Below are positions 1 through 64,000 of a stretch of 64,000 nucleotides of DNA, piece by piece. The stretch lies in assembly GCA_031425615.1 (NCBI GenBank), contig JANPJR010000030.1:146492-210491 (forward strand). Direction: 5' to 3'. Both the position numbers and the translations under genes were made by a program. The notes under the pieces are model-generated. The model saw only the letters and a list, made by a program, of their open reading frames with translations. It was not told where the DNA came from and made no database searches. How positions within the stretch are numbered: position 1 is the first letter of the stretch; each line of letters begins with the position of its first letter. This DNA comes from Cytophagales bacterium (GTDB lineage Bacteria > Bacteroidota > Bacteroidia > Cytophagales > Microscillaceae).

Positions 1-986
1 AAGTTTATTTGTGCAATACCATTGTTCAACGCAAGCCAAACCGTGTGGTCTTGTGCATAATATATGTAGCGAATATTTTGGTCTGCAACCCCTGTTTTTT
101 TGTCTATTTTTTCTTGAATAATACCATTTTTATCCAATATTACCACGCCTCCTGTGCGTGTGCCTATGGCAAAATGTTGGTGTGCGAGTACATTTCCGCC
201 ATAGAGTTGGTTTTTTTGGAGAAAATCAGAGGCTTGTGTTTCCCATTTTCTGAGGGTAAAATTTTTGACATCATACAAAAAAAGCCCTTGTCTTCTTGCC
301 CCAATCAATATTTTATCTTTTTCAAAAGGAATAATAAAATAAATTTTATCGCCTTTGAATGTTTCGCCTTCTGGTATAGGGAAGATTTTCCCTTTTGAGA
401 AAGCCATCAAGCCATTTTTTTCGGTGTGCATATACAACGTATTATACACTTGGAAACTCAAAAAAAATGTGTTATTGGAAGGTGCCTGCCATACTTTTGG
501 TGCATTTTTTTCATTAAAATCAAAAAAGAATAAAAAAGTATCTGTTTGAAAAAACATACCTTCATCTGTGCCTTGCACGCTCCATACCTCTTCAAAATCT
601 TGGTTAATTTTGGGTAATTTATTTTTTAAAGAAAAATACTGCAATTCATTTTTTTCATTTGCCCCAAGATAGCCAAGTTCATTAGAGCCTCCTACATAAA
701 TGCGGTTGTCTTTGCCCACATACAAAGCACGCACAGGCGAAAAATTGCTTGTAGGAATTAATCGCCAATGCTGGCTATCAAATTCTAAAACGCCCTTGTC
801 ATTAGCAAAATACAAAAAACCACGTGTATCTTGCACTACTTCCCAATTTTGGGGAGAGGCTTGATAATCACGTGGAAAATAATTTTTGATTAAAGGAAAA
901 CCTACATTTTGGGAAAATACGCTTGTAAAGGCATTTATCCAAAATAAAAAAAAATATCCAAGTAGAATTTTTTTATAGATTTTCAT
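1..986 (-). CDS. Sensor protein, N-terminal part (signal peptide plus two-component-regulator beta-propeller Reg_prop repeats). The 3' end lies beyond the window start.
   Basis: Minus-strand translation from the ATG near 986 gives MKIYKKILLGYFFFIL..., then repeats such as VQDTRGFLYFANDKGVLEFD, IYVGGSNELGYL and VWLALNNGIAQIN, which are typical of Reg_prop/Y_Y_Y sensor ectodomains. Not in the ORF track because it runs off the edge. Confidence 0.55.
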   Translation of the reverse strand, partial: MKIYKKILLGYFFLFWINAFTSVFSQNVGFPLIKNYFPRDYQASPQNWEVVQDTRGFLYFANDKGVLEFDSQHWRLIPTSNFSPVRALYVGKDNRIYVGGSNELGYLGANEKNELQYFSLKNKLPKINQDFEEVWSVQGTDEGMFFQTDTFLFFFDFNEKNAPKVWQAPSNNTFFLSFQVYNTLYMHTEKNGLMAFSKGKIFPIPEGETFKGDKIYFIIPFEKDKILIGARRQGLFLYDVKNFTLRKWETQASDFLQKNQLYGGNVLAHQHFAIGTRTGGVVILDKNGIIQEKIDKKTGVADQNIRYIYYAQDHTVWLALNNGIAQIN

Positions 987-995
987 ATATTTTAA

Positions 996-1016
996 AAGCC
1001 ACTAACCCCAAAGGGG
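996..1016 (+). repeat. REP-like hairpin element (GCCACTAACCCCAAAGGGG)
   Basis: Member of a dispersed family built around a CCCC-AAA-GGGG hairpin core. Lies between the sensor gene start and the lipoprotein gene stop. Confidence 0.6.
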
Positions 1017-1052
1017 AATGATAGCCTTAAATCTTATTTTTTATTGATATGA

Positions 1053-1073
1053 TGCCTTTGGGGCTGAGGCATT
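1053..1073 (-). repeat. REP-like element, inverted copy (TGCCTTTGGGGCTGAGGCA). Likely the terminator of the downstream lipoprotein gene.
   Basis: Inverted partner of the 996-1016 copy. Hairpin ATGCC-N-GGCAT immediately 3' of the CDS ending at 1074. Confidence 0.5.
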
Positions 1074-1613
1074 TTATTTCTTCTCCTCTTTTTTCACTTC
1101 TACTGTTACCACATCAAGGAAAGTTTTGTGTTTGTCTTCAAAATCTCTGTGTTTTTGTTGGTTTTTTTTGTGAATTTCCAAAAGGTTTTTGTGGTGTTCT
1201 GCCATTGTTTCATGTGCTTTTTCAAAATCTTTATCTATGAGTTTGCCTTCTGCATGATTTTTTACAAGCGAAGTGTGTTCTTGTAAGAGTTTATCGTGTC
1301 CTTTGATGAGGTCAGCGTGTTCTTTCAACACTTTATTTTGGGCAATTATAGCCTCGTCATGCATTTTGATTTCGTTAGATTGTTGGTCTTTTACGCCTGC
1401 CTTTTTCGTTTGAAATTCTTTATCCCACTGTACATATTCTTGGTACATTACATCATGTTCTTGTAGAATAATTTGGTGTTCTTTGATAAATTTTTGGTGT
1501 TCTATTTCCAATTTTTTATTAAGTTCCATATTGTTGGCGACACCACTTCCGCAACTTGCTGTGATGGCTACAAAAAGTAGAAATAAAAGGGATTTGATGG
1601 TAGTTTTAAGCAT
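1074..1613 (-). CDS. Histidine-rich coiled-coil lipoprotein with repeated KEH/EHxxL motifs. Paralog of 57779-58285.
   Basis: Signal peptide plus lipobox (ITASC). Low-complexity K/E/H-rich helical repeats (EHQKFIKEHQIILQEHD..., LKEHADLIKGHDKLLQEHTSL). Composition and motifs match the second copy at 57779. Confidence 0.7.
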   Translation of the reverse strand: MLKTTIKSLLFLLFVAITASCGSGVANNMELNKKLEIEHQKFIKEHQIILQEHDVMYQEYVQWDKEFQTKKAGVKDQQSNEIKMHDEAIIAQNKVLKEHADLIKGHDKLLQEHTSLVKNHAEGKLIDKDFEKAHETMAEHHKNLLEIHKKNQQKHRDFEDKHKTFLDVVTVEVKKEEKK

Positions 1614-1634
1614 AGAAAATGCGTTTTTAGGATT

Positions 1635-1675
1635 ATTATTGTTAATTGTTAATTGTTAATTGTTAATTGTTATTT
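1635..1675 (+). repeat. Tandem 7-mer array (TAATTGT x5)
   Basis: ttgttaattgttaattgttaattgttaattgtta, seen directly just upstream of the lipoprotein start. Confidence 0.8.
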
Positions 1676-1752
1676 GAAAAAGTGTAAAAATAGGTTATAA
1701 TTTTATTTAATTTTCAATTTTACTTAATTTTTTGCACTAATTTTTTATTTTT

Positions 1753-1950
1753 GGTACTCTGACAATTTTAGTGGAGTTTCAAAGCTTCAAAAAAGCGGAA
1801 AAATATGCAATATTTTTAGCAAAATAAATTCCACTTTATAAAATTTTATATTGTAATAAAAATATTTTTAAAATAATATTTCGTAAAACATTTAAGGTTT
1901 TAAAAACCTTGAATGTTTTTCCAGATTCCCACTAAAATTGTCTGAGTACC
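1753..1950. mobile_element. 152-bp segment flanked by 23-bp inverted repeats (GGTACTCTGACAATTTTAGTGGA / TCCCACTAAAATTGTCTGAGTACC). Candidate invertible promoter switch or MITE.
   Basis: IR-L is 1753-1775 and IR-R is 1928-1950 (21 of 23 bp complementary). The spacer holds an internal 13-bp imperfect hairpin (aacatttaaggtt...aaccttgaatgtt) and AT-rich promoter-like sequence. Located about 140 bp upstream of the lipoprotein gene start at 1613. Confidence 0.5.
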
Positions 1951-2107
1951 TTATTTTTTCCATTTTAAAACAAAAATAAGCTGAAGTATAAGCAAATATT
2001 AAGTTTATCAAATATGATAAATGATAGCCAATATGTCTGTACAATTTTATTTATGTGATTTTATCAAAATTTTGTTGTATTTTTGTTAAAAAATAATGTA
2101 ACTATTT

Positions 2108-2130
2108 AGCCCCCTAACCCCCAAAGGGGG
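2108..2130 (+). repeat. REP-like hairpin element (TAGCCCCCTAACCCCCAAAGGGGG)
   Basis: Family consensus. CCCCC-AAA-GGGGG hairpin. Confidence 0.6.
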
Positions 2131-2378
2131 AATTAACAACAATAAAGCGTTTTTTGTAACACAGACTTTTAGTCTGTGCGTTCTAAACAATATTTTTAAA
2201 TGTAAGCTAAACAGATACAAAATAAATACTAAAATGCAAATGTTTAACCGCAAAATAAAGCAAAATTCTTTGCAAAACACATATAAAAACAATAAACTTG
2301 TTTTGATTTTATGTGTAAAATAAACAAAAAACACCAGATTTTAACATTTTCAAGTAAATTCATAAGGATAGACGACTT

Positions 2379-2403
2379 AAAACAGCGAAACTGACAACGT
2401 AGG
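2379..2403 (+). repeat. AACTGACAAC motif (intergenic word family)
   Basis: aaacagcgaaactgacaacgtagg, upstream of the 2444 gene. Confidence 0.4.
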
Positions 2404-2443
2404 TTTTTATAAGCCATAATGTATCCTCTATCATTAAAAACCT

Positions 2444-3727
2444 ATGCTTAATCGTACCATAGCTCCCGCAAGCAAATCGCTTACACAAATTCACATACCA
2501 CAAATGCAAACTGTGGCATTGAAAAATAACCATACATTACATTTTTTTGAAGTAAAAACCACTGAAGTATTGCGTTTAGAGCTTTTTTGGAACGCAGGCA
2601 CTATGTATGAAAGTATGCCAAATGTGGCAAATTTTACCTCAAAAATGCTAACCGAAGGCACATCAAAACATACTGCACAAGAAATTATTAGCCAAATAGA
2701 CCAATATGGGGCTTTTGTGGAAACTAATACAGGCTTAGAACGCATCAATCTTACCATTTACACACTCACAAGGCATTTTGAAAAATTATTAAATTGGGTA
2801 AATGTAATGATACATGACAGCGTTTTTCCCGAAAATGAATGGGGAAATTTACGACAAATATCACGACAAAGTCTGCGTATCAACCAGCAAAAAAATAGCC
2901 ACCAAGTAGGAAATCTATTCAAAAAATATATGTTTGGCGAAAATAACCCTTTTGGTACTTATCTTACTGAAACCAATTTGAATAATATTCAACACACACA
3001 TTTGCAAAGCTTTTTTCAGGAAAAAATTAAAAATAAACCAATAGAAGCTATTTTAGTAGGAAATTTTGGAGAAAGTAATAATTCAAATAATGCCCTAAAA
3101 ATTGCCCAAAATTTCTTAGAAAATATCCAAACTACCACCCAAAATATACGCCCTAATCTTATATTTAAAACCCCAAAACCACAACGCATCAATGAACCAA
3201 AAGCAGACAGTTTGCAATCATCATTGCGTATGGGACAACTGTTTTTTTCAAAAAACCATGCAGATTATAGCGCTTTGATGGTGCTAAACGAAGTTTTTGG
3301 AGGATATTTTGGGGCAAGACTCATGAAAAATATTAGGGAAGAAAAAGGATATACGTATGGGATTTATTCGCAATTTGTTGCCCTACGTGATACAGGATAT
3401 TGGGCGGTAAGTGCTGATGTAAAAAAAGAGTTTTTGGAAGATACTTTTTTAGAAATTGACAAAGAAGCCCAAAAACTCACACAAGATTTACTTTCTGAAC
3501 AAGAATTGGAAACCGTAAAAAATTATATGCTTGGGGCTTTTGCAGGTTCGCTCAATACACCTTTTGATGTGGCAGAAACCTTCAAAGCAATCCATTTTTT
3601 GGGTTTAGGCTATGATTTTTATACAAAATATTTGGATACTATTCGCCACATTACTGCACAAGAAATACGTGAAACCGCCCAAAAATACTTACACACAGAA
3701 AATTGGGTAAAAATCAGCGTTGGGTAA
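2444..3727 (+). CDS. M16 (pitrilysin/insulinase) family peptidase-like protein. No obvious HxxEH, so possibly the non-catalytic subunit.
   Basis: 427 aa. Domain order and motifs resemble the M16 N- and C-domains (LTEGT..., GYxxxTNxxxExxxL, LxxxFGGxxxSRL-like 'FGGYFGARLMKNIREEKGYTYG'). Confidence 0.65.
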   Translation: MLNRTIAPASKSLTQIHIPQMQTVALKNNHTLHFFEVKTTEVLRLELFWNAGTMYESMPNVANFTSKMLTEGTSKHTAQEIISQIDQYGAFVETNTGLERINLTIYTLTRHFEKLLNWVNVMIHDSVFPENEWGNLRQISRQSLRINQQKNSHQVGNLFKKYMFGENNPFGTYLTETNLNNIQHTHLQSFFQEKIKNKPIEAILVGNFGESNNSNNALKIAQNFLENIQTTTQNIRPNLIFKTPKPQRINEPKADSLQSSLRMGQLFFSKNHADYSALMVLNEVFGGYFGARLMKNIREEKGYTYGIYSQFVALRDTGYWAVSADVKKEFLEDTFLEIDKEAQKLTQDLLSEQELETVKNYMLGAFAGSLNTPFDVAETFKAIHFLGLGYDFYTKYLDTIRHITAQEIRETAQKYLHTENWVKISVG

Positions 3728-3931
3728 AAAATTATTTTAAATCTTTGTTTATTTTTATAAAAACAAAGAAAATTCTTCTTTTGGGAAAATATTTTCACTT
3801 TTGGATTTTTCTTTAATTTTAATATGTATAAAATATTGATAATCAATATTTTAATAATTGGCATAAAATTTGATTATATTATATATGTGAGATTAAAACT
3901 TAATGCATAGCTAGTTGAAGAAAAACTAAAA

Positions 3932-3966
3932 AAACCTTTCCTTATTAGGGAAAGGCTTTTTTTTGT
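3932..3966. terminator. Bidirectional rho-independent terminator (cctttcc-ttatta-ggaaagg plus T-run)
   Basis: Stem-loop followed by T8. Sits between the convergent genes 2444-3727 (+) and 4052-4945 (-). Confidence 0.7.
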
Positions 3967-4025
3967 CTTTTATTTTAGTAAATTATTGTTAATGCTGATA
4001 TTGTGCATTTGGGAACTGGCAATTC

Positions 4026-4047
4026 AAAAAACTGACAACTGACAACC
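4026..4047 (+). repeat. AACTGACAACTGACAAC tandem motif
   Basis: aaaaaactgacaactgacaacc, abutting the stop of the minus-strand LytTR gene. Confidence 0.6.
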
Positions 4048-4051
4048 TATG

Positions 4052-4891
4052 TTATTTTCCTAACCATTCTTTAAAAACATTACTTTTTTCCCTGCTTATC
4101 AAAATATCCTCTTGTGTTTTGGGCGTGGGCAATAATTCTATTTTTAATTTCCCATTAAAATATGTAACAATTTGCTTGATAGCGTCTATTTGTGCAATAA
4201 ATTGGCGATTGAGGCGAAAAAAATTTGCGGGATTTAATTGGTTTTCTAAGTCATCTAATGAATAATCCACAAAATACCTTTTGTTTTCGTGTGTTACCAA
4301 AAAAACTAATTTTTCTTCTGCCTGAAAATATGCAATTTCTGTATTTTGGATAGAGGTCAATTTTTCGCCAATTTTTACCAAAAATCGGTTTTTATATTCT
4401 TTTTTTTCTACTTGCATTTGCTTGATTATTTCACGCAATGTAGCCATTTCTGGGGTATGGTTGAATTTTTTGGTTGATTTTTCATTGATTTTTTCAGTTT
4501 GATTATCTTTCAAAAAAAATAATTTTTGAATACTTTTTTGTAATTCGTCTTTGTTGATTGGTTTGAGCAAATACCCTATGCTATTGACCTGAAACGCTTT
4601 GAGGGCATATTCATCATAGGCAGTTGTAAAAATAATTGGAAAAGGTATATCCATCGCCTCAAAAATCTCAAAACTGACACCATCAGCAAGCTGAATATCC
4701 ATCATAATCAAGTCAATTTTTGTGTTATTTGCTTCATTATTTTGTGCATTAACATATTGTGGTATGCGGTCAATGGCATCAGCCACGCTATCAATGCGGT
4801 CAATGATGTGGGCATTTGGTATAATCTCTTGTAGCATTTTTTCCAATCTACGCACCGCAGGTGCTTCATCTTCTACAATAATAATATTCAT
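4052..4891 (-). CDS. LytTR-family two-component response regulator (REC plus LytTR DNA-binding domain)
   Basis: MNIIIVEDEAPAVRRLEKML... is a receiver domain with D/D/K residues. The C-terminal LytTR fold gives the FLVKIGEKL...YFQAEEKLVFL...RYFVDYSLDDLE pattern. Start placed at the internal ATG (MNIIIVEDE). The ORF track extends to 4945. The receiver carries an N/Q-rich insertion. Confidence 0.85.
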   Translation of the reverse strand: MNIIIVEDEAPAVRRLEKMLQEIIPNAHIIDRIDSVADAIDRIPQYVNAQNNEANNTKIDLIMMDIQLADGVSFEIFEAMDIPFPIIFTTAYDEYALKAFQVNSIGYLLKPINKDELQKSIQKLFFLKDNQTEKINEKSTKKFNHTPEMATLREIIKQMQVEKKEYKNRFLVKIGEKLTSIQNTEIAYFQAEEKLVFLVTHENKRYFVDYSLDDLENQLNPANFFRLNRQFIAQIDAIKQIVTYFNGKLKIELLPTPKTQEDILISREKSNVFKEWLGK

Positions 4892-5518
4892 GGTTGTTGT
4901 TTTGTTTATTAAAAAAAATAACAAAAATATGTTTGAAATTACCACAAAAATTATAAACTAAAAAATTATGCTAAAATTAACTTAGCAAAAAATTTCCTTT
5001 CCTATTTCCAAAAAAAACCAGTTGCCCACAAATAGAAATTCTAGAGATTTCCCCAAAAATGAAAATTGGTTTTCCCATTTTGGTTTTATTATCCCGCTAA
5101 AACCTACAAACATAAAAAAACCTCCCGATTCCAACATGCAACTCATTTTTAATCTGCTTACTACTACACAAAAGTATGATTTTTTCACTAAGAAATCAAC
5201 AAGCTAATTTTTTTAGCTATAAAAAAACCAATCACATTTTGAAATGAGAGAAATGATAATTTTACACAAATGATATTTTATTTATTTCCTGTTTCTTTGG
5301 GTGAATCAAAACCTATATGGAAAGAGGAAAAAGAAGCTTGGCAATCAAAGGAAAATAGACGAATAGAAATTGAGGTTTTTGAGTAGTATGAGCGTTTTTT
5401 TTTGCTATTACTTATTTACTATTACCCAAAACATCCTTTTTTTACATATTTATTGCTTTAAAAAAATAAAAAAACGTATTTTTGCATTTTTTTAACTTTC
5501 TAAATTGCCACAAAAAAC

Positions 5519-6040
5519 ATGATACTTTCAGGAAAAGAAATCGCAAAACGATTGGACAAAGACATTGTCATTACACCTTATAGCCCTGCACAACTCAACC
5601 CAAATAGCTATAATTTGCGTTTGCACAAAGATTTGTTGGTATATGATACGGAATGTTTGGACATGAAAACGCCTAATGCCACCAAAAAATTAGAAATTCC
5701 TGAAACAGGTTTGCGACTTTCGCCTTCTACTTTGTATCTTGGACGCACCGTAGAATATACCGAAACCCACAAATGCGTGCCAATGCTTGAAGGGCGTAGC
5801 TCTGTAGGGCGTTTGGGCTTGTTTATTCATGTAACTGCGGGTTTTGGTGATGTCGGTTTTTGTGGATATTGGACGTTAGAAATTTTTTGTGTCCAACCCA
5901 TTATTATTTATCCTAACACCGAAATTTGCCAAATTTATTACCATGATATTTTGGGCGAATATGACACCTATAAAAGCAACAAATACCAACACAATTCGGA
6001 AGTGCAACCCAGCATGATGTATAAAGATTGGGAAGTATAA
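5519..6040 (+). CDS. dcd: dCTP deaminase
   Basis: MILSGKEI...GRSSVGRLGLFIHVTAGFGDVGFCGYWTLEI is the canonical Dcd motif set. Confidence 0.93.
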   Translation: MILSGKEIAKRLDKDIVITPYSPAQLNPNSYNLRLHKDLLVYDTECLDMKTPNATKKLEIPETGLRLSPSTLYLGRTVEYTETHKCVPMLEGRSSVGRLGLFIHVTAGFGDVGFCGYWTLEIFCVQPIIIYPNTEICQIYYHDILGEYDTYKSNKYQHNSEVQPSMMYKDWEV

Positions 6041-6062
6041 ATATCTGTTTCCAAACAAAAAA

Positions 6063-6094
6063 GCCACAATGATACAATTTCATTGTGGTTTTTT
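6063..6094 (+). terminator. Rho-independent terminator hairpin (gccacaatg-atacaattt-cattgtgg plus T-run)
   Basis: Seen directly. A near-identical copy sits at 7747-7780. Confidence 0.75.
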
Positions 6095-6124
6095 TCCAAA
6101 AAAATTTTTTAGCTATTTTCTTAT

Positions 6125-6185
6125 ATAATGGAACGATTGTTCCATTATAATTGTATGAAATATAATGGAACGATTGTTCCACTAT
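6125..6185. promoter_or_regulatory. Two copies of the 16-bp palindrome TGGAACGATTGTTCCA, 36 bp apart, each embedded in ATAATGGAACGATTGTTCCAyTAT. Candidate TetR-type operator pair.
   Basis: Palindromes at about 6129-6144 and 6165-6180, 40 to 95 bp upstream of the SDR start at 6221. A TetR regulator is the next gene downstream. Confidence 0.55.
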
Positions 6186-6220
6186 ATTTATTTTTTTACC
6201 AAAATACAATTTTAATCAAA

Positions 6221-6982
6221 ATGAGTAAATTACAAAATAAACTCGCAGTAATTACAGGTGGTAATAGTGGCATAGGGCTTGCTACTGCAAAGCTTTTTAT
6301 CCAAGAAGGTGCAAAAGTTATCATCACAGGCAGAAATCAAAAAAATGTTGATGAAGCTATAAAATTATTGGGTGACAATGCAGTAGGAATTTTGGCAGAT
6401 ACCGCTAATATTGCCCACACAGACAGTTTAGTAAAACAAATTAGTGAAAAATTTGGAAAAATTGATGTACTTTTTGTAAATGCTGGCATTGCCAAATTTG
6501 CACCTATTGACCAAACAACTGAAGCATTTTTTGATGAAACCATCAACATCAACCTCAAAGGTGCGTTTTTCACAAGCCAAAAATTTGTACCTATTTTGAA
6601 AGATGGTGCATCTATTATTTTTAATACAACCATTGCCTATCATGTAGGAATGCCCAATGCGAGTGTATATGCTGCGAGCAAAGCAGGTTTGTTGGCTTTT
6701 GCTAAGGTATTGGCTACCGAAGTATCTACAAGAGGTATTAGGGTAAATTCGGTAAGCCCAGGCCCTATTGCTACACCAATTTATAGCAAACTTGGTTTTC
6801 CGCAAGAAGCTATTGATGCTATGGGGTCTGCGCTTTCTGCAAAAACGCTTTTAGGACGTTTTGGAGAAGCAGAAGAAATCGCAAAAGTAGCTTTGTTTTT
6901 GGCAAGCAATGACAGTTCTTATATCACAGGGGCAGAAATCATAGCTGATGGCGGATTACTTTTAAATCCAACAGACAGGTAG
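6221..6982 (+). CDS. SDR-family NAD(P)-dependent oxidoreductase
   Basis: MSKLQNKLAVITGGNSGIGLATAK gives the TGxxxGIG Rossmann motif. YAASK is the catalytic YxxxK. Start moved to the in-frame ATG at 6221 (the track ORF starts at 6128 inside the operator region). Confidence 0.9.
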   Translation: MSKLQNKLAVITGGNSGIGLATAKLFIQEGAKVIITGRNQKNVDEAIKLLGDNAVGILADTANIAHTDSLVKQISEKFGKIDVLFVNAGIAKFAPIDQTTEAFFDETININLKGAFFTSQKFVPILKDGASIIFNTTIAYHVGMPNASVYAASKAGLLAFAKVLATEVSTRGIRVNSVSPGPIATPIYSKLGFPQEAIDAMGSALSAKTLLGRFGEAEEIAKVALFLASNDSSYITGAEIIADGGLLLNPTDR

Positions 6983-7107
6983 ATTTTTAGAGATTTTTTC
7001 CAAAAACTAAATACCTTTGCTTTCCGTTTTTGAAAGTGAAGGTATTTTTTTGTATTTTCAATTTTTCGCTTGATTTTCGTTTTTTAAAAACCAATTCCAA
7101 AATAATT

Positions 7108-7686
7108 ATGGCACGCACAAAAAGATTTGAAGAATGTGAAATATTGGAAAAAGCAATTTCACTTTTTTGGACAAAAGGCTATCATGCTACTTCTATTGAT
7201 GATTTGACCAAATACTTGGGCATTAGTAGGTCAAGTTTGTATGATACTTTTGGCGGAAAAAAAGAACTTTTTATGATTTCTTTGCAAAATTATATCCAAA
7301 AATCGCATCAACAAGTATTTTCAATTGTAAAAGATACAATTTCAGGCATTGAAAAAATACAAGTTTTAGTTAAAAACGTAATTGAAAGTTTTGCTGATGG
7401 AAAAGAACGAAAAGGCTGTTTTATGGTAAATGTTGCCAGCGAATTAGCAAATCAAGATGATGAAATATATGAATTTACACAAAAAAACTTAGAAGCTGTA
7501 AAAGAAATATTTAAGAAAATAATTACACAAGGACAAATAGATGGCACTATTTCCACAAAAAATAATGCTGATAATTTGGCATATTTTTTATTTAATATGT
7601 ATAATGGACTGCAAGTATCAGGCAAAATGGGTGCTTCGCAAGAAACGCTCTGGTCTATGTGGTATGTAGCAGAAACGTGTTTTTAA
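7108..7686 (+). CDS. TetR/AcrR-family transcriptional regulator
   Basis: MARTKRFEECEILEKAISLFWTKGYHATSIDDLTKYLGISRSSLYDTFGGKKELF is the TetR N-terminal HTH. Start placed at the in-frame ATG at 7108. Confidence 0.9.
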   Translation: MARTKRFEECEILEKAISLFWTKGYHATSIDDLTKYLGISRSSLYDTFGGKKELFMISLQNYIQKSHQQVFSIVKDTISGIEKIQVLVKNVIESFADGKERKGCFMVNVASELANQDDEIYEFTQKNLEAVKEIFKKIITQGQIDGTISTKNNADNLAYFLFNMYNGLQVSGKMGASQETLWSMWYVAETCF

Positions 7687-7746
7687 AAAATTTGATTTAG
7701 TTTATGTTTTATATTTTTTCAATTTTCAAATAAAAAAGCCAAAAAA

Positions 7747-7780
7747 GCCACAATGATACAATTTCATTGTGGCTTTTTTA
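7747..7780 (+). terminator. Rho-independent terminator, duplicate of 6063-6094 (gccacaatgatacaatttcattgtggc plus T-run)
   Basis: Identical 27-nt hairpin sequence, seen directly. Confidence 0.75.
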
Positions 7781-7887
7781 TTTTTAGTATAAAAAAATTG
7801 GGTAATTTTACTTTTTTTTAGGTTTTTTAAATTTTTTGGATAAATTTACTTTTTTTTTAGATTTTCAAAATTTTAATAATATATTAC

Positions 7888-8162
7888 CTTACTACTATAC
7901 ATCTTTTTAGAATTTTAAAAAAGTGCTTTTAAACGATTTAAACACAATATTTTTAATAACATTTTCGAAAAATTGGGTCTGCACCGTAGTTTATGGAGGT
8001 CTGCCCCTGTTTTTTTGAAAAATTACAAACTGAAAACAGCGTTAAACACCATATTTGTTTTAGTTTTTCAAAAAAACGTATTATTTTTTAGTAAAAACTA
8101 TTTAAAAAAGCCTTTTTCCTGCGTTTTGAGTATTTTTTTTTTTAAATCTGTATAGTAGTAAG
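7888..8162. mobile_element. MITE-like non-autonomous element, copy A (~275 bp). Perfect 14-bp TIRs CTTACTACTATACA / TGTATAGTAGTAAG with a 9-bp TSD ATATATTAC.
   Basis: TIRs at 7888-7901 and 8149-8162. The direct repeat atatattac flanks both ends (7879-7887 and 8163-8171). About 90% identical to copy B at 25626-25898. The only ORF inside is a spurious 60-aa frame. Confidence 0.75.
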
Positions 8163-8205
8163 ATATATTACATAAAAAACCACTAAAACTTAAATACACA
8201 CTGTT

Positions 8206-10137
8206 ATGATTTTACAACTCGACATTCAACGCATTATTGCACAAGCTACACATACATTTAAGCGATTTCCGTTGGTGATGTTGTCTGCAATTTTGGCCAC
8301 TGTTTTTTCTATGATTTTGATAGACTTAGACCAAAGTTCGAGCAAGATAGATGCAAATTTGGTAATTAACTTAGGCAAATGGATAAGCGTATTTTACTTA
8401 GGCTTATCTTTGTGTTTTGCATTTGCGTTATTTTGTGAAAAAAATCAACTCTCACCCATACAATCTGCTATCATGCAGGGCGGAAGCGTAATAATATTAT
8501 TGGGTACGAGATTTCTTATTTTGGACAACCCTAATTATGCTACATCTATACCCCAATTTATATTTTTAAGTGTTTTTGCACATTTAGCGGTATCTTTTGC
8601 TTCTTATTTGAATGATGGAGAAGAAAATGGTTTTTGGTATTTCAACCAATTTTTATTTTTCAGGTTTTGTCTTTCCGTGTTATATTCTGTTGTATTATTT
8701 GTGGGTATTGCTGGAGCTTTGGGTGCGATACAGGTTCTTTTTGGGTCAGATATTACCCCAAAAATTTATTTTAAAATATGGGTATTCATAGCAACATTGT
8801 TTAATACTTGGTTTTTTTTGGCTGGTGTCCCTGACGATTACAAAGCCTTAGACGCTTACACCGAATACCCACAACAACTCAAGGTTTTTACACAATTTGT
8901 GTTAATTCCCTTGATAACATTGTATTTAGGTATTTTGTATTTGTATGAGGTAAAATTGGCAATAGATTGGCATTTGCCAAAAGGTTTGGTATCTTATTTG
9001 GTGCTTGCTTTTTCTATAGGCGGAATTTTTTCTTTGCTTTTGATACACCCAATTAGAGAAAAAAATGGCAATCAATGGGTAAAAATATATGCCAAAACGT
9101 TTTATATTGCTATTCTACCACTTATTGCTTTGCTTTTTGTTAGCATTGGTTTGCGTGTGGTGCAATATGGCATTACTGAGAATCGCTACATTATTTTGAT
9201 GCTTGCTTTTTGGCTTTTGGGTACAAGTGCCAATGGATTGGTCAATAAAAACCAATACATTAAATCCATTCCCATATCACTGAGTGTGATAGTACTTTTT
9301 ATGGGTTTCATGCCTTTTATCAATGCTTTTGATGTGGCAAGATGGGAACAAAATCGTATTTTGCACCAACTTTTAACCAAAAATAATATCTGGAATAATG
9401 GAACACTTACTCCAAAAACTACAAAAGACTACGAACAAATTACATCTATATTGGAATATCTCAATAATAGAGGGAAAATAAAAGATATAGAAAAATATTT
9501 GGGAAAAAATAAAACAGAACTGTTGGTTTTTGAAAAAGACGAACCCGAAAATATAGAAAAGAAAAATGAAATGGCAAAAGATTTACAAAAATTAAACTAT
9601 GAACGCCTCAAAAAGCTAAAAGCAAGTTTTGCCATCAACACCAATCCAAACAAACAAGACAATGGCAAATATGCTAATGTGGAAAACTATGAAAACCCTA
9701 CAAATAAAGATTTTGTAGCAGTAGAAGGCTTTAAATCAATGTATATAGGTAATTTTTATAACTATATCCAATATGACGAAGATGATAAAGTCAAAAAAAT
9801 AGAAGAAACCAAAATTACAATGTCAGGCATGGATACACAGCTCGATATTCGTTTTCACCCATTGACACATGAATTAAACATGATTTTTAAACAAAACCTA
9901 AAAAAAGATATACCACAAACCGCAAGCATTACCTTTAATATCATGCCCCTGGTGGAAAAAATCTATAAAAAATCAAAAGAAAATAACATCTCACAAGAAG
10001 ATTTTTATCAAGATTTTGCCAATGAATCCAAAAGACTACAAGGCAGACTTGTGGTCAAAAGTCTTGGTGTTGTGCCTATCAAAGACACCAAAAGTTTTGG
10101 TATTCAATCACTTTATTTTTATATTTTGTTGAAATAA
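8206..10137 (+). CDS. Polytopic inner-membrane protein with a C-terminal K/N-rich soluble domain (DUF4153-like architecture). Function unknown.
   Basis: 643 aa. About 10 to 12 hydrophobic helices in the first ~400 aa, then a charged low-complexity tail. Confidence 0.65.
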   Translation: MILQLDIQRIIAQATHTFKRFPLVMLSAILATVFSMILIDLDQSSSKIDANLVINLGKWISVFYLGLSLCFAFALFCEKNQLSPIQSAIMQGGSVIILLGTRFLILDNPNYATSIPQFIFLSVFAHLAVSFASYLNDGEENGFWYFNQFLFFRFCLSVLYSVVLFVGIAGALGAIQVLFGSDITPKIYFKIWVFIATLFNTWFFLAGVPDDYKALDAYTEYPQQLKVFTQFVLIPLITLYLGILYLYEVKLAIDWHLPKGLVSYLVLAFSIGGIFSLLLIHPIREKNGNQWVKIYAKTFYIAILPLIALLFVSIGLRVVQYGITENRYIILMLAFWLLGTSANGLVNKNQYIKSIPISLSVIVLFMGFMPFINAFDVARWEQNRILHQLLTKNNIWNNGTLTPKTTKDYEQITSILEYLNNRGKIKDIEKYLGKNKTELLVFEKDEPENIEKKNEMAKDLQKLNYERLKKLKASFAINTNPNKQDNGKYANVENYENPTNKDFVAVEGFKSMYIGNFYNYIQYDEDDKVKKIEETKITMSGMDTQLDIRFHPLTHELNMIFKQNLKKDIPQTASITFNIMPLVEKIYKKSKENNISQEDFYQDFANESKRLQGRLVVKSLGVVPIKDTKSFGIQSLYFYILLK

Positions 10138-10336
10138 AAAGATAAAGCAGGCATAAAAAACAAGACTAAAAAAATAAAGGTTTAAAGTTTTTTTTTGCAA
10201 AAATGTAAAATATTCTTTTTTTTTTGTGAAAAAACTAAAAAAAGAATATTTTTTTCAAATAGTTTTTGAAATGTAAAAAAAAGCTCTTAATTTAGTGCCA
10301 TATTTAATACGTTTTCGTTATCTTATTTTTTTTTAA

Positions 10337-10714
10337 ATGAATATTTACGTTTCTAACATTTCTTTTTCTGCACAAGAAGAAGATTTGGAAAATAGCTTCT
10401 CTGAATTTGGCGAAGTTACATCTGTTAAAGTTATCATGGACAAAACCACTGGTAAATCAAAAGGTTTTGGTTTTATTGAAATGGCAGATGAAGAAGGTGC
10501 AAACAAAGCTATCGAGGCTTTGAATGGACAAAATTTTATGGGCAGACCTTTGGTCGTGAAAATTGCTTACCCAAAAGAGGAAACTCCTCGCAATAACAAC
10601 TTTGGAAACAAAACCTTCAACAACAACAGAAGTGGAGGTGGCGGAAACAATTATAATGGTGGAAACAATTATAACGGTGGCTACAAAAAAAGAAATGATG
10701 ACTACGATAACTAA
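10337..10714 (+). CDS. RNA-binding protein (RRM domain) with a Gly/Asn-rich C-terminal tail
   Basis: RNP-2 (IYVSNISF) and RNP-1 (KGFGFIEM) motifs, then GGGGNNYNGGNNYNGG. Confidence 0.9.
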   Translation: MNIYVSNISFSAQEEDLENSFSEFGEVTSVKVIMDKTTGKSKGFGFIEMADEEGANKAIEALNGQNFMGRPLVVKIAYPKEETPRNNNFGNKTFNNNRSGGGGNNYNGGNNYNGGYKKRNDDYDN

Positions 10715-10825
10715 GTCAACACTTAGAAGAAAATATTAACATTTCCATTTTCTTTGTTATTCATTTTCTTTATTATTATAGATTAGAATTATTTTTCTTT
10801 TGTTAAAAAAAACAGCTGATAAAAA

Positions 10826-10856
10826 GCAACTTGTCCAAAAGATAAGTTGCTTTTTT
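10826..10856. terminator. Rho-independent terminator (gcaactt-gtccaaaagat-aagttgc plus T6)
   Basis: Between the convergent RRM (+) and yidD (-) genes. Confidence 0.65.
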
Positions 10857-10861
10857 GATTT

Positions 10862-11107
10862 TTATGGCACAGGGTCATGTCCGCCTTTACAATATGGATT
10901 GCATCGTCCAATACGCTTGACACCCAACCATATTCCTTTCAATGCCCCATGTTTTTGTATGGCTTCTACCATATATTGCGAACAACTTGGCGTAAATCTG
11001 CAAGCACGTGGCAAATAAGGCGAAATAGCTAATTGATAAAAACGCACAGGCAAAATAAATATCATTTTGAAAAATGTATTTATGCCCTTTTTTATTTCAA
11101 ATTTCAT
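10862..11107 (-). CDS. yidD: Membrane protein insertion efficiency factor YidD
   Basis: [54 protein letters not shown] is the canonical YidD. The true start may be the internal Met (MIFILP). Confidence 0.88.
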
Positions 11108-11179
11108 CTTAAAAATGCAAAATATAATTTGGTGTAAATTAAAAAAATGAATTAACCAATTACTGAAAAAGTTATTTTC

Positions 11180-11212
11180 TGAACCTTAAACCTTTGAACC
11201 TTTTAAACTTTC
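11180..11212 (+). repeat. TTGAACCTT-family 9-mer tandem array, overlapping the dtd C-terminus
   Basis: tgaaccttaaacctttgaaccttttaaacttt. Its reverse complement encodes ...ESLKGSKV* of dtd. Confidence 0.7.
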
Positions 11213-11644
11213 CAATATAATTGTAACAGGTCCGTCATTGCACAAAGTTACTTGCATATCTGCCCCAAATTCACCTGTTGGAATAGGTTTTTGAAGAAGA
11301 TTTTGCAAAGTTATCACAAAATTATCATACAAAATTTTTGCTTTACCGGGTTTTGCGGATTTGATAAAAGATGGGCGATTGCCTTTTTGGGTATCTGCAT
11401 AAAGCGTAAATTGACTTATGACCAATATTTCACCTTGAATGTCCTGCACAGAAAGATTCATTTTACCATTTTCATCTGAAAAAATACGCATCTGCACAAT
11501 TTTTTTAGTCAAATATTGTATATCTTTCTCCTCGTCATCCTCCCCTACGCCCAACAATACCAATAAACCTTTTTTTATCTCGCCTTTTACATTGCCTTCT
11601 ATGCTTACTTGTGCATGGCTCACACGTTGAATAAGTGCTATCAT
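11186..11644 (-). CDS. dtd: D-aminoacyl-tRNA deacylase
   Basis: MIALIQRVSHAQVSIEG...GLLVLLGV...ISQFTLYADTQKGNRPSF...NDGPVTI are canonical Dtd motifs. Confidence 0.92.
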   Translation of the reverse strand: MIALIQRVSHAQVSIEGNVKGEIKKGLLVLLGVGEDDEEKDIQYLTKKIVQMRIFSDENGKMNLSVQDIQGEILVISQFTLYADTQKGNRPSFIKSAKPGKAKILYDNFVITLQNLLQKPIPTGEFGADMQVTLCNDGPVTIILESLKGSKV

Positions 11645-11777
11645 GATATTGTTGTTGTATCAATTTATTCAGTTTTTTGTTATCTGTTTATTTTTTGTTA
11701 CCTGTTTATCTATCTAAAACTCAATGGATTTTTTTAGCTCTTTGAATTTAACCTAAAAAAAAACAAAAATTATCCTT

Positions 11778-11828
11778 TTTGAACCTTGAACTTTTTGAAC
11801 CTTGAACTTTTAAACCTTGAACTTTCTA
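11778..11828 (+). repeat. TTGAACCTT-family tandem array (5-6 units) immediately 3' of the OmpA-family gene
   Basis: tttgaaccttgaactttttgaaccttgaacttttaaaccttgaactttc. Confidence 0.8.
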
Positions 11829-13172
11829 ATCTTTCACAACTTTTATCTCTACTCTGCGATTTTTGTGGCGATTTTCTTCTGTATCGTTTGGTGCTATTGG
11901 TTTGCTTTGTCCAAAACCTGTTGAACTGATGCGTGCTTTTTTGATAAACCCATGTTCCACAATATATTGTGCGATAGCTTGCGAGCGGTCTTTGGAAAGT
12001 TGGAGGTTAAAATTAGCATCACCAACATTGTCAGTATGCCCTGAGATTTCAATATGATAATTTGGGTGGTCTTGCAAAAATTGGCTTATCATATTCAATT
12101 CGGGAAAACTATTTTTACCAATAACTGCCTTTCCTGTTTCAAATTCAATATTGGGCAAAATCAAAATAGCCCCCAAATTACTGGGTTGCAACACAAAATT
12201 TTGTTCTACAATTTTTTGATTTGGCTTCAATTCCACCAAAATACGTTGGCTAAAAAAACCTTGTGCTTTTGCCTCCAAATAAAATTTGTTGGTATATTGC
12301 ATACGACTAAACTCATATTGTCCTTTTTCTTTTTTGTCTTTATTTTCCCTTTCAGTCAATTCAAAAGCCCTATAATTAACATCTGTAAGCACATAATCAA
12401 TGCGTGAGGCAAGCGGTTGAGCATCTATTCCACTAATAACTTTACCTTTAATTTGCACAAATTCTTCTTCGTCTGGCGAGTCGTCATCAAGCGGAATTAC
12501 TTGGATATCATCTATGTAATAATACGCCCCTTCATAGCCTCCTTTTTGCCTGCGAACTGCTTTTGTGCGTTCTATTGGAAAAAAATTGCCTACAAAAAGG
12601 TAGCTAAAATTTTCAGTTGGAATAACAGTTTTTTCTAATGTTGTCCAATTATTATAATCTGTCAAAGGATTTGCAAATTTAGCGTGTGCCATTTGTGCGT
12701 GATAGCTGTCTTTGGTGTCATTTGAAAATAACATACCCAAATTATCACAAGCAAAATTAGAATATTCTTCTGCCAAACTTGCTTTTAGGCTTATTTTATA
12801 TTTGTGCCCTTTGCGTACAGGCGAAGTAAGGCGTATAGCTATGATTTCTAACGGTGATTTGACATGATACGCCAAAATACCAGCATAATTCTTGCCTTCG
12901 GAAGGCATTTGATACCCAAAAAAATTATTTGGTGTTTGGATTTTATTGCTTTGGGCATCAGCACTAAATAAATCAGGCGTAAAATAATTTTTTTCCCAAC
13001 CTTCTGCATCTTCTATATCACCATATTCCACAGGAGGCATTTTAAGGATTTCAAAACCTCCATTTGGTACAAGATTTTTGGCAGAAATTGGATTTTTATT
13101 GGTTTCTTGTGCAAAATTTTCTTTGGAAAAAATTAAAAAAACCAATGTAAAAAAAATAAAATAGAAACGCAT
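11826..13172 (-). CDS. OmpA-family protein (N-terminal secreted domain plus C-terminal OmpA peptidoglycan-binding domain)
   Basis: Signal peptide. The C-terminus ISGHTDNVGDANFNLQLSKDRSQAIAQYIVEHG...NRRVEI is the OmpA_C motif set. Confidence 0.85.
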   Translation of the reverse strand: MRFYFIFFTLVFLIFSKENFAQETNKNPISAKNLVPNGGFEILKMPPVEYGDIEDAEGWEKNYFTPDLFSADAQSNKIQTPNNFFGYQMPSEGKNYAGILAYHVKSPLEIIAIRLTSPVRKGHKYKISLKASLAEEYSNFACDNLGMLFSNDTKDSYHAQMAHAKFANPLTDYNNWTTLEKTVIPTENFSYLFVGNFFPIERTKAVRRQKGGYEGAYYYIDDIQVIPLDDDSPDEEEFVQIKGKVISGIDAQPLASRIDYVLTDVNYRAFELTERENKDKKEKGQYEFSRMQYTNKFYLEAKAQGFFSQRILVELKPNQKIVEQNFVLQPSNLGAILILPNIEFETGKAVIGKNSFPELNMISQFLQDHPNYHIEISGHTDNVGDANFNLQLSKDRSQAIAQYIVEHGFIKKARISSTGFGQSKPIAPNDTEENRHKNRRVEIKVVKD

Positions 13173-13245
13173 GTTTTAAGGAATTATTTTTGTGGTTAGA
13201 ACTTCTTATTACATTACGAAAATTTTGCCAAAAAGATTTTTTTTA

Positions 13246-13294
13246 GAAAAAACTAAAAAAACTGACGACTAAAAAAACTAACGACTGAAAAACT
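13246..13294 (+). repeat. AACTGACGACT / AACTAACGACTGAAAAACT tandem motif array
   Basis: aaaaactaaaaaaactgacgactaaaaaaactaacgactgaaaaactt, abutting the stop of the minus-strand gene. Confidence 0.6.
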
Positions 13295-13611
13295 TAAATA
13301 TCTTTATTTTTTTTGGAAAACATACTGCCAATGCGTGCAAATGTTCTTTTTTCAAAAGCCCAAAAAAAGGCAAATTGACCAAAAATAAAACCGTAAAACA
13401 ATAATAATATTTGGTACAAAGGCAACATTATCAACAAATACAATAATGTGTCTACAAAGCCACCACCATTGTTGAAACCTAATAAACTAAAAAGTGGTGT
13501 TTTAAGAAATAATACACTAAAACCTGTGCAAGCAAATACAATCAACACCAAAACCACTTGTGTAAGGCTTTTGAGTTGCCAACGTGCTTGTAATTTTTCT
13601 ATAAATGACAT
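13294..13611 (-). CDS. Small hypothetical membrane protein (2-3 TM)
   Basis: 105 aa with hydrophobic helices. No recognisable motif. Confidence 0.45.
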   Translation of the reverse strand: MSFIEKLQARWQLKSLTQVVLVLIVFACTGFSVLFLKTPLFSLLGFNNGGGFVDTLLYLLIMLPLYQILLLFYGFIFGQFAFFWAFEKRTFARIGSMFSKKNKDI

Positions 13612-13694
13612 TTTTTATAAGGGAATTTTTTATAATTTTACCACAAAATTAACCCAAAATTTTTAATATTGCAAAATCTTAAATTTCGCTCATC

Positions 13695-16502
13695 ATGAAC
13701 TTTCAAAGCCTCTCTAAAATTTTGCCCAAAAGTAAAGTTTTAATTGCCCAAAATCCAAAAGTTGACTTAAAAAATCTCTCTACTGATAGCAGAGAAGGTT
13801 GTTTTTTAGAAAATACGTTGTTTTTTGCACTCGTAGGCGAAAGACGCAATGGACACGATTTTATACAAGAAGTTATCCAAAAAGGTGGAAGAAATTTTGT
13901 GATTTCTGAAAATATTGATATTGAAGAGTTACTGAAAAATGTATCACAAAACCAACCAGAAAACCATAAAAATATCGCTTTAAATATCATCAAAGTACAA
14001 AATACCTTATACGCTTTGCAACGCATAGCACAAACCCATAGAGAAAATTTTGAATATCCAGTTATTGCTATTACAGGAAGCAATGGTAAAACAATAATCA
14101 AAGAATGGCTCTCAGAAATACTGCAAAACTTGGGTTTAAGTGTGGTAAAAAGCCCAAAAAGTTACAACTCACAAATAGGTGTGCCACTTTCAGTATGGCA
14201 AATGTCAAATATGCACAATATTGGTGTATTTGAAGCAGGTATTTCTCAAGTAAATGAAATGCAAAATTTGGAAAAAATATTACAACCTAATTTTTGTATT
14301 TTTAGCAATATAGGCGAAGCACACAAAAATGGATTTCCTTCACACATAGAAAAAATTAAACAAAAACTTTTTTTAGCTAAAAATACCCAAAAATTGATTT
14401 TTAATTTGAAATATACCCAATTAAACGAAGTTGTTGATATTTTGGAAAAAGAAAGTTTTTTTGAAAATCCAATGTTTCAAAAAATTATTTGGGGTGAAAG
14501 TGAAATTATAGACCAGTTTTTAGAAAAAAATAATCCTAATTTTGAAGAAAAAATACAATATAACTCAGATTTAAACTCAAAATATTACAAGGTTTCTTAC
14601 AAGCCTAATAATACCCATAAAAAATCGGGAATTCTTATACATTGTGTCAATCCAATACATACCAACTTATCGCCTACATATTTGTTTGCTGTGCCTTTCA
14701 AAGATGAAGCGAGTTTGGAAAATATTGCCCATATATTGGTTTTTTTATTGGATTTTTTATTGGAAAATATTGATAAGGCATACCAACAAAATCAACAAAA
14801 TGGAAACCAAGAAAAATCAACAGTTTATTATGAAAAATCCCAAAATGTGAGGAAAAATATAGAAAATAGCATTGAAAATCTCCAACCTGTACAAATGCGA
14901 TTGCAACGCAAAGCTGGCGTAAATTACTGTACATTGATTGATGACACCTATAATAATGATTTGGAAGGCTTAAAAATTGCTTTAGATTTTACAGCAACAC
15001 AACACAATGATACTTACAAACGCAAAATTTTGGTGTTGTCTGCCCCAGCAAATCAACAAGTTTCGGTTGAAATTTATAGCGATTTGTTGGCTACTTATTT
15101 ATGGCAATATGTGATAGATGTATTTGTAGGAATTGGTGATTTTTTTACAGAAAACCGAGATTTTATGTTAAAAATTATAGAAAATAAAAACCCAAACCAT
15201 GAAAATGCAAACCATATAAATTCAAATCATTCAAAATTAAAAAAAATCATTTTTTTAAATAATACAACTGATTTTTTTACAAAATTTACCCAAAAAGATT
15301 TTTTTCAGGATATTATTTTGATAAAAGGTGCAAGAAAATATCAATTTGAACAAATCATAAATTTCCTACAAGAAAAAACGCACCGCACAACCTTAGAAAT
15401 AAACCTAAATGCCCTCACACACAACCTTAATTTTTATAAAAGTCTTATAAAACCTTACACAAAAATAATGGTAATGGTAAAGGCTTTTGCATACGGGACA
15501 GGACGCACAGAAGTTGCACAACTTCTACAACACAATGGGGTGGATTATTTGGCAGTTGCTTATACAGATGAAGCGGTTGCACTACGCAAAGAAGGCATCA
15601 CAATTCCGATTATGGTAATGAATCCCACAGAGGAAGATTTTCCAAAAATAATTACATACAATATTGAGCCTGAAATATATAGTTTTGAGTTGTTGGAAAA
15701 ATGGTTTTTTTATTGCAAAAATACACAAAAAACTGATTTTGCTATACACCTAAAACTTGATACAGGCATGAAACGTTTGGGTTTTGAAAGTGATGAAATT
15801 AATCTTTTATGTGATTTTTTAAGAAAAAATTTACCAAAAAATGCACTAATCAAAAGTATTTTTACGCATTTAGCAGGGGCTGATGACGCATTTCATAATG
15901 ATTTCTCTTTAAAACAAATTGATGTTTTTTTAAAAAATGCTAAAATTATTACAAATCCTTCAAATAAAATAAACAGAAATATGCCAAAACCATTTTTGCA
16001 TCTGGTTAATTCTGCTGGAATTGTGCGTTTTCCTGAGGCACATTTTGATATGGTGCGTTTGGGTATTGGTTTGTATGGTATAGAAACAAATGAGATTTTT
16101 GCAGACAAATTGCAAGCAATTACAACACTCAAAACACATATTTCACAAATCAAAAAACTCAAAAAAGGCGAATCTGTAGGATATAGTCGCACACACATTG
16201 CCCAAGAAAATACGCAAATTGCTACGATTGCGATTGGTTATGCTGATGGTTTGAATAGACTTTTGAGCAATGAAAATGGCGAAGTTTGGATAAAAAATAA
16301 ATTATGTAAGATTGTAGGGCGTATTTGTATGGATATGTGTATGGTGGATATTGGCAACCTTGTGGTGGAAGTAGGCGAAGAAGTAGAAATTTTTGGTAAA
16401 AATATTTCTGTGCAAAGTATTGCCAAAAAAATAAATACCATTCCTTATGAAATCCTAACATCAATAGGCGAAAGGGTAAAGCGGGTTTTTTTTACAGAGT
16501 AG
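13695..16502 (+). CDS. murF: Bifunctional UDP-N-acetylmuramoyl-tripeptide--D-alanyl-D-alanine ligase (MurF) / alanine racemase (Alr) fusion
   Basis: N-terminal MurF domain (AITGSNGKTIIKEWL P-loop). C-terminal Alr (KAFAYGTG PLP-lysine region, ...VMVKAFAYGTGRTEVAQ..., GYADG). Long N/Q/K-rich low-complexity insertions between and within the domains. Confidence 0.9.
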   Translation: MNFQSLSKILPKSKVLIAQNPKVDLKNLSTDSREGCFLENTLFFALVGERRNGHDFIQEVIQKGGRNFVISENIDIEELLKNVSQNQPENHKNIALNIIKVQNTLYALQRIAQTHRENFEYPVIAITGSNGKTIIKEWLSEILQNLGLSVVKSPKSYNSQIGVPLSVWQMSNMHNIGVFEAGISQVNEMQNLEKILQPNFCIFSNIGEAHKNGFPSHIEKIKQKLFLAKNTQKLIFNLKYTQLNEVVDILEKESFFENPMFQKIIWGESEIIDQFLEKNNPNFEEKIQYNSDLNSKYYKVSYKPNNTHKKSGILIHCVNPIHTNLSPTYLFAVPFKDEASLENIAHILVFLLDFLLENIDKAYQQNQQNGNQEKSTVYYEKSQNVRKNIENSIENLQPVQMRLQRKAGVNYCTLIDDTYNNDLEGLKIALDFTATQHNDTYKRKILVLSAPANQQVSVEIYSDLLATYLWQYVIDVFVGIGDFFTENRDFMLKIIENKNPNHENANHINSNHSKLKKIIFLNNTTDFFTKFTQKDFFQDIILIKGARKYQFEQIINFLQEKTHRTTLEINLNALTHNLNFYKSLIKPYTKIMVMVKAFAYGTGRTEVAQLLQHNGVDYLAVAYTDEAVALRKEGITIPIMVMNPTEEDFPKIITYNIEPEIYSFELLEKWFFYCKNTQKTDFAIHLKLDTGMKRLGFESDEINLLCDFLRKNLPKNALIKSIFTHLAGADDAFHNDFSLKQIDVFLKNAKIITNPSNKINRNMPKPFLHLVNSAGIVRFPEAHFDMVRLGIGLYGIETNEIFADKLQAITTLKTHISQIKKLKKGESVGYSRTHIAQENTQIATIAIGYADGLNRLLSNENGEVWIKNKLCKIVGRICMDMCMVDIGNLVVEVGEEVEIFGKNISVQSIAKKINTIPYEILTSIGERVKRVFFTE

Positions 16503-16554
16503 CGTTCTAACCTCATAAAGGGAGTTAATAAAAAAACAATTAAATACTATTTGC

Positions 16555-16577
16555 TCCTCTTTGGGGGCTGGGGCTTT
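16555..16577 (-). repeat. REP-like element, inverted copy (CCTCTTTGGGGGCTGGGGCT), with a degenerate partner at about 16508-16524
   Basis: Between convergent murF/alr (+) and the ABC ATPase gene (-). Overlaps the ABC gene stop. Confidence 0.55.
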
Positions 16578-18258
16578 AATCCTCCAAAACTGCCCCAAGC
16601 AGTCTTTGGGTATATTCATGCATTGGATTTGCATAGATGGCGTTTTTTTCGCCATATTCCACCAAAATACCATTTTCTAAAATGGCGATTTTATCTGCCA
16701 AAAATTTTATTACTGCTAAATCATGCGAAATAAAAAGCATCGTCAAAGACAATTCTTTTTGCAAATCTTTCAAAAGATTTAAAATTTGGGCTTGAATAGA
16801 CACATCAAGCGAAGCAGTGCTTTCATCAGCCACCAAAATCTTAGGCGAAAAAGCCAATGCCCTTGCAATATTCAACCTTTGGCGTTGCCCCCCAGAAAGT
16901 TGGTGCGGAAATCTGTCTTGATAACTCGCAGGTAATTGCACAAGATTCAGCAATTCATGAAGGCGTGCTTGAACTTGATTTTTTTGCAAAATTGGGTGTA
17001 TATAAAAAGGCTCTGCAAGTATTTCGCCTATTTTCATTTTGGGATTGAGCGAAGCAAAAGCATCTTGAAATACCATTTGTACGCTTTGGGTATAATATTT
17101 GGCTTCGGTTGTGTTAAATTTTTGGATATTTTTATTTTCAAATAAAATTTCGCCTTTTGTGGGTTTTTCCAATCGCAAAATCAATCGTCCAATCGTACTT
17201 TTACCACTGCCAGATTCGCCTACAAGCCCCAATGTTTCACCAGCCAAAAGACTTACATTGATATTTGTAAGTATGTTTTTTATAGTATTATTGTATTTAA
17301 AATCAAGGTTTTGGATTTTTAGGATTTCATTTTTTACTTCTTGTTCTTTGAGTTTGTTACTTTTTATTTCTTTAATTCTTGGTAAAAAAACTTTTTGATT
17401 TTCATTTTCCCAAAAATCCTCTACTGTGGGAAGTGGTTGATTATCAGGTGTTTTGAGGGTAGGTTTGCACGCCAAAAGTCCTTTAGTGTAGGCATGTTGT
17501 GGATTTTTTAAAATGTTTTCGGTGGTATTTTCTTCCAATTTTTCGCCACGATACATCACCAAAACCCTTTGTGCAATATAATTAACTACGCTCCAATCAT
17601 GCGAAACAAATAAAAGACTTGTTTGAAATTCTTTTTGCAATTTTTTTAATAAATCCAAAATTTCCTTTTGTACTGTAACATCTAAAGCAGTTGTTGGTTC
17701 ATCAGCAATCAACAATTTTGGGTTGCCTGCGAGTGCAATGGCTATCACAAAACGCTGTTTTTGCCCGCCAGAAAGTTGATGTGGATAGCTTTGATATTTT
17801 TTTTCAACCTCTGTCATTTGCATTTTTTCCAATAATTGAAGGGTATATTTTTTGGCTTCTTTTTGGCTAAAATGTGGGTGATGTAAGCGTACAGCTTCTT
17901 CTACTTGATAACCACACGTAAAAACAGGATTAAGGGCAGACATTGGTTCTTGGAAAATCATGCCTATTTCTTTGCCTCTGAGCAGTTTTTTTTGTTTTTC
18001 GGGCAAATTTAATAAATCTACTTTGCCAAATTGCGTAGAAGAAAACCAAATATTTCCTGACACTTCACACGCAGGCAAAAGCCCCAAAATAGCCAATGCA
18101 GTCAAGGATTTTCCCGAACCTGATTCGCCCACAATACCCAAACTTTCGCCTTCTGAAAGTGTATAATTGATGTTTTGCAGTGTAAAGGGTTTAGTTTTAG
18201 GATTGGTTTCTTCCTTTTTTTTTTTGAATTGCAAGGAAAAATTTTCAAGCGAAAGCAT
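16576..18258 (-). CDS. ABC transporter ATP-binding protein with two tandem ATPase domains (peptide/nickel-type YejF/GsiA-like)
   Basis: Two Walker A sites (GESGSGKS twice). Two signature motifs (LSGGQKQR, LSGGQRQR). Walker B/D-loops present. Confidence 0.9.
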   Translation of the reverse strand: MLSLENFSLQFKKKKEETNPKTKPFTLQNINYTLSEGESLGIVGESGSGKSLTALAILGLLPACEVSGNIWFSSTQFGKVDLLNLPEKQKKLLRGKEIGMIFQEPMSALNPVFTCGYQVEEAVRLHHPHFSQKEAKKYTLQLLEKMQMTEVEKKYQSYPHQLSGGQKQRFVIAIALAGNPKLLIADEPTTALDVTVQKEILDLLKKLQKEFQTSLLFVSHDWSVVNYIAQRVLVMYRGEKLEENTTENILKNPQHAYTKGLLACKPTLKTPDNQPLPTVEDFWENENQKVFLPRIKEIKSNKLKEQEVKNEILKIQNLDFKYNNTIKNILTNINVSLLAGETLGLVGESGSGKSTIGRLILRLEKPTKGEILFENKNIQKFNTTEAKYYTQSVQMVFQDAFASLNPKMKIGEILAEPFYIHPILQKNQVQARLHELLNLVQLPASYQDRFPHQLSGGQRQRLNIARALAFSPKILVADESTASLDVSIQAQILNLLKDLQKELSLTMLFISHDLAVIKFLADKIAILENGILVEYGEKNAIYANPMHEYTQRLLGAVLED

Positions 18259-18265
18259 AAAAAGA

Positions 18266-18290
18266 TTATGAATTATGAATTATGGATTTT
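18266..18290 (+). repeat. ATTATGAATTATGGATT tandem motif
   Basis: gattatgaattatgaattatggatt, just upstream of the ABC gene start. Confidence 0.6.
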
Positions 18291-18336
18291 TTTGTTCTTT
18301 TAATTTTACAAAAAAAGATGAGTAACTACACATTTA

Positions 18337-19098
18337 TCACTGAAATTTAACTACAAATTTTTTATTTATTAACATACTTTCAGGACAACCTCCACGCATT
18401 ATATATGTAGCACTATTAATTGCAATAGTAATTTTATCACATGGGCGTAGATTATATTTTTTCAAATCAATTTTACCATCTCCTACGGAAATGTCATATT
18501 TACCTTTCTTACAATCTAAAGAAATTTGAAAACTTAAAATTCCAATTCCACCACAAACCTGCCTAAAATTAGGGTCTGTGCTTACACTTCTAATAAAAAG
18601 ACTATCCACCACAGGTATTGGTTTTGTCAAATCAAGTATTTTATTTTTTGGATTATTTGCCACTAAATGTATACCTAAAATATTGTTGAAATCAATTTCA
18701 TATACATTGAATTTTTGTTCTTTGATAATGTTGTTTTTGTATTTTACGACCAATACCAATTCTTTAATGTTTTTTTTTGGAATTATTGCTATTGAATTTT
18801 TTTTATCAATTTTTAATAAACTTGCATTTTCTGAAACAACTTCAATATTTATATTTTTGTCAAAAGTTTCTATGCTATCTCCTTTTGCATTGATAAACCC
18901 ATAATATAATACATTTGTATTTCTTGTGTATAAAATAGATGTAAATCCACCATACCATTTATTTTTAAAATAAAATTGGTTGTTTTGTTCTTGTGATAAA
19001 ATATTATTTTTTGAGGAAAATAAAAAAATGCAGAGAATTGAGAGAAAATAATATTTCATAATAAAGTTTTTATGATAATGCAATATCAAAGTTTGCAA
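18337..19098 (-). CDS. Hypothetical secreted protein (signal peptide, N/K-rich)
   Basis: 253-aa ORF. The likely true start is the internal MKYYFLSILCIFLFSS signal peptide. No recognisable catalytic motif. Confidence 0.55.
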   Translation of the reverse strand: MQTLILHYHKNFIMKYYFLSILCIFLFSSKNNILSQEQNNQFYFKNKWYGGFTSILYTRNTNVLYYGFINAKGDSIETFDKNINIEVVSENASLLKIDKKNSIAIIPKKNIKELVLVVKYKNNIIKEQKFNVYEIDFNNILGIHLVANNPKNKILDLTKPIPVVDSLFIRSVSTDPNFRQVCGGIGILSFQISLDCKKGKYDISVGDGKIDLKKYNLRPCDKITIAINSATYIMRGGCPESMLINKKFVVKFQ

Positions 19099-19288
19099 AT
19101 TTGAGTAATTTTTATGTGTAATACGATGATTTTTGTGAAAAAGGTTTTAGGAATTGACAATAAAGTATAGATTTTGGCTTTTTTCACCTTTATATCAAAA
19201 AAAATAAACCTTTTATTCTGTGTAAAATTCTTGTATTTTTGCAAAAAAAATTAAAAACCAAACCAAAGAATAAAAATCTAAAATTTTT

Positions 19289-20404
19289 ATGGCAAAAGTT
19301 GCATTGATTACAGGCGTTACAGGACAAGATGGTGCATATCTTGCCCAATTTTTATTGGACAAAGGTTATATGGTGCATGGCATCAAACGTAGAAGTTCAT
19401 TGTTTAATACTGACCGCATTGACAATCTTTATCAAGACCCACACGAAACAAATATTAGATTCAAACTGCATTATGGCGATTTGACAGATTCTACCAATCT
19501 TATTCGTATCATACAAGAAGTTCAACCTGATGAAATCTATAATCTTGGGGCAATGTCGCATGTAAGGGTAAGTTTTGACACGCCTGAATACACTGCTAAT
19601 GCTGATGGGATAGGTACTTTGCGTATTTTGGAGGCAATTAGAATTTTAGGGTTGGAGAAAAAAACCAAATTTTACCAAGCCTCTACATCTGAATTATACG
19701 GTCTTGTGCAAGCAGTTCCACAAAGCGAAACTACGCCTTTTTATCCACGTTCGCCTTATGCAGTTGCCAAATTATATGCCTATTGGATTACGGTCAATTA
19801 CCGTGAAGCGTATGGTATGTTTGCATGCAATGGCATATTATTCAACCACGAAAGCCCATTGAGAGGTGAAACATTTGTAACCCGAAAAATCACCAGAGCA
19901 GTTTCGCGTATTGCATTGGGTATGCAAGAAAAACTTTTTTTGGGTAATCTTGATGCCAAAAGGGATTGGGGGCATGCCAAAGATTATGTGGTGGCACAAT
20001 GGCTTATGTTGCAACAAGAAAAACCAGAGGATTTTGTCATAGCAACAGGCGTAACTACAACCGTAAGGGATTTTGTGGTGCTTGCTTTCAAAGAAATAGG
20101 CATTACATTGCGTTTTGAGGGCGAAGGCATTACAGAAAAAGGTTTTGTGGATAAGTGTGACAATCCGAAATTCCAACTCCCTATAAATAAAGAAGTATTA
20201 GGCATTGATGAACGATATTTCCGCCCTACCGAAGTAGAATTACTATTAGGCGACCCTACAAAGGCAAATACTGTGTTGGGCTGGAAACCTGAACATAATT
20301 TACAATCTTTGGTAAAAGATATGATGCAAAGTGATTTAGGCTTGTTTGAAAGGGACAAATACCTTAGTGAAGGCGGACATCAAACATTTAATTATCACGA
20401 ATAA
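19289..20404 (+). CDS. gmd: GDP-mannose 4,6-dehydratase
   Basis: [27 protein letters not shown]...[10 protein letters not shown]...[18 protein letters not shown] are canonical Gmd motifs. Confidence 0.95.
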
Positions 20405-20425
20405 TAGCCCCTAAACCCAAAGGGG
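20405..20425 (+). repeat. REP-like element (TAGCCCCTAAACCCAAAGGGG). Probable gmd terminator.
   Basis: Immediately 3' of the gmd stop. Forms an inverted pair with 20563-20586. Confidence 0.6.
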
Positions 20426-20562
20426 AAAAAATACAAAAAAGTATTTGGATTAAAGTCTGTTTTTTGGGGAGATAAAGACAAAAAATTATAAAAAAAACAT
20501 TTTTATAATTTAAATAAATACAAAAATAATACATAATTTAAATAAAAATCCTAAAAAATAAT

Positions 20563-20586
20563 TCCCTCTTTGGGGTCAGGGGCTTA
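20563..20586 (-). repeat. REP-like element, inverted copy (TCCCTCTTTGGGGTCAGGGGCTT), abutting the fcl start codon
   Basis: Reverse complement matches the family consensus. Ends at the fcl ATG. Confidence 0.6.
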
Positions 20587-21512
20587 TGCAAAAAACATCA
20601 AAAATATACATCGCAGGGCATCGTGGCATGGTGGGTTCTGCTATTTTGAGGACATTACAAAAAGAAGGTTTTTCTAATTTTGTGTTGAAAGTATCTTCTG
20701 AATTGGATTTGAGAAATCAACAACAAGTAGCAGATTTTTTTGAACAAGAAAAACCTGAATATGTATTCCTCGCTGCTGCCAAAGTAGGCGGAATATTGGC
20801 TAATAATACATTCAGAGCAGATTTTTTGCATGAAAATCTGTGTATCCAAAACAATGTCATACACCAAAGCTATGTGCATAGTGTAAAAAAACTACTGTTC
20901 TTGGGTTCGTCTTGCATTTATCCAAAACTTGCACCACAACCCTTAAAAGAAGAATATTTGCTTTCAGGTTTTTTAGAAAGTACCAATGAACCTTATGCCA
21001 TTGCCAAAATAGCAGGTATTAAAATGTGTGAAGCATACCGCAGTCAATATGGTTGTGATTTTATTTCGGTTATGCCTACCAATTTGTATGGCGAAAATGA
21101 TAACTATGACCTCCAAAAAGCCCACGTATTGCCCGCACTTATCCGCAAATTTGTGGAAGCAAAACAAGAAAATAAGCCTTTTGTGGAGGTTTGGGGTACA
21201 GGTTCGCCTATGCGTGAATTTCTCAATGCAGAAGATTTGGGCAATGCTTGTTATTTTTTGATGCAAAATTATAGTGAAAACGAATTTATAAATGTAGGTT
21301 ATGGCGAAGATATTACCATCAAAGATTTGGCTCTTTTGGTCAAAGAATTGGTTGGTTATCAAGGTGAACTACATTGGGATACCTCAAAACCTGATGGCAC
21401 ACCACGCAAACTAATGGATAATACAAAACTCCAAAATATGGGTTGGAAACCAAAAATTACGCTTAGAGAAGGGATAAAAGATATTTTGAAAAATAAATTT
21501 GGAATTTCTTAA
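20586..21512 (+). CDS. fcl: GDP-L-fucose synthase (GDP-4-keto-6-deoxymannose 3,5-epimerase/4-reductase)
   Basis: KIYIAGHRGMVGSAI...LFLGSSCIYPK...YAIAKIAGIKMCE are canonical Fcl/WcaG motifs. Pairs with gmd. Confidence 0.95.
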   Translation: MQKTSKIYIAGHRGMVGSAILRTLQKEGFSNFVLKVSSELDLRNQQQVADFFEQEKPEYVFLAAAKVGGILANNTFRADFLHENLCIQNNVIHQSYVHSVKKLLFLGSSCIYPKLAPQPLKEEYLLSGFLESTNEPYAIAKIAGIKMCEAYRSQYGCDFISVMPTNLYGENDNYDLQKAHVLPALIRKFVEAKQENKPFVEVWGTGSPMREFLNAEDLGNACYFLMQNYSENEFINVGYGEDITIKDLALLVKELVGYQGELHWDTSKPDGTPRKLMDNTKLQNMGWKPKITLREGIKDILKNKFGIS

Positions 21513-22222
21513 AAATCTTTACTGCCAAAAATAATCTCCACAGGATTAGGACAAAGATTTAAGTAAAAATCTTTGTCTTTTTCATAACATACACCCACAA
21601 AATCGCCTTTTTGCCCCTGCATATCTTTGATGACTTGTATGTGAAGATGTGTTGCCCAACCACCATTTTCGGAAGGCTCGCCCAATGTTGCAATTTGGCT
21701 TCCTTTTTCAAAAACCTTATTTTCTGTCAGATTTTCCAAACTCTCCTTGGACAAATGCCCATACAATACATAAAAAACGGTAGGATTTGAGGCAATTTCC
21801 TGCAATTCATATTGCACAATAATTGTTCCGCCATAATTCCCAAAACCTTCATTGTAGGCAAAACTATGCACTTTTCCAGCCAAAAAATTATAAATTGGCG
21901 TGCCAGCTTCCAGCCAAATATCTATGCCCAAATGGATATTACGGGCTTGGGTTTCTGCCCTAAAAATAGGACTTTGGGCATACCAAGCTCTTTTTTCACC
22001 ATAGCCACCCATGCCTACTTTCCCTTGACATGCTTCTTTTATATAATTTTCGCAAGTGACTAAATCTCGTAAATCAAGTGCCAATACCGCAGGATTTTGG
22101 GCAGAAAGGTCTATCATACAAAAACCTTTTTGGTAAATATCAGCAGAAAATAAAGGCGAAAATGTGTGTTTATGTGCGGAAAACATAGTTTTTTGAAAAT
22201 TTATATGAAAAATAATATTCAA
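21509..22222 (-). CDS. M23-family metallopeptidase-like protein
   Basis: HxGxD (NIHLGIDIW) and HxH (ATHLHIQV) motifs characteristic of LytM/M23. Confidence 0.65.
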   Translation of the reverse strand: MNIIFHINFQKTMFSAHKHTFSPLFSADIYQKGFCMIDLSAQNPAVLALDLRDLVTCENYIKEACQGKVGMGGYGEKRAWYAQSPIFRAETQARNIHLGIDIWLEAGTPIYNFLAGKVHSFAYNEGFGNYGGTIIVQYELQEIASNPTVFYVLYGHLSKESLENLTENKVFEKGSQIATLGEPSENGGWATHLHIQVIKDMQGQKGDFVGVCYEKDKDFYLNLCPNPVEIIFGSKDF

Positions 22223-22372
22223 AAATACGTGAATTTTTGAGATTTTTTTTCAAATATTTATCCTTCTGAAAAAATCATTATAAAATCTCCAAAACCTCAA
22301 AAATTTGTATAACGACTTTTTTTACTTAAATTCGCAAAATATTTATCAAAAAAATTATCAAAAATAAAAAAA

Positions 22373-23113
22373 ATGGTTATTTCTGTTGTAAATCACAAAG
22401 GCGGTGTGGGCAAAACAACCACTACACTCAATTTGGGCAAGGCATTGAGTTTAGAAGGAAAAAAAGTATTACTCATTGACCTTGACCCACAAGCAAATCT
22501 TTCGCAAGCGTCTGGCATTGAAAATCCACAAATAAGCATCTACAAAGCACTTTGCGATAATATAGAACTTCCTACTGTTAATTTGGGCGAAAACCTGGAT
22601 ATGGTACCTGCAGAAGTGGATTTGACAGAGGCAGAAGTACGCCTACAAGCTGATGTAAATGGGTATTTTCGTCTGAGAAGTTTGCTCAAAAATGTATTGC
22701 CTAAGTATGATTTTGTAATAATTGATTGTCCGCCAAGTTTGGGAATTTTAACCTTAAATGCCCTTATTGCTTCCCAAAAAGCCATTGTAATTGTGCAAGC
22801 AGAATATTTGGCGGTAAAAGGATTACAAACAATTTTTGATTTAATCACAAAACTTAGAGAGAATCTTAACCCAACAATTGAAATTTTGGGTATGCTCATC
22901 ACGCAACTTAATCACACCATTTTTCGCAAAGAAATTGCAGAAACCGTGCGAAATATCTACGAAGAAAAGGTTTTTGAAACCAATATCCGCCAAAATATTA
23001 CCTTAGCAGAAGCAACTTCCGCAGGAAAAGATGTTTTTTCTTTTGATAAACATTGTACTGGTGCTAAGGATTATAAAGCATTGGCTTTGGAGATTTTGGG
23101 GGCGTTGAAATAA
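22373..23113 (+). CDS. ParA/Soj-family ATPase (no adjacent parB)
   Basis: The deviant Walker A KGGVGKTT is diagnostic of ParA/MinD. Confidence 0.9.
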   Translation: MVISVVNHKGGVGKTTTTLNLGKALSLEGKKVLLIDLDPQANLSQASGIENPQISIYKALCDNIELPTVNLGENLDMVPAEVDLTEAEVRLQADVNGYFRLRSLLKNVLPKYDFVIIDCPPSLGILTLNALIASQKAIVIVQAEYLAVKGLQTIFDLITKLRENLNPTIEILGMLITQLNHTIFRKEIAETVRNIYEEKVFETNIRQNITLAEATSAGKDVFSFDKHCTGAKDYKALALEILGALK

Positions 23114-23114
23114 T

Positions 23115-23146
23115 TTAAGTTTTCAGTTATTAGTTTTCAGTTTTTT
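23115..23146 (-). repeat. AACTGAAAACT motif array, inverted orientation (agttttcagttattagttttcagtttttt)
   Basis: Immediately 3' of the parA stop. Confidence 0.55.
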
Positions 23147-23208
23147 GATACGTAGATAACACAGATTTTACGGATTAAAACACATTTTTAGACTTAAAAT
23201 TCTCATTT

Positions 23209-23242
23209 TAAACAATCCATAATTTACAATCCATAATATTTT
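23209..23242 (-). repeat. ATTATGGATT motif array, inverted (aaacaatccataatttacaatccataatatttt)
   Basis: Intergenic between parA and glnN. Confidence 0.55.
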
Positions 23243-23329
23243 TTCACTATTTTTTTGTTTTTTTTAATAATTTCTCTAATTTTGCCTTAAAATTTTAACT
23301 CGTTTTTCAAAAAAACATAAAAAAATCCT

Positions 23330-25522
23330 ATGGCAATCCTTAGATTTAAGGCAGTAGAGCAAGCACAAAATCGTGAGGCAGTAATCCCAGTATTACCTGC
23401 AAGCAAAATTTCCGATTATTTTGGTATGAATGTTTTTGGCGAAAAATCCATGCGTGAATACCTAAGTGCAGATACATTCAAAAAATTTTCTGCGATGCTT
23501 GAACAAGGCGGAAAAATAGAAAATGAACTCGCTGACGCAGTTGCAAACGCTATGCGTACTTGGGCTATGAACAAAGGTGTGACCCATTATACACATTGGT
23601 TCCAACCGCTTACAGGCTCAACTGCTGAAAAACATGATGCTTTTTATGACATTGATAGCAAAGGCAATGCACTTGAAAAATTTAAAGGAAGTGCATTAGC
23701 ACAACAAGAACCAGATGCGTCTTCTTTCCCCAATGGTGGTATTCGTGCTACTTTTGAGGCAAGGGGTTATACTGCTTGGGACATTACTTCGCCTGCATTT
23801 ATCATGGAAACACAAGCAGGCAAAACACTTTGTATTCCTACAATTTTTGTGTCTTACACAGGCGAAGCCTTAGACTACAAAACGCCACTTTTGAAAGCAA
23901 TTTCTGCAGTAGATAAAGCCTCTGTGGCAGTATGTGAATTGTTTGATAAAGATGTAAAAAAGGTAATTGCAACATTGGGACCTGAACAAGAATATTTTTT
24001 GGTGGATAAAGCCCTTTATTATGCAAGACCAGATTTACTTATGGCAGGCAAAACCGTTTTTGGACACGCTCCCGCAAAAGGACAACAATTAGAAGACCAT
24101 TATTTTGGCTCAATTCCTACAAGGGTAAAAGCATATATGGTGGATTTTGAAATTGAAGCCCAAAAATTAGGTATTCCTATTCGCACACGACACAATGAAG
24201 TTGCACCTGCACAATTTGAATGTGCCCCTACTTTTGAAGAATTAAATTTGGCAGTTGACCATAATATCCTGCTCATGGACGTAATGGAAAAAGTAGCTGA
24301 AAAACATAATTTTAAAATTCTTTTTCATGAAAAACCTTTCGCTGGCATCAATGGAAGTGGAAAACACAATAACTGGGCATTAAGCACTGATACAGGCAAA
24401 AACCTCCTCGCCCCAACTTCAAAACCCAAAGAAAATTTGCAATTTTTGACATTTTTTGTCAATACAATTAAAGCAGTTCATGCGTATTCTGATTTGCTTA
24501 GGGCAAGTATTGCATCTGCGGGCAACGACTATCGTCTTGGGGCAAATGAAGCACCACCAGCCATTATTTCGGTATTTGTAGGAGCAGAATTAAAAAGAGT
24601 TTTGGAAGAATTGGAGCAAAATGCAACGATTGCCTTAGAAAAAGGTGATAATTTGTATATGAAAATGGGCATCAATAAAGTGCCTGCGATTATTTTGGAC
24701 ACCACAGACCGCAACCGTACTTCGCCTTTTGCTTTCACAGGCAATAAATTTGAGTTTAGGGCAGTGGGAAGTTCTGCAAATTGTGCTGCACCTATGATTG
24801 TGTTGAATGCAATTGTCGCAAAACAATTAATTCAATTCCGCAAAGATGTGGACAAAGAAGCAGAAAGCCTTGAAAAAAGGGAATATGCTATCGTAAATGT
24901 GTTGAGAAGATATATTTCCGAAAGCAAAAGTATTCTTTTTGAAGGCGACAATTATTCTGACGAATGGGTGGTAGAAGCAGAGAAACGTGGGCTTCCAAAT
25001 GTAAAATCTTCGCCAAGAGCATTGCAAGCATATATTTCGGATAAATCTTTGCACCTTTTTGAAGAATTAGGCATCATGTCGCACAGAGAAGTAGAAGCAA
25101 GATATGAAATCAACCTTGAAAACTACATCAAAAAAGTACAAATTGAGGCACGTGTAATGAATGATTTGGCACTCAACCATGTAATCCCTTCTGCGATAAT
25201 GTACCAAAATAAACTTATCCAAAACGTAAGAGGGCTTAAAGAAATTGGTCTTGGCGAAAATACAAGCGTGAAAACGTTGATTGATGCTATCAGCAATATT
25301 TCAGAACACATCAGCATTATCCAAAGTCAAACCGAAGAAATGATAGAAGCGCGCAAAAATGCAAATGTGATTGAAAATGCCTTTGATAAAGCGATTGCTT
25401 ATGAGGAAAATGTCAAAAAATATTTTGATGTTATTCGTCACAGCGTTGATAAATTGGAACTTATCGTTGATGACGAAGATTGGACTTTGCCAAAATATCG
25501 TGAGTTATTAATGGTAAGATAA
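23330..25522 (+). CDS. glnN: Glutamine synthetase, type III
   Basis: 730 aa with the Bacteroidota GSIII signature (N-terminal MAILRFKAV..., ...FHEKPFAGINGSGKHNNWAL...). Confidence 0.95.
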   Translation: MAILRFKAVEQAQNREAVIPVLPASKISDYFGMNVFGEKSMREYLSADTFKKFSAMLEQGGKIENELADAVANAMRTWAMNKGVTHYTHWFQPLTGSTAEKHDAFYDIDSKGNALEKFKGSALAQQEPDASSFPNGGIRATFEARGYTAWDITSPAFIMETQAGKTLCIPTIFVSYTGEALDYKTPLLKAISAVDKASVAVCELFDKDVKKVIATLGPEQEYFLVDKALYYARPDLLMAGKTVFGHAPAKGQQLEDHYFGSIPTRVKAYMVDFEIEAQKLGIPIRTRHNEVAPAQFECAPTFEELNLAVDHNILLMDVMEKVAEKHNFKILFHEKPFAGINGSGKHNNWALSTDTGKNLLAPTSKPKENLQFLTFFVNTIKAVHAYSDLLRASIASAGNDYRLGANEAPPAIISVFVGAELKRVLEELEQNATIALEKGDNLYMKMGINKVPAIILDTTDRNRTSPFAFTGNKFEFRAVGSSANCAAPMIVLNAIVAKQLIQFRKDVDKEAESLEKREYAIVNVLRRYISESKSILFEGDNYSDEWVVEAEKRGLPNVKSSPRALQAYISDKSLHLFEELGIMSHREVEARYEINLENYIKKVQIEARVMNDLALNHVIPSAIMYQNKLIQNVRGLKEIGLGENTSVKTLIDAISNISEHISIIQSQTEEMIEARKNANVIENAFDKAIAYEENVKKYFDVIRHSVDKLELIVDDEDWTLPKYRELLMVR

Positions 25523-25525
25523 TAC

Positions 25526-25558
25526 AAGTTTTCAGTTTGTTCAGTTTTCAGTTTTTTT
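25526..25558 (-). repeat. AACTGAAAACT motif array, inverted (caagttttcagtttgttcagttttcagttttttt)
   Basis: Immediately 3' of the glnN stop, followed by a terminator hairpin. Confidence 0.55.
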
Positions 25559-25562
25559 AGTA

Positions 25563-25600
25563 AAAGCGTAAAAAAGTTTATTTTTTTACGCTTTTAATTT
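25563..25600 (+). terminator. Rho-independent terminator (agcgtaaaaaa...ttttttacgct plus T-run)
   Basis: Seen directly, downstream of glnN. Confidence 0.7.
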
Positions 25601-25625
25601 TTTTAAAGAAATAACTAAAAAATTC

Positions 25626-25898
25626 CTTACTATTATACATCTTTTTAGAATTAAAAAAAAGTGCTTTGGAACGATTTAAACACAATATTTTTAATGCCAT
25701 TTTTCAAAAATTGGATCTGTACTGTATTTTACGGAAGTCTGACCATGATTTTTTGAAAAATTACAAACTGAAAAAAGCGTTAAACACCATATTTGTTTTA
25801 GTTTTTCAAAAAAAACGTATTATTTTTTAGTAAAAACTATTTAAAAAAGCCTTTTCCTGCGTTTTGAATATGTTTTTTTAAATTTGTATAGTAGTGAG
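25626..25898. mobile_element. MITE-like element, copy B (~273 bp). TIRs CTTACTATTATACA / TGTATAGTAGTGAG. 9-bp TSD AAAAAATTC.
   Basis: About 90% identity to copy A over the full length. The direct repeat aaaaaattc flanks both ends (25617-25625 and 25899-25907). Confidence 0.75.
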
Positions 25899-25931
25899 AA
25901 AAAATTCCTAATTTTTTCATTTCTAATTCTT

Positions 25932-26510
25932 TTAGATTTCTTCTGCTACCACCGTTTGCACTTCTGGAATCATGCGTTTTAGGAGGTTTTCAATGCCCAT
26001 TTTAAGGGTTTGACTTGCAGAAGGACAACCACTACATGAGCCTTGCAAACGTACTGTAACAGTGCCATTATCAAAGGCATGAAAATTGATAGCACCGCCA
26101 TCTTGTTCTACCGCAGGGCGTACATATTCGTCCAAAATTTTGCGAATACGCAAGTTTATTTCAGGTTCTGAATCGCTTATTTGGCTTTCGTGGAGTAATG
26201 CAGATGCAAAAAGTGGTTTATTTGCTTCCAAATATTCTTTGAGAAATGATTTGAGTTCAGGCGCAACTTCATACCAATCCGCATCTTCAGATTTGGTAAG
26301 TGTAATAAAATTATTCATTACAAAAACCCTTTTGATAAAAGGGAAATCAAAAAAAGCATTTGCTAAAGGTGATTCTAAGGCACTTTCTTTGTTTGGAAAG
26401 TCAAACGTAACACCTTCAGGCACAAGAATATAATTTGCCACAAATTTCAAAGATTGTGGATTTGGGCTTGCTTCTGTGTAGAGTGTTACGAATTTTGGTT
26501 TGTTATTCAT
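25932..26510 (-). CDS. NifU/Nfu-family Fe-S cluster scaffold protein (Nfu N-domain plus NifU C-domain, CxxC)
   Basis: GGAINFHAFDNGTVTVRLQGSCSGCPSASQTLKMGIENLL is the NifU_C CxxC motif. Confidence 0.88.
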   Translation of the reverse strand: MNNKPKFVTLYTEASPNPQSLKFVANYILVPEGVTFDFPNKESALESPLANAFFDFPFIKRVFVMNNFITLTKSEDADWYEVAPELKSFLKEYLEANKPLFASALLHESQISDSEPEINLRIRKILDEYVRPAVEQDGGAINFHAFDNGTVTVRLQGSCSGCPSASQTLKMGIENLLKRMIPEVQTVVAEEI

Positions 26511-26610
26511 GGGTTTTTTCTGATTTTTTATTTTAAATTTTAAAAAAAACCTTTTTTTTATATAATTTGTTCCAATGTAGGCTCTTTTTAGGTTTTTAAA
26601 ATAAAACTAA

Positions 26611-26650
26611 TTGTCAAACTAAAGACTGACAACTAAATAAACAGACAATT
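26611..26650 (+). repeat. GACTGACAACT motif flanked by ttgtca / gacaatt
   Basis: ttgtcaaactaaagactgacaactaaataaacagacaatt, abutting the stop of the gene at 26656. Confidence 0.5.
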
Positions 26651-26655
26651 TTTAA

Positions 26656-27540
26656 TTATTCCCCAATCAAAATCTTTTCTATTTTTTGTAAAGATTTATG
26701 TACTTCTTCCAAAGGTGTAAAGGTGTGATTTTCCAAAGAATATAAAGCAAATTTTTTCTTTTTGTGTGTTTTTTCAGTATTGCTTCTATCAAAATACACA
26801 AAAAACAATGAATTTTTATCTTCCAAAAGCCCATAATTTATTACTGTAATATTTTTGGTAACCGCTTTTAGATTTTTGCCCGAAACATCAGAAATATAGT
26901 AATCTGCATTGTCTTTTGCGGTCAATTTTCCGTCTTTATTAGTGTCTTCAAATACAATATTATACAGAAAAAATGAAAATTTTTTGAGATTTTCCTGCAA
27001 TTTTATGTATTTTTTGATTTGTGTAGAATCTGCGTTATATGACATTTCTATATTAAACCAACTTGCAGGACTTTTATAATCTAATATAAGGGCTTTGCGG
27101 TCAAGTAAAGGGGTAGCTTGTTGGTAATCTTTATCCAAAAATAGCAAATTAAAAAAGTTTTTTCTTTCATAGCTTTCGCCATAACCTTTACCCATACTTC
27201 TAATATTTCCTTTCTCATAACCACCTATTTCTTGGTAATCGTCTTCATTTTCAGTAGTGATTTCTCTTGGTTTATCCAATGTTTTGGGATAAACTTCAAT
27301 AATAAAATTATCAAAATAGTGCATTTTGATAGGGTTGCTATATAAAATGCTTTGCAATGCTTTTTGTTTTTCTTTTTCGGTTTCAGGATTTTTTTCTTTT
27401 ACGACATTATTTAAGATAATCTCATTTGTTTGTGTTGATGGTCTTTGAATATACCCTTTAATCAAATAACTACCTCCATACAATACTACACAACTTACAA
27501 TGAGTATAATGCTAAGATATAATACAGATTTTAACTTCAT
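26656..27540 (-). CDS. Hypothetical membrane-anchored protein
   Basis: N-terminal TM/signal anchor, 294 aa, K/E/N-rich. No recognisable motif. Confidence 0.55.
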   Translation of the reverse strand: MKLKSVLYLSIILIVSCVVLYGGSYLIKGYIQRPSTQTNEIILNNVVKEKNPETEKEKQKALQSILYSNPIKMHYFDNFIIEVYPKTLDKPREITTENEDDYQEIGGYEKGNIRSMGKGYGESYERKNFFNLLFLDKDYQQATPLLDRKALILDYKSPASWFNIEMSYNADSTQIKKYIKLQENLKKFSFFLYNIVFEDTNKDGKLTAKDNADYYISDVSGKNLKAVTKNITVINYGLLEDKNSLFFVYFDRSNTEKTHKKKKFALYSLENHTFTPLEEVHKSLQKIEKILIGE

Positions 27541-27605
27541 GTTTTTTAGTTTTTTTTTGAAAAGGGAAGAAAAAAATCACGTGGTTTTTTAGGATTTTTT
27601 GAAGC

Positions 27606-28160
27606 TTATTTGCTTTTTATCATTTCAGGCGTAATTTTTTCAAAAGTAAAAATTTCTTTACCTTTTTTCTGTGTTTGCCATTTTTTTGCACTTTCCTCTG
27701 AATCAGTTACTAAAAAATCATTCACATTCATTGGATTTTTTTCGTTTGTGCCTTTCACAAAAAAGGCTTTTTTTGCTTCTACGGTTTTATTTTCCCCAAA
27801 TACACTAAAAGTTACATATTCGCCAGTGCTGTACTCTTTTTCAGACAAAGAGGCAGAAAAATAACATTTTGGAGAACAAAAAAATGTTGTTTCTTTTTGT
27901 GGTGGTGCATATTTTACACGCCAATTTGTTTGGTCGGAAGGCATACCACAGCTCTTGCAATCTTTTACAAGCGTTTCTACATTGGTTTTTTCTGTTTTGT
28001 CGTGGCTGTGTCCATCATGATTATGTCCATCATGGTTGTGTGCGCTGTGGTCATGCCCTTTGTGGTCGTAGTCATCATGATTTTTGGTTTCTGATTGACA
28101 ACTTATTGCCAAAACACTTATCCAAATAAATGTTGCGGAGATTAAAAGAAAATTTTTCAT
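27606..28160 (-). CDS. Histidine-rich metal-binding lipoprotein with a TRASH/YHS-like C-x2-C...C-x3-C domain
   Basis: Lipobox (LAISC). His/Asp-rich tract HDDYDHKGHDHSAHNHDGHNHDGHSHD. CKSCGM-x23-CSPKC matches the TRASH/YHS metal-binding spacing. Start placed at MKNFLL (the ORF track begins at 28193). Confidence 0.65.
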   Translation of the reverse strand: MKNFLLISATFIWISVLAISCQSETKNHDDYDHKGHDHSAHNHDGHNHDGHSHDKTEKTNVETLVKDCKSCGMPSDQTNWRVKYAPPQKETTFFCSPKCYFSASLSEKEYSTGEYVTFSVFGENKTVEAKKAFFVKGTNEKNPMNVNDFLVTDSEESAKKWQTQKKGKEIFTFEKITPEMIKSK

Positions 28161-28176
28161 GAATTTTTTTTGATTA

Positions 28177-28200
28177 AAGCCCCCTAAACCCAAAGGGGGG
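28177..28200 (+). repeat. REP-like element (AAGCCCCCTAAACCCAAAGGGGGG)
   Basis: About 17 bp upstream of the lipoprotein start. Paired with the inverted copy at 28287-28310. Confidence 0.6.
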
Positions 28201-28286
28201 ATTTTAGTTAGAGATTTAAAATTTGGATTTAATTTTTGTGAATACTAAAATAAGTATTAAAATTCCTTTGGAATTAGGAGTATTAA

Positions 28287-28310
28287 TTCCCCTTTGGGGT
28301 CAGTGGGCTT
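28287..28310 (-). repeat. REP-like element, inverted copy (TTCCCCTTTGGGGTCAGTGGGCTT)
   Basis: Immediately 3' of the CBS-domain gene stop. Confidence 0.6.
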
Positions 28311-28311
28311 T

Positions 28312-28977
28312 TTAAATATAATATTTAAACAACATATCAAGTCTATCTTTTTCCAATGCTTGTTGTGCTTCATCATCTTGGTATTTGCCAATGATTTGAT
28401 AGTTGTGTCGTTCAAAAGTTTGGACAATGCGTGAAAGATTTGTCGTATTGATTTTGATGGTAACTTTTATTTGTTGTGTATTTACTTTGTCGTCAGTAAT
28501 GTGCATATTAAGAATTTTTGCATCATTTTCTTCTACATAGCGACTTATTTCGGTGAGCGAATAATCTCTTTTACGCATCAAAAACTCCAACACACCGCCA
28601 GGTTCTTGTATACTGCTTGATTCAGATATAACTTTGATAGCGTCATTGAGCGTAACCACGCCCAAAAAATGGTCTTGTTCGTCCAATACTGCCAAAACTT
28701 GGATATTTTGTTGTTTGGAAAGTTTCAATATTTCAAAAAAATATTGATGTGTGTGCACAAAAGTATCTTCATAAAGAATTTCTAATGTATCAACGCTTGC
28801 ATTTTCGTCGTTGCAATCATACAAAGCACTTTCCAATATAAGCCCTTTGTACTGCAAATCTGCTACAAGAGGCAATTGGCTTACACGAAATTCCTCCATC
28901 CATTGGATTGCTTTTTTTACCGTGTCGGTAGGTTTCAAAGGCGGAATAACCTGATTAATAAGTTCAATGGCTATCAT
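28312..28977 (-). CDS. CBS-domain pair protein
   Basis: Two CBS-like modules (..VSQLPLVAD.., ..LGVVTLNDAIKVI..). Confidence 0.75.
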   Translation of the reverse strand: MIAIELINQVIPPLKPTDTVKKAIQWMEEFRVSQLPLVADLQYKGLILESALYDCNDENASVDTLEILYEDTFVHTHQYFFEILKLSKQQNIQVLAVLDEQDHFLGVVTLNDAIKVISESSSIQEPGGVLEFLMRKRDYSLTEISRYVEENDAKILNMHITDDKVNTQQIKVTIKINTTNLSRIVQTFERHNYQIIGKYQDDEAQQALEKDRLDMLFKYYI

Positions 28978-29012
28978 AATGGTATGGAGAAAGAGGTGAA
29001 TGAAATTGATGC

Positions 29013-29059
29013 GAGTTGTCAGTATTTAAGTTATTAATTGTCAGTATTTAGATTATTAG
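29013..29059 (-). repeat. ACTGACAA motif array, inverted orientation
   Basis: gagttgtcagtatttaagttattaattgtcagtatttagattattag, upstream of the CBS gene start. Confidence 0.5.
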
Positions 29060-29108
29060 TTTTTGTAAATTTTGGTTTAACTTGTGTTTTGAACATATTT
29101 TTATTTTT

Positions 29109-29197
29109 AAAACTGAACCAACTGATTACTAAAAAAATTAATTACTGAACTAATTAATTACTGAACTAACTGATTACTGAAAAAACTGGCAACTTGT
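29109..29197 (+). repeat. (AATTA)CTGAAC(TAA) degenerate tandem array (~9 units)
   Basis: aaactgaaccaactgattactaaaaaaattaattactgaactaattaattactgaactaactgattactgaaaaaactggcaacttg. Confidence 0.7.
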
Positions 29198-29267
29198 ATT
29201 GTTGGATTAAAACCTTAAATTTTCATAATTTGTTACAAATTCATTACAAATTTGGTGTTTTTTTTTG

Positions 29268-30026
29268 CTAATTTCTTGTTAAGAAGTCTTGCACAAGTGC
29301 ATTAAATCTTTCAGAGTGTTCCATCATGGGTGCGTGGCAACATTTATCAATAAAATGCAATTCAGAATTTGGCAAAAGTCTATTAAATTCGTACCCAACA
29401 TGAGGAGGCGTAATCGTATCATTAAGTCCCCAAATAAGCAATGCAGGTATCTGAATTTGGTGTAATTGACTTGCGAGGTTGTGCCTTTGAGCAGATTTGG
29501 CTACTGCTACTATGCTTAGACATTTGGGTATGCTACGTGTGGTTTCAAAAACTTCATCTACAAGGTCTTTGCTGGCTACCGCAGGGTCATAAAATGTATA
29601 TTCTACCTTTTCTTTGATAAATTCGTATTTGCCACGTTTTGGATATGAGCCACCCATAGAATTTTCAAATAACCCTGAACTACCTGTCAAAACAATCCTT
29701 TTGACATTTTCGGGTTTGAGCAATGTATAAGCAAGCGCAAGATGACCGCCCAAAGAGTTGCCTAAAAGCGTAAGGTCTTTGAGTTGTTTCATTTCTACAA
29801 ATTTTGCAATAAATTCAGTAAGCGATTTAATGCCTGCTGTAAGTAGTGGCAATTCATAAATAGGTAATATTGGAATTACTACACGATATTTTTTAGAATA
29901 GTATTCCAAGACATCTTCCCAGTTGCTCAACGCCCCAAAAAGCCCATGCAAAAGCAAAAGTGTATCGCCTTCACCCTTTTCTATATATTTGAATCCTTTT
30001 TCTTGGATTAATTCTACTGTTGTCAT
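29268..30026 (-). CDS. Alpha/beta-fold hydrolase
   Basis: HGLFG oxyanion region. GNSLGG nucleophile elbow (GxSxG). A C-terminal His is present. Confidence 0.85.
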   Translation of the reverse strand: MTTVELIQEKGFKYIEKGEGDTLLLLHGLFGALSNWEDVLEYYSKKYRVVIPILPIYELPLLTAGIKSLTEFIAKFVEMKQLKDLTLLGNSLGGHLALAYTLLKPENVKRIVLTGSSGLFENSMGGSYPKRGKYEFIKEKVEYTFYDPAVASKDLVDEVFETTRSIPKCLSIVAVAKSAQRHNLASQLHQIQIPALLIWGLNDTITPPHVGYEFNRLLPNSELHFIDKCCHAPMMEHSERFNALVQDFLTRN

Positions 30027-30028
30027 AA

Positions 30029-30066
30029 AAAATTATGGGTTATAAATTATAGATTATAAACTATTA
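30029..30066 (+). repeat. ATTATGGGTTATAAATTATAGATTATAAA motif array
   Basis: Immediately upstream of the hydrolase start codon. Confidence 0.55.
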
Positions 30067-30300
30067 GAGGCTATCATACTCTGATAATTTTAGCATTACT
30101 AAACCTATAATGTTTTTTAAAACCTTATAAGTTTTGAAACACTTATTTTAAATAATATGTTAAATTATAATTTAATTTTAAAAAAAACACTTAAAGATTA
30201 AAAAATAAATAAATTTTATATTTTTTTGTAACAAAAATATTGAAATAAAAACCTCCAATAAAATTGTCAGCGTACCAAGTCTATTAAATCAGAATTTTTT

Positions 30301-30355
30301 TGAATTTTGAACCTTGAACCTTTTGAACCTTGAACCTTTTGAACTTTGAACCTTA
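30301..30355 (+). repeat. TTGAACCTT-family tandem array (6 units) immediately 3' of cvpA
   Basis: tgaattttgaaccttgaaccttttgaaccttgaaccttttgaactttgaacctta. Confidence 0.8.
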
Positions 30356-30871
30356 ATCTATAAAATCTCGTATCATTTTGGATAATTCGTCTTCATCTTT
30401 TACACCTGTGAGAATGTATGCTACTGTTTCTACTAATTTATACATAAAAGATTTTTTTTGTAACTCATTATGAAATTCACCAAGCCCAGTCATAAACCAA
30501 AATATAAAACTCAATACCACAATATTACGCAAAATACCAAAAAATGCGCCTAAATAGTTGTCCCATTGTCCAGGAAATTCATAATCTATTTCAGATTTTA
30601 GATATTGCCCTAATGTATGGACAAGTTGCACAGCGGTAAGCACTGACACCGCAAAAACAAGTTCAGGATAGATGGTTTGATTAAATTTGAACATGTGCGT
30701 TGACATTAGATTGAACAATACTGAACAAAGTTTGAAGCACACCAAAAATGACAACACAAAATGCAAAAGCTTGACAACTTCTTGCAAAATGCCTTCTCTA
30801 TACCCAATATATGCACCCCAACCAATCGTGGAGGCTATCAATAAATCCAATACAATGCCTGGTATGTTCAA
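30353..30871 (-). CDS. cvpA: CvpA-family membrane protein (colicin V production protein-like)
   Basis: Four-TM CvpA architecture. The start codon is apparently TTG and overlaps an inverted TTGAACCTT-family array. Confidence 0.8.
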   Translation of the reverse strand: MNIPGIVLDLLIASTIGWGAYIGYREGILQEVVKLLHFVLSFLVCFKLCSVLFNLMSTHMFKFNQTIYPELVFAVSVLTAVQLVHTLGQYLKSEIDYEFPGQWDNYLGAFFGILRNIVVLSFIFWFMTGLGEFHNELQKKSFMYKLVETVAYILTGVKDEDELSKMIRDFID

Positions 30872-30906
30872 AGTTTAAGGTTCAAAAAGTTTAAGGTTTA
30901 AAAAAA
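30866..30906 (-). repeat. TTGAACCTT-family array in inverted orientation (aaagtttaaggttcaaaaagtttaaggtttaaa), overlapping the cvpA start
   Basis: Seen directly. In cvpA orientation it reads TTTAAACCTTAAACTTTTTGAACCTTAAACTTTGAAC-AT. Confidence 0.7.
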
Positions 30907-31206
30907 TAATTTCCTACAATGGCAATTTTTATCAAAATCTTCATCAAATTCTTTTTTAATAATTTTATACGTTGATTTTTCAAAAACAACTTCCCAATAA
31001 GAAGGATGTAAAAAAATTGCATTGCTTACTTGTTTTTTTTTTCCTAATGAATCAGTTTTTGTCTTGTATCAAGTATTTGTTCTTGATTTAGTATTTTTTT
31101 TGCTATTTCGCCATCAATGGCATAGGGATTTTTAAAATTTGCTAAGGAATTTACCATATTTTCTATTTTTTTGAAAAATATATAAAATAAATGTATTTTT
31201 AAATTC

Positions 31207-31254
31207 AAAAGTTTAAGATTTAAAAACTTTGAACCTTAAACTTTGAACCTTAAA
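31207..31254. repeat. TTGAACCTT-family array with mixed orientation, abutting the GatB/YqeY gene stop
   Basis: aaagtttaagatttaaaaactttgaaccttaaactttgaaccttaaacgg. Confidence 0.7.
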
Positions 31255-31260
31255 CGGATA

Positions 31261-31713
31261 CTACACCAAAAGTGATTTTACAATTTGAGAGATAAGTTTT
31301 CCCTCAGTCAATCCTGCCAATTCTTTGGTTGCTACACCCATGACTTTGCCCATATCAGATGGAACAGATGCACCTATACGTGTGATAATTTCTTTGATTT
31401 TTTCGGTAACTTCTGCTTCAGAAAGTTGTTTTGGCAAAAACTCTTCGATTACTGCTACTTCTCCATTTTCTTTGTCAGCCAAATCTGCACGATTTTGTGC
31501 AGCAAATATTTCTGCAGATTCCTTGCGTTGTTTGAGTGCTTTGCTTAGGATTTGTGTTTCTTCGGTAGTTGATAATTCAGGGCTTGTGCGTCCTGGTTTG
31601 GTTTCTTCAAGCAAAATTTGAGATTTGATGGCTCTCAATGTCAAAAGGCGTGCTTGTTGGCGTGCTAAGGTTGCTTTTTTGATTTCGTCTTCTATAATGG
31701 TTTTGAGTGACAT
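31261..31713 (-). CDS. GatB/YqeY domain-containing protein
   Basis: MSLKTIIEDEIKKATLARQQARLLTLRAIKSQILL...KVMGVATKELAGLTEGKLISQIVKSLL is the conserved YqeY pattern. Confidence 0.9.
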   Translation of the reverse strand: MSLKTIIEDEIKKATLARQQARLLTLRAIKSQILLEETKPGRTSPELSTTEETQILSKALKQRKESAEIFAAQNRADLADKENGEVAVIEEFLPKQLSEAEVTEKIKEIITRIGASVPSDMGKVMGVATKELAGLTEGKLISQIVKSLLV

Positions 31714-31917
31714 GGTTTGATGTTTTTGGTTTAATATTTTTGTATAATTCTTTTTTCTAAGTGCAAAGATTATGCAAGATTAAAAATTAGAATATATTTA
31801 ATTTGCTTTTATTATTTTTGATTATAATCGTGATTGAATTTTCCAAAAGTTTAAAATTTTTGGGAGGTTAGCCTTAAACTAATATTTTGAATATAGACCA
31901 AATAAATATGAAAAAAT

Positions 31918-31948
31918 AAATCCATAATTACAAATCCATAATTTCATT
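31918..31948 (-). repeat. ATTATGGATT motif array, inverted (aaatccataattacaaatccataatttc) immediately 3' of ridA
   Basis: Seen directly. Confidence 0.55.
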
Positions 31949-32322
31949 TACCCTACTGCAATGCACGAAATTTCTACATTTACATTGCGTGGTAGTTGGC
32001 TTACTTCTATGGTTTCACGTGCAGGTGGATTTTGGGTAAAATATTCGCCATAAATGGCATTAACTTTGGCAAAATCACTCATATTTTTTAAAAAAATACT
32101 ACATTTTACCACATTATCCAATGTCATAGATGCCTGCTCTAAAATACCTTTGATATTTTGAAGTATTGTTTGTGTTTCGGTTTCTATGTCTTGTGTGTGT
32201 AGATTTCCCTCTGCATCAAGAGCGATTTGTCCTGATACATACACTGTATTGCCTGCTTGTACTGCTTGGCTGTATGCACCTATTGGTTTGGCAGTTTTTT
32301 CAGAAAAAATGATTTTTTTCAT
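31948..32322 (-). CDS. ridA: RidA/YjgF-family reactive-intermediate deaminase
   Basis: AKPIGAYSQAV...VYVSGQIALD...ARETIEVSQLPRNVNVEIS are canonical RidA motifs. Confidence 0.92.
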   Translation of the reverse strand: MKKIIFSEKTAKPIGAYSQAVQAGNTVYVSGQIALDAEGNLHTQDIETETQTILQNIKGILEQASMTLDNVVKCSIFLKNMSDFAKVNAIYGEYFTQNPPARETIEVSQLPRNVNVEISCIAVG

Positions 32323-32633
32323 GCTTTAAAAAAATAAGTTAAAAATTTTTGGTGTTTGTGTATTTGTATAAGTTTGTAAATTTGCGAATTTTTATGCAAT
32401 TTTTTTTTGTTTTCTATTTTTTTTATTTCTTTTGAAAAAAAACACTAAAAATTCGCAAAAAATAGGTTTAAAAAAGGATAAAATTAAAAAACTAATAACT
32501 TTAATCCAAAGGTATTTTGTTTTTTTTCAAAAAAAAATTATTTTTACCAAAGAAAACCAAAAAATACGAATTAAAAAATTAAAAATACGAAAAAACGATA
32601 CAAAAAAATAATACTTTCCTTCGCAACAAAAAT

Positions 32634-33716
32634 ATGGAACACAAAAGTTACAACCAAAAAAACTTACAAAAACCTTCATTTTTTCAAAAAATTCTTGGAC
32701 AAAAAATCAAAGACAACGCCATCATAGAAGTAAATAATTTGCTGGCAGAAAAGGATTTGAAACAAATTCAAATAGATGATATACACAAAATAGAACTTGC
32801 TTATGGTGTGAGTTTTGCTGTGGATTTTGAAAATGAATTGCAAGATTTTTATAAATCTTATCTCAAAAGTTGTTTGGAAGATAAATTCATTTCTGATAGC
32901 GAACTCCAAGACTTACGAGACCTCAAAAGAATTTTGGGCTTGAATGACCGACAAATAACCCTTATTCACAAAGAACTCGCTGGACAAATATACAAAAGCG
33001 AAGTGGAAAAAGTAATCCAAGATGGCGAATTGGACGAAGATGAGAGGCTTTTTATTGAAAAACTCCAAAATGACCTCAAACTCCCCAATGATATTGCCAA
33101 CACCATATACAAACAAAGTGGGCAAGAACTCATACAACAATTTATGCACAACGCAATAGCTGACGCACGCCTCACGCCAGAGGAAGAAAACCAAATGAAA
33201 GCTATTGCCAAAAACCTAAATGTGGATTTGATTGAGGACGAAAATACAAAATCTGACCTCGAAAAATATAAACTTTATTGGAGAATTGAAAACGAAGAAA
33301 TCACAGAAATTCCAAACGATTTGGGATTACCAAAAAATGAAAAATGCTACTTTGCCACAGATGCTGATTGGTACGAAAAATTATTGAAACCAAATAAAGC
33401 CAATAACAATGAACAATTACGCCTCAAAATCGCAAAAGGTATTTATTGGCGAAAAATGGGCGAAAACCAAAAAGACCTCGCAGATTGGACTGTAGTGGAT
33501 TCGGGCAGGTTGTACCTTACCAATAAGCGTATTATTTTTAAAGGAAAAACAAGTGAAAGAATTACCCTTTTGAACCGTATTTTGGATTTCCAGGTGTTTG
33601 ACAATGGCATAGACATAGACAAAGAAGGCGACAAAGACCCTTTTCTCAAAATTGAAAAAAGTGCGGATATTTTTGCCATGCTTTTGGGAAAAGCCATTAG
33701 TCAAATGAAAGGGTAA
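32634..33716 (+). CDS. Hypothetical protein (acidic helical N-domain plus C-terminal PH/GRAM-like beta domain)
   Basis: 360 aa. No catalytic motif. The C-terminus LYLTNKRIIFKGK... resembles bacterial PH-like folds. Confidence 0.55.
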   Translation: MEHKSYNQKNLQKPSFFQKILGQKIKDNAIIEVNNLLAEKDLKQIQIDDIHKIELAYGVSFAVDFENELQDFYKSYLKSCLEDKFISDSELQDLRDLKRILGLNDRQITLIHKELAGQIYKSEVEKVIQDGELDEDERLFIEKLQNDLKLPNDIANTIYKQSGQELIQQFMHNAIADARLTPEEENQMKAIAKNLNVDLIEDENTKSDLEKYKLYWRIENEEITEIPNDLGLPKNEKCYFATDADWYEKLLKPNKANNNEQLRLKIAKGIYWRKMGENQKDLADWTVVDSGRLYLTNKRIIFKGKTSERITLLNRILDFQVFDNGIDIDKEGDKDPFLKIEKSADIFAMLLGKAISQMKG

Positions 33717-33723
33717 TGATAAC

Positions 33724-34329
33724 TTAATCCTTTTTAATTATTTTTTTCTTTGTAGATGACGCTAATTTTAAGTCATCTATAACTTGTTGTAACGTTTCTT
33801 TTTGTAGGCTTTTGAGGGTAAAAGTTGAAAATGTAGAGACGTTATCAGGTATATGTTGCCAAATATTGTAGGTATTGATTGCAAATTGTTTGTCATTTTT
33901 TGTCCTCAAACTAAGGCTATAATAGTTGGTTGAAAAACTTTCATCTGCTTCGTTTCCATTGATTTCAAAATAATCATCAATCTGTAAAATATTGATATTG
34001 AAGGTATATTCTTTTAATTCACTAAAACCAGAAGCAGGTTTTGCCCATTCTTTGTAAATATAACAAGTTATCAAATCATCTTTTCGGAGATACATATATT
34101 TGTATCTTTGTTGGTTGTCATTAATAGCATTTTTTTCTATCAAATCAGACACCAAAAAACCTTTGATTGTTTTGGTTTTTTCATCTCTGAACGCGACAGT
34201 TTGTACTGTTTCGTAGTCCATTTTTTTGATTTTTGTTTGTTTATTTTCCGTTTTTTTGGTATTGTTGTCTTGTGCTTTTACACAAAAACACACCGCTAAA
34301 AAGAGCAAAATACTTGTTAATTTTTTCAT
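33724..34329 (-). CDS. Hypothetical secreted protein
   Basis: Signal peptide MKKLTSILLFLAVCFCVKAQ. 201 aa. Confidence 0.55.
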   Translation of the reverse strand: MKKLTSILLFLAVCFCVKAQDNNTKKTENKQTKIKKMDYETVQTVAFRDEKTKTIKGFLVSDLIEKNAINDNQQRYKYMYLRKDDLITCYIYKEWAKPASGFSELKEYTFNINILQIDDYFEINGNEADESFSTNYYSLSLRTKNDKQFAINTYNIWQHIPDNVSTFSTFTLKSLQKETLQQVIDDLKLASSTKKKIIKKD

Positions 34330-34435
34330 AGATTTTCTTGAAATATGTTACAAAGTTACCTAAGAAAAGTACAATTTTTATTTTTTTTAGATTTATAAGA
34401 TATTGTAATTGAAATAAGTGTATAAATTGAGATTC

Positions 34436-34471
34436 AACCTTTGCAAGGGTTAAAAAACCCTTGCAAAGGTT
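34436..34471. promoter_or_regulatory. Perfect 16-bp inverted repeat AACCTTTGCAAGGGTT-aaaa-AACCCTTGCAAAGGTT in a divergent promoter region. Candidate operator.
   Basis: Seen directly. Lies between divergent genes 33724-34329 (-) and 34860-36260 (+, the di-haem enzyme). Not followed by a T-run. Confidence 0.5.
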
Positions 34472-34818
34472 TCTGTTACGATTTCCTTATAAAAATACAT
34501 TTCAAAAAATATACATTTTCTTTGATTACGCTATAGTAAGTAAACGCCCATAAAATTAAGTAAATTATAACAGACAACTTCCATCAACTGTTGTAAATCT
34601 TTACATCTGTGGTAACAACGAGGTTATTTTGTTTGGGTACAACCACAATTTAATCCTTTTTCTATAAAAAATCAAATATATTTTCTACTGGCATAACTGG
34701 TTAGTTGTAGTTTTTTATTATGGAAGATTTGCAAATTTTTCACTATAAAAAATAAAATTTCCCATAAATTGTTATAAAGTAAAATCACTTTACACCTATT
34801 TTACATATAAAAAACTAC

Positions 34819-34858
34819 TGAACCTTTTGACTTTTGAACCTTAAACTTTTTGAATTTT
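34819..34858 (+). repeat. TTGAACCTT-family tandem array ending 1 bp before the di-haem enzyme ATG
   Basis: ctgaaccttttgacttttgaaccttaaactttttgaattttt. Confidence 0.75.
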
Positions 34859-34859
34859 T

Positions 34860-36260
34860 ATGAAAATCCTATTTTTAATTTCTGTTTTTTTGTTTTTGGT
34901 GGTAATTTCTTGTAAATATCAACAAGAAACCTCGCCAAATGTATATGAAGAAGGAGAAGAACTATCAGGAGGCGGGAATTTTACTACTTTTGATTTTTCA
35001 GAAAATGCTTTTGGTATTGAGGGCAAAAATTTAACACCACAACAAAGCAACGATTTTACCACAGGTAATTCTTCTTTTAGGTCAAATTGGGTTGTTGCTC
35101 CTTCTTCTGTACAAACTTTAGATGGATTGGGCGTATTGTTCAATGCAGTTTCTTGTGGAAGTTGTCATTTTAAAGATGGCAGGGCAAAACCGCCATTATC
35201 GCCCAATGAAAACCTAAATGGTTTGCTTTTTAGGCTTAGTATTGGCAATGATATACAAGGAAATCCAATTCCTGACCCAAATTATGGCACACAGTTACAA
35301 GATAAAGCTATTTTGGGTGTATTGCCCGAAGCAAAAGTAACGGTCAATTACCAAGAAATTACCCAAAATTATCCTGATGGCACGAGTTATACGCTACGCA
35401 AACCTATTTATACATTTTCACAACAAAATTATGGTAATTTTAGCCCAAATATGCTTTTTTCCCCTCGTATTGCCCAACAAATTTGCGGATTAGGTTTATT
35501 AGAAAATATCCCAGCACAAGATATTTTGGCTTTGGTTGATGAAAATGACACCAATAATGATAATATTTCAGGTAAAGCAAATATGGTGTGGGACGTGATA
35601 AACCAAAAAATAACATTAGGGCGTTTTGGCTGGAAAGCCAATGTAGCGACCCTCAAAGAACAAAATGCAGGGGCTTTTCATGGTGATATTGGCATCACAA
35701 GTAGCATTTTTCCACAAGAAAACATTACAGCAAACCAACAAAGCACGCTTGGAAACTTGCCAAATGGTGGTACGCCAGAAATAGACGATATTACACTTGA
35801 AAAAGTTTCTAATTATACCAAAATGCTATCTGTGCCTGCAAGGCGTGAGCCAAAAAATGAGGAAGTTTTGCAAGGAAAACAACTTTTTATGCAATTAAAT
35901 TGTAAATCCTGCCACAATCCAAGTTTTGTTACAGGAAACAATAGTCCAATATCTGCCCTCAATAACCAAAAAATATTCCCTTATACAGATTTATTATTGC
36001 ATGATTTGGGCGAAGATTTGGCAGACAATCGCACTGATTTTAAGGCAAATGGGCGTGAATGGCGTACGCCTCCACTTTGGGGAATAGGCATGTTGCAAAC
36101 GGTCAATAAACATACTTTTTTATTACATGATGGCAGGGCGAGAAATATAGAAGAAGCAATACTTTGGCATGGTGGAGAAGCAGAAAATCAAAAAAATGCG
36201 TTTAAAAATCTTTCAAAACAAGAAAGAAATGCAGTAATAAAGTTTTTAAATAGCTTGTAA
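34860..36260 (+). CDS. Di-haem c-type cytochrome oxidoreductase / putative peroxidase (DUF1111 family, the usual partner of imelysin)
   Basis: Lipoprotein signal. Two CxxCH haem motifs (CGSCH, CKSCH). ...GRFGWKAN... and ...TPPLWGIG... are DUF1111 hallmarks. Confidence 0.82.
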   Translation: MKILFLISVFLFLVVISCKYQQETSPNVYEEGEELSGGGNFTTFDFSENAFGIEGKNLTPQQSNDFTTGNSSFRSNWVVAPSSVQTLDGLGVLFNAVSCGSCHFKDGRAKPPLSPNENLNGLLFRLSIGNDIQGNPIPDPNYGTQLQDKAILGVLPEAKVTVNYQEITQNYPDGTSYTLRKPIYTFSQQNYGNFSPNMLFSPRIAQQICGLGLLENIPAQDILALVDENDTNNDNISGKANMVWDVINQKITLGRFGWKANVATLKEQNAGAFHGDIGITSSIFPQENITANQQSTLGNLPNGGTPEIDDITLEKVSNYTKMLSVPARREPKNEEVLQGKQLFMQLNCKSCHNPSFVTGNNSPISALNNQKIFPYTDLLLHDLGEDLADNRTDFKANGREWRTPPLWGIGMLQTVNKHTFLLHDGRARNIEEAILWHGGEAENQKNAFKNLSKQERNAVIKFLNSL

Positions 36261-36292
36261 ATTGTTTTAGCAATATTTTTATATTTTTTTAA

Positions 36293-36348
36293 ATAGCTTA
36301 CAAATTATTTTTTTTGTGAAAAATAATTTGTAAGCTATTTTTTTTCCC
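36293..36348 (+). terminator. Strong rho-independent terminator (18-bp stem agcttacaaattattttt / aaaaataatttgtaagct plus T8)
   Basis: Seen directly, downstream of the di-haem enzyme gene. Confidence 0.75.
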
Positions 36349-36527
36349 TAAAAAATGAGTAAAAACCTCTAAAAACCTTAAAAAATGCAATAAAAAGCCC
36401 TTTTTTGAAAAAAAACTTAAAATATTTATACTTTTTTTGTTTTTTTTTATAAAAATTTCGTTTTTTTGTTTTCCTTTGTTAAAGAAATTTTTTTTTACGT
36501 ATTTCTAACCCAAATTTTTTATTTATT

Positions 36528-36770
36528 ATGGCACGTTTTGACGAAGTTCGCAAGATTGTTCTCGATGCTGAAGACGATTTTGACAAATTCTACAACAAAA
36601 ATAACCAAGCTGCTGGCACAAGAGTTCGCTCTGCTATGCAAGCTATCAAAGACCTTGCACAAATTATCCGCAAAGAAGTGCAAGAAACTAAAAATGCAGA
36701 AACTGCTAAGAAAAAAGCAGAAACACCAAAAGCTGACGCTAAAAAAGATACTAAAAGCAAAAAGAAATAA
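36528..36770 (+). CDS. Histone H1-like lysine-rich DNA-binding protein
   Basis: 80 aa. N-terminal helical region, then a KKKAETPKADAKKDTKSKKK tail typical of bacterial H1-like nucleoid proteins. Chosen over two overlapping low-complexity frames. Confidence 0.6.
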   Translation: MARFDEVRKIVLDAEDDFDKFYNKNNQAAGTRVRSAMQAIKDLAQIIRKEVQETKNAETAKKKAETPKADAKKDTKSKKK

Positions 36771-37167
36771 TGATTTTTGATTTTTTGTCATCTTAAAATT
36801 GGTCTAAAAAAAAGAAAATAGATATTTTTTATCTTAATTTTTTCAACATTTTTTAATAGGAAAGGTATTTTGATAATATCTCTCCTATTTTTTTTAGTTT
36901 TTTTTCTATACATTTGCTTGAAAAATACTTCCTGAAATCACATTTTTTTATGTGCAAACTTCTATACTCAAGAAGTAATTTTATTGTTTTGTTACTCGTT
37001 TTTGCACAAAACCCATGATTTCCAACATCATTTTTACGCAATATTCTTGTATTTGTGTGTATATGGTTTTCTTTTTAGGGAATTTTTATACGTATAATTA
37101 ATTTTTTTTAAAATTTCTAAATGATAAGTTGATTTTCTACCAAATTAATCAAACCGCAAAAAAATAA

Positions 37168-37491
37168 ATGCTCCCAATTCAAATTACACCTTCAGCACAG
37201 GAAGTGATTTTACAGATAAAAACAAAAAAAAATATTACAAATGAATATGCTTTGAGAATAGGCATCAAAGGTGATGGTTGTGCAAAAGATACGCCTTTTA
37301 TGGGGTTTGATACACCAAGACCTACTGACAAGATTTTTGAAAATGTTTTTTTTAAAGAAAATACAACAGGAAATCAAACAGATATAAATATCATCATACA
37401 CCCAACCCAAATGATGTATTTATTTGGTTGGATATTAGATTATAAAAATGAAAATGACGAAAAGGGTTTTTATTTTTATAAAGAAAATTAA
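37168..37491 (+). CDS. Divergent HesB/IscA-family Fe-S cluster insertion protein-like
   Basis: ITPSAQEVILQI...ALRIGIKGDGCAKDTPFMGFD matches the A-type carrier pattern ITxxAxxxI...LRxxVxGGGCxG.... Confidence 0.45.
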   Translation: MLPIQITPSAQEVILQIKTKKNITNEYALRIGIKGDGCAKDTPFMGFDTPRPTDKIFENVFFKENTTGNQTDINIIIHPTQMMYLFGWILDYKNENDEKGFYFYKEN

Positions 37492-37530
37492 AATTTGGAT
37501 TATAGATTATGAATTATAGATTATTAAAAA
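37491..37530 (+). repeat. ATTATAGATTATGAATTATAGATTATT motif array immediately 3' of the HesB-like gene
   Basis: aaatttggattatagattatgaattatagattattaaaaa. Confidence 0.6.
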
Positions 37531-37633
37531 TTCACATTTTAGCTATTTTTTAAACTTTTTATTTAAAATATAATCTTTTTTGTATATTTGCACATTAAAA
37601 ATATTTAATCCAATCTCCAAAAATATCTAATAA

Positions 37634-37658
37634 CTCCCCCTTTGGGGGTTGGGGGGCT
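37634..37658 (-). repeat. REP-like element, inverted copy (TCCCCCTTTGGGGGTTGGGGGGCTT), about 5 bp upstream of the recG ATG
   Basis: Family consensus. The track's alternative start for recG lies inside it. Confidence 0.6.
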
Positions 37659-37663
37659 TTTTT

Positions 37664-39760
37664 ATGTCAACTTTTTGGGAAACCCGTATAGAATATTTGA
37701 AAGGTGTAGGCACGCAAAGGGCTGATTTATTGAATAAAGAACTAAAAATATTTGATTACAAAAATCTCATTCAATATTTCCCATTTCGCCACGAAGACCG
37801 CACCAAAATATACACGATTGCAGAACTCACACCTGATATGCCTTTTGTGCAACTCAAAGGTAAAGTTTTGCAAATAGAAACCATAGGCGAAGATGCCAAA
37901 AAACGCCTTGTAGGGCATTTTGTAGATATTGAAGGCAATACTATGCAACTGCTTTGGTTTCAAGGCGTAAGCTGGCAAATGAAAACATTAAAAGTTGAAA
38001 CCGAATATTTGGTTTTTGGTACGCCCCAATTTTTCAATGGGCGTTATTCCATTGTACATCCCGAATTAGAAATATTTGTATCTGCACAAGAACAAACAGG
38101 TTTTCTACAACCAATTTATAACCTTACCGAAAAATTAAAGAAAAAATTTATTACCAATAAGGTTATTGCAACCATCATGCGCAACCTTATCAATATCGCA
38201 TACAGCCAAGTAGATGAAAATTTACCTGAATGGATTATCCAAAAATACCGATTTATTTCACGCCAAAATGCCCTTTACCAAATACATTTTCCACAAAGCC
38301 CAGAATGGCTCAACCACGCCAAAAGACGACTAAAATTTGAAGAATTGTTTTTTATTCAATTAAGATTATTAAAACAAAATAAAACACAAAAAATCCAAAA
38401 TGCTGGGCTTGTATGTGAAAAATTGGATTTGATGACCGAATTTTACGAAAAACATCTTCCTTTTGCCCTCACAAATGCCCAAAAACGCGTCTGCAAAGAA
38501 GTGCATCAAGATATGACTTCGGGCAGGCAAATGAATAGACTTGTGCAAGGTGATGTAGGAAGTGGTAAAACAATGGTAGCGTTTATTTGTATGCTGATGG
38601 TTATCAGCAATGGCAGCCAGGCGTGTATGGTTGCCCCTACCGAAATTTTGGCAGAACAACATTACGAAGGATTAAAAGTATTTGCTGACCAACTTGGTAT
38701 CACGATTGACCTGCTTACAGGCTCTACACGCCAACGTGATAGACGTGTAATGAATGAAAGACTTATGAATGGTAACCTCAAAATCCTGATTGGCACACAC
38801 GCATTATTTGAGGACAAAGTGCAATTTGAAAACTTGGGGCTTTGTGTAATTGATGAACAACACCGTTTTGGGGTGCAACAACGTGCCAAACTTTGGCAAA
38901 AAAATCCTGTGCTTGCGCCACATATTCTTGTGATGACTGCTACACCTATTCCACGCACATTGGCTATGACGTTGTATGGCGACTTGGACGTGTCAGTGAT
39001 TGATGAAATGCCCGCAGGTCGTAAGCCTATTATTACCGCTCATCGTTACGAAAGTCATCGTTTGCGTGTTTTTGGGTTTATTAGGGAAGAATTGGAAAAA
39101 GGCAGGCAAGCCTATATCGTTTATCCCCTTATTGAAGAATCGGAAACGCTTTCTTACAAAAATATTACAGATGGGTATGAAGTAGTTACACGTGCATTCC
39201 CTGAATATCATGTGAGTATTGTGCATGGGCAAATGAGTAGTGTGGATAAGGATTTTGAAATGCAACGCTTTAAAAATATGGAAACACAAATTATGGTTGC
39301 AACTACTGTAATAGAAGTAGGCGTAAATGTGCCTAATGCGTCTGTTATGGTTATAGAAAATGCAGAAAAATTTGGGCTTTCACAACTTCATCAGTTACGT
39401 GGGCGTGTAGGGCGTGGAGCAGAGCAATCTTATTGTGTATTGATGACAGAAACCAAACTAAGTGCTGATGCACGTGTGCGATTGGAAACAATGGTGCGTA
39501 CAAACAATGGATTTGAGATAGCTGATGTGGATTTGAGCCTGAGAGGTCCTGGCGATATAGCAGGCACGCAACAGAGTGGTGTATTGGATTTGGTCATTGC
39601 AGATTTGGCAAAAGATGCTATTATTTTGCAAGAAGCACGCAAAACCGCAGAAGAAATCCTGAATAAAGATACATATTTGGAAAGCGAAGAGAATGCACCT
39701 ATCAAGCATTATATTACTTTTTATCAAAAACAAGCAAGTTTTTGGAGTAGGATTTCTTGA
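37664..39760 (+). CDS. recG: ATP-dependent DNA helicase RecG
   Basis: Wedge domain. Helicase motifs I (GDVGSGKT), II (DEQHRFG) and VI (QLHQLRGRVGRG). Start placed at ATG MSTFWE. Confidence 0.94.
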   Translation: MSTFWETRIEYLKGVGTQRADLLNKELKIFDYKNLIQYFPFRHEDRTKIYTIAELTPDMPFVQLKGKVLQIETIGEDAKKRLVGHFVDIEGNTMQLLWFQGVSWQMKTLKVETEYLVFGTPQFFNGRYSIVHPELEIFVSAQEQTGFLQPIYNLTEKLKKKFITNKVIATIMRNLINIAYSQVDENLPEWIIQKYRFISRQNALYQIHFPQSPEWLNHAKRRLKFEELFFIQLRLLKQNKTQKIQNAGLVCEKLDLMTEFYEKHLPFALTNAQKRVCKEVHQDMTSGRQMNRLVQGDVGSGKTMVAFICMLMVISNGSQACMVAPTEILAEQHYEGLKVFADQLGITIDLLTGSTRQRDRRVMNERLMNGNLKILIGTHALFEDKVQFENLGLCVIDEQHRFGVQQRAKLWQKNPVLAPHILVMTATPIPRTLAMTLYGDLDVSVIDEMPAGRKPIITAHRYESHRLRVFGFIREELEKGRQAYIVYPLIEESETLSYKNITDGYEVVTRAFPEYHVSIVHGQMSSVDKDFEMQRFKNMETQIMVATTVIEVGVNVPNASVMVIENAEKFGLSQLHQLRGRVGRGAEQSYCVLMTETKLSADARVRLETMVRTNNGFEIADVDLSLRGPGDIAGTQQSGVLDLVIADLAKDAIILQEARKTAEEILNKDTYLESEENAPIKHYITFYQKQASFWSRIS

Positions 39761-39775
39761 TTTGAGCCCACCAAG

Positions 39776-39798
39776 TAGCCCCCTACCCCCCAAAGGGG
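39776..39798 (+). repeat. REP-like element (TAGCCCCCTACCCCCCAAAGGGG). Probable recG terminator.
   Basis: 16 bp after the recG stop. Confidence 0.6.
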
Positions 39799-39811
39799 AA
39801 CTAAAGGCATT

Positions 39812-39848
39812 AAACTGAAAAAACTGACTACTGAATTGACTAAAAACT
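39812..39848 (+). repeat. ACTGAAAAAACTGACTACTGAATTGACT motif array
   Basis: Abuts the stop of exbB/tolQ (-). Confidence 0.5.
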
Positions 39849-40488
39849 ATTTTGTTTCTTGCAACAAATCCATAAAATCCATTACTGTATATTCCATATT
39901 ATAAATGACTTTTTGCACCCTTGTAACCAAATAATTATACGCCAAATTGACCAAAATACCAATGATTAAGCCTGCAACAGTTGTAATTAACGCAGTATAA
40001 ATCCCGCTTGAAAGGATTTGTGGGTCTACTGCACCTTTCAACCTGGCAATTGTCATAAAAGCATCAACCATACCAATCACTGTGCCCAAAAAACCCACCA
40101 TAGGCGATGCTCCACCTATTGTGGCAAGCATAGCAAGGTTTCTTTCGAGGCGGTATACTTCTATTTTGCCCACATATTCTATGGAAGTTTCTATATTTTT
40201 GAGCGGACTGCCTATGCGTGTAAGCCCTTTGGCAACCATGCGAGCAATGGGCGAATTTTCTTGTTCGCACACAAGTTTTGCACCTTGTAGGTCTTCCGCC
40301 AATACCAATTTTTTGACTGTTTCCATCAAATCATCAGGATTGCGGGTTGCCAATCCTATGACATATACCCTTTCCAAAAATATGTACAAACCCACTACAA
40401 ATAGCAAAGCAAGCGGTATCATGGTAACACCGCCTTTGCTGGCAAGTTCTAAAATAGAAATGGTATTTTCAGTTTGTAAGAAAATCAT
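39847..40488 (-). CDS. MotA/TolQ/ExbB proton-channel family protein (no adjacent ExbD/TolR/TonB)
   Basis: Three TM helices with the conserved ...LATIGGASPMVGFLGTVIGMV... segment. Confidence 0.82.
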   Translation of the reverse strand: MIFLQTENTISILELASKGGVTMIPLALLFVVGLYIFLERVYVIGLATRNPDDLMETVKKLVLAEDLQGAKLVCEQENSPIARMVAKGLTRIGSPLKNIETSIEYVGKIEVYRLERNLAMLATIGGASPMVGFLGTVIGMVDAFMTIARLKGAVDPQILSSGIYTALITTVAGLIIGILVNLAYNYLVTRVQKVIYNMEYTVMDFMDLLQETK

Positions 40489-40537
40489 TTTTTTATAAGC
40501 CCTCTATCCCCAAATAAGGAATAAACAAATTTAATTT

Positions 40538-40960
40538 TTAATTTTTGTTTTTAAATGTAAAACCTTTTGGGGCTTTTGGTTCTTCAAAATCGTATCCATT
40601 AAAATATAATGTAACAACTTTTTTACTATTTTTATATGTGATTTTCCACACATCAAGCAGACCTTTGCCCATAAAAGCGGTTGGGCTATTGGTATCAAAA
40701 GAGCAACAACTGCCTTCCCTTTTTGTGGTAAATTCTTCGCCTTTGGCATCAACCAACGCACCCAAAAAAACATATTGATTTCGCACAGTGCCTACTTTTA
40801 TAGGATTTTTTTCGTCAAAACCATATTTTTTGCTTTTAGATTTGTCTTTCAATTTCATAGGTGGATTTTCTTGGCTAAACGCAACATTTTGCATAGCAAA
40901 AAACAACGCACAAAATAAAAAAATGAAAGTAGAAATTGGTTTTTTTAATGTATTGTTCAT
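40538..40960 (-). CDS. Hypothetical secreted protein
   Basis: Signal peptide. 140 aa. No motif. Confidence 0.5.
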   Translation of the reverse strand: MNNTLKKPISTFIFLFCALFFAMQNVAFSQENPPMKLKDKSKSKKYGFDEKNPIKVGTVRNQYVFLGALVDAKGEEFTTKREGSCCSFDTNSPTAFMGKGLLDVWKITYKNSKKVVTLYFNGYDFEEPKAPKGFTFKNKN

Positions 40961-41040
40961 AAATTTAAAAAAATGAATTAAAATTAAAATAAATGTTGTT
41001 ATTACGTATTTTGATGAACGTTTATGGTATTAGAGATTTT

Positions 41041-42069
41041 TTATTCTTTATCCTCTGTTTCCTCTTTGGGGGTTAAGGGGCTTTCTTTGGGGTTTAGAGG
41101 GCGGTCTTTAATAAGTTGTTCAAAAGAGTCCAAATACTGCCTAAGTTCTGCAATAGCATCAAGGCTTTGTTCTTCTAAAGAAGTACGCAAGCAATTTTTG
41201 ATACTTTTGGCAAGACCTTTTAACTGTTTTTCGTTGGGAATAAATGGCGTTTGGAGAATGGTTTTTTCGTTTTTTCGTTCATTTCTTTCAAGCATGGTCA
41301 TATCAAAACGTTGTTCTCTGCGAATAACCTCCTCAACTTCTTTAATTCTTTTGCCCAATTCGCCCATATCTTTGATATAATCTTTTCTGCCTTCATCTTC
41401 CAACCAATCTATGATTTTAGTGCGTGAAATAGGCAATTCGCCTTGTAGAATATGCCAGCGAAATGTCTCATCTTCGCCTGTAAGTTTATTAAGCCCTAAG
41501 AAATATTTTTCATCTCGTTGAATTGTTTTTACAGATACTTTGTGCATTGTAGCAAGATATTCAAGTGGTGTAAGTTTCTTTTCTTTTGGATTTTCGGTAT
41601 TATTTGTATTATGTTGATTGGTGCCTACTTGATTTTTTTCTCTTGCATATTGCATACCTCTGAGGTAAGATTTTGTTTCTTCTGTAATATTTCTTTTGCC
41701 AAATTGATTGCTCAACATCCAATCTTTTGCTTGGTTGATATTACCAAATTGCAAAATTACAAAATTAAAATCAAGTTCATGTTTGGTACAAATACCAAAA
41801 CGATTATGTCCATCAATTAATACATAATTATCACCTTCTTGCCAAAGCACAAGAGGGTCTCTACAACCTTCTTTTAAAATATTTTCCTCTAATTTTTCAT
41901 GTTCAATATGTGTAAGTGGCGGTATAAGGCTACGCAATTCTTCATTAATTTGTATATGTTTTTTGATATATTCATGAGATGCTTGGGCTTGTTTTTGCAA
42001 TTCTGCTTTTTGCCTTTCGCCTACGCTTATCAAACCACTCAAATTGGTAAAGGTGTCTTTTTTTCCCAT
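41041..42069 (-). CDS. ParB/Sulfiredoxin-superfamily N-terminal domain protein (ParB-like nuclease domain plus an uncharacterised helical C-domain)
   Basis: ...DPLVLWQEGDNYVLIDGHNRF... matches the ParB N-domain/Srx core. The C-terminal ~20 aa (PLNPKESPLTPKEETEDKE) are encoded by two tandem REP-like elements. Confidence 0.65.
   Translation of the reverse strand: MGKKDTFTNLSGLISVGERQKAELQKQAQASHEYIKKHIQINEELRSLIPPLTHIEHEKLEENILKEGCRDPLVLWQEGDNYVLIDGHNRFGICTKHELDFNFVILQFGNINQAKDWMLSNQFGKRNITEETKSYLRGMQYAREKNQVGTNQHNTNNTENPKEKKLTPLEYLATMHKVSVKTIQRDEKYFLGLNKLTGEDETFRWHILQGELPISRTKIIDWLEDEGRKDYIKDMGELGKRIKEVEEVIRREQRFDMTMLERNERKNEKTILQTPFIPNEKQLKGLAKSIKNCLRTSLEEQSLDAIAELRQYLDSFEQLIKDRPLNPKESPLTPKEETEDKE
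41061..41104 (-). repeat. Two tandem REP-like elements inside the 3' end of the ParB-like CDS (CCTCTTTGGGGGTTAAGGGGCTT plus TCTTTGGGGTTTAGAGGGCGG)
   Basis: Seen directly. Family consensus in inverted orientation. Confidence 0.6.
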
Positions 42070-42094
42070 AAAAAATTAATTAAAAGGTAGAAAT

Positions 42095-42127
42095 GGTAAA
42101 TTATGGATTAGAGATTATAGATTAAAA
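42095..42127 (+). repeat. ATTATGGATTAGAGATTATAGATT motif array upstream of the ParB-like gene start
   Basis: ggtaaattatggattagagattatagattaaaa. Confidence 0.55.
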
Positions 42128-42438
42128 CAGTAAAAAACGATTTTACATTTTTTTTACAAAAGCCTAAAATATATATTTCCATAATAAAAGACTTTTAAAA
42201 ATCTTTTATTATGGAAAAGATAAATTACCTTTATATAAAATTAAAGATAAAGTTAAAAAAAATAACAAATTATTTTAAATTTTAAATAAATTATTATATT
42301 TTTTTTACAAAAATACAAAAAAATAAAGAAAATAAAAAAAAATAGCAAAAAATAAAATTTATAAAATGCTTAATCGCTAATTTTCCATTCCTAATGAATA
42401 AAAATAAATTGGGCAAGCAAGAAAAGTGTCAGACAATC

Positions 42439-43641
42439 TTAATTTTTTGCCCCAATACTGCTGCCTGCATCAGCCAATTTATCACTCAAATTACGTAGAG
42501 CAGTTACCGCATCTAATATTTTTTGTGAATTGTTGAGAATAGCTTGGTCAAAAGGTGCTGGAATAAGATTTATTTTTGCTTCTGCGTCATTGAAAGCATT
42601 TACAACTGCATCATGTTTAGATTTGTTGGTATTTTCTGCAATTTGGGCAATGCTTGTGCCTGTGATATTTGTGCCATCAACTTTTTTGTATGTACCAAAA
42701 TACACATTTTTGATGCCCAAAAAATTCATTTTGATATCATCATTGGTATTATCGCTAAAACAAGAATGTTCATTTTCTTGGTCTTGTGTATCTACTGCTA
42801 CAAACATTCTTTCACCTGCCAATTCACCTTTTGAAAGTGTGCCTATGCCTGTAAAAATTTTACCCAAAGTGTTATTTATCTCGCTATTATTTACAAAATT
42901 TTCGCTATAAGTTGCCCCTTTTTTCCAACCATTGCTCACTTCTGCAAGGTGTTCTACAAGCAAATCGGTTGCTACTTTTAGATAAGTGCGTCTGCGAGAT
43001 TGGTTTTGGGCTGTGCCACCATTCACAAAATCTGTAAAAGGACGTGTCCCAGCAGAAGTCGTACTCAAATCTTGTCCCCAAAGCAAAAATTCAACTGCAT
43101 GATAACCCGTAGAAATAGACGTTTCAGATATGCTTTCATTTGCTTGCAAAATTACCTCTTTACTAATTGTTGGAAATCCACTTACATCATTGATAATACC
43201 CACATTTGCATTGCCTTGCACATAATCTATAAAATTTTCATCAATAGGCCACGCATTGATATAGCCTTCTACACCATCTACGCCATCAATCACACCACCA
43301 TAAAACCTAAACGCTTCACTCTGAGAATAAGGCGAGCGAGCAGATTTCCAAGCATTTTTGCAATTTTCCAAACCTTGTGCAGTAGGATTATTCACAAAAT
43401 CATTTACTTTTTGTTGCAACGATACCGCAGTATTGTAGGCATCTTCATAATTTGCCAAAACAATATTTGCATAATTTTCAATGCTTTGTTTTTTGAGGTC
43501 ATCAATAGATGGCGAATTATCTTTATTTTTACAAGATGTTAAAAAAAAAGACCCTAAAAAAAATAAAGCAAAGATGAGTACAATAGTATATTTGTATAAT
43601 AAATGGGAAAAAAAATGTGGCATAGAAATAGTTGTTTTCAT
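42439..43641 (-). CDS. Imelysin-family lipoprotein (iron-regulated protein A-like)
   Basis: Lipobox. TGYHAVEFLLWGQDL is the conserved imelysin GxHxxE motif. Confidence 0.82.
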   Translation of the reverse strand: MKTTISMPHFFSHLLYKYTIVLIFALFFLGSFFLTSCKNKDNSPSIDDLKKQSIENYANIVLANYEDAYNTAVSLQQKVNDFVNNPTAQGLENCKNAWKSARSPYSQSEAFRFYGGVIDGVDGVEGYINAWPIDENFIDYVQGNANVGIINDVSGFPTISKEVILQANESISETSISTGYHAVEFLLWGQDLSTTSAGTRPFTDFVNGGTAQNQSRRRTYLKVATDLLVEHLAEVSNGWKKGATYSENFVNNSEINNTLGKIFTGIGTLSKGELAGERMFVAVDTQDQENEHSCFSDNTNDDIKMNFLGIKNVYFGTYKKVDGTNITGTSIAQIAENTNKSKHDAVVNAFNDAEAKINLIPAPFDQAILNNSQKILDAVTALRNLSDKLADAGSSIGAKN

Positions 43642-43847
43642 AAATTCTTTGTGTTTATTTAGACTAATTAAAAATAATTTTTCGCAAAACTAAATATTAA
43701 AAATTAAAAACCAAATTTTATGATGATATTTGATGTTATTTATTTAGAATGGTTAAAAATAATAAACAACGCTTTTCAATAAAAAAATTAATTAATATTA
43801 ATATGTTGAAACAACTTTTTATCATACTGACTTTTTTCTTTGTCATA

Positions 43848-44402
43848 TTACCCCCAACTGTAAATGGGCAAATACGCATTTTTAATATCATAAAGTCCAT
43901 AAGCATTGGTTTTTTTTGTCATAATTGGTTGAGGAGTCAGTTTTGAACTTTCATAGTTCCACGAAATTTCATTGATGTCTTCTTTGGGTGGGCTTTTATA
44001 TTTATTTCCGCCCAATGCTGCAAAAAACCATTCTCTGTATGTTGGAAGTCTATATTTTTTTTTTGCAAGTTGATTGAGTTTTGGTAAAAACTTCTCTGTG
44101 ATGTCATTATAACTTACAGACTCTACTGGGCATTGTGGGCAATTTTGGTATTGTGAAGGGTTTTCATTTGTCAAAGCATACCAAAGTTCTTGAGTAACTT
44201 CGCCTTGTGCCACATAATAATTACATTTAGGAATTTTTATCATTTTAAAATTTATTCCTTTTATATTTTCTATAAATGAAGAATCACTTTGGTTTATTTC
44301 TTGTGCTGTTATTTGATAAGCAAATAAAAAAAAACAAGTAACAAAATAAAATTTGGTTGATTTCATTTTTAAATTTATTTTAAAATTGTAGATATTTAGC
44401 AA
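43848..44402 (-). CDS. Small secreted FGE-sulfatase (SUMF1/EgtB/GldJ-type) domain protein
   Basis: Signal peptide. ...YRLPTYREWFFAALGG... matches the FGE-domain RLPTEAEWEYAARGG motif. Only 184 aa. Confidence 0.65.
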   Translation of the reverse strand: MLNIYNFKINLKMKSTKFYFVTCFFLFAYQITAQEINQSDSSFIENIKGINFKMIKIPKCNYYVAQGEVTQELWYALTNENPSQYQNCPQCPVESVSYNDITEKFLPKLNQLAKKKYRLPTYREWFFAALGGNKYKSPPKEDINEISWNYESSKLTPQPIMTKKTNAYGLYDIKNAYLPIYSWG

Positions 44403-44447
44403 AAAATAATTTGTATTAAAATTTTAAATTAAAAATTCCTCAACTTT

Positions 44448-45236
44448 TCAATAAAAAAAATCTGTTTGAATTTCATATTTATCATAAAATTGTGACAAGA
44501 GATTTTTAAAATTTTTGGGAATAGCGTGTTTGCCTATAAAAAACGAATCGTATGGGATTTCCTTATAAAATGCTTCTGCGATACCTCCTGCGATACACGC
44601 TTGCGTATCAGCATCCCCCCCCAACGAAATAGCCAATCGCACACTGCTGAGCCAATCTTTACTATCTAAAAACGCAATAATTGCCTCTGGCACAGATGTT
44701 TGACAATGCGCACTAAACGTATAATTTGGGCGAATTTCCTCAATCGTTCTATACATATCATACCCAAAAGCTGTTCTAAGATATTCTCTTATTTCTGCTT
44801 TGGATTTGCCTTTTCGTGCCAAAAAAACGGTTGATGCCACAGCTTCAGCACCTTTTATACCTTCTGGGTGATTGTGGGTTACTTCTGCACTTGCTTTAGC
44901 CTCTGCAAGCACTTCATAAAGGGTTTCAAAAGCATACCCAATCGCCAACACACGCATGGCAGAGCCATTGCCAAAACTATTGTAAGGCGATAAATCATGG
45001 CTATCAATCCAAGCCCTAAAACCTCTACCATAACCCCTATTGGGATAATTTTGCCCATATAGTTTGTAGGTTTCAGCATAAGGCAAGCCATTCAACAATA
45101 CATCAATCGTAGCCATATTCATGACTGTATCATCTGTAAATGTTGATGTTTTTTCAAAAAGTGGAAAATACATGGTTTTTTTGCCTGCATTTTCATAAAT
45201 AGAACCTATTACATCACCCAAAATACCACCCCACAT
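44448..45236 (-). CDS. ADP-ribosylglycohydrolase-family protein
   Basis: GDVIGSIYE...TDDTVM...SLGGDADTQACIAGGIAEA are the ARH binuclear-metal motifs. Confidence 0.85.
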   Translation of the reverse strand: MWGGILGDVIGSIYENAGKKTMYFPLFEKTSTFTDDTVMNMATIDVLLNGLPYAETYKLYGQNYPNRGYGRGFRAWIDSHDLSPYNSFGNGSAMRVLAIGYAFETLYEVLAEAKASAEVTHNHPEGIKGAEAVASTVFLARKGKSKAEIREYLRTAFGYDMYRTIEEIRPNYTFSAHCQTSVPEAIIAFLDSKDWLSSVRLAISLGGDADTQACIAGGIAEAFYKEIPYDSFFIGKHAIPKNFKNLLSQFYDKYEIQTDFFY

Positions 45237-45265
45237 AAATTTTAATTAGGAATTTGAAAATTAAA

Positions 45266-45286
45266 GTCCCCTAACCCCCAAAGGGA
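45266..45286 (+). repeat. REP-like element (AGTCCCCTAACCCCCAAAGGG)
   Basis: Between the gpmI stop and the ARH start. Confidence 0.55.
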
Positions 45287-45338
45287 ACTTGAACATGGTT
45301 TTTTTAATGATTGGGGGAGAATAAAAAACTATAATTGC

Positions 45339-45375
45339 CCTTGAACCTTTTAAACCTTAAACCTTTTGAACTAAA
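45339..45375 (+). repeat. TTGAACCTT-family tandem array overlapping the gpmI C-terminus
   Basis: ccttgaaccttttaaaccttaaaccttttgaactaaaat. Its reverse complement encodes ...LVQKV* of gpmI. Confidence 0.75.
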
Positions 45376-46889
45376 ATATTTCCTGTCATCATTTTAGGAA
45401 TTTCTATGCCCATAAGTGTTAAAATAGTAGGTGCAAGGTCGCCAAGTTTGCCACTTTTGAGTGTATAATTTTTATGGTCAGAAACCAAAATAAAAGGCAC
45501 AAGATTGGTGGTGTGGGCAGTATGAGGCGAGCCATCTGGGTTCATCATAATATCCGAATTACCATGGTCAGCTATCACAATAGATGTGTAACCGTTTGCT
45601 AAGGCAGTATTTACCACTTCTTGCGTACAAAAATCAACCGTTTCGCAGGCTTTAACTGCTGCTGCAAATACGCCTGTATGTCCCACCATGTCTGCATTAG
45701 CAAAATTAAGACAAACAAAATCCACTTCTTTTTTTTGCAATTCGGGAACAATAGCATTTTTGATGTCTAATGCACTCATTTCGGGTTGTAGATCGTATGT
45801 AGCAACTTTTGGCGAAGGGCACAAAAGCCTACTTTCGCCCTCAAAAGGCAATTCTCTGCCTCCTGAAAAGAAAAATGTAACGTGTGGATATTTTTCTGTT
45901 TCTGCTATTCTGATTTGTTTTTTGCCTGCTTTTGCCAATACATCTCCAAGTGTATTTTCCAAATTATCTTTTTCAAAAAGCACTTTTACATTTGTAAATT
46001 TCTCATCATAAATCGTCATTGTGAGATAATGTAAAGGTAGTTTTTGCATATTAAATTCTGCAAAATCTTCTTGTGTGAGTGCTTGCGTGAGTTGGCGACC
46101 TCTGTCATTTCTAAAATTAAAAAACAATACCACATCATCATTTTGAATCGTAGCAAGCGGTTTGCCCAAATTGTCTACTGCCAAAATTGGTTTAATAAAT
46201 TCATCTGTGATACCTTCTGCATAGGCATTTTTCAAACTTTCTATGATATTTTGTGTGGGCATTCCTACACCTTTCACGAGCAAATCATACGCCAATTTTA
46301 CCCTTTCCCAACGTTTATCCCTGTCCATCGCATAATAACGCCCAATCACCGAAGCGATTTTTGTGCCTGTGTGTTGGATATGTGTTTGTACATCTATCAG
46401 ATATTGCACACCACCATTGGGCGAAGTATCACGCCCATCAGTAAACGCATGGATAAAAGTTTGGTTGTCCAAACCTTCATTTTTAACAATATCACAAAGC
46501 CCTTTCAGGTGTTCAATATGTGAATGTACGCCTCCATCAGATACCAAACCAATAAAATGGATTTTTTTATGGTTATTTTTGGCATACGCCAATGCTTCTT
46601 TTAGATGTGGATTTTGGGCTAATTCATCTGTTTTTACTGCTTGATTGATGCGTACCAAATCTTGATATACTACTCTGCCTGCACCTATGTTGGTATGCCC
46701 CACTTCCGAATTGCCCATTTGACCTTCGGGCAATCCTACTGCAAGCCCTGATGCTTCTAAAGTACTGTGTGGATAGTTTTTGAAAAGACTATCCATAAAA
46801 GGCGTTTCGGCGTGTGCTATGGCAGATACTTTGTCGTCTGTACCCAAACCCCAGCCATCTAAAATCAAGAGAATTACTTTTTGTTGCAT
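45357..46889 (-). CDS. gpmI: 2,3-bisphosphoglycerate-independent phosphoglycerate mutase
   Basis: MQQKVILLILDGWG...SEVGHTNIGAGR...ADHGN are canonical iPGM motifs. Confidence 0.95.
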   Translation of the reverse strand: MQQKVILLILDGWGLGTDDKVSAIAHAETPFMDSLFKNYPHSTLEASGLAVGLPEGQMGNSEVGHTNIGAGRVVYQDLVRINQAVKTDELAQNPHLKEALAYAKNNHKKIHFIGLVSDGGVHSHIEHLKGLCDIVKNEGLDNQTFIHAFTDGRDTSPNGGVQYLIDVQTHIQHTGTKIASVIGRYYAMDRDKRWERVKLAYDLLVKGVGMPTQNIIESLKNAYAEGITDEFIKPILAVDNLGKPLATIQNDDVVLFFNFRNDRGRQLTQALTQEDFAEFNMQKLPLHYLTMTIYDEKFTNVKVLFEKDNLENTLGDVLAKAGKKQIRIAETEKYPHVTFFFSGGRELPFEGESRLLCPSPKVATYDLQPEMSALDIKNAIVPELQKKEVDFVCLNFANADMVGHTGVFAAAVKACETVDFCTQEVVNTALANGYTSIVIADHGNSDIMMNPDGSPHTAHTTNLVPFILVSDHKNYTLKSGKLGDLAPTILTLMGIEIPKMMTGNILVQKV

Positions 46890-47075
46890 GATGATAATGT
46901 GTATTTTGTTAATTGTTTTTTTCCTCTAAAAAAAACAATTTTATAAGACACAAAATTAGATAAAAATAATGTAAAAAATAGTAAAATAAATGATTTGTCA
47001 TCCCGCAGAAATATAGCCATGATTTCGACAGCCAGATTCTTACAGAATGACAAAAAAGATAATGACAAAAAAATA

Positions 47076-47111
47076 AAAACTGACGACTCAAAAACTGACA
47101 ACTGACAACTT
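47076..47111 (+). repeat. AACTGACGACT / AACTGACAACTGACAACT tandem array abutting the TPR gene stop
   Basis: aaaaactgacgactcaaaaactgacaactgacaactt. Confidence 0.65.
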
Positions 47112-47114
47112 ATT

Positions 47115-48314
47115 TTATTTTTTATTAAAAGTAGCTGCTTTGTTCCAATCTTCTTCTGCGCCTATGGCATCTCCCATGCGTTGTTTTACCAAACCACGAC
47201 TTATATAAGCCAGGGCATAATCTTTTTGGAGTTCAATGGTTTTATTAAAATCTGCTAAGGCTTCCGCAAATTTTTCCATGCCCATGTACAAATTTCCACG
47301 ATTATAATACGCATTTGTATTATTTTTATCTAAAACAATTGCTTTGTCCAAATCTTTTTGTGCTTCAGGGTATTTTTTTTGGTTGGTATAAATAATGCCA
47401 CGTTGCAAATACGCCAAACTATAATTATTGTCAAGTTCAAGGGCTTTATTGAGTTCTATGAGGGCTTCTTTTTGTTTTTTTAATTCTGCAAAAGTTGCTC
47501 CTTTATAATAATAAGGTGCTGGATTTTTACTATCCAATTTAATTACTTTATCAAAATCCACCATCGCATCAAGTCCTTTCCCTGCATTAAAAATGATAAT
47601 ACCACGTTGCAAAAACGCCTCTTTATAATTAGGATTTAATTCAATGGCTTTTTTCAAATCTGCCATTGCTTCTGGGATTTGTTTTTGGGTATTGTACCAC
47701 AAAGCACGATAAAAATAAGCGGTGTGGTCTTGTGGTGCGAGTATAATTGCTTTGTCAAAATCCTGTTTCGCTCCTTGAATGTCTTTCAGATTTTCTTTAA
47801 GAATTGCCCTATTCAAAAGCGTTTTTGCATCTTTTGGTTTTAATCGTAATACACTTTCAAAATCCATCAAAGCCCCTTCCATATCTTTTGCTTGATATTT
47901 GAGCAATGCAAGCTGAAAAAATGCTTTGTGGTCTTGTGGTGAGGCTTTGGTGGCTTTGGTAAAGTCATTGTAAGCTTGTTCTTGGTTTTTGAGTTCCAAA
48001 TACGCCAAACCTCTGTAAAAATAACCTTTTCCATCTTGTGGTTTCAATTCTAATAGCATATTATAATCTTGGATTGCACCTTGCAAATCACCCAAACTTG
48101 CTTTGGTAAGTCCTCTGCCACCGTAGGCATTTGGGTTAAATTTGTCCAATTTTATGCCTGCATCAAAATCCGCCAATGCTTCTTTAAATTTTTTACCTTG
48201 CAATTTTAAACTTGCTGATTTGAAATATTGTGTGGCATCTTGGGCGTTTATGTGTGCGGTTGAAATCCATACACATAACAATAAAAAAGATAAGAAATTT
48301 GATTTTAAAAGCAT
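47115..48314 (-). CDS. Tetratricopeptide-repeat (TPR) protein, secreted
   Basis: Signal peptide plus about 10 TPR units (AxxxYxxALxxxP pattern repeated). Confidence 0.85.
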   Translation of the reverse strand: MLLKSNFLSFLLLCVWISTAHINAQDATQYFKSASLKLQGKKFKEALADFDAGIKLDKFNPNAYGGRGLTKASLGDLQGAIQDYNMLLELKPQDGKGYFYRGLAYLELKNQEQAYNDFTKATKASPQDHKAFFQLALLKYQAKDMEGALMDFESVLRLKPKDAKTLLNRAILKENLKDIQGAKQDFDKAIILAPQDHTAYFYRALWYNTQKQIPEAMADLKKAIELNPNYKEAFLQRGIIIFNAGKGLDAMVDFDKVIKLDSKNPAPYYYKGATFAELKKQKEALIELNKALELDNNYSLAYLQRGIIYTNQKKYPEAQKDLDKAIVLDKNNTNAYYNRGNLYMGMEKFAEALADFNKTIELQKDYALAYISRGLVKQRMGDAIGAEEDWNKAATFNKK

Positions 48315-48414
48315 ATTTTTAAATTTTTTAGCAAATATTTTTTTTTAAGATTTTTAGTTTTAATATAAGTTGTATGTTATTTTTTTTTGAAAAAAATTTA
48401 AAGCTCAAAACACA

Positions 48415-48443
48415 ACTTAAAAACTGATAACTGACAACTTGCA
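48415..48443 (+). repeat. AACTGATAACTGACAACT motif
   Basis: aacttaaaaactgataactgacaacttgc. Confidence 0.55.
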
Positions 48444-48581
48444 ATAGTTTTAATTTTTTACGAAATAACTAAAAAAAAAGTCATGTATTTTTGGCATATT
48501 CTGAGATATTTTTTACAATTTTACGTAAAAAAACCTACCTTAACATTCTATTTTAATTATTTTTAACGATTAAAAAAAATT

Positions 48582-50147
48582 ATGAAAAAAAACCCTAAAA
48601 AAAATCCAATGAAACACAACACTGCGTCATCATTTTTTGCGTGTCCTTTCACGCTTTATTTTATATTTTTTCTTGCGATTTATGTGATGCCAACCCAAAA
48701 ATTATTTGCCCAAAAACAAGCAAATATTTGGTATTTTGGGGAAAATGCAGGTTTTGATTTTAACCAAAATAAGCCACTTACTGATGGGAAAATATTTACA
48801 GATGAGGGTTGTGTTGTTATTTCAGACAAACAAGGCAACTTGCTTTTTTATACTGATGGCAAAAAAGCCTATAACCGCAGGCACGAACTTATGGCAGATA
48901 GCCTCAAAGGTGATAATTCCTCCACACAATCAGGCATTGTAATTCCTTTTCCAAAACAACCTAATATTTTTATTCTTTTTACGGTTGGGGTCTTAGACCG
49001 TGATGGGGGTTTGAGTTATTCCTTGGTGGATATGACGGGCAATAATGGTTTGGGTATTATCCCAAAAGACAAAAAAAATATAAATCTTGTTAAAACAGTT
49101 ACCGAAAAATTAACTTCTGTCAAACACCGCAACGGAAAAGATACATGGGTATTGGTGCATGGCTGGGGAACTGATGAATTTATGGCATTTTTGGTTACAG
49201 AAAACGGTGTTTCAACTACCCCAATCATAAGTAATGTTGGGTCAGCACACAAAGGCGAAACGTTAAATTCGCAAGGGTATATGAAACTAAATGCTGATGG
49301 CACAAACTTAGCCTTAGCATTGGAAGGCGACCACCAAGTAGAAATTTTTGATTTTGATAGCGCAACAGGCAAAGTTACAAATCCTATCAATATCCAACTT
49401 AGCAAAGATGAATATCCTTATGGCATTGAATTTTCGCCCAATGGCTCACTCTTGTATGTTACAGGGGCAGGCACAGGAAGCGTTTTTCAAATAAATTTGC
49501 AAGCAAGTTCGGTAGATGAAATCAAAAATTCAGTAAAAAAAGTAGGTCAAACCGAAGATAAAGGTTGGATTGGGGCATTGCAACTTGCGAGTGATGGTAA
49601 GATTTATTTTCCAATATACCGCAAATCTTTTTTGGGTGTAATCCAAAAACCGAATGAATTGGGCGAAAATTGTGGTCATCAAAATGAGGCAGTTGCATTG
49701 GGGGGTAAATTAGCACGTTTGGGTTTGCCTTCATTTATACAAAGTGATTTGGAACAAAAAATCGTTAATCAAGTAGTTTATTTTAATGAACAAAAGGTAG
49801 AATTTAATAAATTTTTAATCCTAAAAAATGTAAATTTTGAATTTTCAAAGGCTAATTTATTGCCTATTTCGTTTATTGAACTCAATAAAGCCCTTAATAT
49901 CCTCAAACAAAACCCCACCTATAAAATTACGCTTTCAGGACACACAGATAACGTAGGCAACAAAAGTAGCAATTTAATCTTGTCAGATAAAAGAGCAAAT
50001 GCAGTGAGTGCATTTTTTCAAAAAAATGGGATTCAAAAAGACCGCATTACGACACAAGGTTTTGGGAGTGGCTCGCCTTTAGTAAATAATGATAATGATG
50101 CAAATAGACTTTTGAATAGGCGTGTGGAAATGATGTTGGTTAAATAA
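48582..50147 (+). CDS. OmpA-family outer-membrane protein with an N-terminal beta-propeller-like domain
   Basis: Signal peptide. C-terminal OmpA_C (LSGHTDNVGNKSSNLILSDKRANAVSAFF...NRRVEM). Confidence 0.8.
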   Translation: MKKNPKKNPMKHNTASSFFACPFTLYFIFFLAIYVMPTQKLFAQKQANIWYFGENAGFDFNQNKPLTDGKIFTDEGCVVISDKQGNLLFYTDGKKAYNRRHELMADSLKGDNSSTQSGIVIPFPKQPNIFILFTVGVLDRDGGLSYSLVDMTGNNGLGIIPKDKKNINLVKTVTEKLTSVKHRNGKDTWVLVHGWGTDEFMAFLVTENGVSTTPIISNVGSAHKGETLNSQGYMKLNADGTNLALALEGDHQVEIFDFDSATGKVTNPINIQLSKDEYPYGIEFSPNGSLLYVTGAGTGSVFQINLQASSVDEIKNSVKKVGQTEDKGWIGALQLASDGKIYFPIYRKSFLGVIQKPNELGENCGHQNEAVALGGKLARLGLPSFIQSDLEQKIVNQVVYFNEQKVEFNKFLILKNVNFEFSKANLLPISFIELNKALNILKQNPTYKITLSGHTDNVGNKSSNLILSDKRANAVSAFFQKNGIQKDRITTQGFGSGSPLVNNDNDANRLLNRRVEMMLVK

Positions 50148-50195
50148 TTTTTTGTTGCTAAAAAAATTCAATTTTATAAAAAAAACTAAATTACA

Positions 50196-50528
50196 ATGTT
50201 TAAAAAAATCATAAAATTTTTATTAAGTTTCTTTGGTCAAAAAGACAATACACAACTAAGTGAAGCCATCAAAGGTGGTGCCTTTTTGGTAGATGTTCGC
50301 ACACCTGTTGAGTTTGCGGGAGGTAGTGCCAAGGGTGCTACTAATATTCCTTTGGATAAAATAATAACTCAACTATCAAAATTTAAAAACAAAAAAAGTA
50401 TCGTAGTTTTTTGCAGAAGTGGTGGCAGAAGTAGCCAAGCAAAAAGTATATTAACACAAAATGGTTTTGAACCTGTAATAAATGGTGGAACTTGGCAAAA
50501 CGTAGCACAAATAATTGAGGGGAAATAG
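50196..50528 (+). CDS. Rhodanese-like domain protein (single-domain sulfurtransferase)
   Basis: FLVDVRTPVEF...VVFCRSGGRSSQA contains the active-site Cys loop CRSGGRS. Confidence 0.9.
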   Translation: MFKKIIKFLLSFFGQKDNTQLSEAIKGGAFLVDVRTPVEFAGGSAKGATNIPLDKIITQLSKFKNKKSIVVFCRSGGRSSQAKSILTQNGFEPVINGGTWQNVAQIIEGK

Positions 50529-50634
50529 TGTTGTAAAGTAAATATATAATTGTAATAAGTGGATTTTTTCAGAAAATCAGGTCAAACCTCCGTAAACTAT
50601 TGGTGGATACCAATTTTCTGAAAAAATACTAATT

Positions 50635-52338
50635 TTATTTATTATCAATCATACCAAGACCACTTTTTCGGATAATTTTCTTTTCAATCAAATCCTTAGA
50701 GAGCGAATCAAGCATACCATTGATAAAATTTTTGCTTTTTTGGGTGCTATATTCTTTGGCAACTTCTACATATTCATTGATAGAAACTTTGACAGGTATG
50801 CTATACGCAAATACAAATTCTGCGATTGCCATTTTGAGGATAACCCTATCAATTTTTGCAAAGCGTGAGATATGCCAATTTTGAGATTTTTCTTGGAGAT
50901 ATGTTTCATATTCCGTTTCGTTTTTAAGCGTATTTACATACAAATCACGCATAAAATCCTTATCATCTGACCAATTACGTGAGATATGAAATAGCTCAAA
51001 ATCTGTGTCCAACTCATTTTGAATGGCTCTAAGCGTTTTCATTACCATACTTTCTATAGCAAGTACGTCTTCGTCCCAATGCAAAAGTTGCGAAGTCCCC
51101 CACGCATACATTTGTGAGTTGATATTGTCGTGATGTGTTTGCAATAATACATGTAGGCTATCATTCCATTCAATATCCAAGATATCAAGCATTTTGGCAA
51201 TGCCTGCATTGATGGCGTTGAGGTTGCGTGGGTGAAACCCTACATCATGCAAATAACTTGTACTCAAATATTCTGAAAAACCATCTACGATAGCTTTTAG
51301 TGAATATTCTGCTACATTTTCAGGGCGTTCTTCTTTGATAAGTTCGCCTTTTTGCAAAGCCCTTTCACGTCTTTGCATACTTTTTTCAGCGTCTTTGCGA
51401 ATAGGTGCGTGTTTTTGTTTGAGGTGTTGAATGAGGATTTTCGCTAATTTTTCTTCTTCTATTGCATTATCATGTGAATATAAATTAGACAAAAAACTTT
51501 TTGCTACGTTATTTACTGCATTTTCCACCAATCGCAATACACCTTCCAAACCATTTTTATCAATAATTCGCCTTACAAAACTATATGTAATACTACAATC
51601 TTTGATGCTATAATAATATACTGATTTTTTACCAAAAATAATATCTGAAAAAATATACAACATTATTTCTTTGTCTTCTTCAAAAGATGTAGTTGTTTTA
51701 TTGTTGTAAGCAATATATTTTTCGTTTGTTTTGATTTGGGTAACATACCATTCCCTGAGATAATCCATTTCTTTGTCCCACGAGATATTTTTGCGTGAAA
51801 TTGCTTGTTGGATTTTGGGGTGTTTGCTAATAACAAAACTGATTTCGTTTTTTTCCATTTTAAAATCGCCCAATACATCATATTTACGTATGTGTGATTC
51901 TTGGACGATTGTTTTTTCATTTTTCACCAATTCACTCAACGTAGTTGTAAGCAACAAAAATTTGATATAAATGTCGTGTATTTTTTCTGTGTTTTGAATA
52001 AGTTGGAGAAGATTTGTTTCTCTATTGATGCGAACTGCCTCGTTGTAGTATTGAATTGCCTTGATAACTGCATTGCGTGTTTTGGAGGAAATTCCTGTAA
52101 GGGCTAAAAAGTCGTTTTCTTTGAGATAATAGTCCAAAAAATATTTATGGGCTTCTTTGCGTTGCTCATCCAGCGTTTCGTCATCAATATAAGCCTTTTC
52201 TGTCCAATCAGGAGTCAATATTTTGGTGATTTGTTGTTGAGCACGTTCAAATTCTGTATCACGTGTATTTTCAAAAGCATATAACGCTTGCATTGCTTTT
52301 ACACGAAGATGATGACGATTTAGCATATCAAAGAGCAT
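50635..52338 (-). CDS. nusB: Transcription antitermination factor NusB homolog carrying a ~400-aa internal insertion
   Basis: N-terminus MLNRHHLRVKAMQALYAFE (the NusB start signature) and C-terminus IDRVILKMAIAEFVF...PVKVSINEYVEVAKEYS...NFINGMLD (the NusB C-terminal signature), separated by a long unique region. Start placed at the internal ATG (track ORF is 52425). Confidence 0.7.
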   Translation of the reverse strand: MLFDMLNRHHLRVKAMQALYAFENTRDTEFERAQQQITKILTPDWTEKAYIDDETLDEQRKEAHKYFLDYYLKENDFLALTGISSKTRNAVIKAIQYYNEAVRINRETNLLQLIQNTEKIHDIYIKFLLLTTTLSELVKNEKTIVQESHIRKYDVLGDFKMEKNEISFVISKHPKIQQAISRKNISWDKEMDYLREWYVTQIKTNEKYIAYNNKTTTSFEEDKEIMLYIFSDIIFGKKSVYYYSIKDCSITYSFVRRIIDKNGLEGVLRLVENAVNNVAKSFLSNLYSHDNAIEEEKLAKILIQHLKQKHAPIRKDAEKSMQRRERALQKGELIKEERPENVAEYSLKAIVDGFSEYLSTSYLHDVGFHPRNLNAINAGIAKMLDILDIEWNDSLHVLLQTHHDNINSQMYAWGTSQLLHWDEDVLAIESMVMKTLRAIQNELDTDFELFHISRNWSDDKDFMRDLYVNTLKNETEYETYLQEKSQNWHISRFAKIDRVILKMAIAEFVFAYSIPVKVSINEYVEVAKEYSTQKSKNFINGMLDSLSKDLIEKKIIRKSGLGMIDNK

Positions 52339-52522
52339 TAGCCTTTTCAAAAGAAGGCTTTTTTTAGAATTAAAAAATGAAAAAGAGATAAATAAAAATA
52401 TGCTTCTTATTGTGATAAAAAGCATATTTCTGCAAAAATAGTGATTTTTAAGAAAAAATCCAAATATAACCTAAAATCAAAAGAGGGAATTAGTACAAAG
52501 AGCAAAAAAGTAGCAAATTTTT

Positions 52523-52835
52523 CTCACTACTATACAAATTTAAAAAAAAACTTGTTCAAAATGCAGAAAAAGGTTTTTTCTAAATGTTTTTTATTGAAAA
52601 AATAATACATTTCTTTCTTACTACTATACAAATTTAAAAAAAATACATTCAAAATACATAAAACAGGCTTTTTTTAAGGATTTTACCTAAAAAAATATTT
52701 TTTTCTTTGAGAAATTAAAAAAAAATGCGTTTATGGTTGTGGTTGGTTGGTAAATTTTTAAAAATGTTATAAAAAAACCTTTTCAAACGATTTAAAACAC
52801 TTTTTTTAGACTGTGAAAATGTATAACAGTAAGAG
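52523..52835. mobile_element. Degenerate or rearranged MITE-like element, copy C. Two direct copies of the left TIR (CTCACTACTATACA at 52523, CTTACTACTATACA at 52607) and a degenerate right TIR (TGTATAACAGTAAG, about 52820).
   Basis: Shares the TIR motif and internal segments (aaacgatttaaaacac, ccgtaaaat) with copies A and B, but is diverged. Confidence 0.5.
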
Positions 52836-52912
52836 AAAGACATTACATTTCTTGCAAAAATCCGTAAAATCCTGTTGTATTTTTTTAAAAGGGTAATATT
52901 TAAAAAATATTC

Positions 52913-53713
52913 TTATTCCTCATTTTTTTCTTGTGTGTTAGTTTTTTCTTTTTGTTCTATTTTTTTCTTTTGTTCTATTTTTTGCTTAGGCTTTTCTAAG
53001 TCTTCTTTTATAACTGTTTGTATAATACTTGTAAATACTACTGAAAGTGTAAGCATTATCACCAAAAAAATATTGACACCCCAATAATATACTGCATTAA
53101 TTTGTTTTTTTGTCTGTTGTTGCAAAGAAACCATAAGATAAACTACATGTCCTAAGACAAAAAGCATAGAATAAAAATTGACATTTGATAGATTTTTCAT
53201 GCCTAAAATATTTGATGCTAAATAATCAGCCATAAAAACCAACAAAAAAAGCATATTATACTCCAACGAAAACCAACCATCTATCCTGCGGGATTTGAGC
53301 GTAGCATCACCAAATAATCCAACCCACAAGCGTCCAATACCCAAAAAAACCAAAAAGCCTAAAAAATAAAAAAATATAGATAATATTTTGGCAGTATTGG
53401 TCTCACTTTCAGTCACAGTGCTCGTTACAGTTTCACTTACAACAAGCGAAAGTATAATTAAAATGGTATTTTTGGTAAAATTAATATCATTGAGAAACCC
53501 GCTTTTATCTGCTTTTTTTAAGTCGTCTGTTTCTGACATATTGCTAACTTCGTCCAAAATATGTTTTTTTGGCAAAGGAAACGCATAACAAGGACTTATA
53601 ATAATGGTAAAAAGCGTCTTAAATGTCCCTTTGAACATCGCCCATATTTTTTTTAAATTTTCATCAAAAAATGAATCAACTAATTCTTTGATATAAGACC
53701 AAATCACTTGCAT
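52913..53713 (-). CDS. Hypothetical multi-TM membrane protein with a K/E-rich C-terminal tail
   Basis: 266 aa with about 5 hydrophobic segments. C-terminal KQKIEQKKKIEQKEK repeats. Confidence 0.5.
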   Translation of the reverse strand: MQVIWSYIKELVDSFFDENLKKIWAMFKGTFKTLFTIIISPCYAFPLPKKHILDEVSNMSETDDLKKADKSGFLNDINFTKNTILIILSLVVSETVTSTVTESETNTAKILSIFFYFLGFLVFLGIGRLWVGLFGDATLKSRRIDGWFSLEYNMLFLLVFMADYLASNILGMKNLSNVNFYSMLFVLGHVVYLMVSLQQQTKKQINAVYYWGVNIFLVIMLTLSVVFTSIIQTVIKEDLEKPKQKIEQKKKIEQKEKTNTQEKNEE

Positions 53714-53832
53714 AAATAATATATTTTTGGTTAGGGTAATAAATAGGTCTTAATGGATAAATTTTAAGAGAACGCATAGACTAAGAGCTTGTGTTACACA
53801 AATACACAAAAAAGCTTTCATTGTTATCAATT

Positions 53833-53850
53833 CTCCTTTTGGGGGTTAAG
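53833..53850 (-). repeat. REP-like element, partial inverted copy (CTCCTTTTGGGGGTTAAG)
   Basis: About 20 bp 3' of the amidohydrolase gene stop. Confidence 0.45.
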
Positions 53851-53868
53851 TAATTACAAAATTCCTTA

Positions 53869-55203
53869 TTATTTTTGGTATTTCTTTTTATATCTTTGGT
53901 AAAGTTCTTTGTGTTTGTCGTTAAGGTCTAATTTTTTACCTCTTACAAAAGCATGTGTAACATTGTTTGTACGCATATCCAAAATATCGCCTTTTGACAC
54001 CACCAATGTAGCGTGTTTGCCTACTTCAAGCGTTCCAACTTTATCTGCAATACCCAAAATTTTGGCAGTATTGGCGGTTACAGTCATTAATGCATCTTCT
54101 TTGCTCAATCCATAAGCTGAGGCAGTACCTGCCAAAAAAGGCAAATTGCGTGTCCCCATTGGCTCTACATCATTCTCGTCATACGCCAATCCCACCAAAA
54201 TACCTGCTTGTTTGAGCAAATAAGGCAGTTTGTAAGGAAGCCAAACATCTTCCTCTGGGCGATAGGGCAATCTATGCAAACGTCCAAGTATAATCGGAAT
54301 ATTATTTGTTTTCAAAAATTCTGCAATTTGCAAAGCATCTTCACCACCTACAATCACAATTTTTTTTACTTCATGTTTTTTGGCAAATTGCACACTTTCA
54401 ATAATATCTTTGGAATAACTTGCATTGATAAACAAGGTTTTTGAGCCATCAAATAAACCACGCATCGCCTCCATTTTGAGGTTTTTGGGTGTATTTTCTT
54501 TATTTAAAAAATAAATTTTTGCATCAGTAAAAAATTTATCCAATGAAGAAATTATTTCCTGATATTTTTCATTTTTTTCTGCCCTACCTGATGGCGAAAA
54601 AAAACCGCCTCTTTGATACATAGACACCCAATTGAGGTGCAAACCCATATCTGCTTTGTGTTGAGCATCTTCCCAATTCCAACCTTCCAATTCCATTACG
54701 GAAGAAGTACCTGAAATAAGTCCACCTTTTGGCGTGCTTTGCACCAATAAAATACCATTGCTACGCAATGTAGGTGATATTTCGGAATCAGTATTAAAAG
54801 CCACAAGCGACCTTGCATTTGGGTTAAACAAACCTGTTTCTGCATAATCGTGTGTAGGGCGTAAACTTGCTACTTCAGTAATGCCCAACGCAGTTGCAGG
54901 CAAAATCAAAGATGGATAAATATGTTGCCCTTGTAGGTCTATTTCTTCTGCATTCGCAGGGTTTATGGTGTTACCAATTTCGGTAATAATACCATTTTCA
55001 AAGCGAATAGACGCATTATTTAATACTTCTCCTGTTGCTTTGTGGATAATTGCATTTTTCAAAACAATGGCTTTGATTTGTGCAGGAGCAGGAATTGGTT
55101 GTTGAGCTTGTACAAAAAAACACAAACCAAAAAACGCAATAAATAATAAACCAAATGATAATTGGGTTGTTTTCAACATATTTTTTGTAAAAATTATATT
55201 CAT
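53869..55203 (-). CDS. Amidohydrolase-family protein (secreted)
   Basis: Signal peptide. The amidohydrolase fold pattern (..HIYPSLI..., metal-binding His/Asp near the C-terminus ...HATLVVSKGDILD...). Confidence 0.8.
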   Translation of the reverse strand: MNIIFTKNMLKTTQLSFGLLFIAFFGLCFFVQAQQPIPAPAQIKAIVLKNAIIHKATGEVLNNASIRFENGIITEIGNTINPANAEEIDLQGQHIYPSLILPATALGITEVASLRPTHDYAETGLFNPNARSLVAFNTDSEISPTLRSNGILLVQSTPKGGLISGTSSVMELEGWNWEDAQHKADMGLHLNWVSMYQRGGFFSPSGRAEKNEKYQEIISSLDKFFTDAKIYFLNKENTPKNLKMEAMRGLFDGSKTLFINASYSKDIIESVQFAKKHEVKKIVIVGGEDALQIAEFLKTNNIPIILGRLHRLPYRPEEDVWLPYKLPYLLKQAGILVGLAYDENDVEPMGTRNLPFLAGTASAYGLSKEDALMTVTANTAKILGIADKVGTLEVGKHATLVVSKGDILDMRTNNVTHAFVRGKKLDLNDKHKELYQRYKKKYQK

Positions 55204-55239
55204 AAACTACACTTTAATAAAAGTTTGTTGTTTTTTTTT

Positions 55240-56064
55240 TCAATTTTTTAATGAATGGATTTGTTCTTTCTTTGGTTGTTGGGCTACTACATCTAATTCT
55301 TGTTTAATAATTTGTTCAAGGTTTTTAGCCAAATCTTCCAATACTATACTTTTGGGTTCAACAGGAGGCAATAATATCAATTCACATTTAATTCCAAAAG
55401 GAATAGGAAATAATCCAAAACGCACAATTTGCCAAGAATTGCGTATCACAACAGGCAATATAAGTGCAGAAGGCATATTTTGCACAAGTTGTTGTACGCC
55501 TGATTCTTTAAACACACGCAAATTACCATCTTTTGCCCTTGAACCTTCTGGAAATATTACCGCAGACCTTGTATATTGCTCACAATATTTACCCAAATCT
55601 GCAATCGCTTTCAGCGATTGTATTTTGTCTTTTCGGTCAATCAACGCATTTCCACCATATTTTAAGTGGTAAGATATGCTTGGAATATTTTTAGCCAATT
55701 CTTTTTTCGCTACAAATTTTGGCTCATTTTTTCGTAAAGTCCACAAAATAAAAGGGATATCAAACATACTTTGGTGATTGCTCACAATAATAAGGGGGCG
55801 TGTATTTGTCAGTTGTATTCCCATTTTATTGGTAACTTTCAGCGAAAGCCCAGTTATTCTTAATAATGTAATTAATACCCATTGCAAATCATGTATTACC
55901 CTAAGATGTGCATAATATCCACCAGCATTGAGGGCTATCATTTGAAAAAGATGATAAAAAACTAATGCTAATATAAAAAACGGAATAAAAATTAGCGTTG
56001 TTATCCAAGATAAAATTTTTTTCATGTGAAATTTTAAGTTAAAAAAATTACCCCAATTTTGCAT
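55240..56064 (-). CDS. 1-acyl-sn-glycerol-3-phosphate acyltransferase (PlsC/LPLAT family)
   Basis: The HxxxxD acyltransferase motif (SNHQSMFD) and FPEGSR motif III. Confidence 0.85.
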   Translation of the reverse strand: MQNWGNFFNLKFHMKKILSWITTLIFIPFFILALVFYHLFQMIALNAGGYYAHLRVIHDLQWVLITLLRITGLSLKVTNKMGIQLTNTRPLIIVSNHQSMFDIPFILWTLRKNEPKFVAKKELAKNIPSISYHLKYGGNALIDRKDKIQSLKAIADLGKYCEQYTRSAVIFPEGSRAKDGNLRVFKESGVQQLVQNMPSALILPVVIRNSWQIVRFGLFPIPFGIKCELILLPPVEPKSIVLEDLAKNLEQIIKQELDVVAQQPKKEQIHSLKN

Positions 56065-56088
56065 TTTTCAGCATGTTGGGGCTGTTTT

Positions 56089-57045
56089 CTATTGTTTTCT
56101 TGCGATAGCTTTAAGTGCTTTTTCTACGATATTTTCAGCAGTAAGACCATATTTTGTCATGAGTTCGCTTGGCACACCACTTTCCCCAAAAGAATCATTT
56201 ACACCCACCATTTCAAGTGGTGCAGGCAATTGTGTAGCCAATACTTGTGCAATACTTTCACCCAATCCGCCAGCAAGTTGATGTTCTTCTGCACTTACTG
56301 CACATTTAGTTTTTTTGACAGATGCAATAATTGCCTCTTTATCAAGCGGTTTTATGGTGTGGATATTGATAATTTCAGCAGAAATACCTTTTTGCTCCAA
56401 TATTTCGCAGGCTTTGAGTGCTTCCCAAACGAGATGCCCTGTGGCAAAAATACTTACATCAGTCCCTTCATTTAATAAGAGTGCTTTTCCAATAATGAAA
56501 GGCAAATTATCAGGGATAAAAATAGGGAGTTTTGGACGACCAAAACGCAGATAAACTGCTCCTTGATAATCAGCGATGGCTATCGTAGCGTGTTTAGTTT
56601 GGTTATAATCACATGGATTGATAACAGTCATATTTGGCAACATTTTCATCATGCCCATATCCTCCAAAATCTGGTGCGTTGCTCCATCTTCGCCCAATGT
56701 GAGTCCAGCGTGAGAAGCGCATATTTTTACATTTTTGTTGGAATATGCAATAGATTGGCGAATTTGGTCATAAACCCTACCTGTGGAAAAATTGGCAAAA
56801 GTGCCTGTAAAAGGAATTTTCCCCCCAATAGCAAGCCCAGATGCAATGCCCATCATATTTGCTTCTGCAATGCCAACCTGAAAAAATCTCTCAGGAAATT
56901 CTTTTGCAAAAGCGTCCATTTTTAATGAACCCGTCAAATCTGCACAAAGTGCTACCACATTTGGATTTTTCTTTGCAATCTCCAACAAACCAACCCCAAA
57001 ACCCGACCTTGTGTCTTGATTGCCTAAAATTTCGTATTTTTTCAT
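56089..57045 (-). CDS. Transketolase, C-terminal subunit (pyrimidine-binding plus C-terminal domains). No adjacent N-terminal subunit.
   Basis: [26 protein letters not shown]...[15 protein letters not shown]...[16 protein letters not shown] is the canonical split-Tkt C-subunit. Confidence 0.92.
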
Positions 57046-57778
57046 GGAATATTTATCCTTTTTTCAAATAATGCGTATATACAAATAATGTTTTAACAGA
57101 GTTTTATTTTTTATTTGTCTAAATTTTTATACAATTTATATCATATCTTTTGATACAAATTTATATGTCTTTTTATTTTAATATTTTTTTGGCAAATATA
57201 AGGTTATAATTCTATTTTTGAAAGTTTTGTGAAATTTTATGTTTTAAGATATTTTATTTCCAAATATAACTAAAAAAATTGACTTTAAAACTGTTTTCAA
57301 AACTGACTTTTTGACAGTATTTTATTTTCTATTTTTAAACTTTTAAACTTCTTTTACTGAATTAATGGCAATAACCATTTATTTATTTGCAAAAAACCGA
57401 AATATATGGCAATAAACAATATAATATTTTGTCAAACTATTGTCTATAAGGATATTAAATCACTAAAAATAAATTAAAGGAAATATTAAAATATTTTTAC
57501 GTATCAAAATAAAAAAAATATGACAAAACACAATGAATATAGGTTACTTTTATGTAAATTTTTATCATAAATGGTAGTTTTATTTTTCGTGTAAATAAAA
57601 AAAGGTTATATTTGCATGTATTTTTTTCTTACTTTAATAAAAAAAACGTAAATTCCCTTAAAAAACTTACAATAAAATTCAAAATGGCTACATTTTTGAA
57701 TAATCCTTTTTAAATAATTTTTTAACAATTAAAAAACAATCCGAATTTTTTACATAAAACATCTTTTTATTTTTACCT

Positions 57779-58285
57779 ATGAAAAAAATTGTATTTTCTA
57801 TCATCGCATTACTTGCATTCTGTATGGTTGCTTGCAATGCTACTTCTGACAACAGCAAAGAACTTGCAAAACTTCAAGAAGAACATGACACTTGGCACAA
57901 AGAACATGACGTTTGGACAAAAGAACATGAAGAAATGGAAGCGTCTTACAAAAAAACTGACGAAGCTTTCCGCAAACTTGTAAAAGATACCAACAGCGAA
58001 GCATACAAAGAATATGCTGAAATTGCAAAAGAACACGATGCAAATTCAGAATTTCACAGTGGTATGATGCAAAATCATAGCAATTTGCTTGATGAACACA
58101 CAAAAGCAGTGGAAGAATACAAAAAAACAACTGACGAAAAAGCAAAAAAAGAATTTGAAGAAAGACACAAAAAAATGCTTGACGAACACAAAAAAGGTGG
58201 AGAAGAGCATAATAAAATGAAACAAAAACAGATGGATTTTGACAAAAAACAAAAAGCTATTCTTGCTAAAGTAGAGAAAAAATAA
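57779..58285 (+). CDS. Histidine-rich coiled-coil lipoprotein, paralog of 1074-1613
   Basis: Lipobox (MVAC). KEHD / EHxxW / DEHTK repeats. Composition and length match the first copy. A 730-bp AT-rich leader region lies upstream. Confidence 0.7.
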   Translation: MKKIVFSIIALLAFCMVACNATSDNSKELAKLQEEHDTWHKEHDVWTKEHEEMEASYKKTDEAFRKLVKDTNSEAYKEYAEIAKEHDANSEFHSGMMQNHSNLLDEHTKAVEEYKKTTDEKAKKEFEERHKKMLDEHKKGGEEHNKMKQKQMDFDKKQKAILAKVEKK

Positions 58286-58294
58286 TTTCTTATT

Positions 58295-58315
58295 TAGCCC
58301 CCTAAACCCAAAGGG
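58295..58315 (+). repeat. REP-like element (TAGCCCCCTAAACCCAAAGGG). Probable terminator.
   Basis: 9 bp after the lipoprotein stop. Confidence 0.6.
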
Positions 58316-58448
58316 AAACAAGCTATTTATGTTAAGTTTTTATAAAAATTGTGGCGTAAAATGTACCTCAAAATTAACTTTTCATAATATGGATAAATAG
58401 ATACACCTTTTTCTAATTAGTTTTTTCAAAAAACCTCATAAAAAAACC

Positions 58449-58474
58449 TCATAGCAATATGAGGTTTTTTTTGT
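58449..58474. terminator. Bidirectional terminator hairpin (cctcata-gcaa-tatgagg plus T8)
   Basis: Seen directly, between convergent genes 57779-58285 (+) and infC (-). Confidence 0.65.
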
Positions 58475-58510
58475 TTGATGATATTATAAATGTAAAATCA
58501 TTTTATAAAA

Positions 58511-58533
58511 TTGATAACTGAAAAAACTGAGCG
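58511..58533 (+). repeat. GATAACTGAAAAAACTGA motif
   Basis: ttgataactgaaaaaactgagcg, abutting the infC stop. Confidence 0.5.
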
Positions 58534-58534
58534 T

Positions 58535-59290
58535 TTAGATTTTGTTTATATCAAAATCTTCTGAATTTTCAGAGATTTTTTTCTTTTTCTTTTTAGGATA
58601 TTTTTCGTTTTCTGCTTCCATTTCGTTTTCTTCTTCTGATGCTTTACCTGTTTCCTTTTCTACTTGTTTTTCTATTTTTTGTTTTTCTGCTTTTTCTTTT
58701 TCACGTTCATCTTTTTCTTTTTTGCTAAGGGCAGATGCTTTTGGATTGATATAGATAAACATACGTTTTCCTTCAAGTAGAGGCATTTGTTCTACTTTTC
58801 CTACTTCTTCCAGTTGTTGGGCAAAGCTAAGGAGTAGTTTTTCGCCACGTTCTTTGTACACGATAGCACGCCCTACAAACTGCACATAAGCACGTACTTT
58901 TGCACCTTCTTGCAAGAAATTTTTTGCATGATTGAGTTTAAACTCAAAATCATGTTCGTCTGTATTAGGACCAAAACGAATTTCTTTTACAACAGCTTTT
59001 TGGGCGTTTGCTTTACTTTCTTTGGTTTTTCTCTTTTGTTCATATTTGAACTTAGAGTAATCAATAATTTTGCAAACAGGTGGCTCTGCCTTTGGGGAGA
59101 TTTCCACCAAATCAAGTTGTTGTTCTTTGGCAAACGTAATAGCTTGTTGCACTGTATAAACGCCTTGCGTTACATTTTCGCCTACAAGTCGCACTTCTGG
59201 GACTTTGATGTGTTGGTTGATGCGATAGGGTTCTTCTTGTCGCCCTCTGTTATCGCGTCTGTTGTTGTTTCTTTGGTTGTTGTTATTCAA
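58535..59290 (-). CDS. infC: Translation initiation factor IF-3 with an N-rich N-terminal and a K/E-rich C-terminal extension
   Basis: Core ...[53 protein letters not shown]... plus the C-domain [31 protein letters not shown] is canonical IF-3. The start codon is uncertain (IF-3 often uses AUU/AUA). Confidence 0.88.
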
Positions 59291-59672
59291 GCGATTTTAA
59301 GAAAAATAAAAAATATGACAATTATAAATGAATATTGCGTATTAAAATATTTGCTGACAAATACTTTGCACATTTACTTTTAGACGCAAAAATAAGATTA
59401 AAAAATATAATTTATGCAATTTTTTTTGTATAATTTTTTTGTTTTTTTTCAAAAAAAATTAATTACAACTTTTATGCTGACTAACTTGCATAAATTTACA
59501 TGTAGATTTAGTTATTTTTGTAACTTATTTTGTAACTACTTTTATGGTTATTTTTGTGTTTGAACTTTGTAGGTGTATGTTGTTGTTTATTTTAAAGTTA
59601 TCTGTTTTTTAGTAGTCAGTTCTTTAAGTAAAACAACCAAAATACACCAAATAAAATTTGTAAAAAAACTGA

Positions 59673-59722
59673 ATACTGAAAAAACCTTATAACTTAAAAA
59701 CTGATAACTTGGATTAAATATA
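59673..59722 (+). repeat. ACTGAATACTGAAAAAAC...AACTGATAACT motif array upstream of mnmA
   Basis: aaaaaactgaatactgaaaaaaccttataacttaaaaactgataacttgg. Confidence 0.55.
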
Positions 59723-60858
59723 TGAGCAAAAAAGGACGTGTATTAGTGGCAATGAGTGGTGGAATAGACAGTTCTCTCGCTGCAGTATTGCTACATGAAC
59801 AAGGATATGAAGTGGTGGGTATGACCATGAAAACGTGGGACTATGCTTCTTCTGGTGGTACAAAAAAAGAAACTGGGTGTTGTAGTTTGGATTCTATCAA
59901 TGATGCAAGACATGTGGCAGTGCAACTTGGGTTTCCGCATTATATTTTAGATATTAGAAATGAATTTGGTGATTATGTGATTGACCATTTTACCAATGAA
60001 TATATCGCAGGACGCACCCCAAACCCTTGTGTGTTGTGTAATACACACATAAAATGGGACGCATTGTTGCAAAGAGCAGACAAATTACATTGCGATTTTA
60101 TTGCAACAGGACATTATGCACAAGTGCGTTATGAAAATGGAAGATATATCATTTCAAAAGGTTTGGACGAAAACAAAGACCAATCTTATGCACTTTGGGG
60201 CGTGTCGCAACAAAGCCTTAGCAGGACAATTTTTCCATTGGGAAAACTCCACAAAACCGAAATATATGAAATGGCTACGCAAAAGGGTTTTATGGAACTC
60301 GTAAATAAACCTGAATCCTATGAAATATGTTTTGTGCCTGACAATGATTATAGAGGTTTTCTCAAAAAACGTGTGCCTACCTTAGAAGAATCTGTAAAAG
60401 GTGGCGAATTTGTGTTGGAAGATGGTACGGTGGTTGGTACGCATGAAGGCTATCCTTTTTATACGATAGGACAACGCAAAGGCTTGGGTATTGCCTTGGG
60501 GTATCCTGTGTTTGTAACAGGCATTGACCGCAAAAATAACAGAGTTGTGCTTGGACACAAACATCATTTGGCAAAAAATGCTATGCGTGTGCATCAATTA
60601 AACCTTTCCAAATATGAAAATGTATTTAATCCTTTGGAAACTATTACCAAAGTACGTTACAATGATGATGGCACACCCGCAAAACTTTGGCAAAAAGATG
60701 ACGAAATTATTGTGCATTTTCACGAACCTGTTTTTGCTATTGCACCAGGACAAGCCTCTGTTTTTTATGAAGGCAATGATGTAATTGGTGGTGGCTGGAT
60801 TACGGAAAGTTTTGATGTGGAGAATTCAGTCATCAGCAATTCAGCAGTCAATTATTAG
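59722..60858 (+). CDS. mnmA: tRNA-specific 2-thiouridylase MnmA
   Basis: VLVAMSGGIDSS PP-loop. CCSLDSINDAR. Catalytic Cys residues (NPCVLCN). Confidence 0.95.
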   Translation: MSKKGRVLVAMSGGIDSSLAAVLLHEQGYEVVGMTMKTWDYASSGGTKKETGCCSLDSINDARHVAVQLGFPHYILDIRNEFGDYVIDHFTNEYIAGRTPNPCVLCNTHIKWDALLQRADKLHCDFIATGHYAQVRYENGRYIISKGLDENKDQSYALWGVSQQSLSRTIFPLGKLHKTEIYEMATQKGFMELVNKPESYEICFVPDNDYRGFLKKRVPTLEESVKGGEFVLEDGTVVGTHEGYPFYTIGQRKGLGIALGYPVFVTGIDRKNNRVVLGHKHHLAKNAMRVHQLNLSKYENVFNPLETITKVRYNDDGTPAKLWQKDDEIIVHFHEPVFAIAPGQASVFYEGNDVIGGGWITESFDVENSVISNSAVNY

Positions 60859-60949
60859 TTTTTTAGAAAAAAACTTTAAATTTTATGTTTTTTTTAAGCA
60901 AAAAAATAATTTATTGTTATTGTTTTTACTATACGAATTTACGAAAACC

Positions 60950-60981
60950 AACAACTAAAAAACTGACAACTGATAACTTGC
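60950..60981 (+). repeat. AACTGACAACTGATAACT motif array
   Basis: acaactaaaaaactgacaactgataacttgc. Confidence 0.6.
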
Positions 60982-61610
60982 TTTATTTTTATTAAAAATT
61001 GTATTTTTTTAAGAAACTAAAAAAGAGCGTTTTTTTATACTAATATAAAAAAACACTCTTTTTTTAATTTTTTCAAAATTTTCTTCTGAAATTTTAATTT
61101 TTGCCTATTGTCATTTGTTTGTACAAGTATCTCCAAAAAACACGGTTTTTTGACTATTTTTTGCCCCTAAATCTCCAAAATGGACTTTAAATATGATATT
61201 TTTTTGTATTTGTTCCTTATTTAAAATTTGGGCAATTTTTTATTTTTTGATGCGATTACGCATTACGTTTCAAGTGGGAAGCCTGTGCTACAAATAGACC
61301 TGCAATAAATACCAACAAAATAGCGACTAACATAATAAATTTTTGAGTTTTGAATAAGGTTTGTCATAAACTCTATGCAAAGATACGCATGTTCTAATAG
61401 GTTGTTGCATTTCAGTAGAAAATTTCACAAAAACTTAACATGAATTTTCAAAAAATTGTATTATTCCGATATAAAGTATTATTTGAAAATGAAAAAATGA
61501 TTTTGATAAAATTAAAAAATTAGGTTTTTTACAAAAACTAAAAAAATTAAAATAACCAATTTCTTTATTTTTTGGATATTTTTGCAAAAGTTAAAAAAAT
61601 CTTGATTTTA

Positions 61611-61690
61611 ATTTATTCTTAATTTATTCCCATAATCCTTAATTCCCAATTTTAATTTATTCCTAATTCTTAATTCCTAATTTAAAAAGA
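61611..61690 (+). repeat. TAATTCC(T/C) / TAATTTATTCC degenerate tandem array upstream of the peroxiredoxin gene
   Basis: taatttattcccataatccttaattcccaattttaatttattcctaattcttaattcctaattt. Confidence 0.6.
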
Positions 61691-62265
61691 TGAGTTTAAT
61701 CCTAAAAAAAGCCCCACATTTTTCAGCACCTGCATTGATAGAAGGTCAAATCTTTCAAGATTTTTCATTGGAACAATATTTAGACAGCAAATATGTTGTA
61801 TTGTTTTTTTATCCAAAAGATTTCTCGGGTGTGTGTCCAACTGAATTTTGGGCATTTCAAGAGCGTTTAAAAGATTTTTCAGACAGAGATGCGGTTGTGA
61901 TTGGTTGTTCTACCGACAGTGACGAATGTCATAAAGCATGGCTAAATACGCCAAGAGCCAATAATGGCATTGAAGGCATTACATTTCCTTTGGTGGCTGA
62001 TATGGCTAAAACAATTGCTATCAACTATGGCGTTTTGGGTGGTGATTATACCTACGACGACGAAGGAAAAACAACCTTTGAAGGCTCGCCTATTTGTTTG
62101 CGTGGCACTTTTATTATTGATAAAAAAGGCGTTGTTATGTATGAAAGCATGAATTTTTATACGATTGCACGCGATATTGACGCAGTTTTGAGGGAATTGG
62201 ACGCAATCCAAAATTTTCAAATTAATGGCAATCTTTGCCTTGCAAACTGGAAAAAAAGTAAATAA
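61690..62265 (+). CDS. Peroxiredoxin (AhpC/TSA family, Prx)
   Basis: VVLFFYPKDFSGVCPTEF has the peroxidatic Cys in the thioredoxin fold. Confidence 0.92.
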   Translation: MSLILKKAPHFSAPALIEGQIFQDFSLEQYLDSKYVVLFFYPKDFSGVCPTEFWAFQERLKDFSDRDAVVIGCSTDSDECHKAWLNTPRANNGIEGITFPLVADMAKTIAINYGVLGGDYTYDDEGKTTFEGSPICLRGTFIIDKKGVVMYESMNFYTIARDIDAVLRELDAIQNFQINGNLCLANWKKSK

Positions 62266-62280
62266 CAGTTGTCAATAGCC

Positions 62281-62375
62281 AGTTTTTTCAGTAGTCACTA
62301 AAAACACTTAACTGAAAAAACTGAGTACTGAAAAAACTAAATTAACCAATTACTGAAAAAACTAAATTAACTAAA
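62281..62375 (+). repeat. ACTGAAAAAACTGAGTACTGAAAAAACTAAATTAAC degenerate tandem array
   Basis: Seen directly between the peroxiredoxin and fahA genes. Confidence 0.6.
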
Positions 62376-62381
62376 AAAACT

Positions 62382-63638
62382 ATGTTTAAAAGTTGGCTAC
62401 ACATTGCCCCAAATTCTGATTTTTCAATTTATAATTTGCCTTATGGTATTTTTTCTACCCAAAAACTTTCCAAACGCATAGGAATCGCATTGGGTGATTA
62501 TGTGATAGATGTGTATAAATTGTTAGAATTAGGATTTTTGAAAGGATTTTCCTTAGATAAGAATATTTTTCTGAATGATTTTATCAATGATTTTATGGCA
62601 TTGGGAAAAGAAATTACAAATCCTTTTCGTGAAAAAATCCAAAAATTATTTTTAGAAAATAATTCTGCAGAAAGTTTAGATTTCCAAGCAAAACAACATG
62701 AATTTTTGCACCTCCAACAAGATGTTACATTACATTTGCCTATTAAAATAGGCGATTATACTGATTTTTATTCCAGTAGAGAACACGCTACAAATGTAGG
62801 TACAATGTTTCGTGACCCAAATAATGCCCTACTACCAAATTGGTTGCATTTACCTGTAGCGTATCATGGGCGTTCTTCGTCTATTGTATTGTCAGGCACA
62901 GATATTTATCGCCCAAAAGGACAAACAAAAGCCCAAGACGCAGAAAAGCCAACATTTAATCCTACAGGGTTGATGGATTTTGAGTTAGAAATGGCATTTG
63001 TTATAGGCAAAAGTAATGAATTGGGCGAAAATATCAGCGTAGAAAATGCAGAAAATCATATTTTTGGTATGCTTATTTTCAATGATTGGTCTGCAAGGGA
63101 TATTCAAACATGGGAATATCAACCTTTGGGTCCCTTTTTGGCAAAAAACTTTGCATCTGCACTTTCGCCTTGGGTGGTTACATTGGAGGCGTTGGCACAT
63201 TTTAGAACTACTTCGCCAACACCCGAAAAACCGCTTTTGCCTTATTTGCAATCAACAGGCGAAAAAACTTTTGATATTCAATTAGAAGTATTTATTAAAC
63301 CAAAAAATTCGGAAGAAAATTTGGTTTGCATTTCCAATTTTAAGGATTTGTATTGGAATATAAGCCAACAACTTGCACATCATACGGTAAATGGTTGCAA
63401 TATGCAAATAGGCGACCTCTGTGCCTCAGGCACGATAAGCGGAAAAGCAGAAAATTCGTATGGTTCTATGCTTGAACTCACTTGGCGAGGCACTAAACCT
63501 CTCAAAATGAGCAATGGCGAAGAACGCAAATTTATCCATGACCACGACACTGTTATAATGCGTGCTTTTGCACAAAAAGGCGATATACGTGTAGGTTTTG
63601 GCGAAGTATTAAATAAGGTTTTGCCTGCAAAATTGTAA
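62382..63638 (+). CDS. fahA: Fumarylacetoacetase
   Basis: 418 aa. The N-terminal SH3-like segment (NLPYGIFS) plus the FAH fold motifs (...MAFVIGK...IFGMLIFNDWSARDIQ...). Confidence 0.92.
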   Translation: MFKSWLHIAPNSDFSIYNLPYGIFSTQKLSKRIGIALGDYVIDVYKLLELGFLKGFSLDKNIFLNDFINDFMALGKEITNPFREKIQKLFLENNSAESLDFQAKQHEFLHLQQDVTLHLPIKIGDYTDFYSSREHATNVGTMFRDPNNALLPNWLHLPVAYHGRSSSIVLSGTDIYRPKGQTKAQDAEKPTFNPTGLMDFELEMAFVIGKSNELGENISVENAENHIFGMLIFNDWSARDIQTWEYQPLGPFLAKNFASALSPWVVTLEALAHFRTTSPTPEKPLLPYLQSTGEKTFDIQLEVFIKPKNSEENLVCISNFKDLYWNISQQLAHHTVNGCNMQIGDLCASGTISGKAENSYGSMLELTWRGTKPLKMSNGEERKFIHDHDTVIMRAFAQKGDIRVGFGEVLNKVLPAKL

Positions 63639-63682
63639 AAAAATTGTACCTGTTTAGATTGGTTATAAATGATATATAGGTG

Positions 63683-63706
63683 TAGGGCTTGCTCCTGCCC
63701 TTTTTG
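63683..63706 (+). terminator. Terminator-like hairpin (agggc-ttgctcct-gccct plus T5)
   Basis: Seen directly, about 45 bp after fahA. Confidence 0.5.
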
Positions 63707-64000
63707 GTTGATTTTTAGTTAGTTTTCCCAACGATTGGGCAAGTCCTTCACCTACGTTTTTCTGAAACGATTATTATTTGTAGATTTTACACCTAAATAG
63801 TGGTATTTTTTTATTTTTTGGGAATTTACACAAAACACCAAAAATATAGGACAAGGGCTTGCCCATTCCGAGCCAAGAACACCGAAAATTTGCGGATTTT
63901 TGTTTGTCAATGATAAGGTAACGCTTGTGTAGGCTTATAAACTGACATAAGACAGAGATTTGATTTCCCTCATTAAAAAAATAATCTGTACCCATTTAAA

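Follow-up and report, generated by a model that had tools for sequence, protein, structure and literature searches.

Small GC-rich palindromic elements of AT-rich genomes, such as the Rickettsia palindromic elements and the mitochondrial GC clusters, insert both between genes and in frame within protein-coding genes. Going by their descriptions, the former are much longer than the repeat unit considered here and the latter are organellar, and we know of no mirror or triplex design described for either. In Enterobacteria and Pseudomonas, REP/BIME/REPIN sequences are short palindromes, rich in GC and placed at gene ends, that form inverted doublets and clusters from two unit types, often lie within 15 nt of stop codons, and are gained and lost between relatives. 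The Escherichia coli BoxC repeat, also described as the PIT element (Hoyne et al. 2000) and as TM-ECO (Holder et al. 2015, PMC4666352), is an intrastrand triplex motif in which a single strand carries three blocks, in the order Y stem, loop, R stem, 3-nt loop and mirror R block. We propose, with a probability of roughly 70%, that a repeat family in a 64 kb stretch of Cytophagales DNA (the window, meaning the whole stretch analysed) represents Bacteroidota members of this BoxC/PIT/TM-ECO class.

The repeat has the consensus GCCCCC-TAA-CCCCC-AAA-GGGGG-AA, a unit of about 24 nt. The sequence-only reading had described a dispersed family of at least 14 copies in both orientations, and each of its 15 positions proved, upon inspection and alignment, to be a recognisable copy on the + or the - strand. 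The motif lies well above shuffled expectation: in the window, CCCNAAAGGGG has 5 matches versus 0.08 expected, GCCCCYTAAMCCC with at most one mismatch has 8 versus 0.11 expected, and the pattern GCCCCN{3,6}CCCAAAGRGG has 8 versus none in 100 shuffles. An edit-distance scan with GCCCCCTAACCCCCAAAGGGGGAA recovers 14 copies at seven edits or fewer and none in 20 mononucleotide shuffles; the copy at 1053, still more degenerate, falls beyond this threshold, giving 14-15 copies per 64 kb, only one of which (2109-2132) matches the consensus exactly. Nor are the copies confined to the window. The exact 23-mer has at least 120 matches in a scan of species-representative genomes and, among the matches listed, recurs nearly letter-for-letter across the phylum in many Bacteroidota orders and families, which rules out a genome-specific sequence. 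In 128 exact copies from the 120 genome loci listed, the unit has defined edges, its flanks are without conservation, and the upstream GCCCCC-TAA block is conserved equally to the hairpin. A CCCC-AAA-GGGG hairpin was thus the wrong unit to propose, since a lone unit also folds at -10.7 kcal/mol (z about -1), with ordinary hairpin energetics no better than shuffles. Two unit types are distinguished by co-varying positions, A (T6/A23; 147 units) and B (C6/G23; 24 units), with 26 others; the main family has pure C/G stems and variant families with altered stems exist.

The unit consists of three blocks on one strand, reading C5(6)-TAA-C5-(A/G)AA-G5 on the C-rich strand and C5-TTT-G5-TTA-G5 on the G-rich strand. 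In 29 informative variant units from genome loci, a mirror relationship of the outer block beats a direct match 19 to 1. A hairpin-only search, unbiased as to the tail, collected 396 non-symmetric hairpins, of which 119 carry a perfect upstream mirror of the stem, mostly across a 3-nt spacer, and 2 carry a perfect direct copy. Because members of a variant family share descent, the independent support amounts to about 16 stem types, with a still smaller number of T positions that are truly independent, and not 119 instances; counted in this way, 16 stem types have a perfect mirror versus 2 with a direct copy (sign test p = 7e-4), and the 3' flanks of three of the stem types, used as a control, show no mirror signal. 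Among 52 units one step off a perfect mirror, 36 have A in place of the expected T, which on the G-rich strand yields T.AT and A.AT, the two triplets that the purine motif allows (PMC4666352). Since the outer block mirrors a stem strand, folding of one strand alone into a hairpin can place the third block in the major groove, and the T or A substitutions opposite A-T pairs fit a purine motif of reverse-Hoogsteen type on the G-rich DNA strand. This mirror co-variation of the upstream block matches BoxC/PIT/TM-ECO (PMC4666352) better than it does REP proper.

The inverted pairs reported at 996/1053, 20405/20563 and 28177/28287 are real and can fold into long stems. Counted from start to start, their arms are 57, 158 and 110 nt apart; the proposed spacing of 75-180 nt holds for the last two, the first being shorter. 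The first pair lies downstream of gene 1074-1613(-), with the degenerate unit GCCACTAACCCCAAAGGGGAA (4 edits; 998..1018, +) as distal arm and the strongly degenerate GCCTCAGCCCCAAAGGCA (1053..1071, -), 2 nt past the stop, as proximal arm; it folds at -24.3 kcal/mol and is followed by UUUU. The second, as had been noted, splits gmd-fcl: its left arm (20407..20428, +) lies 2 nt past the gmd stop codon, its right arm (20562..20583, -) 2 nt before the fcl ATG, and the AT-rich 133 nt between them (20429..20561) are unique, with no homology to other spacers. This pair forms a long-range stem of -48.4 kcal/mol and occupies the whole 181-nt intergenic spacer; of 19 other loci in which the two genes follow the same order, 13 have a spacer of -1 to 32 nt. 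The third pair (-42.2 kcal/mol) has its distal arm (28179..28201, +) upstream of the NosL-like gene 27606-28160(-), at 18 nt from the gene start, and its proximal arm (28287..28308, -) 3 nt past the stop of the CBS-domain gene 28312-28977(-). A unit may stand alone or be part of an inverted pair (A+A or A+B), and BIME-like clusters also occur, with inverted doublets predominating and the third blocks of pairs always outward; neighbouring copies within 400 nt are '+-' in 53 cases and '-+' in none.

In any transcript such a pair would give a stem of about 24 bp, and the folding energy of a pair is -51.4 kcal/mol (z = -6.3 versus shuffles). This stability raises the prospect of modular intrinsic terminators or attenuators, composed of an A arm, a B arm and a U-run and selected as RNA hairpins only, whose pairs end or attenuate transcription and protect 3' ends while solo copies are decayed halves. 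Consistent with such a role, B units have an A-run on the 5' side (AAAA in 37%, at least three A in 75%), which becomes a U-run after the G-rich reading; the A-to-B reading of A+B pairs needs only G.U wobble where the other strand has a C.A mismatch, as reasoned from the A and B sequences; UUUU follows the pair beside gene 1074-1613; and about a quarter of apparent solos lie no more than 160 nt from a partner of strong complementarity. However, operon-internal pairs such as that of gmd-fcl adjoin the next ATG and are without a U-tract, the arms are near-invariant across the phylum where an RNA hairpin role permits compensatory drift, the mirror tail and the copies within IleRS genes are left unexplained, and PIT elements showed neither promoter nor terminator activity in E. 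coli (PMC4666352). The window also contains ordinary A-run/stem/T-run terminators, one of them (58440-58471) 120 nt downstream of a solo unit (58297..58318, +) that itself lies 11 nt past the stop of gene 57779-58285(+). The terminator role earlier suggested for solo copies is not borne out, and we regard termination as an improbable account of the family.

Essentially all copies had been described as intergenic and located at stop or start codons. This stands for 12 of the 15, in which the GCCCCC end is 1-29 nt from an ORF boundary (6 nt or less in 7 of them). Besides the units described above, these include a degenerate unit (16552..16574, -) that separates convergent genes and lies 1 nt past the stop of the ABC ATPase gene 16576-18258(-); the B-type unit GCCCCCCAACCCCCAAAGGGGGAG (37634..37657, -), which has its A-run on the 5' side and precedes the recG ATG by 6 nt; a unit 17 nt past the recG stop (39778..39800, +); a unit (45266..45287, +) 29 nt from the ADP-ribosylglycohydrolase start (45236), in the gap that separates this start from the iPGM stop (45357), with a possible decayed partner near 45313; and a half-decayed unit whose first block is gone (53831..53854, -), 14 nt past the stop of the amidohydrolase gene 53869-55203(-). 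It does not hold for the exact-consensus solo at 2109..2132 (+), in the long intergenic region 1613-2444, nor for two tandem, in-frame units (41058-41102) at the 3' end of ORF 41041-42069(-). Of these, 41058..41081 (-) reads SPLTPKEE and the truncated 41082..41102 (-), without the G block, reads RPLNPKE; jointly they add about 20 aa to the C-terminus, an extension absent from homologues. The sense strand of the upstream ORF is the C-rich strand in 46+22 copies and the G-rich strand in 6+6, its stop codon falling at -5 to -2 of the unit or at the internal TAR, and 18 copies have an ATG 1-7 nt beyond their GGGGGC end.

Within genes, 20 of 21 in-ORF copies from genome loci, IleRS included, use one preferred frame (PLTPKGG), shared by both copies of the window ORF. 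Constraint acts at the nucleotide level: in the IleRS genes of three genera, the 23-mer is identical at 22/23 positions while adjacent codons differ at third positions, and in an orthologous pair from two relatives the arms are identical at 47/48 positions versus 19/26 in the spacer and 155/213 at 4-fold sites. Such conservation in coding sequence and at orthologous sites, the single frame and the identical 23-mer in many families among the matches listed would also be expected of an uptake-signal-like or protein-recognition sequence, preserved through molecular drive (biased uptake, gene conversion) or through binding of a conserved Bacteroidota protein, with structure incidental. We give this explanation very little credence, as it is opposed by the strict pair polarity (53 to 0), by a patchy distribution, no copy being present in two sets of related loci (466 kb and ~100 kb), and by variant families in which stem and tail letters change jointly, which is impossible for a fixed recognition sequence. 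We also know of no sequence-specific uptake in these bacteria.

Copies are gained and lost between relatives. Both recG copies are missing in a relative with 90% identical RecG, the unit at 37634..37657 as a clean 24-nt indel without obvious target duplication; the CBS-NosL pair is missing at this site in two relatives of 83-84%, and the abhydrolase-CBS pair is present in only one locus (L331). The sets of loci without copies are the fcl loci (466 kb) and the recG loci (~100 kb) of relatives whose RecG is 70-72% identical. This turnover, together with the predominance of inverted doublets in BIME-like clusters and the presence of RAYT subclasses 2.4 and 2.6 in Bacteroidetes (PMC6006769), is also what classical REP/REPIN sequences would show, that is, hairpin substrates of a RAYT (HUH Y1) transposase copying inverted doublets, with units serving the host as mRNA stabilisers, terminators or ribosome-stalling sites beside stop codons. 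The REP/BIME likeness drawn earlier is valid for inverted pairs at gene boundaries; it fails for the GTAG/CGTC tag, which is absent, and for the BoxC-like mirror block, which has no REP counterpart and which a hairpin substrate does not explain. Likewise, one identical sequence phylum-wide, unlike lineage-specific REPs, does not agree with RAYT-REP co-evolution, the bracketed genes are ordinary housekeeping genes, and published REPs flanking Bacteroidetes RAYT genes are unrelated, species-specific sequences. The suggested RAYT link was not found: a crude regex detected no HUH/Y1-like ORF in the window or further loci, a weak negative because the search is crude and RAYT genes are single-copy, and no mobilising enzyme was identified. 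Taken together, we consider a classical REP/REPIN origin unlikely.

The BoxC/PIT/TM-ECO assignment rests on several shared traits besides the three-block order. As in TM-ECO (PMC4666352), the loops are TTT and TTA, types A and B are set apart by the second loop and form A+B inverted pairs, the third block has T or A opposite A-T pairs, the highly conserved sequence is dispersed and mainly intergenic, and copy number is sharply unequal among close relatives, the sites being subject to local deletions or rearrangements. The two differ in that A+A pairs are also common in Bacteroidota, in-frame copies occur within genes, the main stems are pure C/G, and blocks are 5-6 nt versus 9 in E. coli, below the minimum of 6 nt set for the ITxF search. 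Pairs have the opposite polarity, with third blocks pointing outward here and inward in the hrpB-mrcB pair of E. coli MG1655, as the coordinates listed for pair 7+8 (PMC4666352) also imply. The hosts are Bacteroidota instead of the Proteobacteria or Cyanobacteria of E. coli-type motifs, and the strong orientation and distance tie to ORF ends has none reported for E. coli (PMC4666352). On this assignment, a triplex may form in the cell; against it, blocks of five triplets are short, a lone unit folds no better than shuffles, and in vivo footprinting of the E. coli relatives found no triplex (PMC4666352). The strong sense-strand bias and in-frame copies suggest RNA- or protein-level selection and, since RNA reportedly does not adopt the purine motif (PMC4666352), two levels of selection must be invoked.

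The likeliest reading is that of a mobile DNA repeat, non-autonomous and selected for its structure, whose pairs supply mRNAs with extra hairpins. Among close relatives, units and pairs come and go as discrete pieces, settling beside stop or start codons or in one tolerated frame within genes, with the sequence of an established unit then held near-invariant. Any host function is putative. The main effects on the host would be local, with strong hairpins at operon junctions that may act in attenuation, in processing or by protecting the 3' end of the cistron upstream, and element sites may constitute fragile or rearrangement-prone DNA in these genomes.

The dispersed repeat described in the sequence-only reading of the window proved to be one family, with a copy at all 15 of the positions (15/15) where that reading had placed one. 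The window, with ~32% G+C, comes from the chromosome of an uncultured member of the Cytophagales and carries the housekeeping genes gmd, fcl, recG, iPGM and infC; the nearest sequenced relative among the loci fetched from other genomes and collections (numbered L below) is MAG GCA_013297825.1 ('Cytophagales bacterium'), with 84-89% amino-acid identity over three genes. The enrichment over shuffled sequence that such a family implies was found: three patterns matched 5, 8 and 8 times in the window, against 0.08, 0.11 and 0 expected from dinucleotide-preserving shuffles, and an edit-distance scan with GCCCCCTAACCCCCAAAGGGGGAA at <=7 edits returned 14 copies in the window and 0 in shuffles.

The unit has the consensus GCCCCC-TAA-CCCCC-AAA-GGGGG-AA, and the strand that reads GCCCCC...GGGGGAA is here called the C-rich sense. 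In 12/15 window copies, the distance from the GCCCCC end to an ORF boundary, meaning the stop codon of a same-strand ORF or the start codon of an opposite-strand ORF, is 1-29 nt, and in 7 of those 12 it is <=6 nt. For example, recG is flanked by two copies, one 6 nt upstream of its ATG and another 17 nt beyond its stop codon. The proposed placement of the copies at stop or start codons stands for these 12, but not for two tandem copies inside ORF 41041-42069 (- strand). Here the units lie in frame at the 3' end (RPLNPKE-SPLTPKEE) and encode a tail of ~20 residues without counterpart in homologues, full-length alignments ending at query residues 316-320. The host ORF contains a ParB-like motif, LIDGHNR, has thousands of distant homologues of ~280-310 aa, and shows no Pfam match at E <= 0.001. 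Three inverted pairs, one of them splitting gmd-fcl as proposed, have their GCCCCC ends outward, beside the ORFs, and each folds as a long-range stem: the predicted transcript stems reach -48.4 kcal/mol between the gmd stop and the fcl start, -42.2 kcal/mol between the CBS stop and the NosL start, and -24.3 kcal/mol downstream of gene 1074-1613.

Copies are not confined to the window. A first collection scan with a loose pattern was dominated by GC-rich chance matches, and the exact 23-mer GCCCCCTARCCCCCAAAGGGGGA, scanned against one genome per species, gave at least 120 matches. Carriers among the matches listed include Flavobacterium, Bergeyella, Maribacter, Lutibacter, Salegentibacter, Marivirga, Lacihabitans, Lewinella/Saprospiraceae, Lentimicrobium, Prevotella, Bacteroidaceae, several Cytophagales MAGs and one 'Fibrobacter' MAG; the family is phylum-wide. 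Presence across relatives is patchy: at <=5 edits the window holds 11 units in 64 kb, against none in ~100 kb around recG in relatives with 70-72% RecG identity. Likewise, no units occur around fcl in 466 kb from 80 metagenomic loci; the Fcl scan that supplied these loci yielded no close relative (best 76% identity), and it was used to gauge spacer lengths and, as a negative control, unit density. BLAST of annotated phage and plasmid collections returned no Bacteroidota phage or plasmid with the element. Phage matches H3-H9, in lambda-like O or replication genes, were judged look-alikes rather than relatives; they are origin iterons of the CCCCCAAAGGGGGA type within replication-initiator genes of enterobacterial and Stenotrophomonas phages. 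The cyanophage replication-related gene ORF005R of Planktothrix phage PaV-LD (L247 1501-1528) contains an in-frame near-copy, AGACCCCCTAACCCCCAAAGGGGGAAC (DPLTPKGGT), indicating that the unit, or a convergent copy of it, exists outside Bacteroidota. In Lacihabitans sp. CCS-44 the 23S-5S rRNA spacer contains an exact unit (L147 1942-1964) that has the same sense as the rRNA transcript. A literature search by the unit's own sequence gave no match. Rfam at gathering score placed no family in the window or 18 loci, Rfam at E up to 10 gave nothing meaningful around the gmd-fcl pair, and a tRNA/tmRNA search was negative. Flavo-1 RNA (RF01705) matches at L122 6354-6421 and L175 7930-8000, both in Flavobacterium, are unrelated to the element.

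Polarity, start-codon, pair, type and in-ORF counts were made over 120 genome loci, and the figures in this and the following paragraph apply to copies among the matches listed. The unit spans ~24-27 nt in unconserved flanks, with A at -1 in 79% of copies and at +23 in 96%. A long upstream ORF has the unit's C-rich strand as its sense strand in 46 cases in which the ORF ends at the unit and 22 in which it reads through; for the unit's G-rich strand the corresponding counts are 6 and 6. The stop codon falls at -5 to -2 relative to the unit in 30 cases and is the internal TAR itself in 13, and 18 copies place their GGGGGC end 1-7 nt ahead of a long ORF's ATG (e.g., purE in several Flavobacterium species). 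The purE-proximal unit is adjoined by a conserved hairpin, CCTAYTAGGGGTNARTAGG (Flavobacterium loci L122, L134, L143, L175, L183, L186, L192, L204, L205, L219 and L232), with compensatory changes CCTACT/AGTAGG, CCTATT/AATAGG and CCTGA/TCAGG; this hairpin is possibly a structured leader, or else one more module in a composite element. Copies inside ORFs share one frame in 20/21 cases, encoding (S/R/C/G)PL(T/A)PKGG.

Neighbouring units <=400 nt apart have their GCCCCC ends outward in 53 cases and inward in none, with 17 in tandem; pair spacers are 11-100 nt and mutually unrelated, and BIME-like clusters are present. Units fall into two types, in which positions 6 and 23 co-vary almost perfectly: type A has T at 6 and A at 23, with TAA/TAG, and type B has C at 6 and G at 23, with CAA/CAG (147 A, 24 B and 26 other). 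A-runs precede B units, and the first loop is AAA in 160 copies and GAA in 32. Many pairs combine A with B, and A+A pairs are common too. A full pair lies within the IleRS ORF of Bergeyella, Confluentibacter and Flavobacterium; this in-frame inverted pair of ~90 nt in ileS (L123 ~6926-7010, L152 and L177; three Flavobacteriales genera) joins a C5-type unit to a CCCCTCC-type unit (SPLTPKGG...SPPLEGSGE) just upstream of the WTTTPWTL motif.

The sequence-only reading took a hairpin core as the unit. A lone unit, however, is an unexceptional hairpin (-10.7 kcal/mol, z about -1), and only a pair folds unusually well (-51.4 kcal/mol, z = -6.3); these ViennaRNA energies count Watson-Crick and wobble pairs only. 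The block 5' of the hairpin is conserved as strongly as the hairpin itself, the G-rich strand reading C5-TTT-G5-TTA-G5, or d(TTCCCCCTTTGGGGGTTAGGGGGCT) as an oligonucleotide. In variant families with mixed C/T stems, this 5' block mirrors the 5' stem strand and is neither its direct copy nor its complement, for instance in CCTCCCC-CGA-CCCCTCC-AAA-GGAGGGG, CCCCTCT-TAA-TCTCCCC-AAA-GGGGAGA and CCTTCCC-TAA-CCCTTCC-AAA-GGAAGGG. An alternative hairpin, in which the first C block pairs with the G block, is excluded for the variant families, whose tail mirrors the stem strand instead of repeating it directly. To avoid circularity, collections were searched with hairpin-only patterns and the flanks inspected afterwards. 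Among 396 non-symmetric hairpins, a perfect mirror copy stands 1-5 nt upstream (mostly 3 nt) in 119 and a perfect direct copy in 2; counted by stem type, 16 have a perfect mirror versus 2 a direct copy (p = 7e-4), and a 3'-flank control on three stem types gave no mirror signal. Among units one step from a perfect mirror, 36/52 carry A in place of the expected T on the C-rich strand, which on the G-rich strand is T.AT replacing A.AT. T.AT and A.AT are precisely the two triplets that the purine (reverse-Hoogsteen) motif permits at an A-T pair (PMC4666352), and the third-block letters follow the triplet rules (G.GC; A.AT or T.AT). Loci L336-L454 of viral_contigs (e.g., L352, L342 and L387) contain a large sister family, AGCCTCCCC-NNN-CCCCTCC-RAA-GGAGGGG-AG, in contigs of 36-51% G+C; it sometimes reaches six copies per 10 kb and has a perfect mirror tail in 77/122 unique instances.

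An intrastrand triplex motif consists of a pyrimidine block, a complementary purine block and a mirror-image third block on one strand (PMC4666352). All three are present here, the mirror being of class II on the G-rich strand and class IV on the C-rich strand, and this arrangement is, judged by its sequence, the design of an intrastrand triple helix. No replication-based duplication yields mirror symmetry, so the symmetry must be selected.

The architecture is that of the E. coli BoxC repeat, later found again under the name PIT element and investigated as TM-ECO (Holder et al. 2015, PMC4666352). We consider it probable, at roughly 70%, that the element is a BoxC/TM-type intrastrand triplex motif in a short Bacteroidota form, an assignment of both architecture and family. 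TM-ECO, with the consensus CCCTCNCCC-N3-6-GGGNGAGGG-N3-GGGNGAGGG, is intergenic and extremely conserved; its copy number differs greatly between close relatives, and it is associated with local deletions and rearrangements (PMC4666352). It has two types, A with the second loop TTA and B with CCG, and its inverted pairs always combine the two (PMC4666352); the Bacteroidota family shares the three blocks, the two types set apart at loop 2 and A+B inverted pairs. The unit does not match the TM-ECO consensus, and this difference in stem sequence makes it a different family of the same design. Search criteria for such motifs are blocks of >=6 nt (ITxF) or >7 nt (Hoyne et al.) and loops of 1-6 nt (PMC4666352). 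The unit's loops, 3 and 3 nt, fall within range, whereas the main-family blocks, 5 nt long except for a 6-nt third block in B units, are below the ITxF minimum; related variant families with 7-9 nt stems reach the ITxF/Hoyne length. Further differences from TM-ECO are that main-family stems are pure C/G, that A+A pairs occur, that units also lie in frame within genes, and that third blocks face outward, in contrast to the spacer-facing third blocks of the MG1655 hrpB-mrcB pair and those implied by the published coordinates of pair 7+8 (PMC4666352). Units are also tightly tied to ORF ends, a relation not reported for E. coli (PMC4666352), and belong to a different phylum, Bacteroidetes not being named in that study. 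It should be noted that the TM-ECO triplex was demonstrated on an isolated single strand, not in vivo, and that neither promoter nor terminator activity was found (PMC4666352).

The label of REP/BIME organisation originally attached to the repeats was not retained, and the BoxC/TM-type label is proposed in its place. REPs are recognised by a 5' GT[AG]G or CGTC tag at the hairpin foot (PMC3733652, PMC6006769); the unit flanks, with consensus (T/A)(A/T)A-GCCCCC, contain none. The REPs published beside Bacteroidetes RAYT genes are unrelated in sequence, and a crude HUH/Y1 regex found no RAYT in the window or fetched loci. The inverted doublets, and one pair gained whole (L331), resemble REPINs, but one solo 24-nt indel does not. 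Genes between copies, considered as transposase candidates, are all housekeeping genes. A GC-rich hairpin directly followed by a U-tract does occur in some pairs and B arms, and is absent from solo A units and operon-internal pairs. Solo copies do not supply this genome's terminators, a role suggested by analogy with E. coli. Ordinary A-run/stem/T-run terminators stand elsewhere in the window (7741-7779, 10821-10855, 25561-25596, 36292-36339 and 58440-58471), and from the solo copy at 58297 it is 120 nt downstream to the last of these. Another small repeat, CCACAATGA...TCATTGTGG, flanked by A-/T-runs and present twice (6064-6088 and 7741-7779), looks like a duplicated bidirectional terminator. 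A MITE was rejected on the lack of homology between spacers of different pairs and of a consistent target-site duplication, and an inverton on the many pair spacers of only 11-30 nt, which are too short for recombinase-mediated inversion. A Shine-Dalgarno-like reading of AAAGGGGG, telomere-like repeats, G-quadruplex/i-motif and integron attC were unsupported or had the wrong block count.

The units are under constraint. In relatives L330 and L331, whose four-fold sites are 27% divergent, the region from cvpA to an alpha/beta-hydrolase gene contains an orthologous pair, with identity of 47/48 in the arms and 19/26 in the spacer; the spacer is at the neutral level, and the arms are more conserved than the spacer (Fisher, p = 0.002) and than four-fold sites (3e-5). 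Likewise, the IleRS 23-mer is 22/23 identical across three genera; its sole change is the family's own A/G polymorphism and alters the amino acid, and third positions of the conserved codons flanking it do differ. Units are also gained and lost. The two recG copies are absent from a relative with 90% identical RecG, the 5' site differing by a clean 24-nt indel that leaves no evident target duplication. Target duplications are not consistently seen, although one site may have a TA duplication. The hydrolase-CBS pair is found only in L331, gained as a unit, and the window alone has the CBS-downstream pair, the site of which is also a synteny breakpoint. In relatives, ORF-boundary positions of units are often occupied by AT-rich tandem heptamers instead. 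Such AT-rich tandem repeats, of period 7 (or 14-16; e.g., TTGAACC, ATTGTTA, GATTATA), lie directly at ORF boundaries (window 1638-1676, 11775-11825, 18265-18288, 23114-23144, 29112-29188, 30299-30354, 30870-30904, 31224-31255 and 37498-37524; L248 1-44; L330 7796-7820), hold the same positions as GC-rich units in relatives, and in some cases are arranged as inverted arrays on either side of an intergenic region (yqeY-cvpA).

We suggest that the G-rich single strand of DNA would fold as a hairpin plus third strand, that the element would spread as a non-autonomous unit or doublet, and that its sites would be fragile. Pairs at operon junctions may act on expression as strong mRNA hairpins, through attenuation, processing, 3'-end protection or hindrance of ribosomes terminating within a few nt of the stop, the last being reported for REPs (PMC12306157). 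The sense-strand bias and the use of one reading frame suggest that selection also acts on RNA and protein. Any particular cellular function is a far less secure proposition than the BoxC/TM-type assignment.

For annotation of Bacteroidota genomes, units distort ORF calls by adding spurious extensions at the N terminus and tails such as PLTPKGG at the C terminus, could pass for terminators or small RNAs, and mark synteny breakpoints. Being abundant, short and phylum-wide, with natural presence/absence alleles and in-gene copies, they are a convenient experimental system. The family bears on whether intrastrand triplexes form or matter in bacterial cells, and provides a non-circular comparative test, in that hairpins found without their flanks nevertheless have a mirror third block that follows the triplet rules. 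A bolder reading, which we regard as an unlikely one, is that co-variation of stem, complement and mirror across variant families would be evolutionary proof of an intrastrand triplex forming and mattering in vivo, with the Bacteroidota 24-mer serving as a minimal triplex module that a conserved host machine, perhaps of replication/repair or a mobilising enzyme, recognises or resolves. If true, this reading would explain the identical sequence across the phylum, the nucleotide-level conservation inside essential genes such as ileS, and the precise docking at ORF boundaries.

Follow-up and report, generated by a model that had tools for sequence, protein, structure and literature searches.

Tandem repeats with a seven-base unit at gene starts and stops are an already known kind of element in many bacteria. 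The cyanobacterial STRR heptamers CCCCAGT, TTGGTCA and CAACAGT were reportedly described by Mazel et al. in 1990 from heterocyst-forming cyanobacteria, and we know of no polarity analysis for them. Intergenic TAACTGA direct repeats have been found in Beggiatoaceae, Thiocystis, 15 cyanobacteria and 5 Bacteroidetes, and their phylogenetic range was described as very limited (MacGregor 2015, Front Microbiol 6:1397; PMC4679880). Out of the 170 TAACTGA sets in a Beggiatoaceae genome, 147 were directed toward a start codon and 12 toward a stop; indels between Cyanothece strains come in 7-nt steps, a single-strand-binding partner of the S1 or cold-shock type was proposed, and a role in rearrangement was suggested for long arrays in Gramella (PMC4679880). 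GGGAATC and GGGGAYT repeats have their G-rich strand 0-50 bp from an ORF, as the coding strand past stops and the non-coding strand before starts, and the Xanthomonas G-rich heptamer sites exceed controls in syntenic stability (Rehm et al. 2015; PMC4692102).

In this study, a comparable family was investigated in a window of 64,000 nucleotides (the whole stretch of DNA that was analysed) from a Cytophagales bacterium of the Bacteroidota. We observed 10 matches of ACTGAYAACT against 0.14 expected, and 10 matches of ACTGAAAAAACTGA with at most one mismatch against 0.10 expected, while AACTGA and AACTAA ranked above all other hexamers in enrichment for intergenic over coding DNA of the window (about 8-fold). 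Successive same-strand ACT[GA]A cores were spaced by 7 nt in 17 cases and by 9 nt in 12, each against 1.2 in shuffles. The 9-nt core spacings (AAAAACTGA) make up about 40% in the window and lead to 16-nt super-periods, and the seventh base of the units is mainly C or A. The motif is present at all 15 positions where a sequence-only reading had placed it, though the unit given there is better written as the hexamer AACTGA/AACTAA followed by one free base (7-nt spacing) or by AAA (9-nt spacing). With an array defined by at least two ACT[GA]A cores, 16 arrays were called in the window, and none lies inside an ORF (Table 1). Some of the individual positions had to be revised: at 2379 there is only one unit with a fragment (AAACTGACAAC, 2388-2398); the copy at 62281, taken as plus-strand, is CCAGTTTTTTCAGT on the minus strand (62279-62292), the plus copies running from 62309 to the ATG at 62382; and the minus-strand array at 29013 is a degenerate pair with a 22-nt period. 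Two isolated copies of ACAAACTGAAAA, at 8029 and 25767, belong to a separate repeat of about 290 nt.

Table 1. Arrays of the family and neighbouring terminators in the window
Feature	Position	Strand	Relation to genes
Single unit + fragment (AAACTGACAAC), weak member	2388..2398	+	Start of gene 2444-3727 46 nt downstream
A-run + 2.4 units (AAAAAACTGACAACTGACAAC)	4026..4046	+	5 nt short of stop, minus-strand gene 4052-4945
Five cores, spacing 9/7 nt in alternation	13247..13293	+	Abuts stop, minus-strand gene 13294-13611
Three cores AAGTTTTCAGTTATTAGTTTTCAGTTTTTT	23117..23146	-	Begins 3 nt past stop, plus-strand gene 22373-23113
Four cores	25524..25561	-	Directly past glnN stop (glnN 23330-25522)
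glnN terminator, 16-bp hairpin + T-run	25561-25596		Directly 3' of array 25524..25561
Four cores, ACTAA/ACTGA	26603..26636	+	19 nt off stop, minus-strand gene 26656-27540
Degenerate copies AGTTGTCAGTATTTA..., 22-nt period	29014..29064	-	About 40 nt upstream of start of gene 28312-28977
Longest array, nine cores, 16-nt super-period	29109..29195	+	
Four cores	39812..39846	+	Abuts stop, minus-strand gene 39847-40488
Degenerate unit + 2.6 perfect units	47076..47112	+	2 nt short of stop, minus-strand gene 47115-48314
Two units AAAAACTGATAACTGACAACTT	48419..48440	+	Divergent spacer; start codons 108 and 147 nt away
Two cores, 9-nt spacing	58514..58530	+	4 nt off stop, minus-strand gene 58535-59290
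Hairpin + T-run terminator	+67..+91 of transcript		Gene 58535-59290
Three exact ACTGA cores + degenerate units	59662..59710	+	11 nt short of mnmA ATG (59722)
Three cores	60952..60979	+	About 95 nt past mnmA stop
Copies CAGTTGTCAATAGCCAGTTTTTTCAGT	62266..62292	-	From first base past stop, gene 61690-62265
Seven forward cores	62309..62381	+	Reach ATG of gene 62382-63638

The arrays have a fixed polarity. Read in the AACTGA sense, 10 of 14 independent arrays have an ORF boundary within 20 nt on their 3' side and none has one on the 5' side, and the boundary met is the stop of an opposite-strand gene in eight of the ten. Random placement predicts 1.9 boundary-adjacent arrays in the window, and ten were reached in none of 20,000 simulations. 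Three of the 14 arrays (48419, 59609 and 60952) depart from the rule and abut no ORF, and no convincing ORF was found on the 3' side of 60952..60979. The last core of 29109..29195 lies 87 nt off the stop of the minus-strand gene 29268-30026, and this array forms an inverted pair with 29014..29064, which reads ACTGACAACT in the sense of gene 28312-28977. The gene-ward strand is 5'-(NAACTGA)n-3', A-rich, G-poor, without secondary structure and with stops in every frame, and the outward strand is 5'-(TCAGTTN)n-3', U-rich, with more G than C and closing no frame. The element therefore takes two forms, an AACUGA leader that ends 0-40 nt before AUG or a UCAGU trailer that begins 0-19 nt past the stop codon, before any real terminator, the latter being the commoner form in the window. 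Nine genes carry the trailer (stops 4052, 13294, 23113, 25522, 26656, 39847, 47115, 58535 and 62265), eight by the automatic array call and the ninth (62265) by eye. Copies had also been noticed in 5' regions, and here copies of the opposite orientation lie directly at start codons, in the window as well as in other phyla.

This polarity bears on whether the arrays could work as DNA, either bound by a protein with affinity for double- or single-stranded DNA (a roadblock or a nucleoid organiser) or as substrates for gene-shuffling recombination. Cooperative DNA binders typically use arrays of short motifs that face either way. Around glnN and mnmA, the genes of a relative with 94-97% protein identity are arranged wholly differently, the breakpoints falling at gene boundaries, and a role in rearrangement has been suggested for the long Gramella arrays. 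Nevertheless, strict ORF-end polarity and a spacing of 0-10 nt to start or stop codons would be unexpected for nucleoid or recombination sites, the binding protein has no named candidate, and the Xanthomonas sites are syntenically stabler than their controls, making such a role very improbable.

As RNA, the arrays lack structure, with folding energies of 0 to -3 kcal/mol and positive z-scores (MFE 0 for 59662..59710). The array 26603..26636 folds on itself in the transcript (11-bp hairpin, -9.8 kcal/mol), the first copies of 62309..62381 pair with 62279-62292 (-19.4 kcal/mol, z -3.8), and 39812..39846 sits between convergent genes, beside a CCCCCAAAGGGG hairpin. Past all nine stops the trailer reads (UCAGUUN)n and then a run of U5-U7 (GUUGUCAGUUGUCAGUUUUUU for 4026..4046 in the transcript of gene 4052-4945), which agrees with the sequence-only description of a U-rich 3' element without a strong hairpin. 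It was suggested there that the element might serve factor-dependent termination or decay. A hairpin-less (UCAGUUN)n-U6 trailer would then pause and release the RNA polymerase exiting the gene, or recruit a nuclease, aided by a factor, and the opposite copies at gene starts would act likewise on antisense polymerases exiting at the gene 5' end. The nine trailers with their U-runs are consistent with this, as is the symmetric G>C, U-rich RNA made by any polymerase exiting an ORF, which fits an exit barrier. No hairpin with a T-run was found within 110 nt past stops 4052, 13294, 23113 and 62265, and the candidate past 47115, at +80, is weak, its 7-bp stem having 2 G-C pairs. A conserved TAATTTTG box that lies downstream of the array past gene 22373-23113 gives glnN a promoter of its own. 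On the other hand, canonical hairpin and T-run terminators follow the array at glnN (25522) and gene 58535-59290, so that the array there lies inside the 3' UTR, not at its end, and would be redundant. Termination also needs no tight spacing to a stop codon, the orthologous genes of relatives manage without arrays, the hairpin is absent, and we know of no terminating ability of U-runs by themselves from what is established on intrinsic terminators. Rho utilisation (rut) sites are typically about 60-80 nt long; the arrays, in the sense transcript, have more G than C and measure 14-50 nt, and therefore do not resemble them. No computed feature lends support to a termination or decay role as such, and considering also the start-codon copies, we find factor-dependent termination or decay unlikely.

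Rho or a similar factor might instead be loaded by the gene-ward NAACUGA RNA, which is untranslatable, unstructured and G-poor with C>=G; tail-on copies would then block antisense or convergent read-in, and head-on copies would tie transcription of the gene to prompt ribosome loading. Suppressing antisense transcription is a main role of Rho in E. coli, and the arrays always point toward the ORF boundary, start or stop alike. Moreover, the entering strand has more C than G in all heptamer families, across phyla, both here and in PMC4692102, and forward repeats are unstructured with stops in all frames (PMC4679880). Yet there are only 1-2 C per 7 nt, the arrays fall far below the 60-80 nt of rut sites, a 7-nt C spacing mismatches that of rut predictors, and the placement of tail-on copies 0-10 nt off the stop codon would be left unexplained, and we consider this role decidedly unlikely.

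The window motif belongs to the published TAACTGA/NAACTGA heptamer-repeat family. An exact 18-mer from the window recurs across many phyla, in at least 120 genome contigs; Acidobacteriota, Planctomycetota, Nitrospirota and Desulfobacterota are among the carriers. The cross-phylum unit consists of six conserved bases and one wobble base: over 407 non-seed units, conservation was A.89, A.97, C.97, T.90, G.86 and A.87, and the seventh position, N, was C.57, A.28 and T.12. At cross-phylum loci, 55 boundaries (27 starts and 28 stops) lie on the polarity side versus 9 (p=2e-9), as judged from crude ORF calls (greedy longest ORFs) that may place high-GC starts too far upstream. Several unrelated heptamer families occur side by side in each genome, and those next to ORFs obey the same strand rule. 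When the window and its relative are taken together, 37 of 40 period-7 arrays have more G than C on the outward strand (37 vs 3); the count is 33 of 36 for the other families alone, and 40 versus 5 for other heptamers at the cross-phylum loci. G-poor leaders are the background state of the genome, G-C being below zero in 41 array-free 40-nt leaders and above zero in 6; array-free trailers have no G/C skew (22 vs 25), and background composition therefore does not explain the trailer polarity.

The arrays also turn over rapidly. At the orthologous sites compared, the 3' flank of glnN and the flanks on either side of mnmA, they are absent in the relative with 94-97% protein identity and likewise in more distant relatives. 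Close relatives have an ordinary terminator or a different heptamer there (GGTTCAA past glnN, AATGATG spanning the mnmA stop). This loss at orthologous sites of close relatives argues that single copies are dispensable. In viral contigs the seed 18-mer had 7 matches and four control heptamer arrays of the same composition had 1, 6, 0 and 3, so that NAACTGA is not clearly commoner there than the controls. All this would be expected if the repeats were functionless heptamer microsatellites that arise anywhere by slippage, survive where and in whichever orientation they are harmless, and are quickly replaced. The coexisting families, the Cyanothece indels and the agreement of leader polarity with the general G-depletion of leaders point the same way, as does the rank of heptanucleotides as the most frequent long SSRs of many prokaryotes (Mrazek 2007, quoted in PMC4679880). 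Uniform decay, however, does not predict mismatches at one of the seven positions in 43% versus 3-14% over the 407 units from many phyla, and no 5'/3' degeneracy gradient was found in the arrays. The trailer polarity is not accounted for by composition, and one-sided closeness to ORF boundaries needs some orientation-specific filter. We consider purely neutral repeats rather unlikely.

We propose, at a probability of about one half, that NAACTGA arrays are slippage-type repeats kept at ORF boundaries as structure-free spacers acting at the RNA level. They would originate as dispersed, fast-evolving short tandem repeats, for which replication slippage is the general attribution, and would persist only in untranslated DNA directly at ORF boundaries, in one polarity. 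Their position suggests that they may keep RNA free of structure at the points where ribosomes are loaded and released. Bacteroidota make little use of Shine-Dalgarno pairing, the window leaders are G-poor, and leader copies may stand in for the Shine-Dalgarno region; trailer copies may be tolerated or weakly useful, and are probably not terminators themselves. A dedicated single-strand-binding partner of the kind proposed by MacGregor is conceivable. The polarity of the trailers needs a separate cause, which the spacer explanation does not supply.

Compared with known systems, the arrays share with intrinsic terminators the location past a stop codon and the closing run of U, but lack the G+C-rich hairpin (MFE about 0). 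Like rut sites they are unstructured and untranslated with C at regular spacing and, on the forward strand, C>=G, whereas they are shorter (14-50 nt against roughly 60-80 nt), low in C and, as sense trailers, richer in G than C. The STRR heptamers are likewise dispersed intergenic tandem heptamers, two of the three with an ACTG core on the reverse complement, but their units differ from NAACTGA. The GGGAATC (Xanthomonas) and GGGGA(C/T)T (Nostoc) repeats follow an identical strand and position rule at ORFs of any orientation, are intergenic with inverted pairs present, and are transcribed with function not known (PMC4692102); their unit is different and G-quadruplex-capable, whereas NAACTGA is incapable of this and structure-free, and their sites are largely kept between two Xanthomonas species, whereas the window arrays are not common to the closest available relative. 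The closest likeness in unit is to TAACTGA, with the same AACTGA hexamer core, variable seventh base and 7-nt tandem, nearly all copies intergenic, unstructured in both orientations, with forward stops in every frame, and intermixed with other heptamers (PMC4679880). The window differs in its mainly stop-adjacent reverse class (9 genes versus 3-4 start-adjacent arrays), in a seventh base that is mostly C or A where T stands there, in its 9-nt spacings (about 40%) with 16-nt super-periods, and in a range that, very limited in that report, extends to at least 120 genomes in the present scan.

We observed that the intergenic arrays of the window are genuine members of a heptamer-repeat family with the unit NAACTGA, and that they are polar to ORF boundaries, unstructured, and rapidly gained and lost. 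The window has a G+C content of 31-35% and carries no tRNA gene. Its proteins, including a type III glutamine synthetase, a MurF-Alr fusion and OmpA-type proteins whose C-terminal domains matched CHU_0125- and PorE-type models below cut-off, point to a Cytophagales-type Bacteroidota, and the best named GlnN homologues are from Cytophagales and Microscillaceae MAGs. ACTGAYAACT was matched 10 times in the window against 0.14 expected, and ACTGAAAAAACTGA, with at most one mismatch, 10 times against 0.10. On a reference map of 56 ORFs curated by hand, AACTGA and AACTAA were the top two intergenic-enriched hexamers, approximately 8-fold over coding DNA, and same-strand spacings of 7 nt (n = 17) and 9 nt (n = 12) between ACT[GA]A cores compared with about 1.2 each in block shuffles. 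Clustering of the cores gave 16 arrays, or 14 once neighbours were merged, and none of the 16 lay within an ORF. The motif is not equally frequent in coding DNA. The coordinates of the sequence-only reading were all borne out on re-reading the sequence, minor corrections aside. In the AACTGA sense, an array consists of an A-run followed by AACTGA plus one base (7 nt; CAACTGA, TAACTGA and AAACTGA in the window) or by AAAAACTGA (9 nt). This is a known kind of repeat; in the window the predominance of the stop-adjacent class is unusual and the 9-nt spacing is a local variant.

The arrays are oriented with respect to genes: in 10 of the 14, the 3' end lies 3-19 nt short of an ORF boundary, and no array has a boundary so close on the 5' side. 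When positions and orientations were randomised within the same spacers, the mean was 1.9 and none of 20,000 simulations reached 10 (sign test p=0.001). At eight of these ten boundaries a gene of the opposite strand ends with its stop codon, so the mRNAs concerned read stop-N(0-19)-(UCAGUUN)n-U5-7. With a ninth trailer, read by eye after the stop at 62265, reverse copies follow the stops of nine genes and outnumber the start-adjacent copies in the window. Hidden small ORFs were sought beside three rule-breaking arrays and none was convincing, while growth of arrays toward the ORF was rejected because the 5' and 3' ends of 104 arrays were equal in unit degeneracy and in-phase flank score. A scan for sigma-70-type promoters around the arrays gave no excess over shuffles, and exact matches to the Bacteroidota -7 box TAnnTTTG, considered as a means of placing the arrays with respect to transcription starts, showed no sharp distance peak. 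The only convincing box lies upstream of glnN, where it is a likely Bacteroidota-type -7 promoter element; it has been conserved between the window and two relatives (L001, L142). A role of the arrays at the level of DNA is highly improbable in our judgement.

Coordinates of the features described in this part (window positions)
Feature	Position	Remark
Forward NAACTGA arrays reaching an ATG	59662-59710, 62309-62381	further weak copies at 2388, 29014
Rule-breaking NAACTGA arrays	48419, 60952, 29109	
Array folding as a hairpin	26603-26636	11 bp, A/U-rich; after gene 26656-27540
Inverted array pair	62266-62330	minus copy after stop of 61690-62265 pairs with first plus copies before 62382-63638
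UCAGUUUUUUCAGU	39814-39827, 58517-58530	3' UTRs of 39847-40488 and 58535-59290
ACUGAAAAAACUGA	62311-62324	leader of gene 62382-63638
glnN TAATTTTG/TATTTTTG box	23280-23300	followed by CC(T/C)(T/C)AAAA; about 45 nt before ATG
glnN hairpin and T-run	25561-25596	16 bp; directly after the array
Gene 58535-59290 hairpin and T-run		10 bp; +67 to +91, beyond the array
mnmA 3' end	60820-60858	compared with L122 10330-10360
TTGAACC/GGTTCAA heptamer/octamer family	11775-11825, 30299-30354, 30870-30904, 31224-31255, 34820-34859, 45339-45371	often with 16-nt super-period
GGUUCAAGGUUCAA		in transcript directly after stops of 11826-13172, 30353-30871, 31261-31713, 45357-46889
Heptamers ATTGTTA, ATTATGA, GATTATA, ATTATAG, ATTCCTA	1638-1676, 18265-18288, 37498-37524, 42100-42124, 61615-61683	2-30 nt from start or stop; all G>C leaving the ORF
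Dispersed repeat, about 290 nt	7885-8165, 25622-25900	copies 90% identical; terminal inverted repeats CCTTACTACTATACA ... TGTATAGTAGTAAG
Related 94-nt tandem units	52505-52695	CTCACTACTATACAAAT end common with the 290-nt repeat
G4/C4 palindromes CCCC(N)AAAGGGG	1002-1073, 2118-2130, 16503-16575, 20405-20430, 20570-20585, 28290-28311, 37636-37648, 39787-39798, 45270-45300, 53834-53850, 58296-58320	

The same polarity was observed far outside the Bacteroidota. The exact 18-mer AAACTGACAACTGACAAC was matched on at least 120 contigs, where by our own estimate chance would give about 17 matches in 596 Gb, from Acidobacteriota, Planctomycetota, Bacteroidota, Cyanobacteriota, Nitrospirota, Desulfobacterota, Chloroflexota, Pseudomonadota (including Thiocystis) and others, many of the genomes having 55-68% G+C. 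The flanks of the matches are long degenerate arrays, often in inverted pairs and often ending just 5' of an ATG. When the arrays were extended by a criterion that treats all seven unit positions alike, the 407 non-seed units obtained had six positions conserved at 86-97%, with mismatches gathered at the seventh (C.57, A.28, T.12), so that a conserved hexamer and one wobble base make up the unit. By crude, greedy ORF calls, a boundary lies within 25 nt of the array on the 3' side in 55 cases and on the 5' side in 9 (p=2e-9); the 55 comprise 27 same-sense ORF starts and 28 opposite-sense ORF stops, indicating that the stop-adjacent class is common across phyla. On viral contigs the seed 18-mer had 7 matches against 1, 6, 0 and 3 for four permuted-unit controls, and is thus not clearly commoner there.

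Prompted by Rehm et al., we scored every ORF-adjacent period-7 array in the window and in the glnN and mnmA loci (L001, L122) of the relative GCA_013297825.1. The strand leaving the ORF had G>C in 37 arrays and C>G in 3 (p=1e-8), and without the NAACTGA arrays the counts were still 33 and 3. At the cross-phylum loci, again with crude ORF calls, G>C against C>G on leaving the ORF was 50 to 7 for NAACTGA-like arrays and 40 to 5 for other heptamers. NAACTGA is therefore one among several heptamer families placed under the same rule. The window also holds the TTGAACC/GGTTCAA family, which adjoins ORF ends as the NAACTGA arrays do and is common to GCA_013297825.1, there 3' of glnN and mnmA. Stop codons in all frames were considered as the unifying trait of the entering strand, and this fails for the AATGGTA family of the relative. 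Array-free leaders in the window are themselves G-poor (G-C negative in 41, positive in 6), and the polarity of leader arrays is thereby explicable as a fit to a general constraint; array-free trailers are unskewed (22 against 25), and the polarity of trailer arrays is not explained in this way. A purely neutral origin of the arrays is for us an unlikely account, and it is very doubtful that they guard the entry to genes through a forward-strand RNA that loads Rho.

With reference to close relatives, individual arrays proved to be short-lived. GCA_013297825.1 (loci L001 and L122), which shares 94% GlnN and 97% MnmA protein identity with the window, has no AACTGA excess, and none of the orthologous sites examined in it carries an AACTGA array. 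Its glnN stop is followed by a GGTTCAA/GTTTAAG array and then a different terminator, and its mnmA has no repeat in the upstream flank; relatives further removed (78-79% GlnN identity) had either an ordinary terminator or no repeat there. The absence of the arrays from orthologous sites indicates that they are individually young and dispensable. The stop and last residues of the relative's MnmA lie inside an AATGATG/AATGTTA array, giving a protein of 369 aa against 378 aa in the window, which means that such arrays can remodel protein C-termini. The relative's own boundary heptamers are AATGRTA, ATTCCTA and GGTTCAA, and what is conserved between genomes is the habit of setting heptamer arrays against ORF ends, not the single arrays. 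Despite the high identity of the two proteins, no neighbour of glnN or mnmA is shared, the gene order being scrambled, and the breakpoints fall at gene boundaries where heptamer arrays sit.

Folded as RNA, the arrays reached minimum free energies of 0 to -3 kcal/mol with positive z, no better than shuffles, and the structures obtained by folding 45 nt either side of nine stops, in search of hairpins with upstream coding sequence, did not surpass shuffles either. There were two exceptions, an A/U-rich hairpin and an inverted pair with a 13-bp core stem (-19.4 kcal/mol, z -3.8) in the spacer between two co-directional genes. Inverted pairs of this kind are frequent at cross-phylum loci such as L103, L106, L046 and L088. 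Circularisation of mRNA by 5'-3' array pairing was rejected, as no window gene carries both arrays and only this inverted pair can form in cis. UCAGUUUUUUCAGU is a perfect 14-nt complement of ACUGAAAAAACUGA, which would in principle allow a trailer array to pair with a leader array in trans.

The trailer array, U-rich in the transcript, had been proposed in the sequence-only reading as a possible factor-dependent terminator or decay element. For four array-bearing genes (stops 4052, 13294, 23113, 62265) the 110 nt after the stop contain no hairpin terminator, and the match after 47115 is weak, so termination could still take place at the U-run. Against this, glnN and gene 58535-59290 have true hairpin terminators beyond their arrays, which places the arrays inside the 3' UTR. 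The suggested comparison with rut sites does not hold either, since sense trailers are G>C and 14-50 nt long whereas rut sites are C-rich, G-poor and approximately 60-80 nt. Taken together, we regard the trailer array as an improbable terminator or decay element. Identity as an intrinsic terminator was likewise rejected, the arrays having no G+C-rich stem-loop with U-tract and separate hairpins lying downstream, and Rfam gave no match at gathering score anywhere in the window.

Other repeat classes were also considered. The arrays do not resemble phase-variable contingency repeats, as they lie outside ORFs and beside housekeeping genes (glnN, mnmA, a response regulator, a TPR protein), nor of MITE or REP type, as their units are direct, tandem, variable in number and lack terminal inverted repeats. 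The dispersed repeat of about 290 nt looks like a MITE and is quite different from them. A third boundary-associated word family consists of G4/C4 palindromes, for which the strict CCCC(N)AAAGGGG pattern had 8 matches against 0.08 expected; looser forms occur at many gene ends, frequently directly 3' of stops, and they may be hairpin terminators without a T-run.

We suggest that the arrays may be born by slippage and kept as structure-free untranslated spacers where ribosomes would load (G-poor AACUGA leaders) and unload (UCAGU trailers), with a single-strand-binding protein as their possible reader. On a broader reading, to which as a whole we give a probability of roughly 15%, one polarity law would govern all gene-adjacent bacterial heptamer microsatellites, the strand entering the ORF being G-poor and the strand leaving it G-rich, and would make them polar gene-boundary insulators. 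RNA transcribed on the way into a gene, in sense or antisense, would be free of structure and untranslatable and would give a termination factor or ribosome a place to load; RNA transcribed on the way out would be its inert or pause-prone complement, and NAACTGA would be the most widespread solution, convergent or horizontally spread across at least eight phyla. If the polarity reflects function, whether in loading ribosomes, in insulating transcription or through a single-strand binder, it would amount to a general, as yet uncharacterised layer of signals at gene boundaries in bacteria that rely little on Shine-Dalgarno pairing. Should it be a mere tolerance filter on slippage products, the arrays would still serve as strain markers, since they evolve fast, and as a caution to predictors of terminators and sRNAs. 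The breadth of the family and the cross-family polarity rule are worth following up.

The same element was described by MacGregor 2015 (PMC4679880) as intergenic TAACTGA direct repeats. A Beggiatoaceae genome had 170 sets, most of which end 1-40 nt ahead of start codons in place of Shine-Dalgarno sites, and further occurrences were noted in Thiocystis, in 15 cyanobacteria and in five Bacteroidetes, Flexibacter litoralis among them. In that study the forward sense had stops in every frame, the reverse sense was open, RNA structure was absent, and S1 or cold-shock-type proteins were suggested as readers. Later literature merely mentions these repeats, and a Nostoc preprint reported regulatory effects from other heptamers near start codons. 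The range observed here, including high-GC Acidobacteriota and Planctomycetota, is far wider than previously reported, and the wobble-base unit, the polarity toward ORF boundaries and the underlying G>C rule across heptamer families and phyla go beyond the literature found. The rule agrees with Rehm et al. 2015 (PMC4692102), in which G-rich heptamers of Xanthomonas and Nostoc, transcribed and of unknown function, lie close to ORFs, on the coding strand 3' of stops and on the non-coding strand 5' of starts, whatever the ORF orientation. The window arrays share the 7-nt tandem period, intergenic position, lack of RNA structure and Bacteroidota host of the MacGregor family, and bring one more Bacteroidota genome into a family that has a single earlier description, of 2015, and has never been explained. 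The stop-adjacent class has been little studied, accounting for 12 of the 170 Beggiatoaceae sets, one F. litoralis set and 8 of 22 sampled Microcystis intergenic sets (PMC4679880); whereas the start-adjacent forward class is dominant in Beggiatoaceae, the stop-adjacent reverse class is dominant in the window.

Follow-up and report, generated by a model that had tools for sequence, protein, structure and literature searches.

Downstream of dcd in a 64,000-nucleotide stretch of Cytophagales DNA (which we refer to as the window), a gene for an SDR oxidoreductase is followed by a gene for a TetR-family repressor, and comparison with related loci strongly supports two tandem palindromes upstream of the SDR gene as the predicted operators of this repressor. 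We think it likely that the locus combines four parts: repression by TetR, an electrophile signal, a separate promoter for the TetR gene, and flanking terminators that were duplicated locally. TetR dimers would bind two 24-bp palindromic operators (core GGAAC-N4-GTTCC, as deduced from the comparison). A thiol-reactive electrophile or oxidant (by homology, candidates are quinones, unsaturated carbonyls, epoxides and chlorine species) would release TetR, and the SDR carbonyl reductase would be induced. With the same likelihood, which is that of the model as a whole, the module would be a detoxification switch that is complete in itself and widespread among Bacteroidota.

Genes of the locus

Profile searches confirmed the gene identities of the initial annotation, an SDR gene and a TetR gene after dcd (Table 1). 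dcd itself is the upstream neighbor and lies outside the SDR-TetR module. The SDR protein scored 213 bits against PF13561 and 167 bits against PF00106, and it narrowly missed the cut-off of the PRK06500 equivalog model (325 bits, cut-off 336). In its translation, the Rossmann motif TGxxxGIG reads TGGNSGIG and the catalytic YxxxK reads YAASK, as in classical SDRs. The closest solved structures are 4fgs and the Ralstonia alcohol dehydrogenase (4bms/4i5d); we presume a preference for NADPH solely from the nearest solved relative, RasADH. The SDR, a predicted carbonyl reductase, is probably the target under TetR control. The TetR gene starts 125 nt past the SDR gene on the same strand.

Table 1. 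Coordinates of genes, predicted regulatory sites and hairpins around the SDR-TetR module (positions in the window)
Feature	Positions	Strand	Description
dcd (dCTP deaminase)	5519-6040	+	PF22769 3.6e-39; TIGR02274 105 bits (cut-off 92.8)
Hairpin repeat, copy 1	6056-6095	+	A-run, 16-bp stem 6057-6072/6080-6095, 7-nt loop, T-run
Operator 1 (predicted)	6125-6148, core 6129-6144	none	ATAATGGAAC-GATT-GTTCCATTAT, perfect 10-4-10 palindrome
Predicted sigma-A -7 box of SDR promoter	6146-6153	+	TATAATTG (TAnnWTTG); predicted start ~6158
Operator 2 (predicted)	6162-6185, core 6166-6181	none	ATAATGGAAC-GATT-GTTCCACTAT
SDR oxidoreductase, 253 aa	6221-6982	+	adh_short_C2 4.3e-63
Intergenic hairpin and U-tract	7009-7054	+	5' arm 7009-7024, loop 7025-7031, 3' arm 7032-7047
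Predicted -7 box of separate TetR promoter	7012-7019	+	TACCTTTG, perfect TAnnTTTG, inside hairpin 5' arm
TetR-family repressor, 192 aa	7108-7686	+	TetR_N and TetR_C_13
Hairpin repeat, copy 2	7740-7779	+	Stem 7741-7756/7764-7779, 16 bp, 7-nt loop

Tandem palindromes as probable operators of TetR

The sequence TGGAACGATTGTTCCA occurs exactly at both operator cores, 37 nt apart (6129-6144 and 6166-6181), and these are the only GGAAC-N4-GTTCC sites in the 64-kb window. The 30-nt blocks around them (6123-6152 and 6160-6189) are 93% identical. The initial annotation had described a 16-bp palindrome; the two exact copies are indeed there, and each is more precisely a 6-4-6 inverted repeat around a non-symmetric centre, GATT. 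A literature search for the operator string found no paper.

The same design is present in about 85 other loci, which are mostly metagenomic and which come from Bacteroidota where the source names a taxon. The order SDR-then-TetR is kept in six close loci (TetR 56-68% identical), each with a different neighborhood, and in most of 80 distant loci, where the neighbors differ as well; the motif lies upstream of the SDR gene in the six close loci and in most of the 80 distant ones. (A metagenome scan with the TetR alignment gave only the distant tier, at 37-45% identity; the close family is represented by six loci, which came from protein look-ups.) Across 328 kb, GGAAY-N4-RTTCC occurs 105 times, and 102 of these occurrences are upstream of an SDR or TetR gene, as compared to a chance expectation of about 0.1 by our own estimate. 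Thus, the suggestion that the tandem palindromes are TetR sites is strongly supported by comparison, as the motif tracks the TetR family. By sequence and co-occurrence, the locus has what is characteristic of TetR-family regulators, a predicted operator with inverted repeats at the promoter of the adjoining gene.

Alternatively, the palindromes might serve a different DNA-binding protein, for example the LytTR response regulator encoded at 4052-4945, or they might function in the RNA, as hairpins or attenuators of the SDR leader. Paired with each other, the palindrome blocks would form a long hairpin (-31.7 kcal/mol), a terminator scan flags 6166-6181, and the LytTR gene is nearby. However, the motif accompanies TetR into loci that have no LytTR gene; it is conserved in sequence, including its GAT[C/T] centre, and not by covariation; among the 53 loci whose upstream region is complete, 26 have a single motif in front of TetR; and operator 1 lies upstream of the predicted transcription start. 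We consider this alternative extremely improbable, and we rejected the LytTR regulator as the binder because the motif tracks TetR and not LytTR. A search of 5000-8300 for known RNA families (Rfam) gave only sub-threshold microRNA artefacts, which were caused by the paired palindromes.

If the palindromes are operators of TetR, their placement fits repression of the SDR gene. Operator 1 fills the promoter spacer (about -29 to -14 relative to the predicted start), a Bacteroidetes -7 box comes next, and operator 2 is over the predicted start site (about +9 to +24). TetR on both sites would block transcription of the SDR gene. Such a -7 box (which in Bacteroidetes spans -12 to -5; PMC9723704) begins 2-11 nt past operator 1 in 46 of 54 loci, versus 0.02 expected. 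The SDR box of the window has one mismatch to TAnnTTTG, and no clear -33 TTTG was found at the right spacing for it. In the locus L014, the end of operator 2 is 12 nt from the ATG, which implies that the SDR promoter must be upstream of operator 2; a promoter 3' of operator 2 was rejected for the same reason.

A predicted TetR promoter within the probable SDR terminator

The hairpin between the two genes folds at -17.3 kcal/mol (z = -6.0). In 39 unique loci there are homologous hairpins that show covariation and sense-strand U.G wobbles, although these loci were picked by a pattern that contains the -7 box, which by itself accounts for part of the constancy of their 5' arms. The intergenic hairpin is probably the terminator or an insulator of the SDR gene: judging from the conserved sequence and the covariation, the SDR transcript would be stopped or insulated at 7009-7047. 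Many of the distant loci lack a good U-tract past the hairpin; in these, its role may concern translation or the stability of the RNA instead of termination.

The -7 box within the 5' arm predicts a start for TetR near 7024, which is the final nucleotide of that arm. We found TAnnTTTG in 72 of 81 unique TetR-upstream regions (0.088 expected), a count that is independent of the selection that defined the 39 hairpin loci. In L006, L085 and L100, insertions of 100-200 nt sit upstream of the TetR box and leave both box and hairpin intact; the short gap from box to ATG is retained in L085 and L100 and not in L006. Between box and ATG there are about 31-43 nt in most loci, but about 96-110 nt in L006 and the window. 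In the subfamily with one operator at each gene, the operator lies just upstream of the TetR box, as it does at the SDR promoter. In the subfamily of the window, the TetR -7 box has no operator, which implies that an unregulated promoter of its own probably drives TetR. Together, these features of the sequence suggest a separate, operator-free TetR promoter that is embedded in the SDR terminator. The second promoter would initiate at the end of the 5' arm and yield an RNA without it; because such an RNA could not form the hairpin, it would read into TetR.

The initial annotation had instead proposed a single autoregulated SDR-TetR operon. With a hairpin and a -7 box between the genes, this is doubtful for the window; autoregulation is expected in the sister subfamily, which carries an operator upstream of TetR. 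In its full form, this alternative holds that the two genes are one operon with an autoregulated TetR and that the operon arrived as a cassette, which duplicated the dcd terminator and left identical flanks. The genes are co-directional and just 125 nt apart, with both operators upstream of the SDR gene and none upstream of TetR, as a single operon would have it, but the strong hairpin with its U-tract and the conserved -7 box between the genes argue against it. Considering also the evidence about the flanks (below), we view this alternative as unlikely. We prefer a model in which the repressor of the window subfamily would be made independently of induction, and not from one autoregulated operon. 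Read-through from the SDR promoter into TetR may occur as well.

The repressor resembles CifR and NemR

TetR has the N-terminal helix-turn-helix of its family (PF00440, 2.4e-13, 50 bits versus a cut-off of 24, residues 12-55) and a C-terminal all-helical domain for ligand binding and dimerisation (PF16925 TetR_C_13, 43.7 bits versus a cut-off of 27). It aligns over its full length with the solved TetR regulators 2i10 and 6nsn, and in a profile search of solved structures the matches included 2i10 (2.4e-32), CifR (3.5e-31) and NemR (9e-13). No curated NCBIfam equivalog cut-off was reached (the top match, AcuR, scored 46 bits versus a cut-off of 247), which implies that TetR is not an ortholog of any named regulator. 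JGI annotates homologs of the window TetR as "repressor of nem operon". Among 18 homologs of TetR, Gly103 and Cys104 are invariant and Lys173 is at least 90% conserved. G103-C104 align with G106-C107 of CifR and with G105-C106 of NemR, at the start of helix 6, and Lys173 aligns with Lys175 of NemR, the lysine partner of the sulfenamide switch. Most likely, TetR belongs to the electrophile-sensing CifR/NemR branch, and it is from these Gly-Cys and Lys residues that we infer an electrophile signal.

The best-characterised structural homolog is CifR from Pseudomonas aeruginosa (PDB 6NSN/6NSM/6NSR). Both proteins have a Gly-Cys at the base of the ligand pocket and a basic N-terminal arm, and both systems have two separate operators and an enzyme as the target; the target of CifR detoxifies an electrophile. 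The response of CifR to epoxides requires Gly106-Cys107, and NEM abolishes its binding to DNA (PMC10827105). It has two operator sites, each of at least 23-27 bp, and its N-terminal arm enters the minor groove (PMC10827105). However, cifR is divergent from morB-cif, whose product is an epoxide hydrolase, whereas the TetR gene of the window is downstream of its SDR target on the same strand; the operators of CifR are long and weakly symmetric, while those of the window are sharp 6-4-6 palindromes; and CifR is from a different phylum and is only distantly similar in the alignment.

NemR, the repressor of nemRA-gloA in Escherichia coli (PDB 4YZE), shares the TetR_C_13-type fold. Upstream of nemR there is a 16-bp 6-4-6 palindrome, TAGACC-GACT-GGTCTA, in the same format as the sites of the window; this is reported to be the NemR box (Umezawa et al. 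2008). NemR controls a reductase of electrophiles, and its Cys106 and Lys175, which match Cys104 and Lys173 of the window, form its switch (PMC7464077). In contrast, the two proteins are just 16% identical and the half-site sequence differs, and nemR is the first gene of its own autoregulated operon, with an Old Yellow Enzyme and a glyoxalase as targets and not an SDR.

The arrangement also resembles classic two-operator modules (TetR/tetO1-O2 and QacR), with a dimeric helix-turn-helix repressor, an adjoining target gene, inverted-repeat operators over the promoter and start, and release triggered by a ligand, which for the window is a prediction. The classic regulators are usually divergent and autoregulated. 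The TetR gene of the window is co-directional and downstream, and its promoter is apparently buried in the terminator of the target gene.

As far as we found, the clade of CifR/NemR-like repressors that are paired with reductases is apparently uncharacterised. For this large clade, we propose the operator consensus GGAACGATYGTTCC with A/T-rich flanks. The pairing predicts a widespread response to electrophile or carbonyl stress in a phylum for which transcriptional regulation has been mapped only poorly. Placing the promoter of the repressor inside the terminator hairpin of the gene that it controls is a compact design, which would uncouple the level of the repressor from induction and could help both the annotation of Bacteroidota and synthetic biology in them. 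The locus is otherwise an ordinary but well-built bacterial switch.

In a plasmid-borne relative from Empedobacter, a flavodoxin-like gene replaces the SDR gene, and AGAAC-N4-GTTCT sites are at the same positions. The nearest plasmid homologs are at most 38% identical. This relative informs the design and is not evidence that the module of the window is mobile.

The flanking hairpins

As the initial annotation had reported, identical hairpins follow dcd and the TetR gene: the 26-nt sequence GCCACAATGATACAATTTCATTGTGG is exact at 6063-6088 and 7747-7772. The shared block extends to 40 nt (6056-6095 and 7740-7779), with 39 of 40 positions identical, 33 nt of exact match and one T/C difference, and there is no homology past the block on either side. 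Copy 1 begins 17 nt past the dcd stop and folds at -19.1 kcal/mol (z = -6.6); copy 2 begins 55 nt past the TetR stop and folds at -21.7 kcal/mol (z = -8.1). Copy 1 is probably the terminator of dcd, bidirectional in form, and copy 2 that of TetR.

The initial annotation had cautioned that a common genome-wide terminator would make the flanking coincidental. Searching the 64-kb window with the 26-nt sequence gave just these two copies and no others, even at 3 mismatches (0 expected by chance), so the hairpin is not common there. Among 185,579 species genomes (the source genome is not one of them), the stem had only four matches, all of them unrelated (Komeilibacteria, two Gracilibacillus, and Duncaniella). 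There were no exact copies in the JGI metagenome and viral collections, and the hairpin was absent from the 100-odd related loci. Look-ups of the exact proteins returned only short Logan contigs of SRR20217183, which are broken at the 33-nt repeat. Our count covers just 64 kb of the source genome, and other small dispersed intergenic repeats are present (a 275-nt MITE-like element 110 nt 3' of copy 2, and several short tandem motifs), as might be expected if the hairpin were a dispersed, REP-like terminator palindrome that flanks the module by coincidence. But with two copies in the window, both within 1.7 kb, and with the searches above, we judge this quite unlikely.

The evidence about arrival as a cassette is of two kinds. 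What lies between the 40-nt direct repeats is precisely the conserved unit; nucleotide homology to the module of a relative begins at 6098, directly past copy 1; and the module has a different neighborhood in each genome examined. Furthermore, dcd of GCA_013297825.1 (91% identical in amino acids) is followed by a different terminator and by no module, and the module of that genome sits on another contig. Against this, flanking repeats were absent from all 51 other modules (5 close and 46 distant), whose flanks share exact strings of at most 13 nt, with a single exception of 22 nt. We found no integrase or transposase domain in the open reading frames of at least 130 amino acids that lie at about 1-18 kb in the window (these are mostly housekeeping genes, with one 179-aa ORF without assignment), no mobility gene within about 6-10 kb of the module, and no foreign base composition (GC 0.30-0.38 in the module versus 0.29-0.35 in its flanks). 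In GCA_013297825.1 all other synteny is missing as well, and the closest dcd relatives (79-91% protein identity) have no synteny with the window. No relative keeps the synteny on either side of dcd, so relocation does not set the module apart. (The collections we searched held no relative closer than GCA_013297825.1.) Thus, the cassette insertion that the initial annotation proposed is not supported, though it is not refuted, and the flanking hairpins are a local oddity and no proof of a mobile cassette.

We favor ordinary intrinsic terminators: the 40-nt hairpins would have been made identical by recent local duplication or conversion in this lineage, and would be no defining part of the module. 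The duplicated terminator is then a curiosity of minor consequence, barring further copies or an empty site. It is also conceivable, if very unlikely, that the hairpins are the junctions of a recent relocation without a recombinase, in which the module inserted at a terminator hairpin and the whole hairpin was duplicated. If so, this would be a long target duplication at a cruciform, and the repeats could recombine and let the unit loop out again. Self-regulated modules of this kind would then use terminator hairpins as hot spots for insertion and move between neighborhoods, which could explain the differing neighbors.

In form, the unit recalls the cassettes of integrons, which are bounded by attC sites, as both are short gene units between hairpin-forming repeats. 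However, it has two genes, its own predicted promoters and no integrase, and homologous units lack the flanking repeat. Furthermore, attC sites are 57-141 nt long and have R''/R' core sites, whereas the hairpin of the window has the A-run, stem and T-run of a terminator. Copy 2 is also preceded by a 9-nt stutter, AAAAAAGCC, at 7732-7740, which is repeated at 7741-7749.

Probable operators upstream of the SDR gene

The gene pair that follows dcd, an SDR reductase and a TetR regulator, is present as the initial annotation had it, by gene and domain assignment, and so is the exact pair of 16-nt palindromes upstream of the SDR gene. There is no third GGAAC-N4-GTTCC site within the 64-kb window. 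The 30-nt blocks around the two palindromes are 93% identical (28/30), and copy 1 is a perfect 10-4-10 palindrome (ATAATGGAAC-GATT-GTTCCATTAT).

Features of the SDR-TetR region and other repeats (window coordinates)
Feature	Position	Remarks
LytTR response regulator		upstream of dcd, opposite strand
dcd	5519-6040	
Flanking repeat, copy 1	6056-6095	exact GCCACAATGATACAATTTCATTGTGG at 6063-6088
Operator 1	6129-6144	TGGAACGATTGTTCCA; block 6123-6152
SDR -7 box (predicted)	6146-6153	TATAATTG
Operator 2	6166-6181	TGGAACGATTGTTCCA; block 6160-6189
SDR	6221-6982	stop at 6982
Spacer hairpin	7009-7047	followed by TTTTTTTGTATTTT
TetR -7 box (predicted)	7012-7019	TACCTTTG
TetR regulator	7108-7686	start at 7108; TetR_N and TetR_C_13 domains
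9-nt tandem stutter	7732-7749	AAAAAAGCC twice
Flanking repeat, copy 2	7740-7779	exact GCCACAATGATACAATTTCATTGTGG at 7747-7772
MITE-like element, copy A	7885-8165	ends TACCTTACTACTATACA / TGTATAGTAGTAAG
DUF4153 membrane protein	8206-10137	
Mur ligase-alanine racemase ORF	13695-16502	935 aa
MITE-like element, second copy	~25625-25897	
End-like 30-mers	52520-52549; 52614-52643	direct copies
Short tandem motifs	11161-11849; 30282-30362; 31211; 34816; 45332; also 4027; 13273; 47076-47130; 48405; 60944	TTGAACCTTGAAC..., AAAACTGACAACTGACAAC...

The palindromes had been proposed as TetR binding sites, and comparison with related loci supports this. A search with the TetR protein returned the window's own protein, then seven at 56-68% identity, and then a large tier at 46% or below from Bacteroidota such as Spirosoma, Mucilaginibacter, and Flagellimonas, many of which JGI labels "repressor of nem operon". 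Complete upstream regions were recovered for six close loci (L006, L008, L011, L014, L103, and L106). In all six, an SDR of 251-253 amino acids adjoins the TetR gene on its 5' side and on the same strand, and two tandem GGAAC-N4-GTTCC-type palindromes lie upstream of the SDR gene (35-37 nt apart, measured by eye, in the window and two of these loci); the remaining neighbours differ (RtcB; AraC; a second SDR and a peroxidase; bVLRF1 and Era; OmpA). Using an alignment of 18 homologs as the query, we scanned metagenomes and obtained 80 further loci (328 kb) at 37-45% identity. GGAAY-N4-RTTCC occurs 105 times in these 328 kb, where we estimate that about 0.1 would arise by chance, and 102 of the 105 sites are at most 150 nt upstream of the SDR gene or in the SDR-TetR spacer. 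Their consensus is GGAACGAT[C/T]GTTCC, with A/T-rich and symmetric flanks. Among the 53 loci with complete upstream regions, 15 share the window's layout (two sites upstream of SDR and none upstream of TetR), 21 have one site upstream of each gene, 4 have two upstream of SDR and one upstream of TetR, 8 have a single site, upstream of SDR only, and 5 have none upstream of SDR.

Because the motif accompanies a single regulator family in about 85 unrelated neighbourhoods and the rest of their DNA is essentially free of it, the case that the palindromes are the cognate operators of the adjacent TetR family is as strong as sequence alone can give. The LytTR regulator is ruled out as the palindrome binder on the same grounds. 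An RNA structure is an unlikely explanation, as the motif is conserved in sequence, its centre included, without covariation. A literature search for the consensus string found no paper, and the regulon has apparently not been described before.

In Bacteroidetes, the sigma-A -7 box is TAnnTTTG, at -12 to -5 (PMC9723704). We found that a TAnnWTTG box begins 2-11 nt past the first palindrome in 46 of 54 unique SDR-upstream regions (0.02 expected); its gap to the second palindrome is 1 nt in the distant tier (the metagenome loci) and 9-13 nt in the close family. The window's box has one mismatch to the consensus. From its position, the SDR start site is predicted near 6158, which would put operator 1 at about -29 to -14 and operator 2 at about +9 to +24, the classic promoter-occluding arrangement. 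We rejected a promoter 3' of operator 2: in the close locus L014, just 12 nt separate the end of operator 2 from the SDR start codon, so a promoter there is impossible.

A predicted TetR promoter within a probable terminator

The SDR-TetR spacer contains a hairpin (-17.3 kcal/mol, z = -6.0) whose first eight paired bases past the A-run form a perfect -7 box. Of 81 unique loci, 72 have TAnnTTTG (0.088 expected) in the 90-100 nt that precede the TetR start, most often 31-43 nt away from the ATG; the distance of about 96-110 nt in the window and L006 is unusual. One subfamily has an operator upstream of TetR, and there the operator is found just 5' of the box, in much the arrangement of the SDR promoter. 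Because the box is so widely kept and is adjoined by an operator in this sister subfamily, it is the predicted -7 element of a TetR promoter.

The box doubles as the 5' arm of a stable hairpin in 39 unique loci. Its two free positions and the distal stem covary with the 3' arm (the covarying pair is G-C in 28 loci, C-G in 8, A-T in 1, and T-A in 1), and a T of its TTTG pairs with G in 16 of the 39, which is valid solely in the sense-strand RNA. These loci were chosen by a box-containing pattern, which by itself accounts for part of the constancy of the 5' arm but not for the covariation or the direction of the wobble. Taking G7019 as -5, the TetR start site is predicted at 7024, the base that ends the 5' arm. 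RNA initiated there would be missing the 5' arm and be unable to fold into the hairpin; RNA that comes from the SDR promoter would fold into it and be terminated. At loci with poor U-tracts (many of them distant), the SDR-promoter transcript would instead carry a stable structure beside the TetR start codon. We consider this putative promoter inside a terminator to be the most interesting detail of the system.

Three loci (L006 and the metagenome loci L085 and L100) have spacer insertions of 100-200 nt, made up of extra hairpins or repeats (such as cacaggcataaatgcctgtg and ataggcatttatgcctat in L006, 4701-5000). All are 5' of the box and leave the box and hairpin intact, and L085 and L100 keep the short box-to-ATG distance despite the insertion, a placement that fits dependence of TetR on a proximal promoter. 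Given the conserved box, the covarying hairpin, and insertions that spare both, we think that the window's TetR is made from its own operator-less promoter. Read-through from the SDR promoter into TetR is possible. The proposal of an autoregulated SDR-TetR operon would apply to the sister subfamily with its TetR-upstream operator, but not to the window, with its spacer hairpin and putative operator-less TetR promoter.

Flanking hairpins and the question of a cassette

Identical hairpins do bracket the module, as claimed, and no other copy of GCCACAATGATACAATTTCATTGTGG was found in the 64-kb window at up to 3 mismatches, nor any match in shuffles. The repeat is a 40-nt block, identical at 39/40 positions and exact over 33 nt; the lone difference (T/C) is just past the stem, and local alignment of wider flanks found no homology past the 40 nt. 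Each copy has an A-run, a 16-bp stem, a 7-nt loop, and a T-run (-19.1 and -21.7 kcal/mol, z = -6.6 and -8.1, for copies 1 and 2), matching a bidirectional intrinsic terminator in form. The hairpins are real. An independent k=31 assembly of SRR20217183 breaks precisely at the 33-nt exact repeat, into contigs of 2168 nt (dcd) and 1714 nt (SDR-TetR). The 330-kb contig with dcd and the module runs through the repeat; reads longer than a repeat normally resolve it. Exact copies of the hairpin were absent from JGI metagenomes and viral contigs, and the four stem matches in 185,579 species genomes are all unrelated.

These flanks had suggested that the module was inserted as a cassette, which our comparisons do not support. 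When the 400 nt 5' of SDR are compared with the 400 nt 3' of TetR, the longest exact string that they share measures 33 nt in the window and 10-13 nt in each of five close loci; of the 46 distant loci, one has 22 nt and the other 45 have no more than 15 nt. Judging from these 51 homologous modules, the hairpins do not belong to the module itself. The stretch at ~1-18 kb of the window has no integrase or transposase gene (its ORFs comprise an M16 peptidase, the LytTR regulator, dcd, DUF4153, D-Tyr-tRNA deacylase, an OmpA-family protein, a Mur ligase-alanine racemase fusion, an ABC ATPase, and a 179-aa ORF without assignment), and the module's GC content equals that of its flanks. In the nearest genome (GCA_013297825.1), dcd (91% identical in protein, 81.5% in DNA) precedes a 174-aa ORF and has a different terminator, and SDR and TetR (79% and 76% identical in DNA) are on another contig. 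Of four marks of a mobile cassette, three were lacking; on the fourth, an empty site, this genome has no module after dcd but lacks other dcd synteny too. Because its dcd neighbourhood differs from the window on both sides, relocation is not specific to the module.

The operator cores are identical at 16/16 positions in the window, versus 12-14/16 in the six close relatives (by eye), which suggests that one operator was recently duplicated or converted in this lineage, as for the hairpin repeat. A 9-nt stutter lies just 5' of copy 2 and overlaps it, and is absent at copy 1. Together these are several signs of recent short-patch duplication or conversion here. We read the hairpins as the ordinary terminators of dcd and TetR, made identical by such an event; insertion of the module with duplication of the hairpin seems to us improbable.

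Regulator type and reductase partner

By family profile, the closest solved relatives of the TetR protein are 2i10 (an uncharacterised Rhodococcus protein; 2.4e-32) and CifR from Pseudomonas aeruginosa (3.5e-31), with E. coli NemR more distant (9e-13). The regulator has the structural features of the TetR family and of its Gly-Cys subgroup. Across the 18 homologs, Gly103 and Cys104 are invariant and Lys173 nearly so; Cys104 aligns with CifR Cys107 and NemR Cys106, and Lys173 with NemR Lys175. Arg3, Lys5, and Phe7 at the N terminus are also invariant. Upstream of E. coli nemR is TAGACC-GACT-GGTCTA, which we take to be the NemR box (reportedly from Umezawa et al. 2008) and which has the 6-4-6 geometry of the window's operators.

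CifR's response to epoxides requires its conserved Gly106-Cys107 pair, and N-ethylmaleimide abolishes its DNA binding; it binds two sites as one dimer each, needs at least 23-27 bp per site, and contacts the minor groove via an N-terminal arm (PMC10827105). The invariant Arg3, Lys5, and Phe7 and the A/T-rich operator flanks fit such an arm. In NemR, Cys106 and Lys175 form the switch for chlorine species (PMC7464077). By analogy, the window's regulator would be a cysteine-bearing repressor that acts at two palindromic sites on a detoxifying enzyme's promoter and is released by a reactive small molecule. The window system differs from both in phylum, gene order, enzyme partner, and half-site sequence, and TetR reached no curated equivalog model (the best was AcuR, 46 bits against a cut-off of 247). 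The protein probably works like CifR and NemR, yet is not an ortholog of a named regulator.

The SDR's nearest solved structures are 4fgs and a Ralstonia alcohol dehydrogenase (4bms, 4i5d), presumably an NADPH-dependent reductase of bulky ketones. In the metagenome loci (L023-L102), two SDR classes occur upstream of TetR, about 50-58% and 33-36% identical to the window's SDR, and the latter, which fills the same position in the distant tier, nearly always has the tandem two-operator layout. On an Empedobacter brevis plasmid (pSE1-3-20kb, NZ_CP043636.1; L110), a 38% identical TetR relative follows a flavodoxin-family gene, without an SDR; AGAAC-N4-GTTCT palindromes lie upstream of both genes (1760-1775 and 2446-2461 of that locus), and the TACCTTTG box is the 5' arm of a hairpin directly before the TetR start codon. 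Because a second SDR class and a flavodoxin-like protein can fill the SDR position, the reductase partner seems to be interchangeable. A detoxification role fits these data, and the class of inducer would be as for CifR and NemR.

Other features of the window

In the Mur ligase-alanine racemase ORF, a Mur-ligase middle domain shares one polypeptide with a complete alanine racemase, and the ORF resembles a MurF-Alr type fusion. A MITE-like element of about 275 nt with terminal inverted repeats lies 110 nt downstream of hairpin copy 2 and has no Rfam match; its second copy, in another intergenic region, is about 90% identical inside and unrelated outside, and a 30-mer like its end has two further direct copies. 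Short tandem motifs in many intergenic regions represent dispersed low-complexity repeat families.
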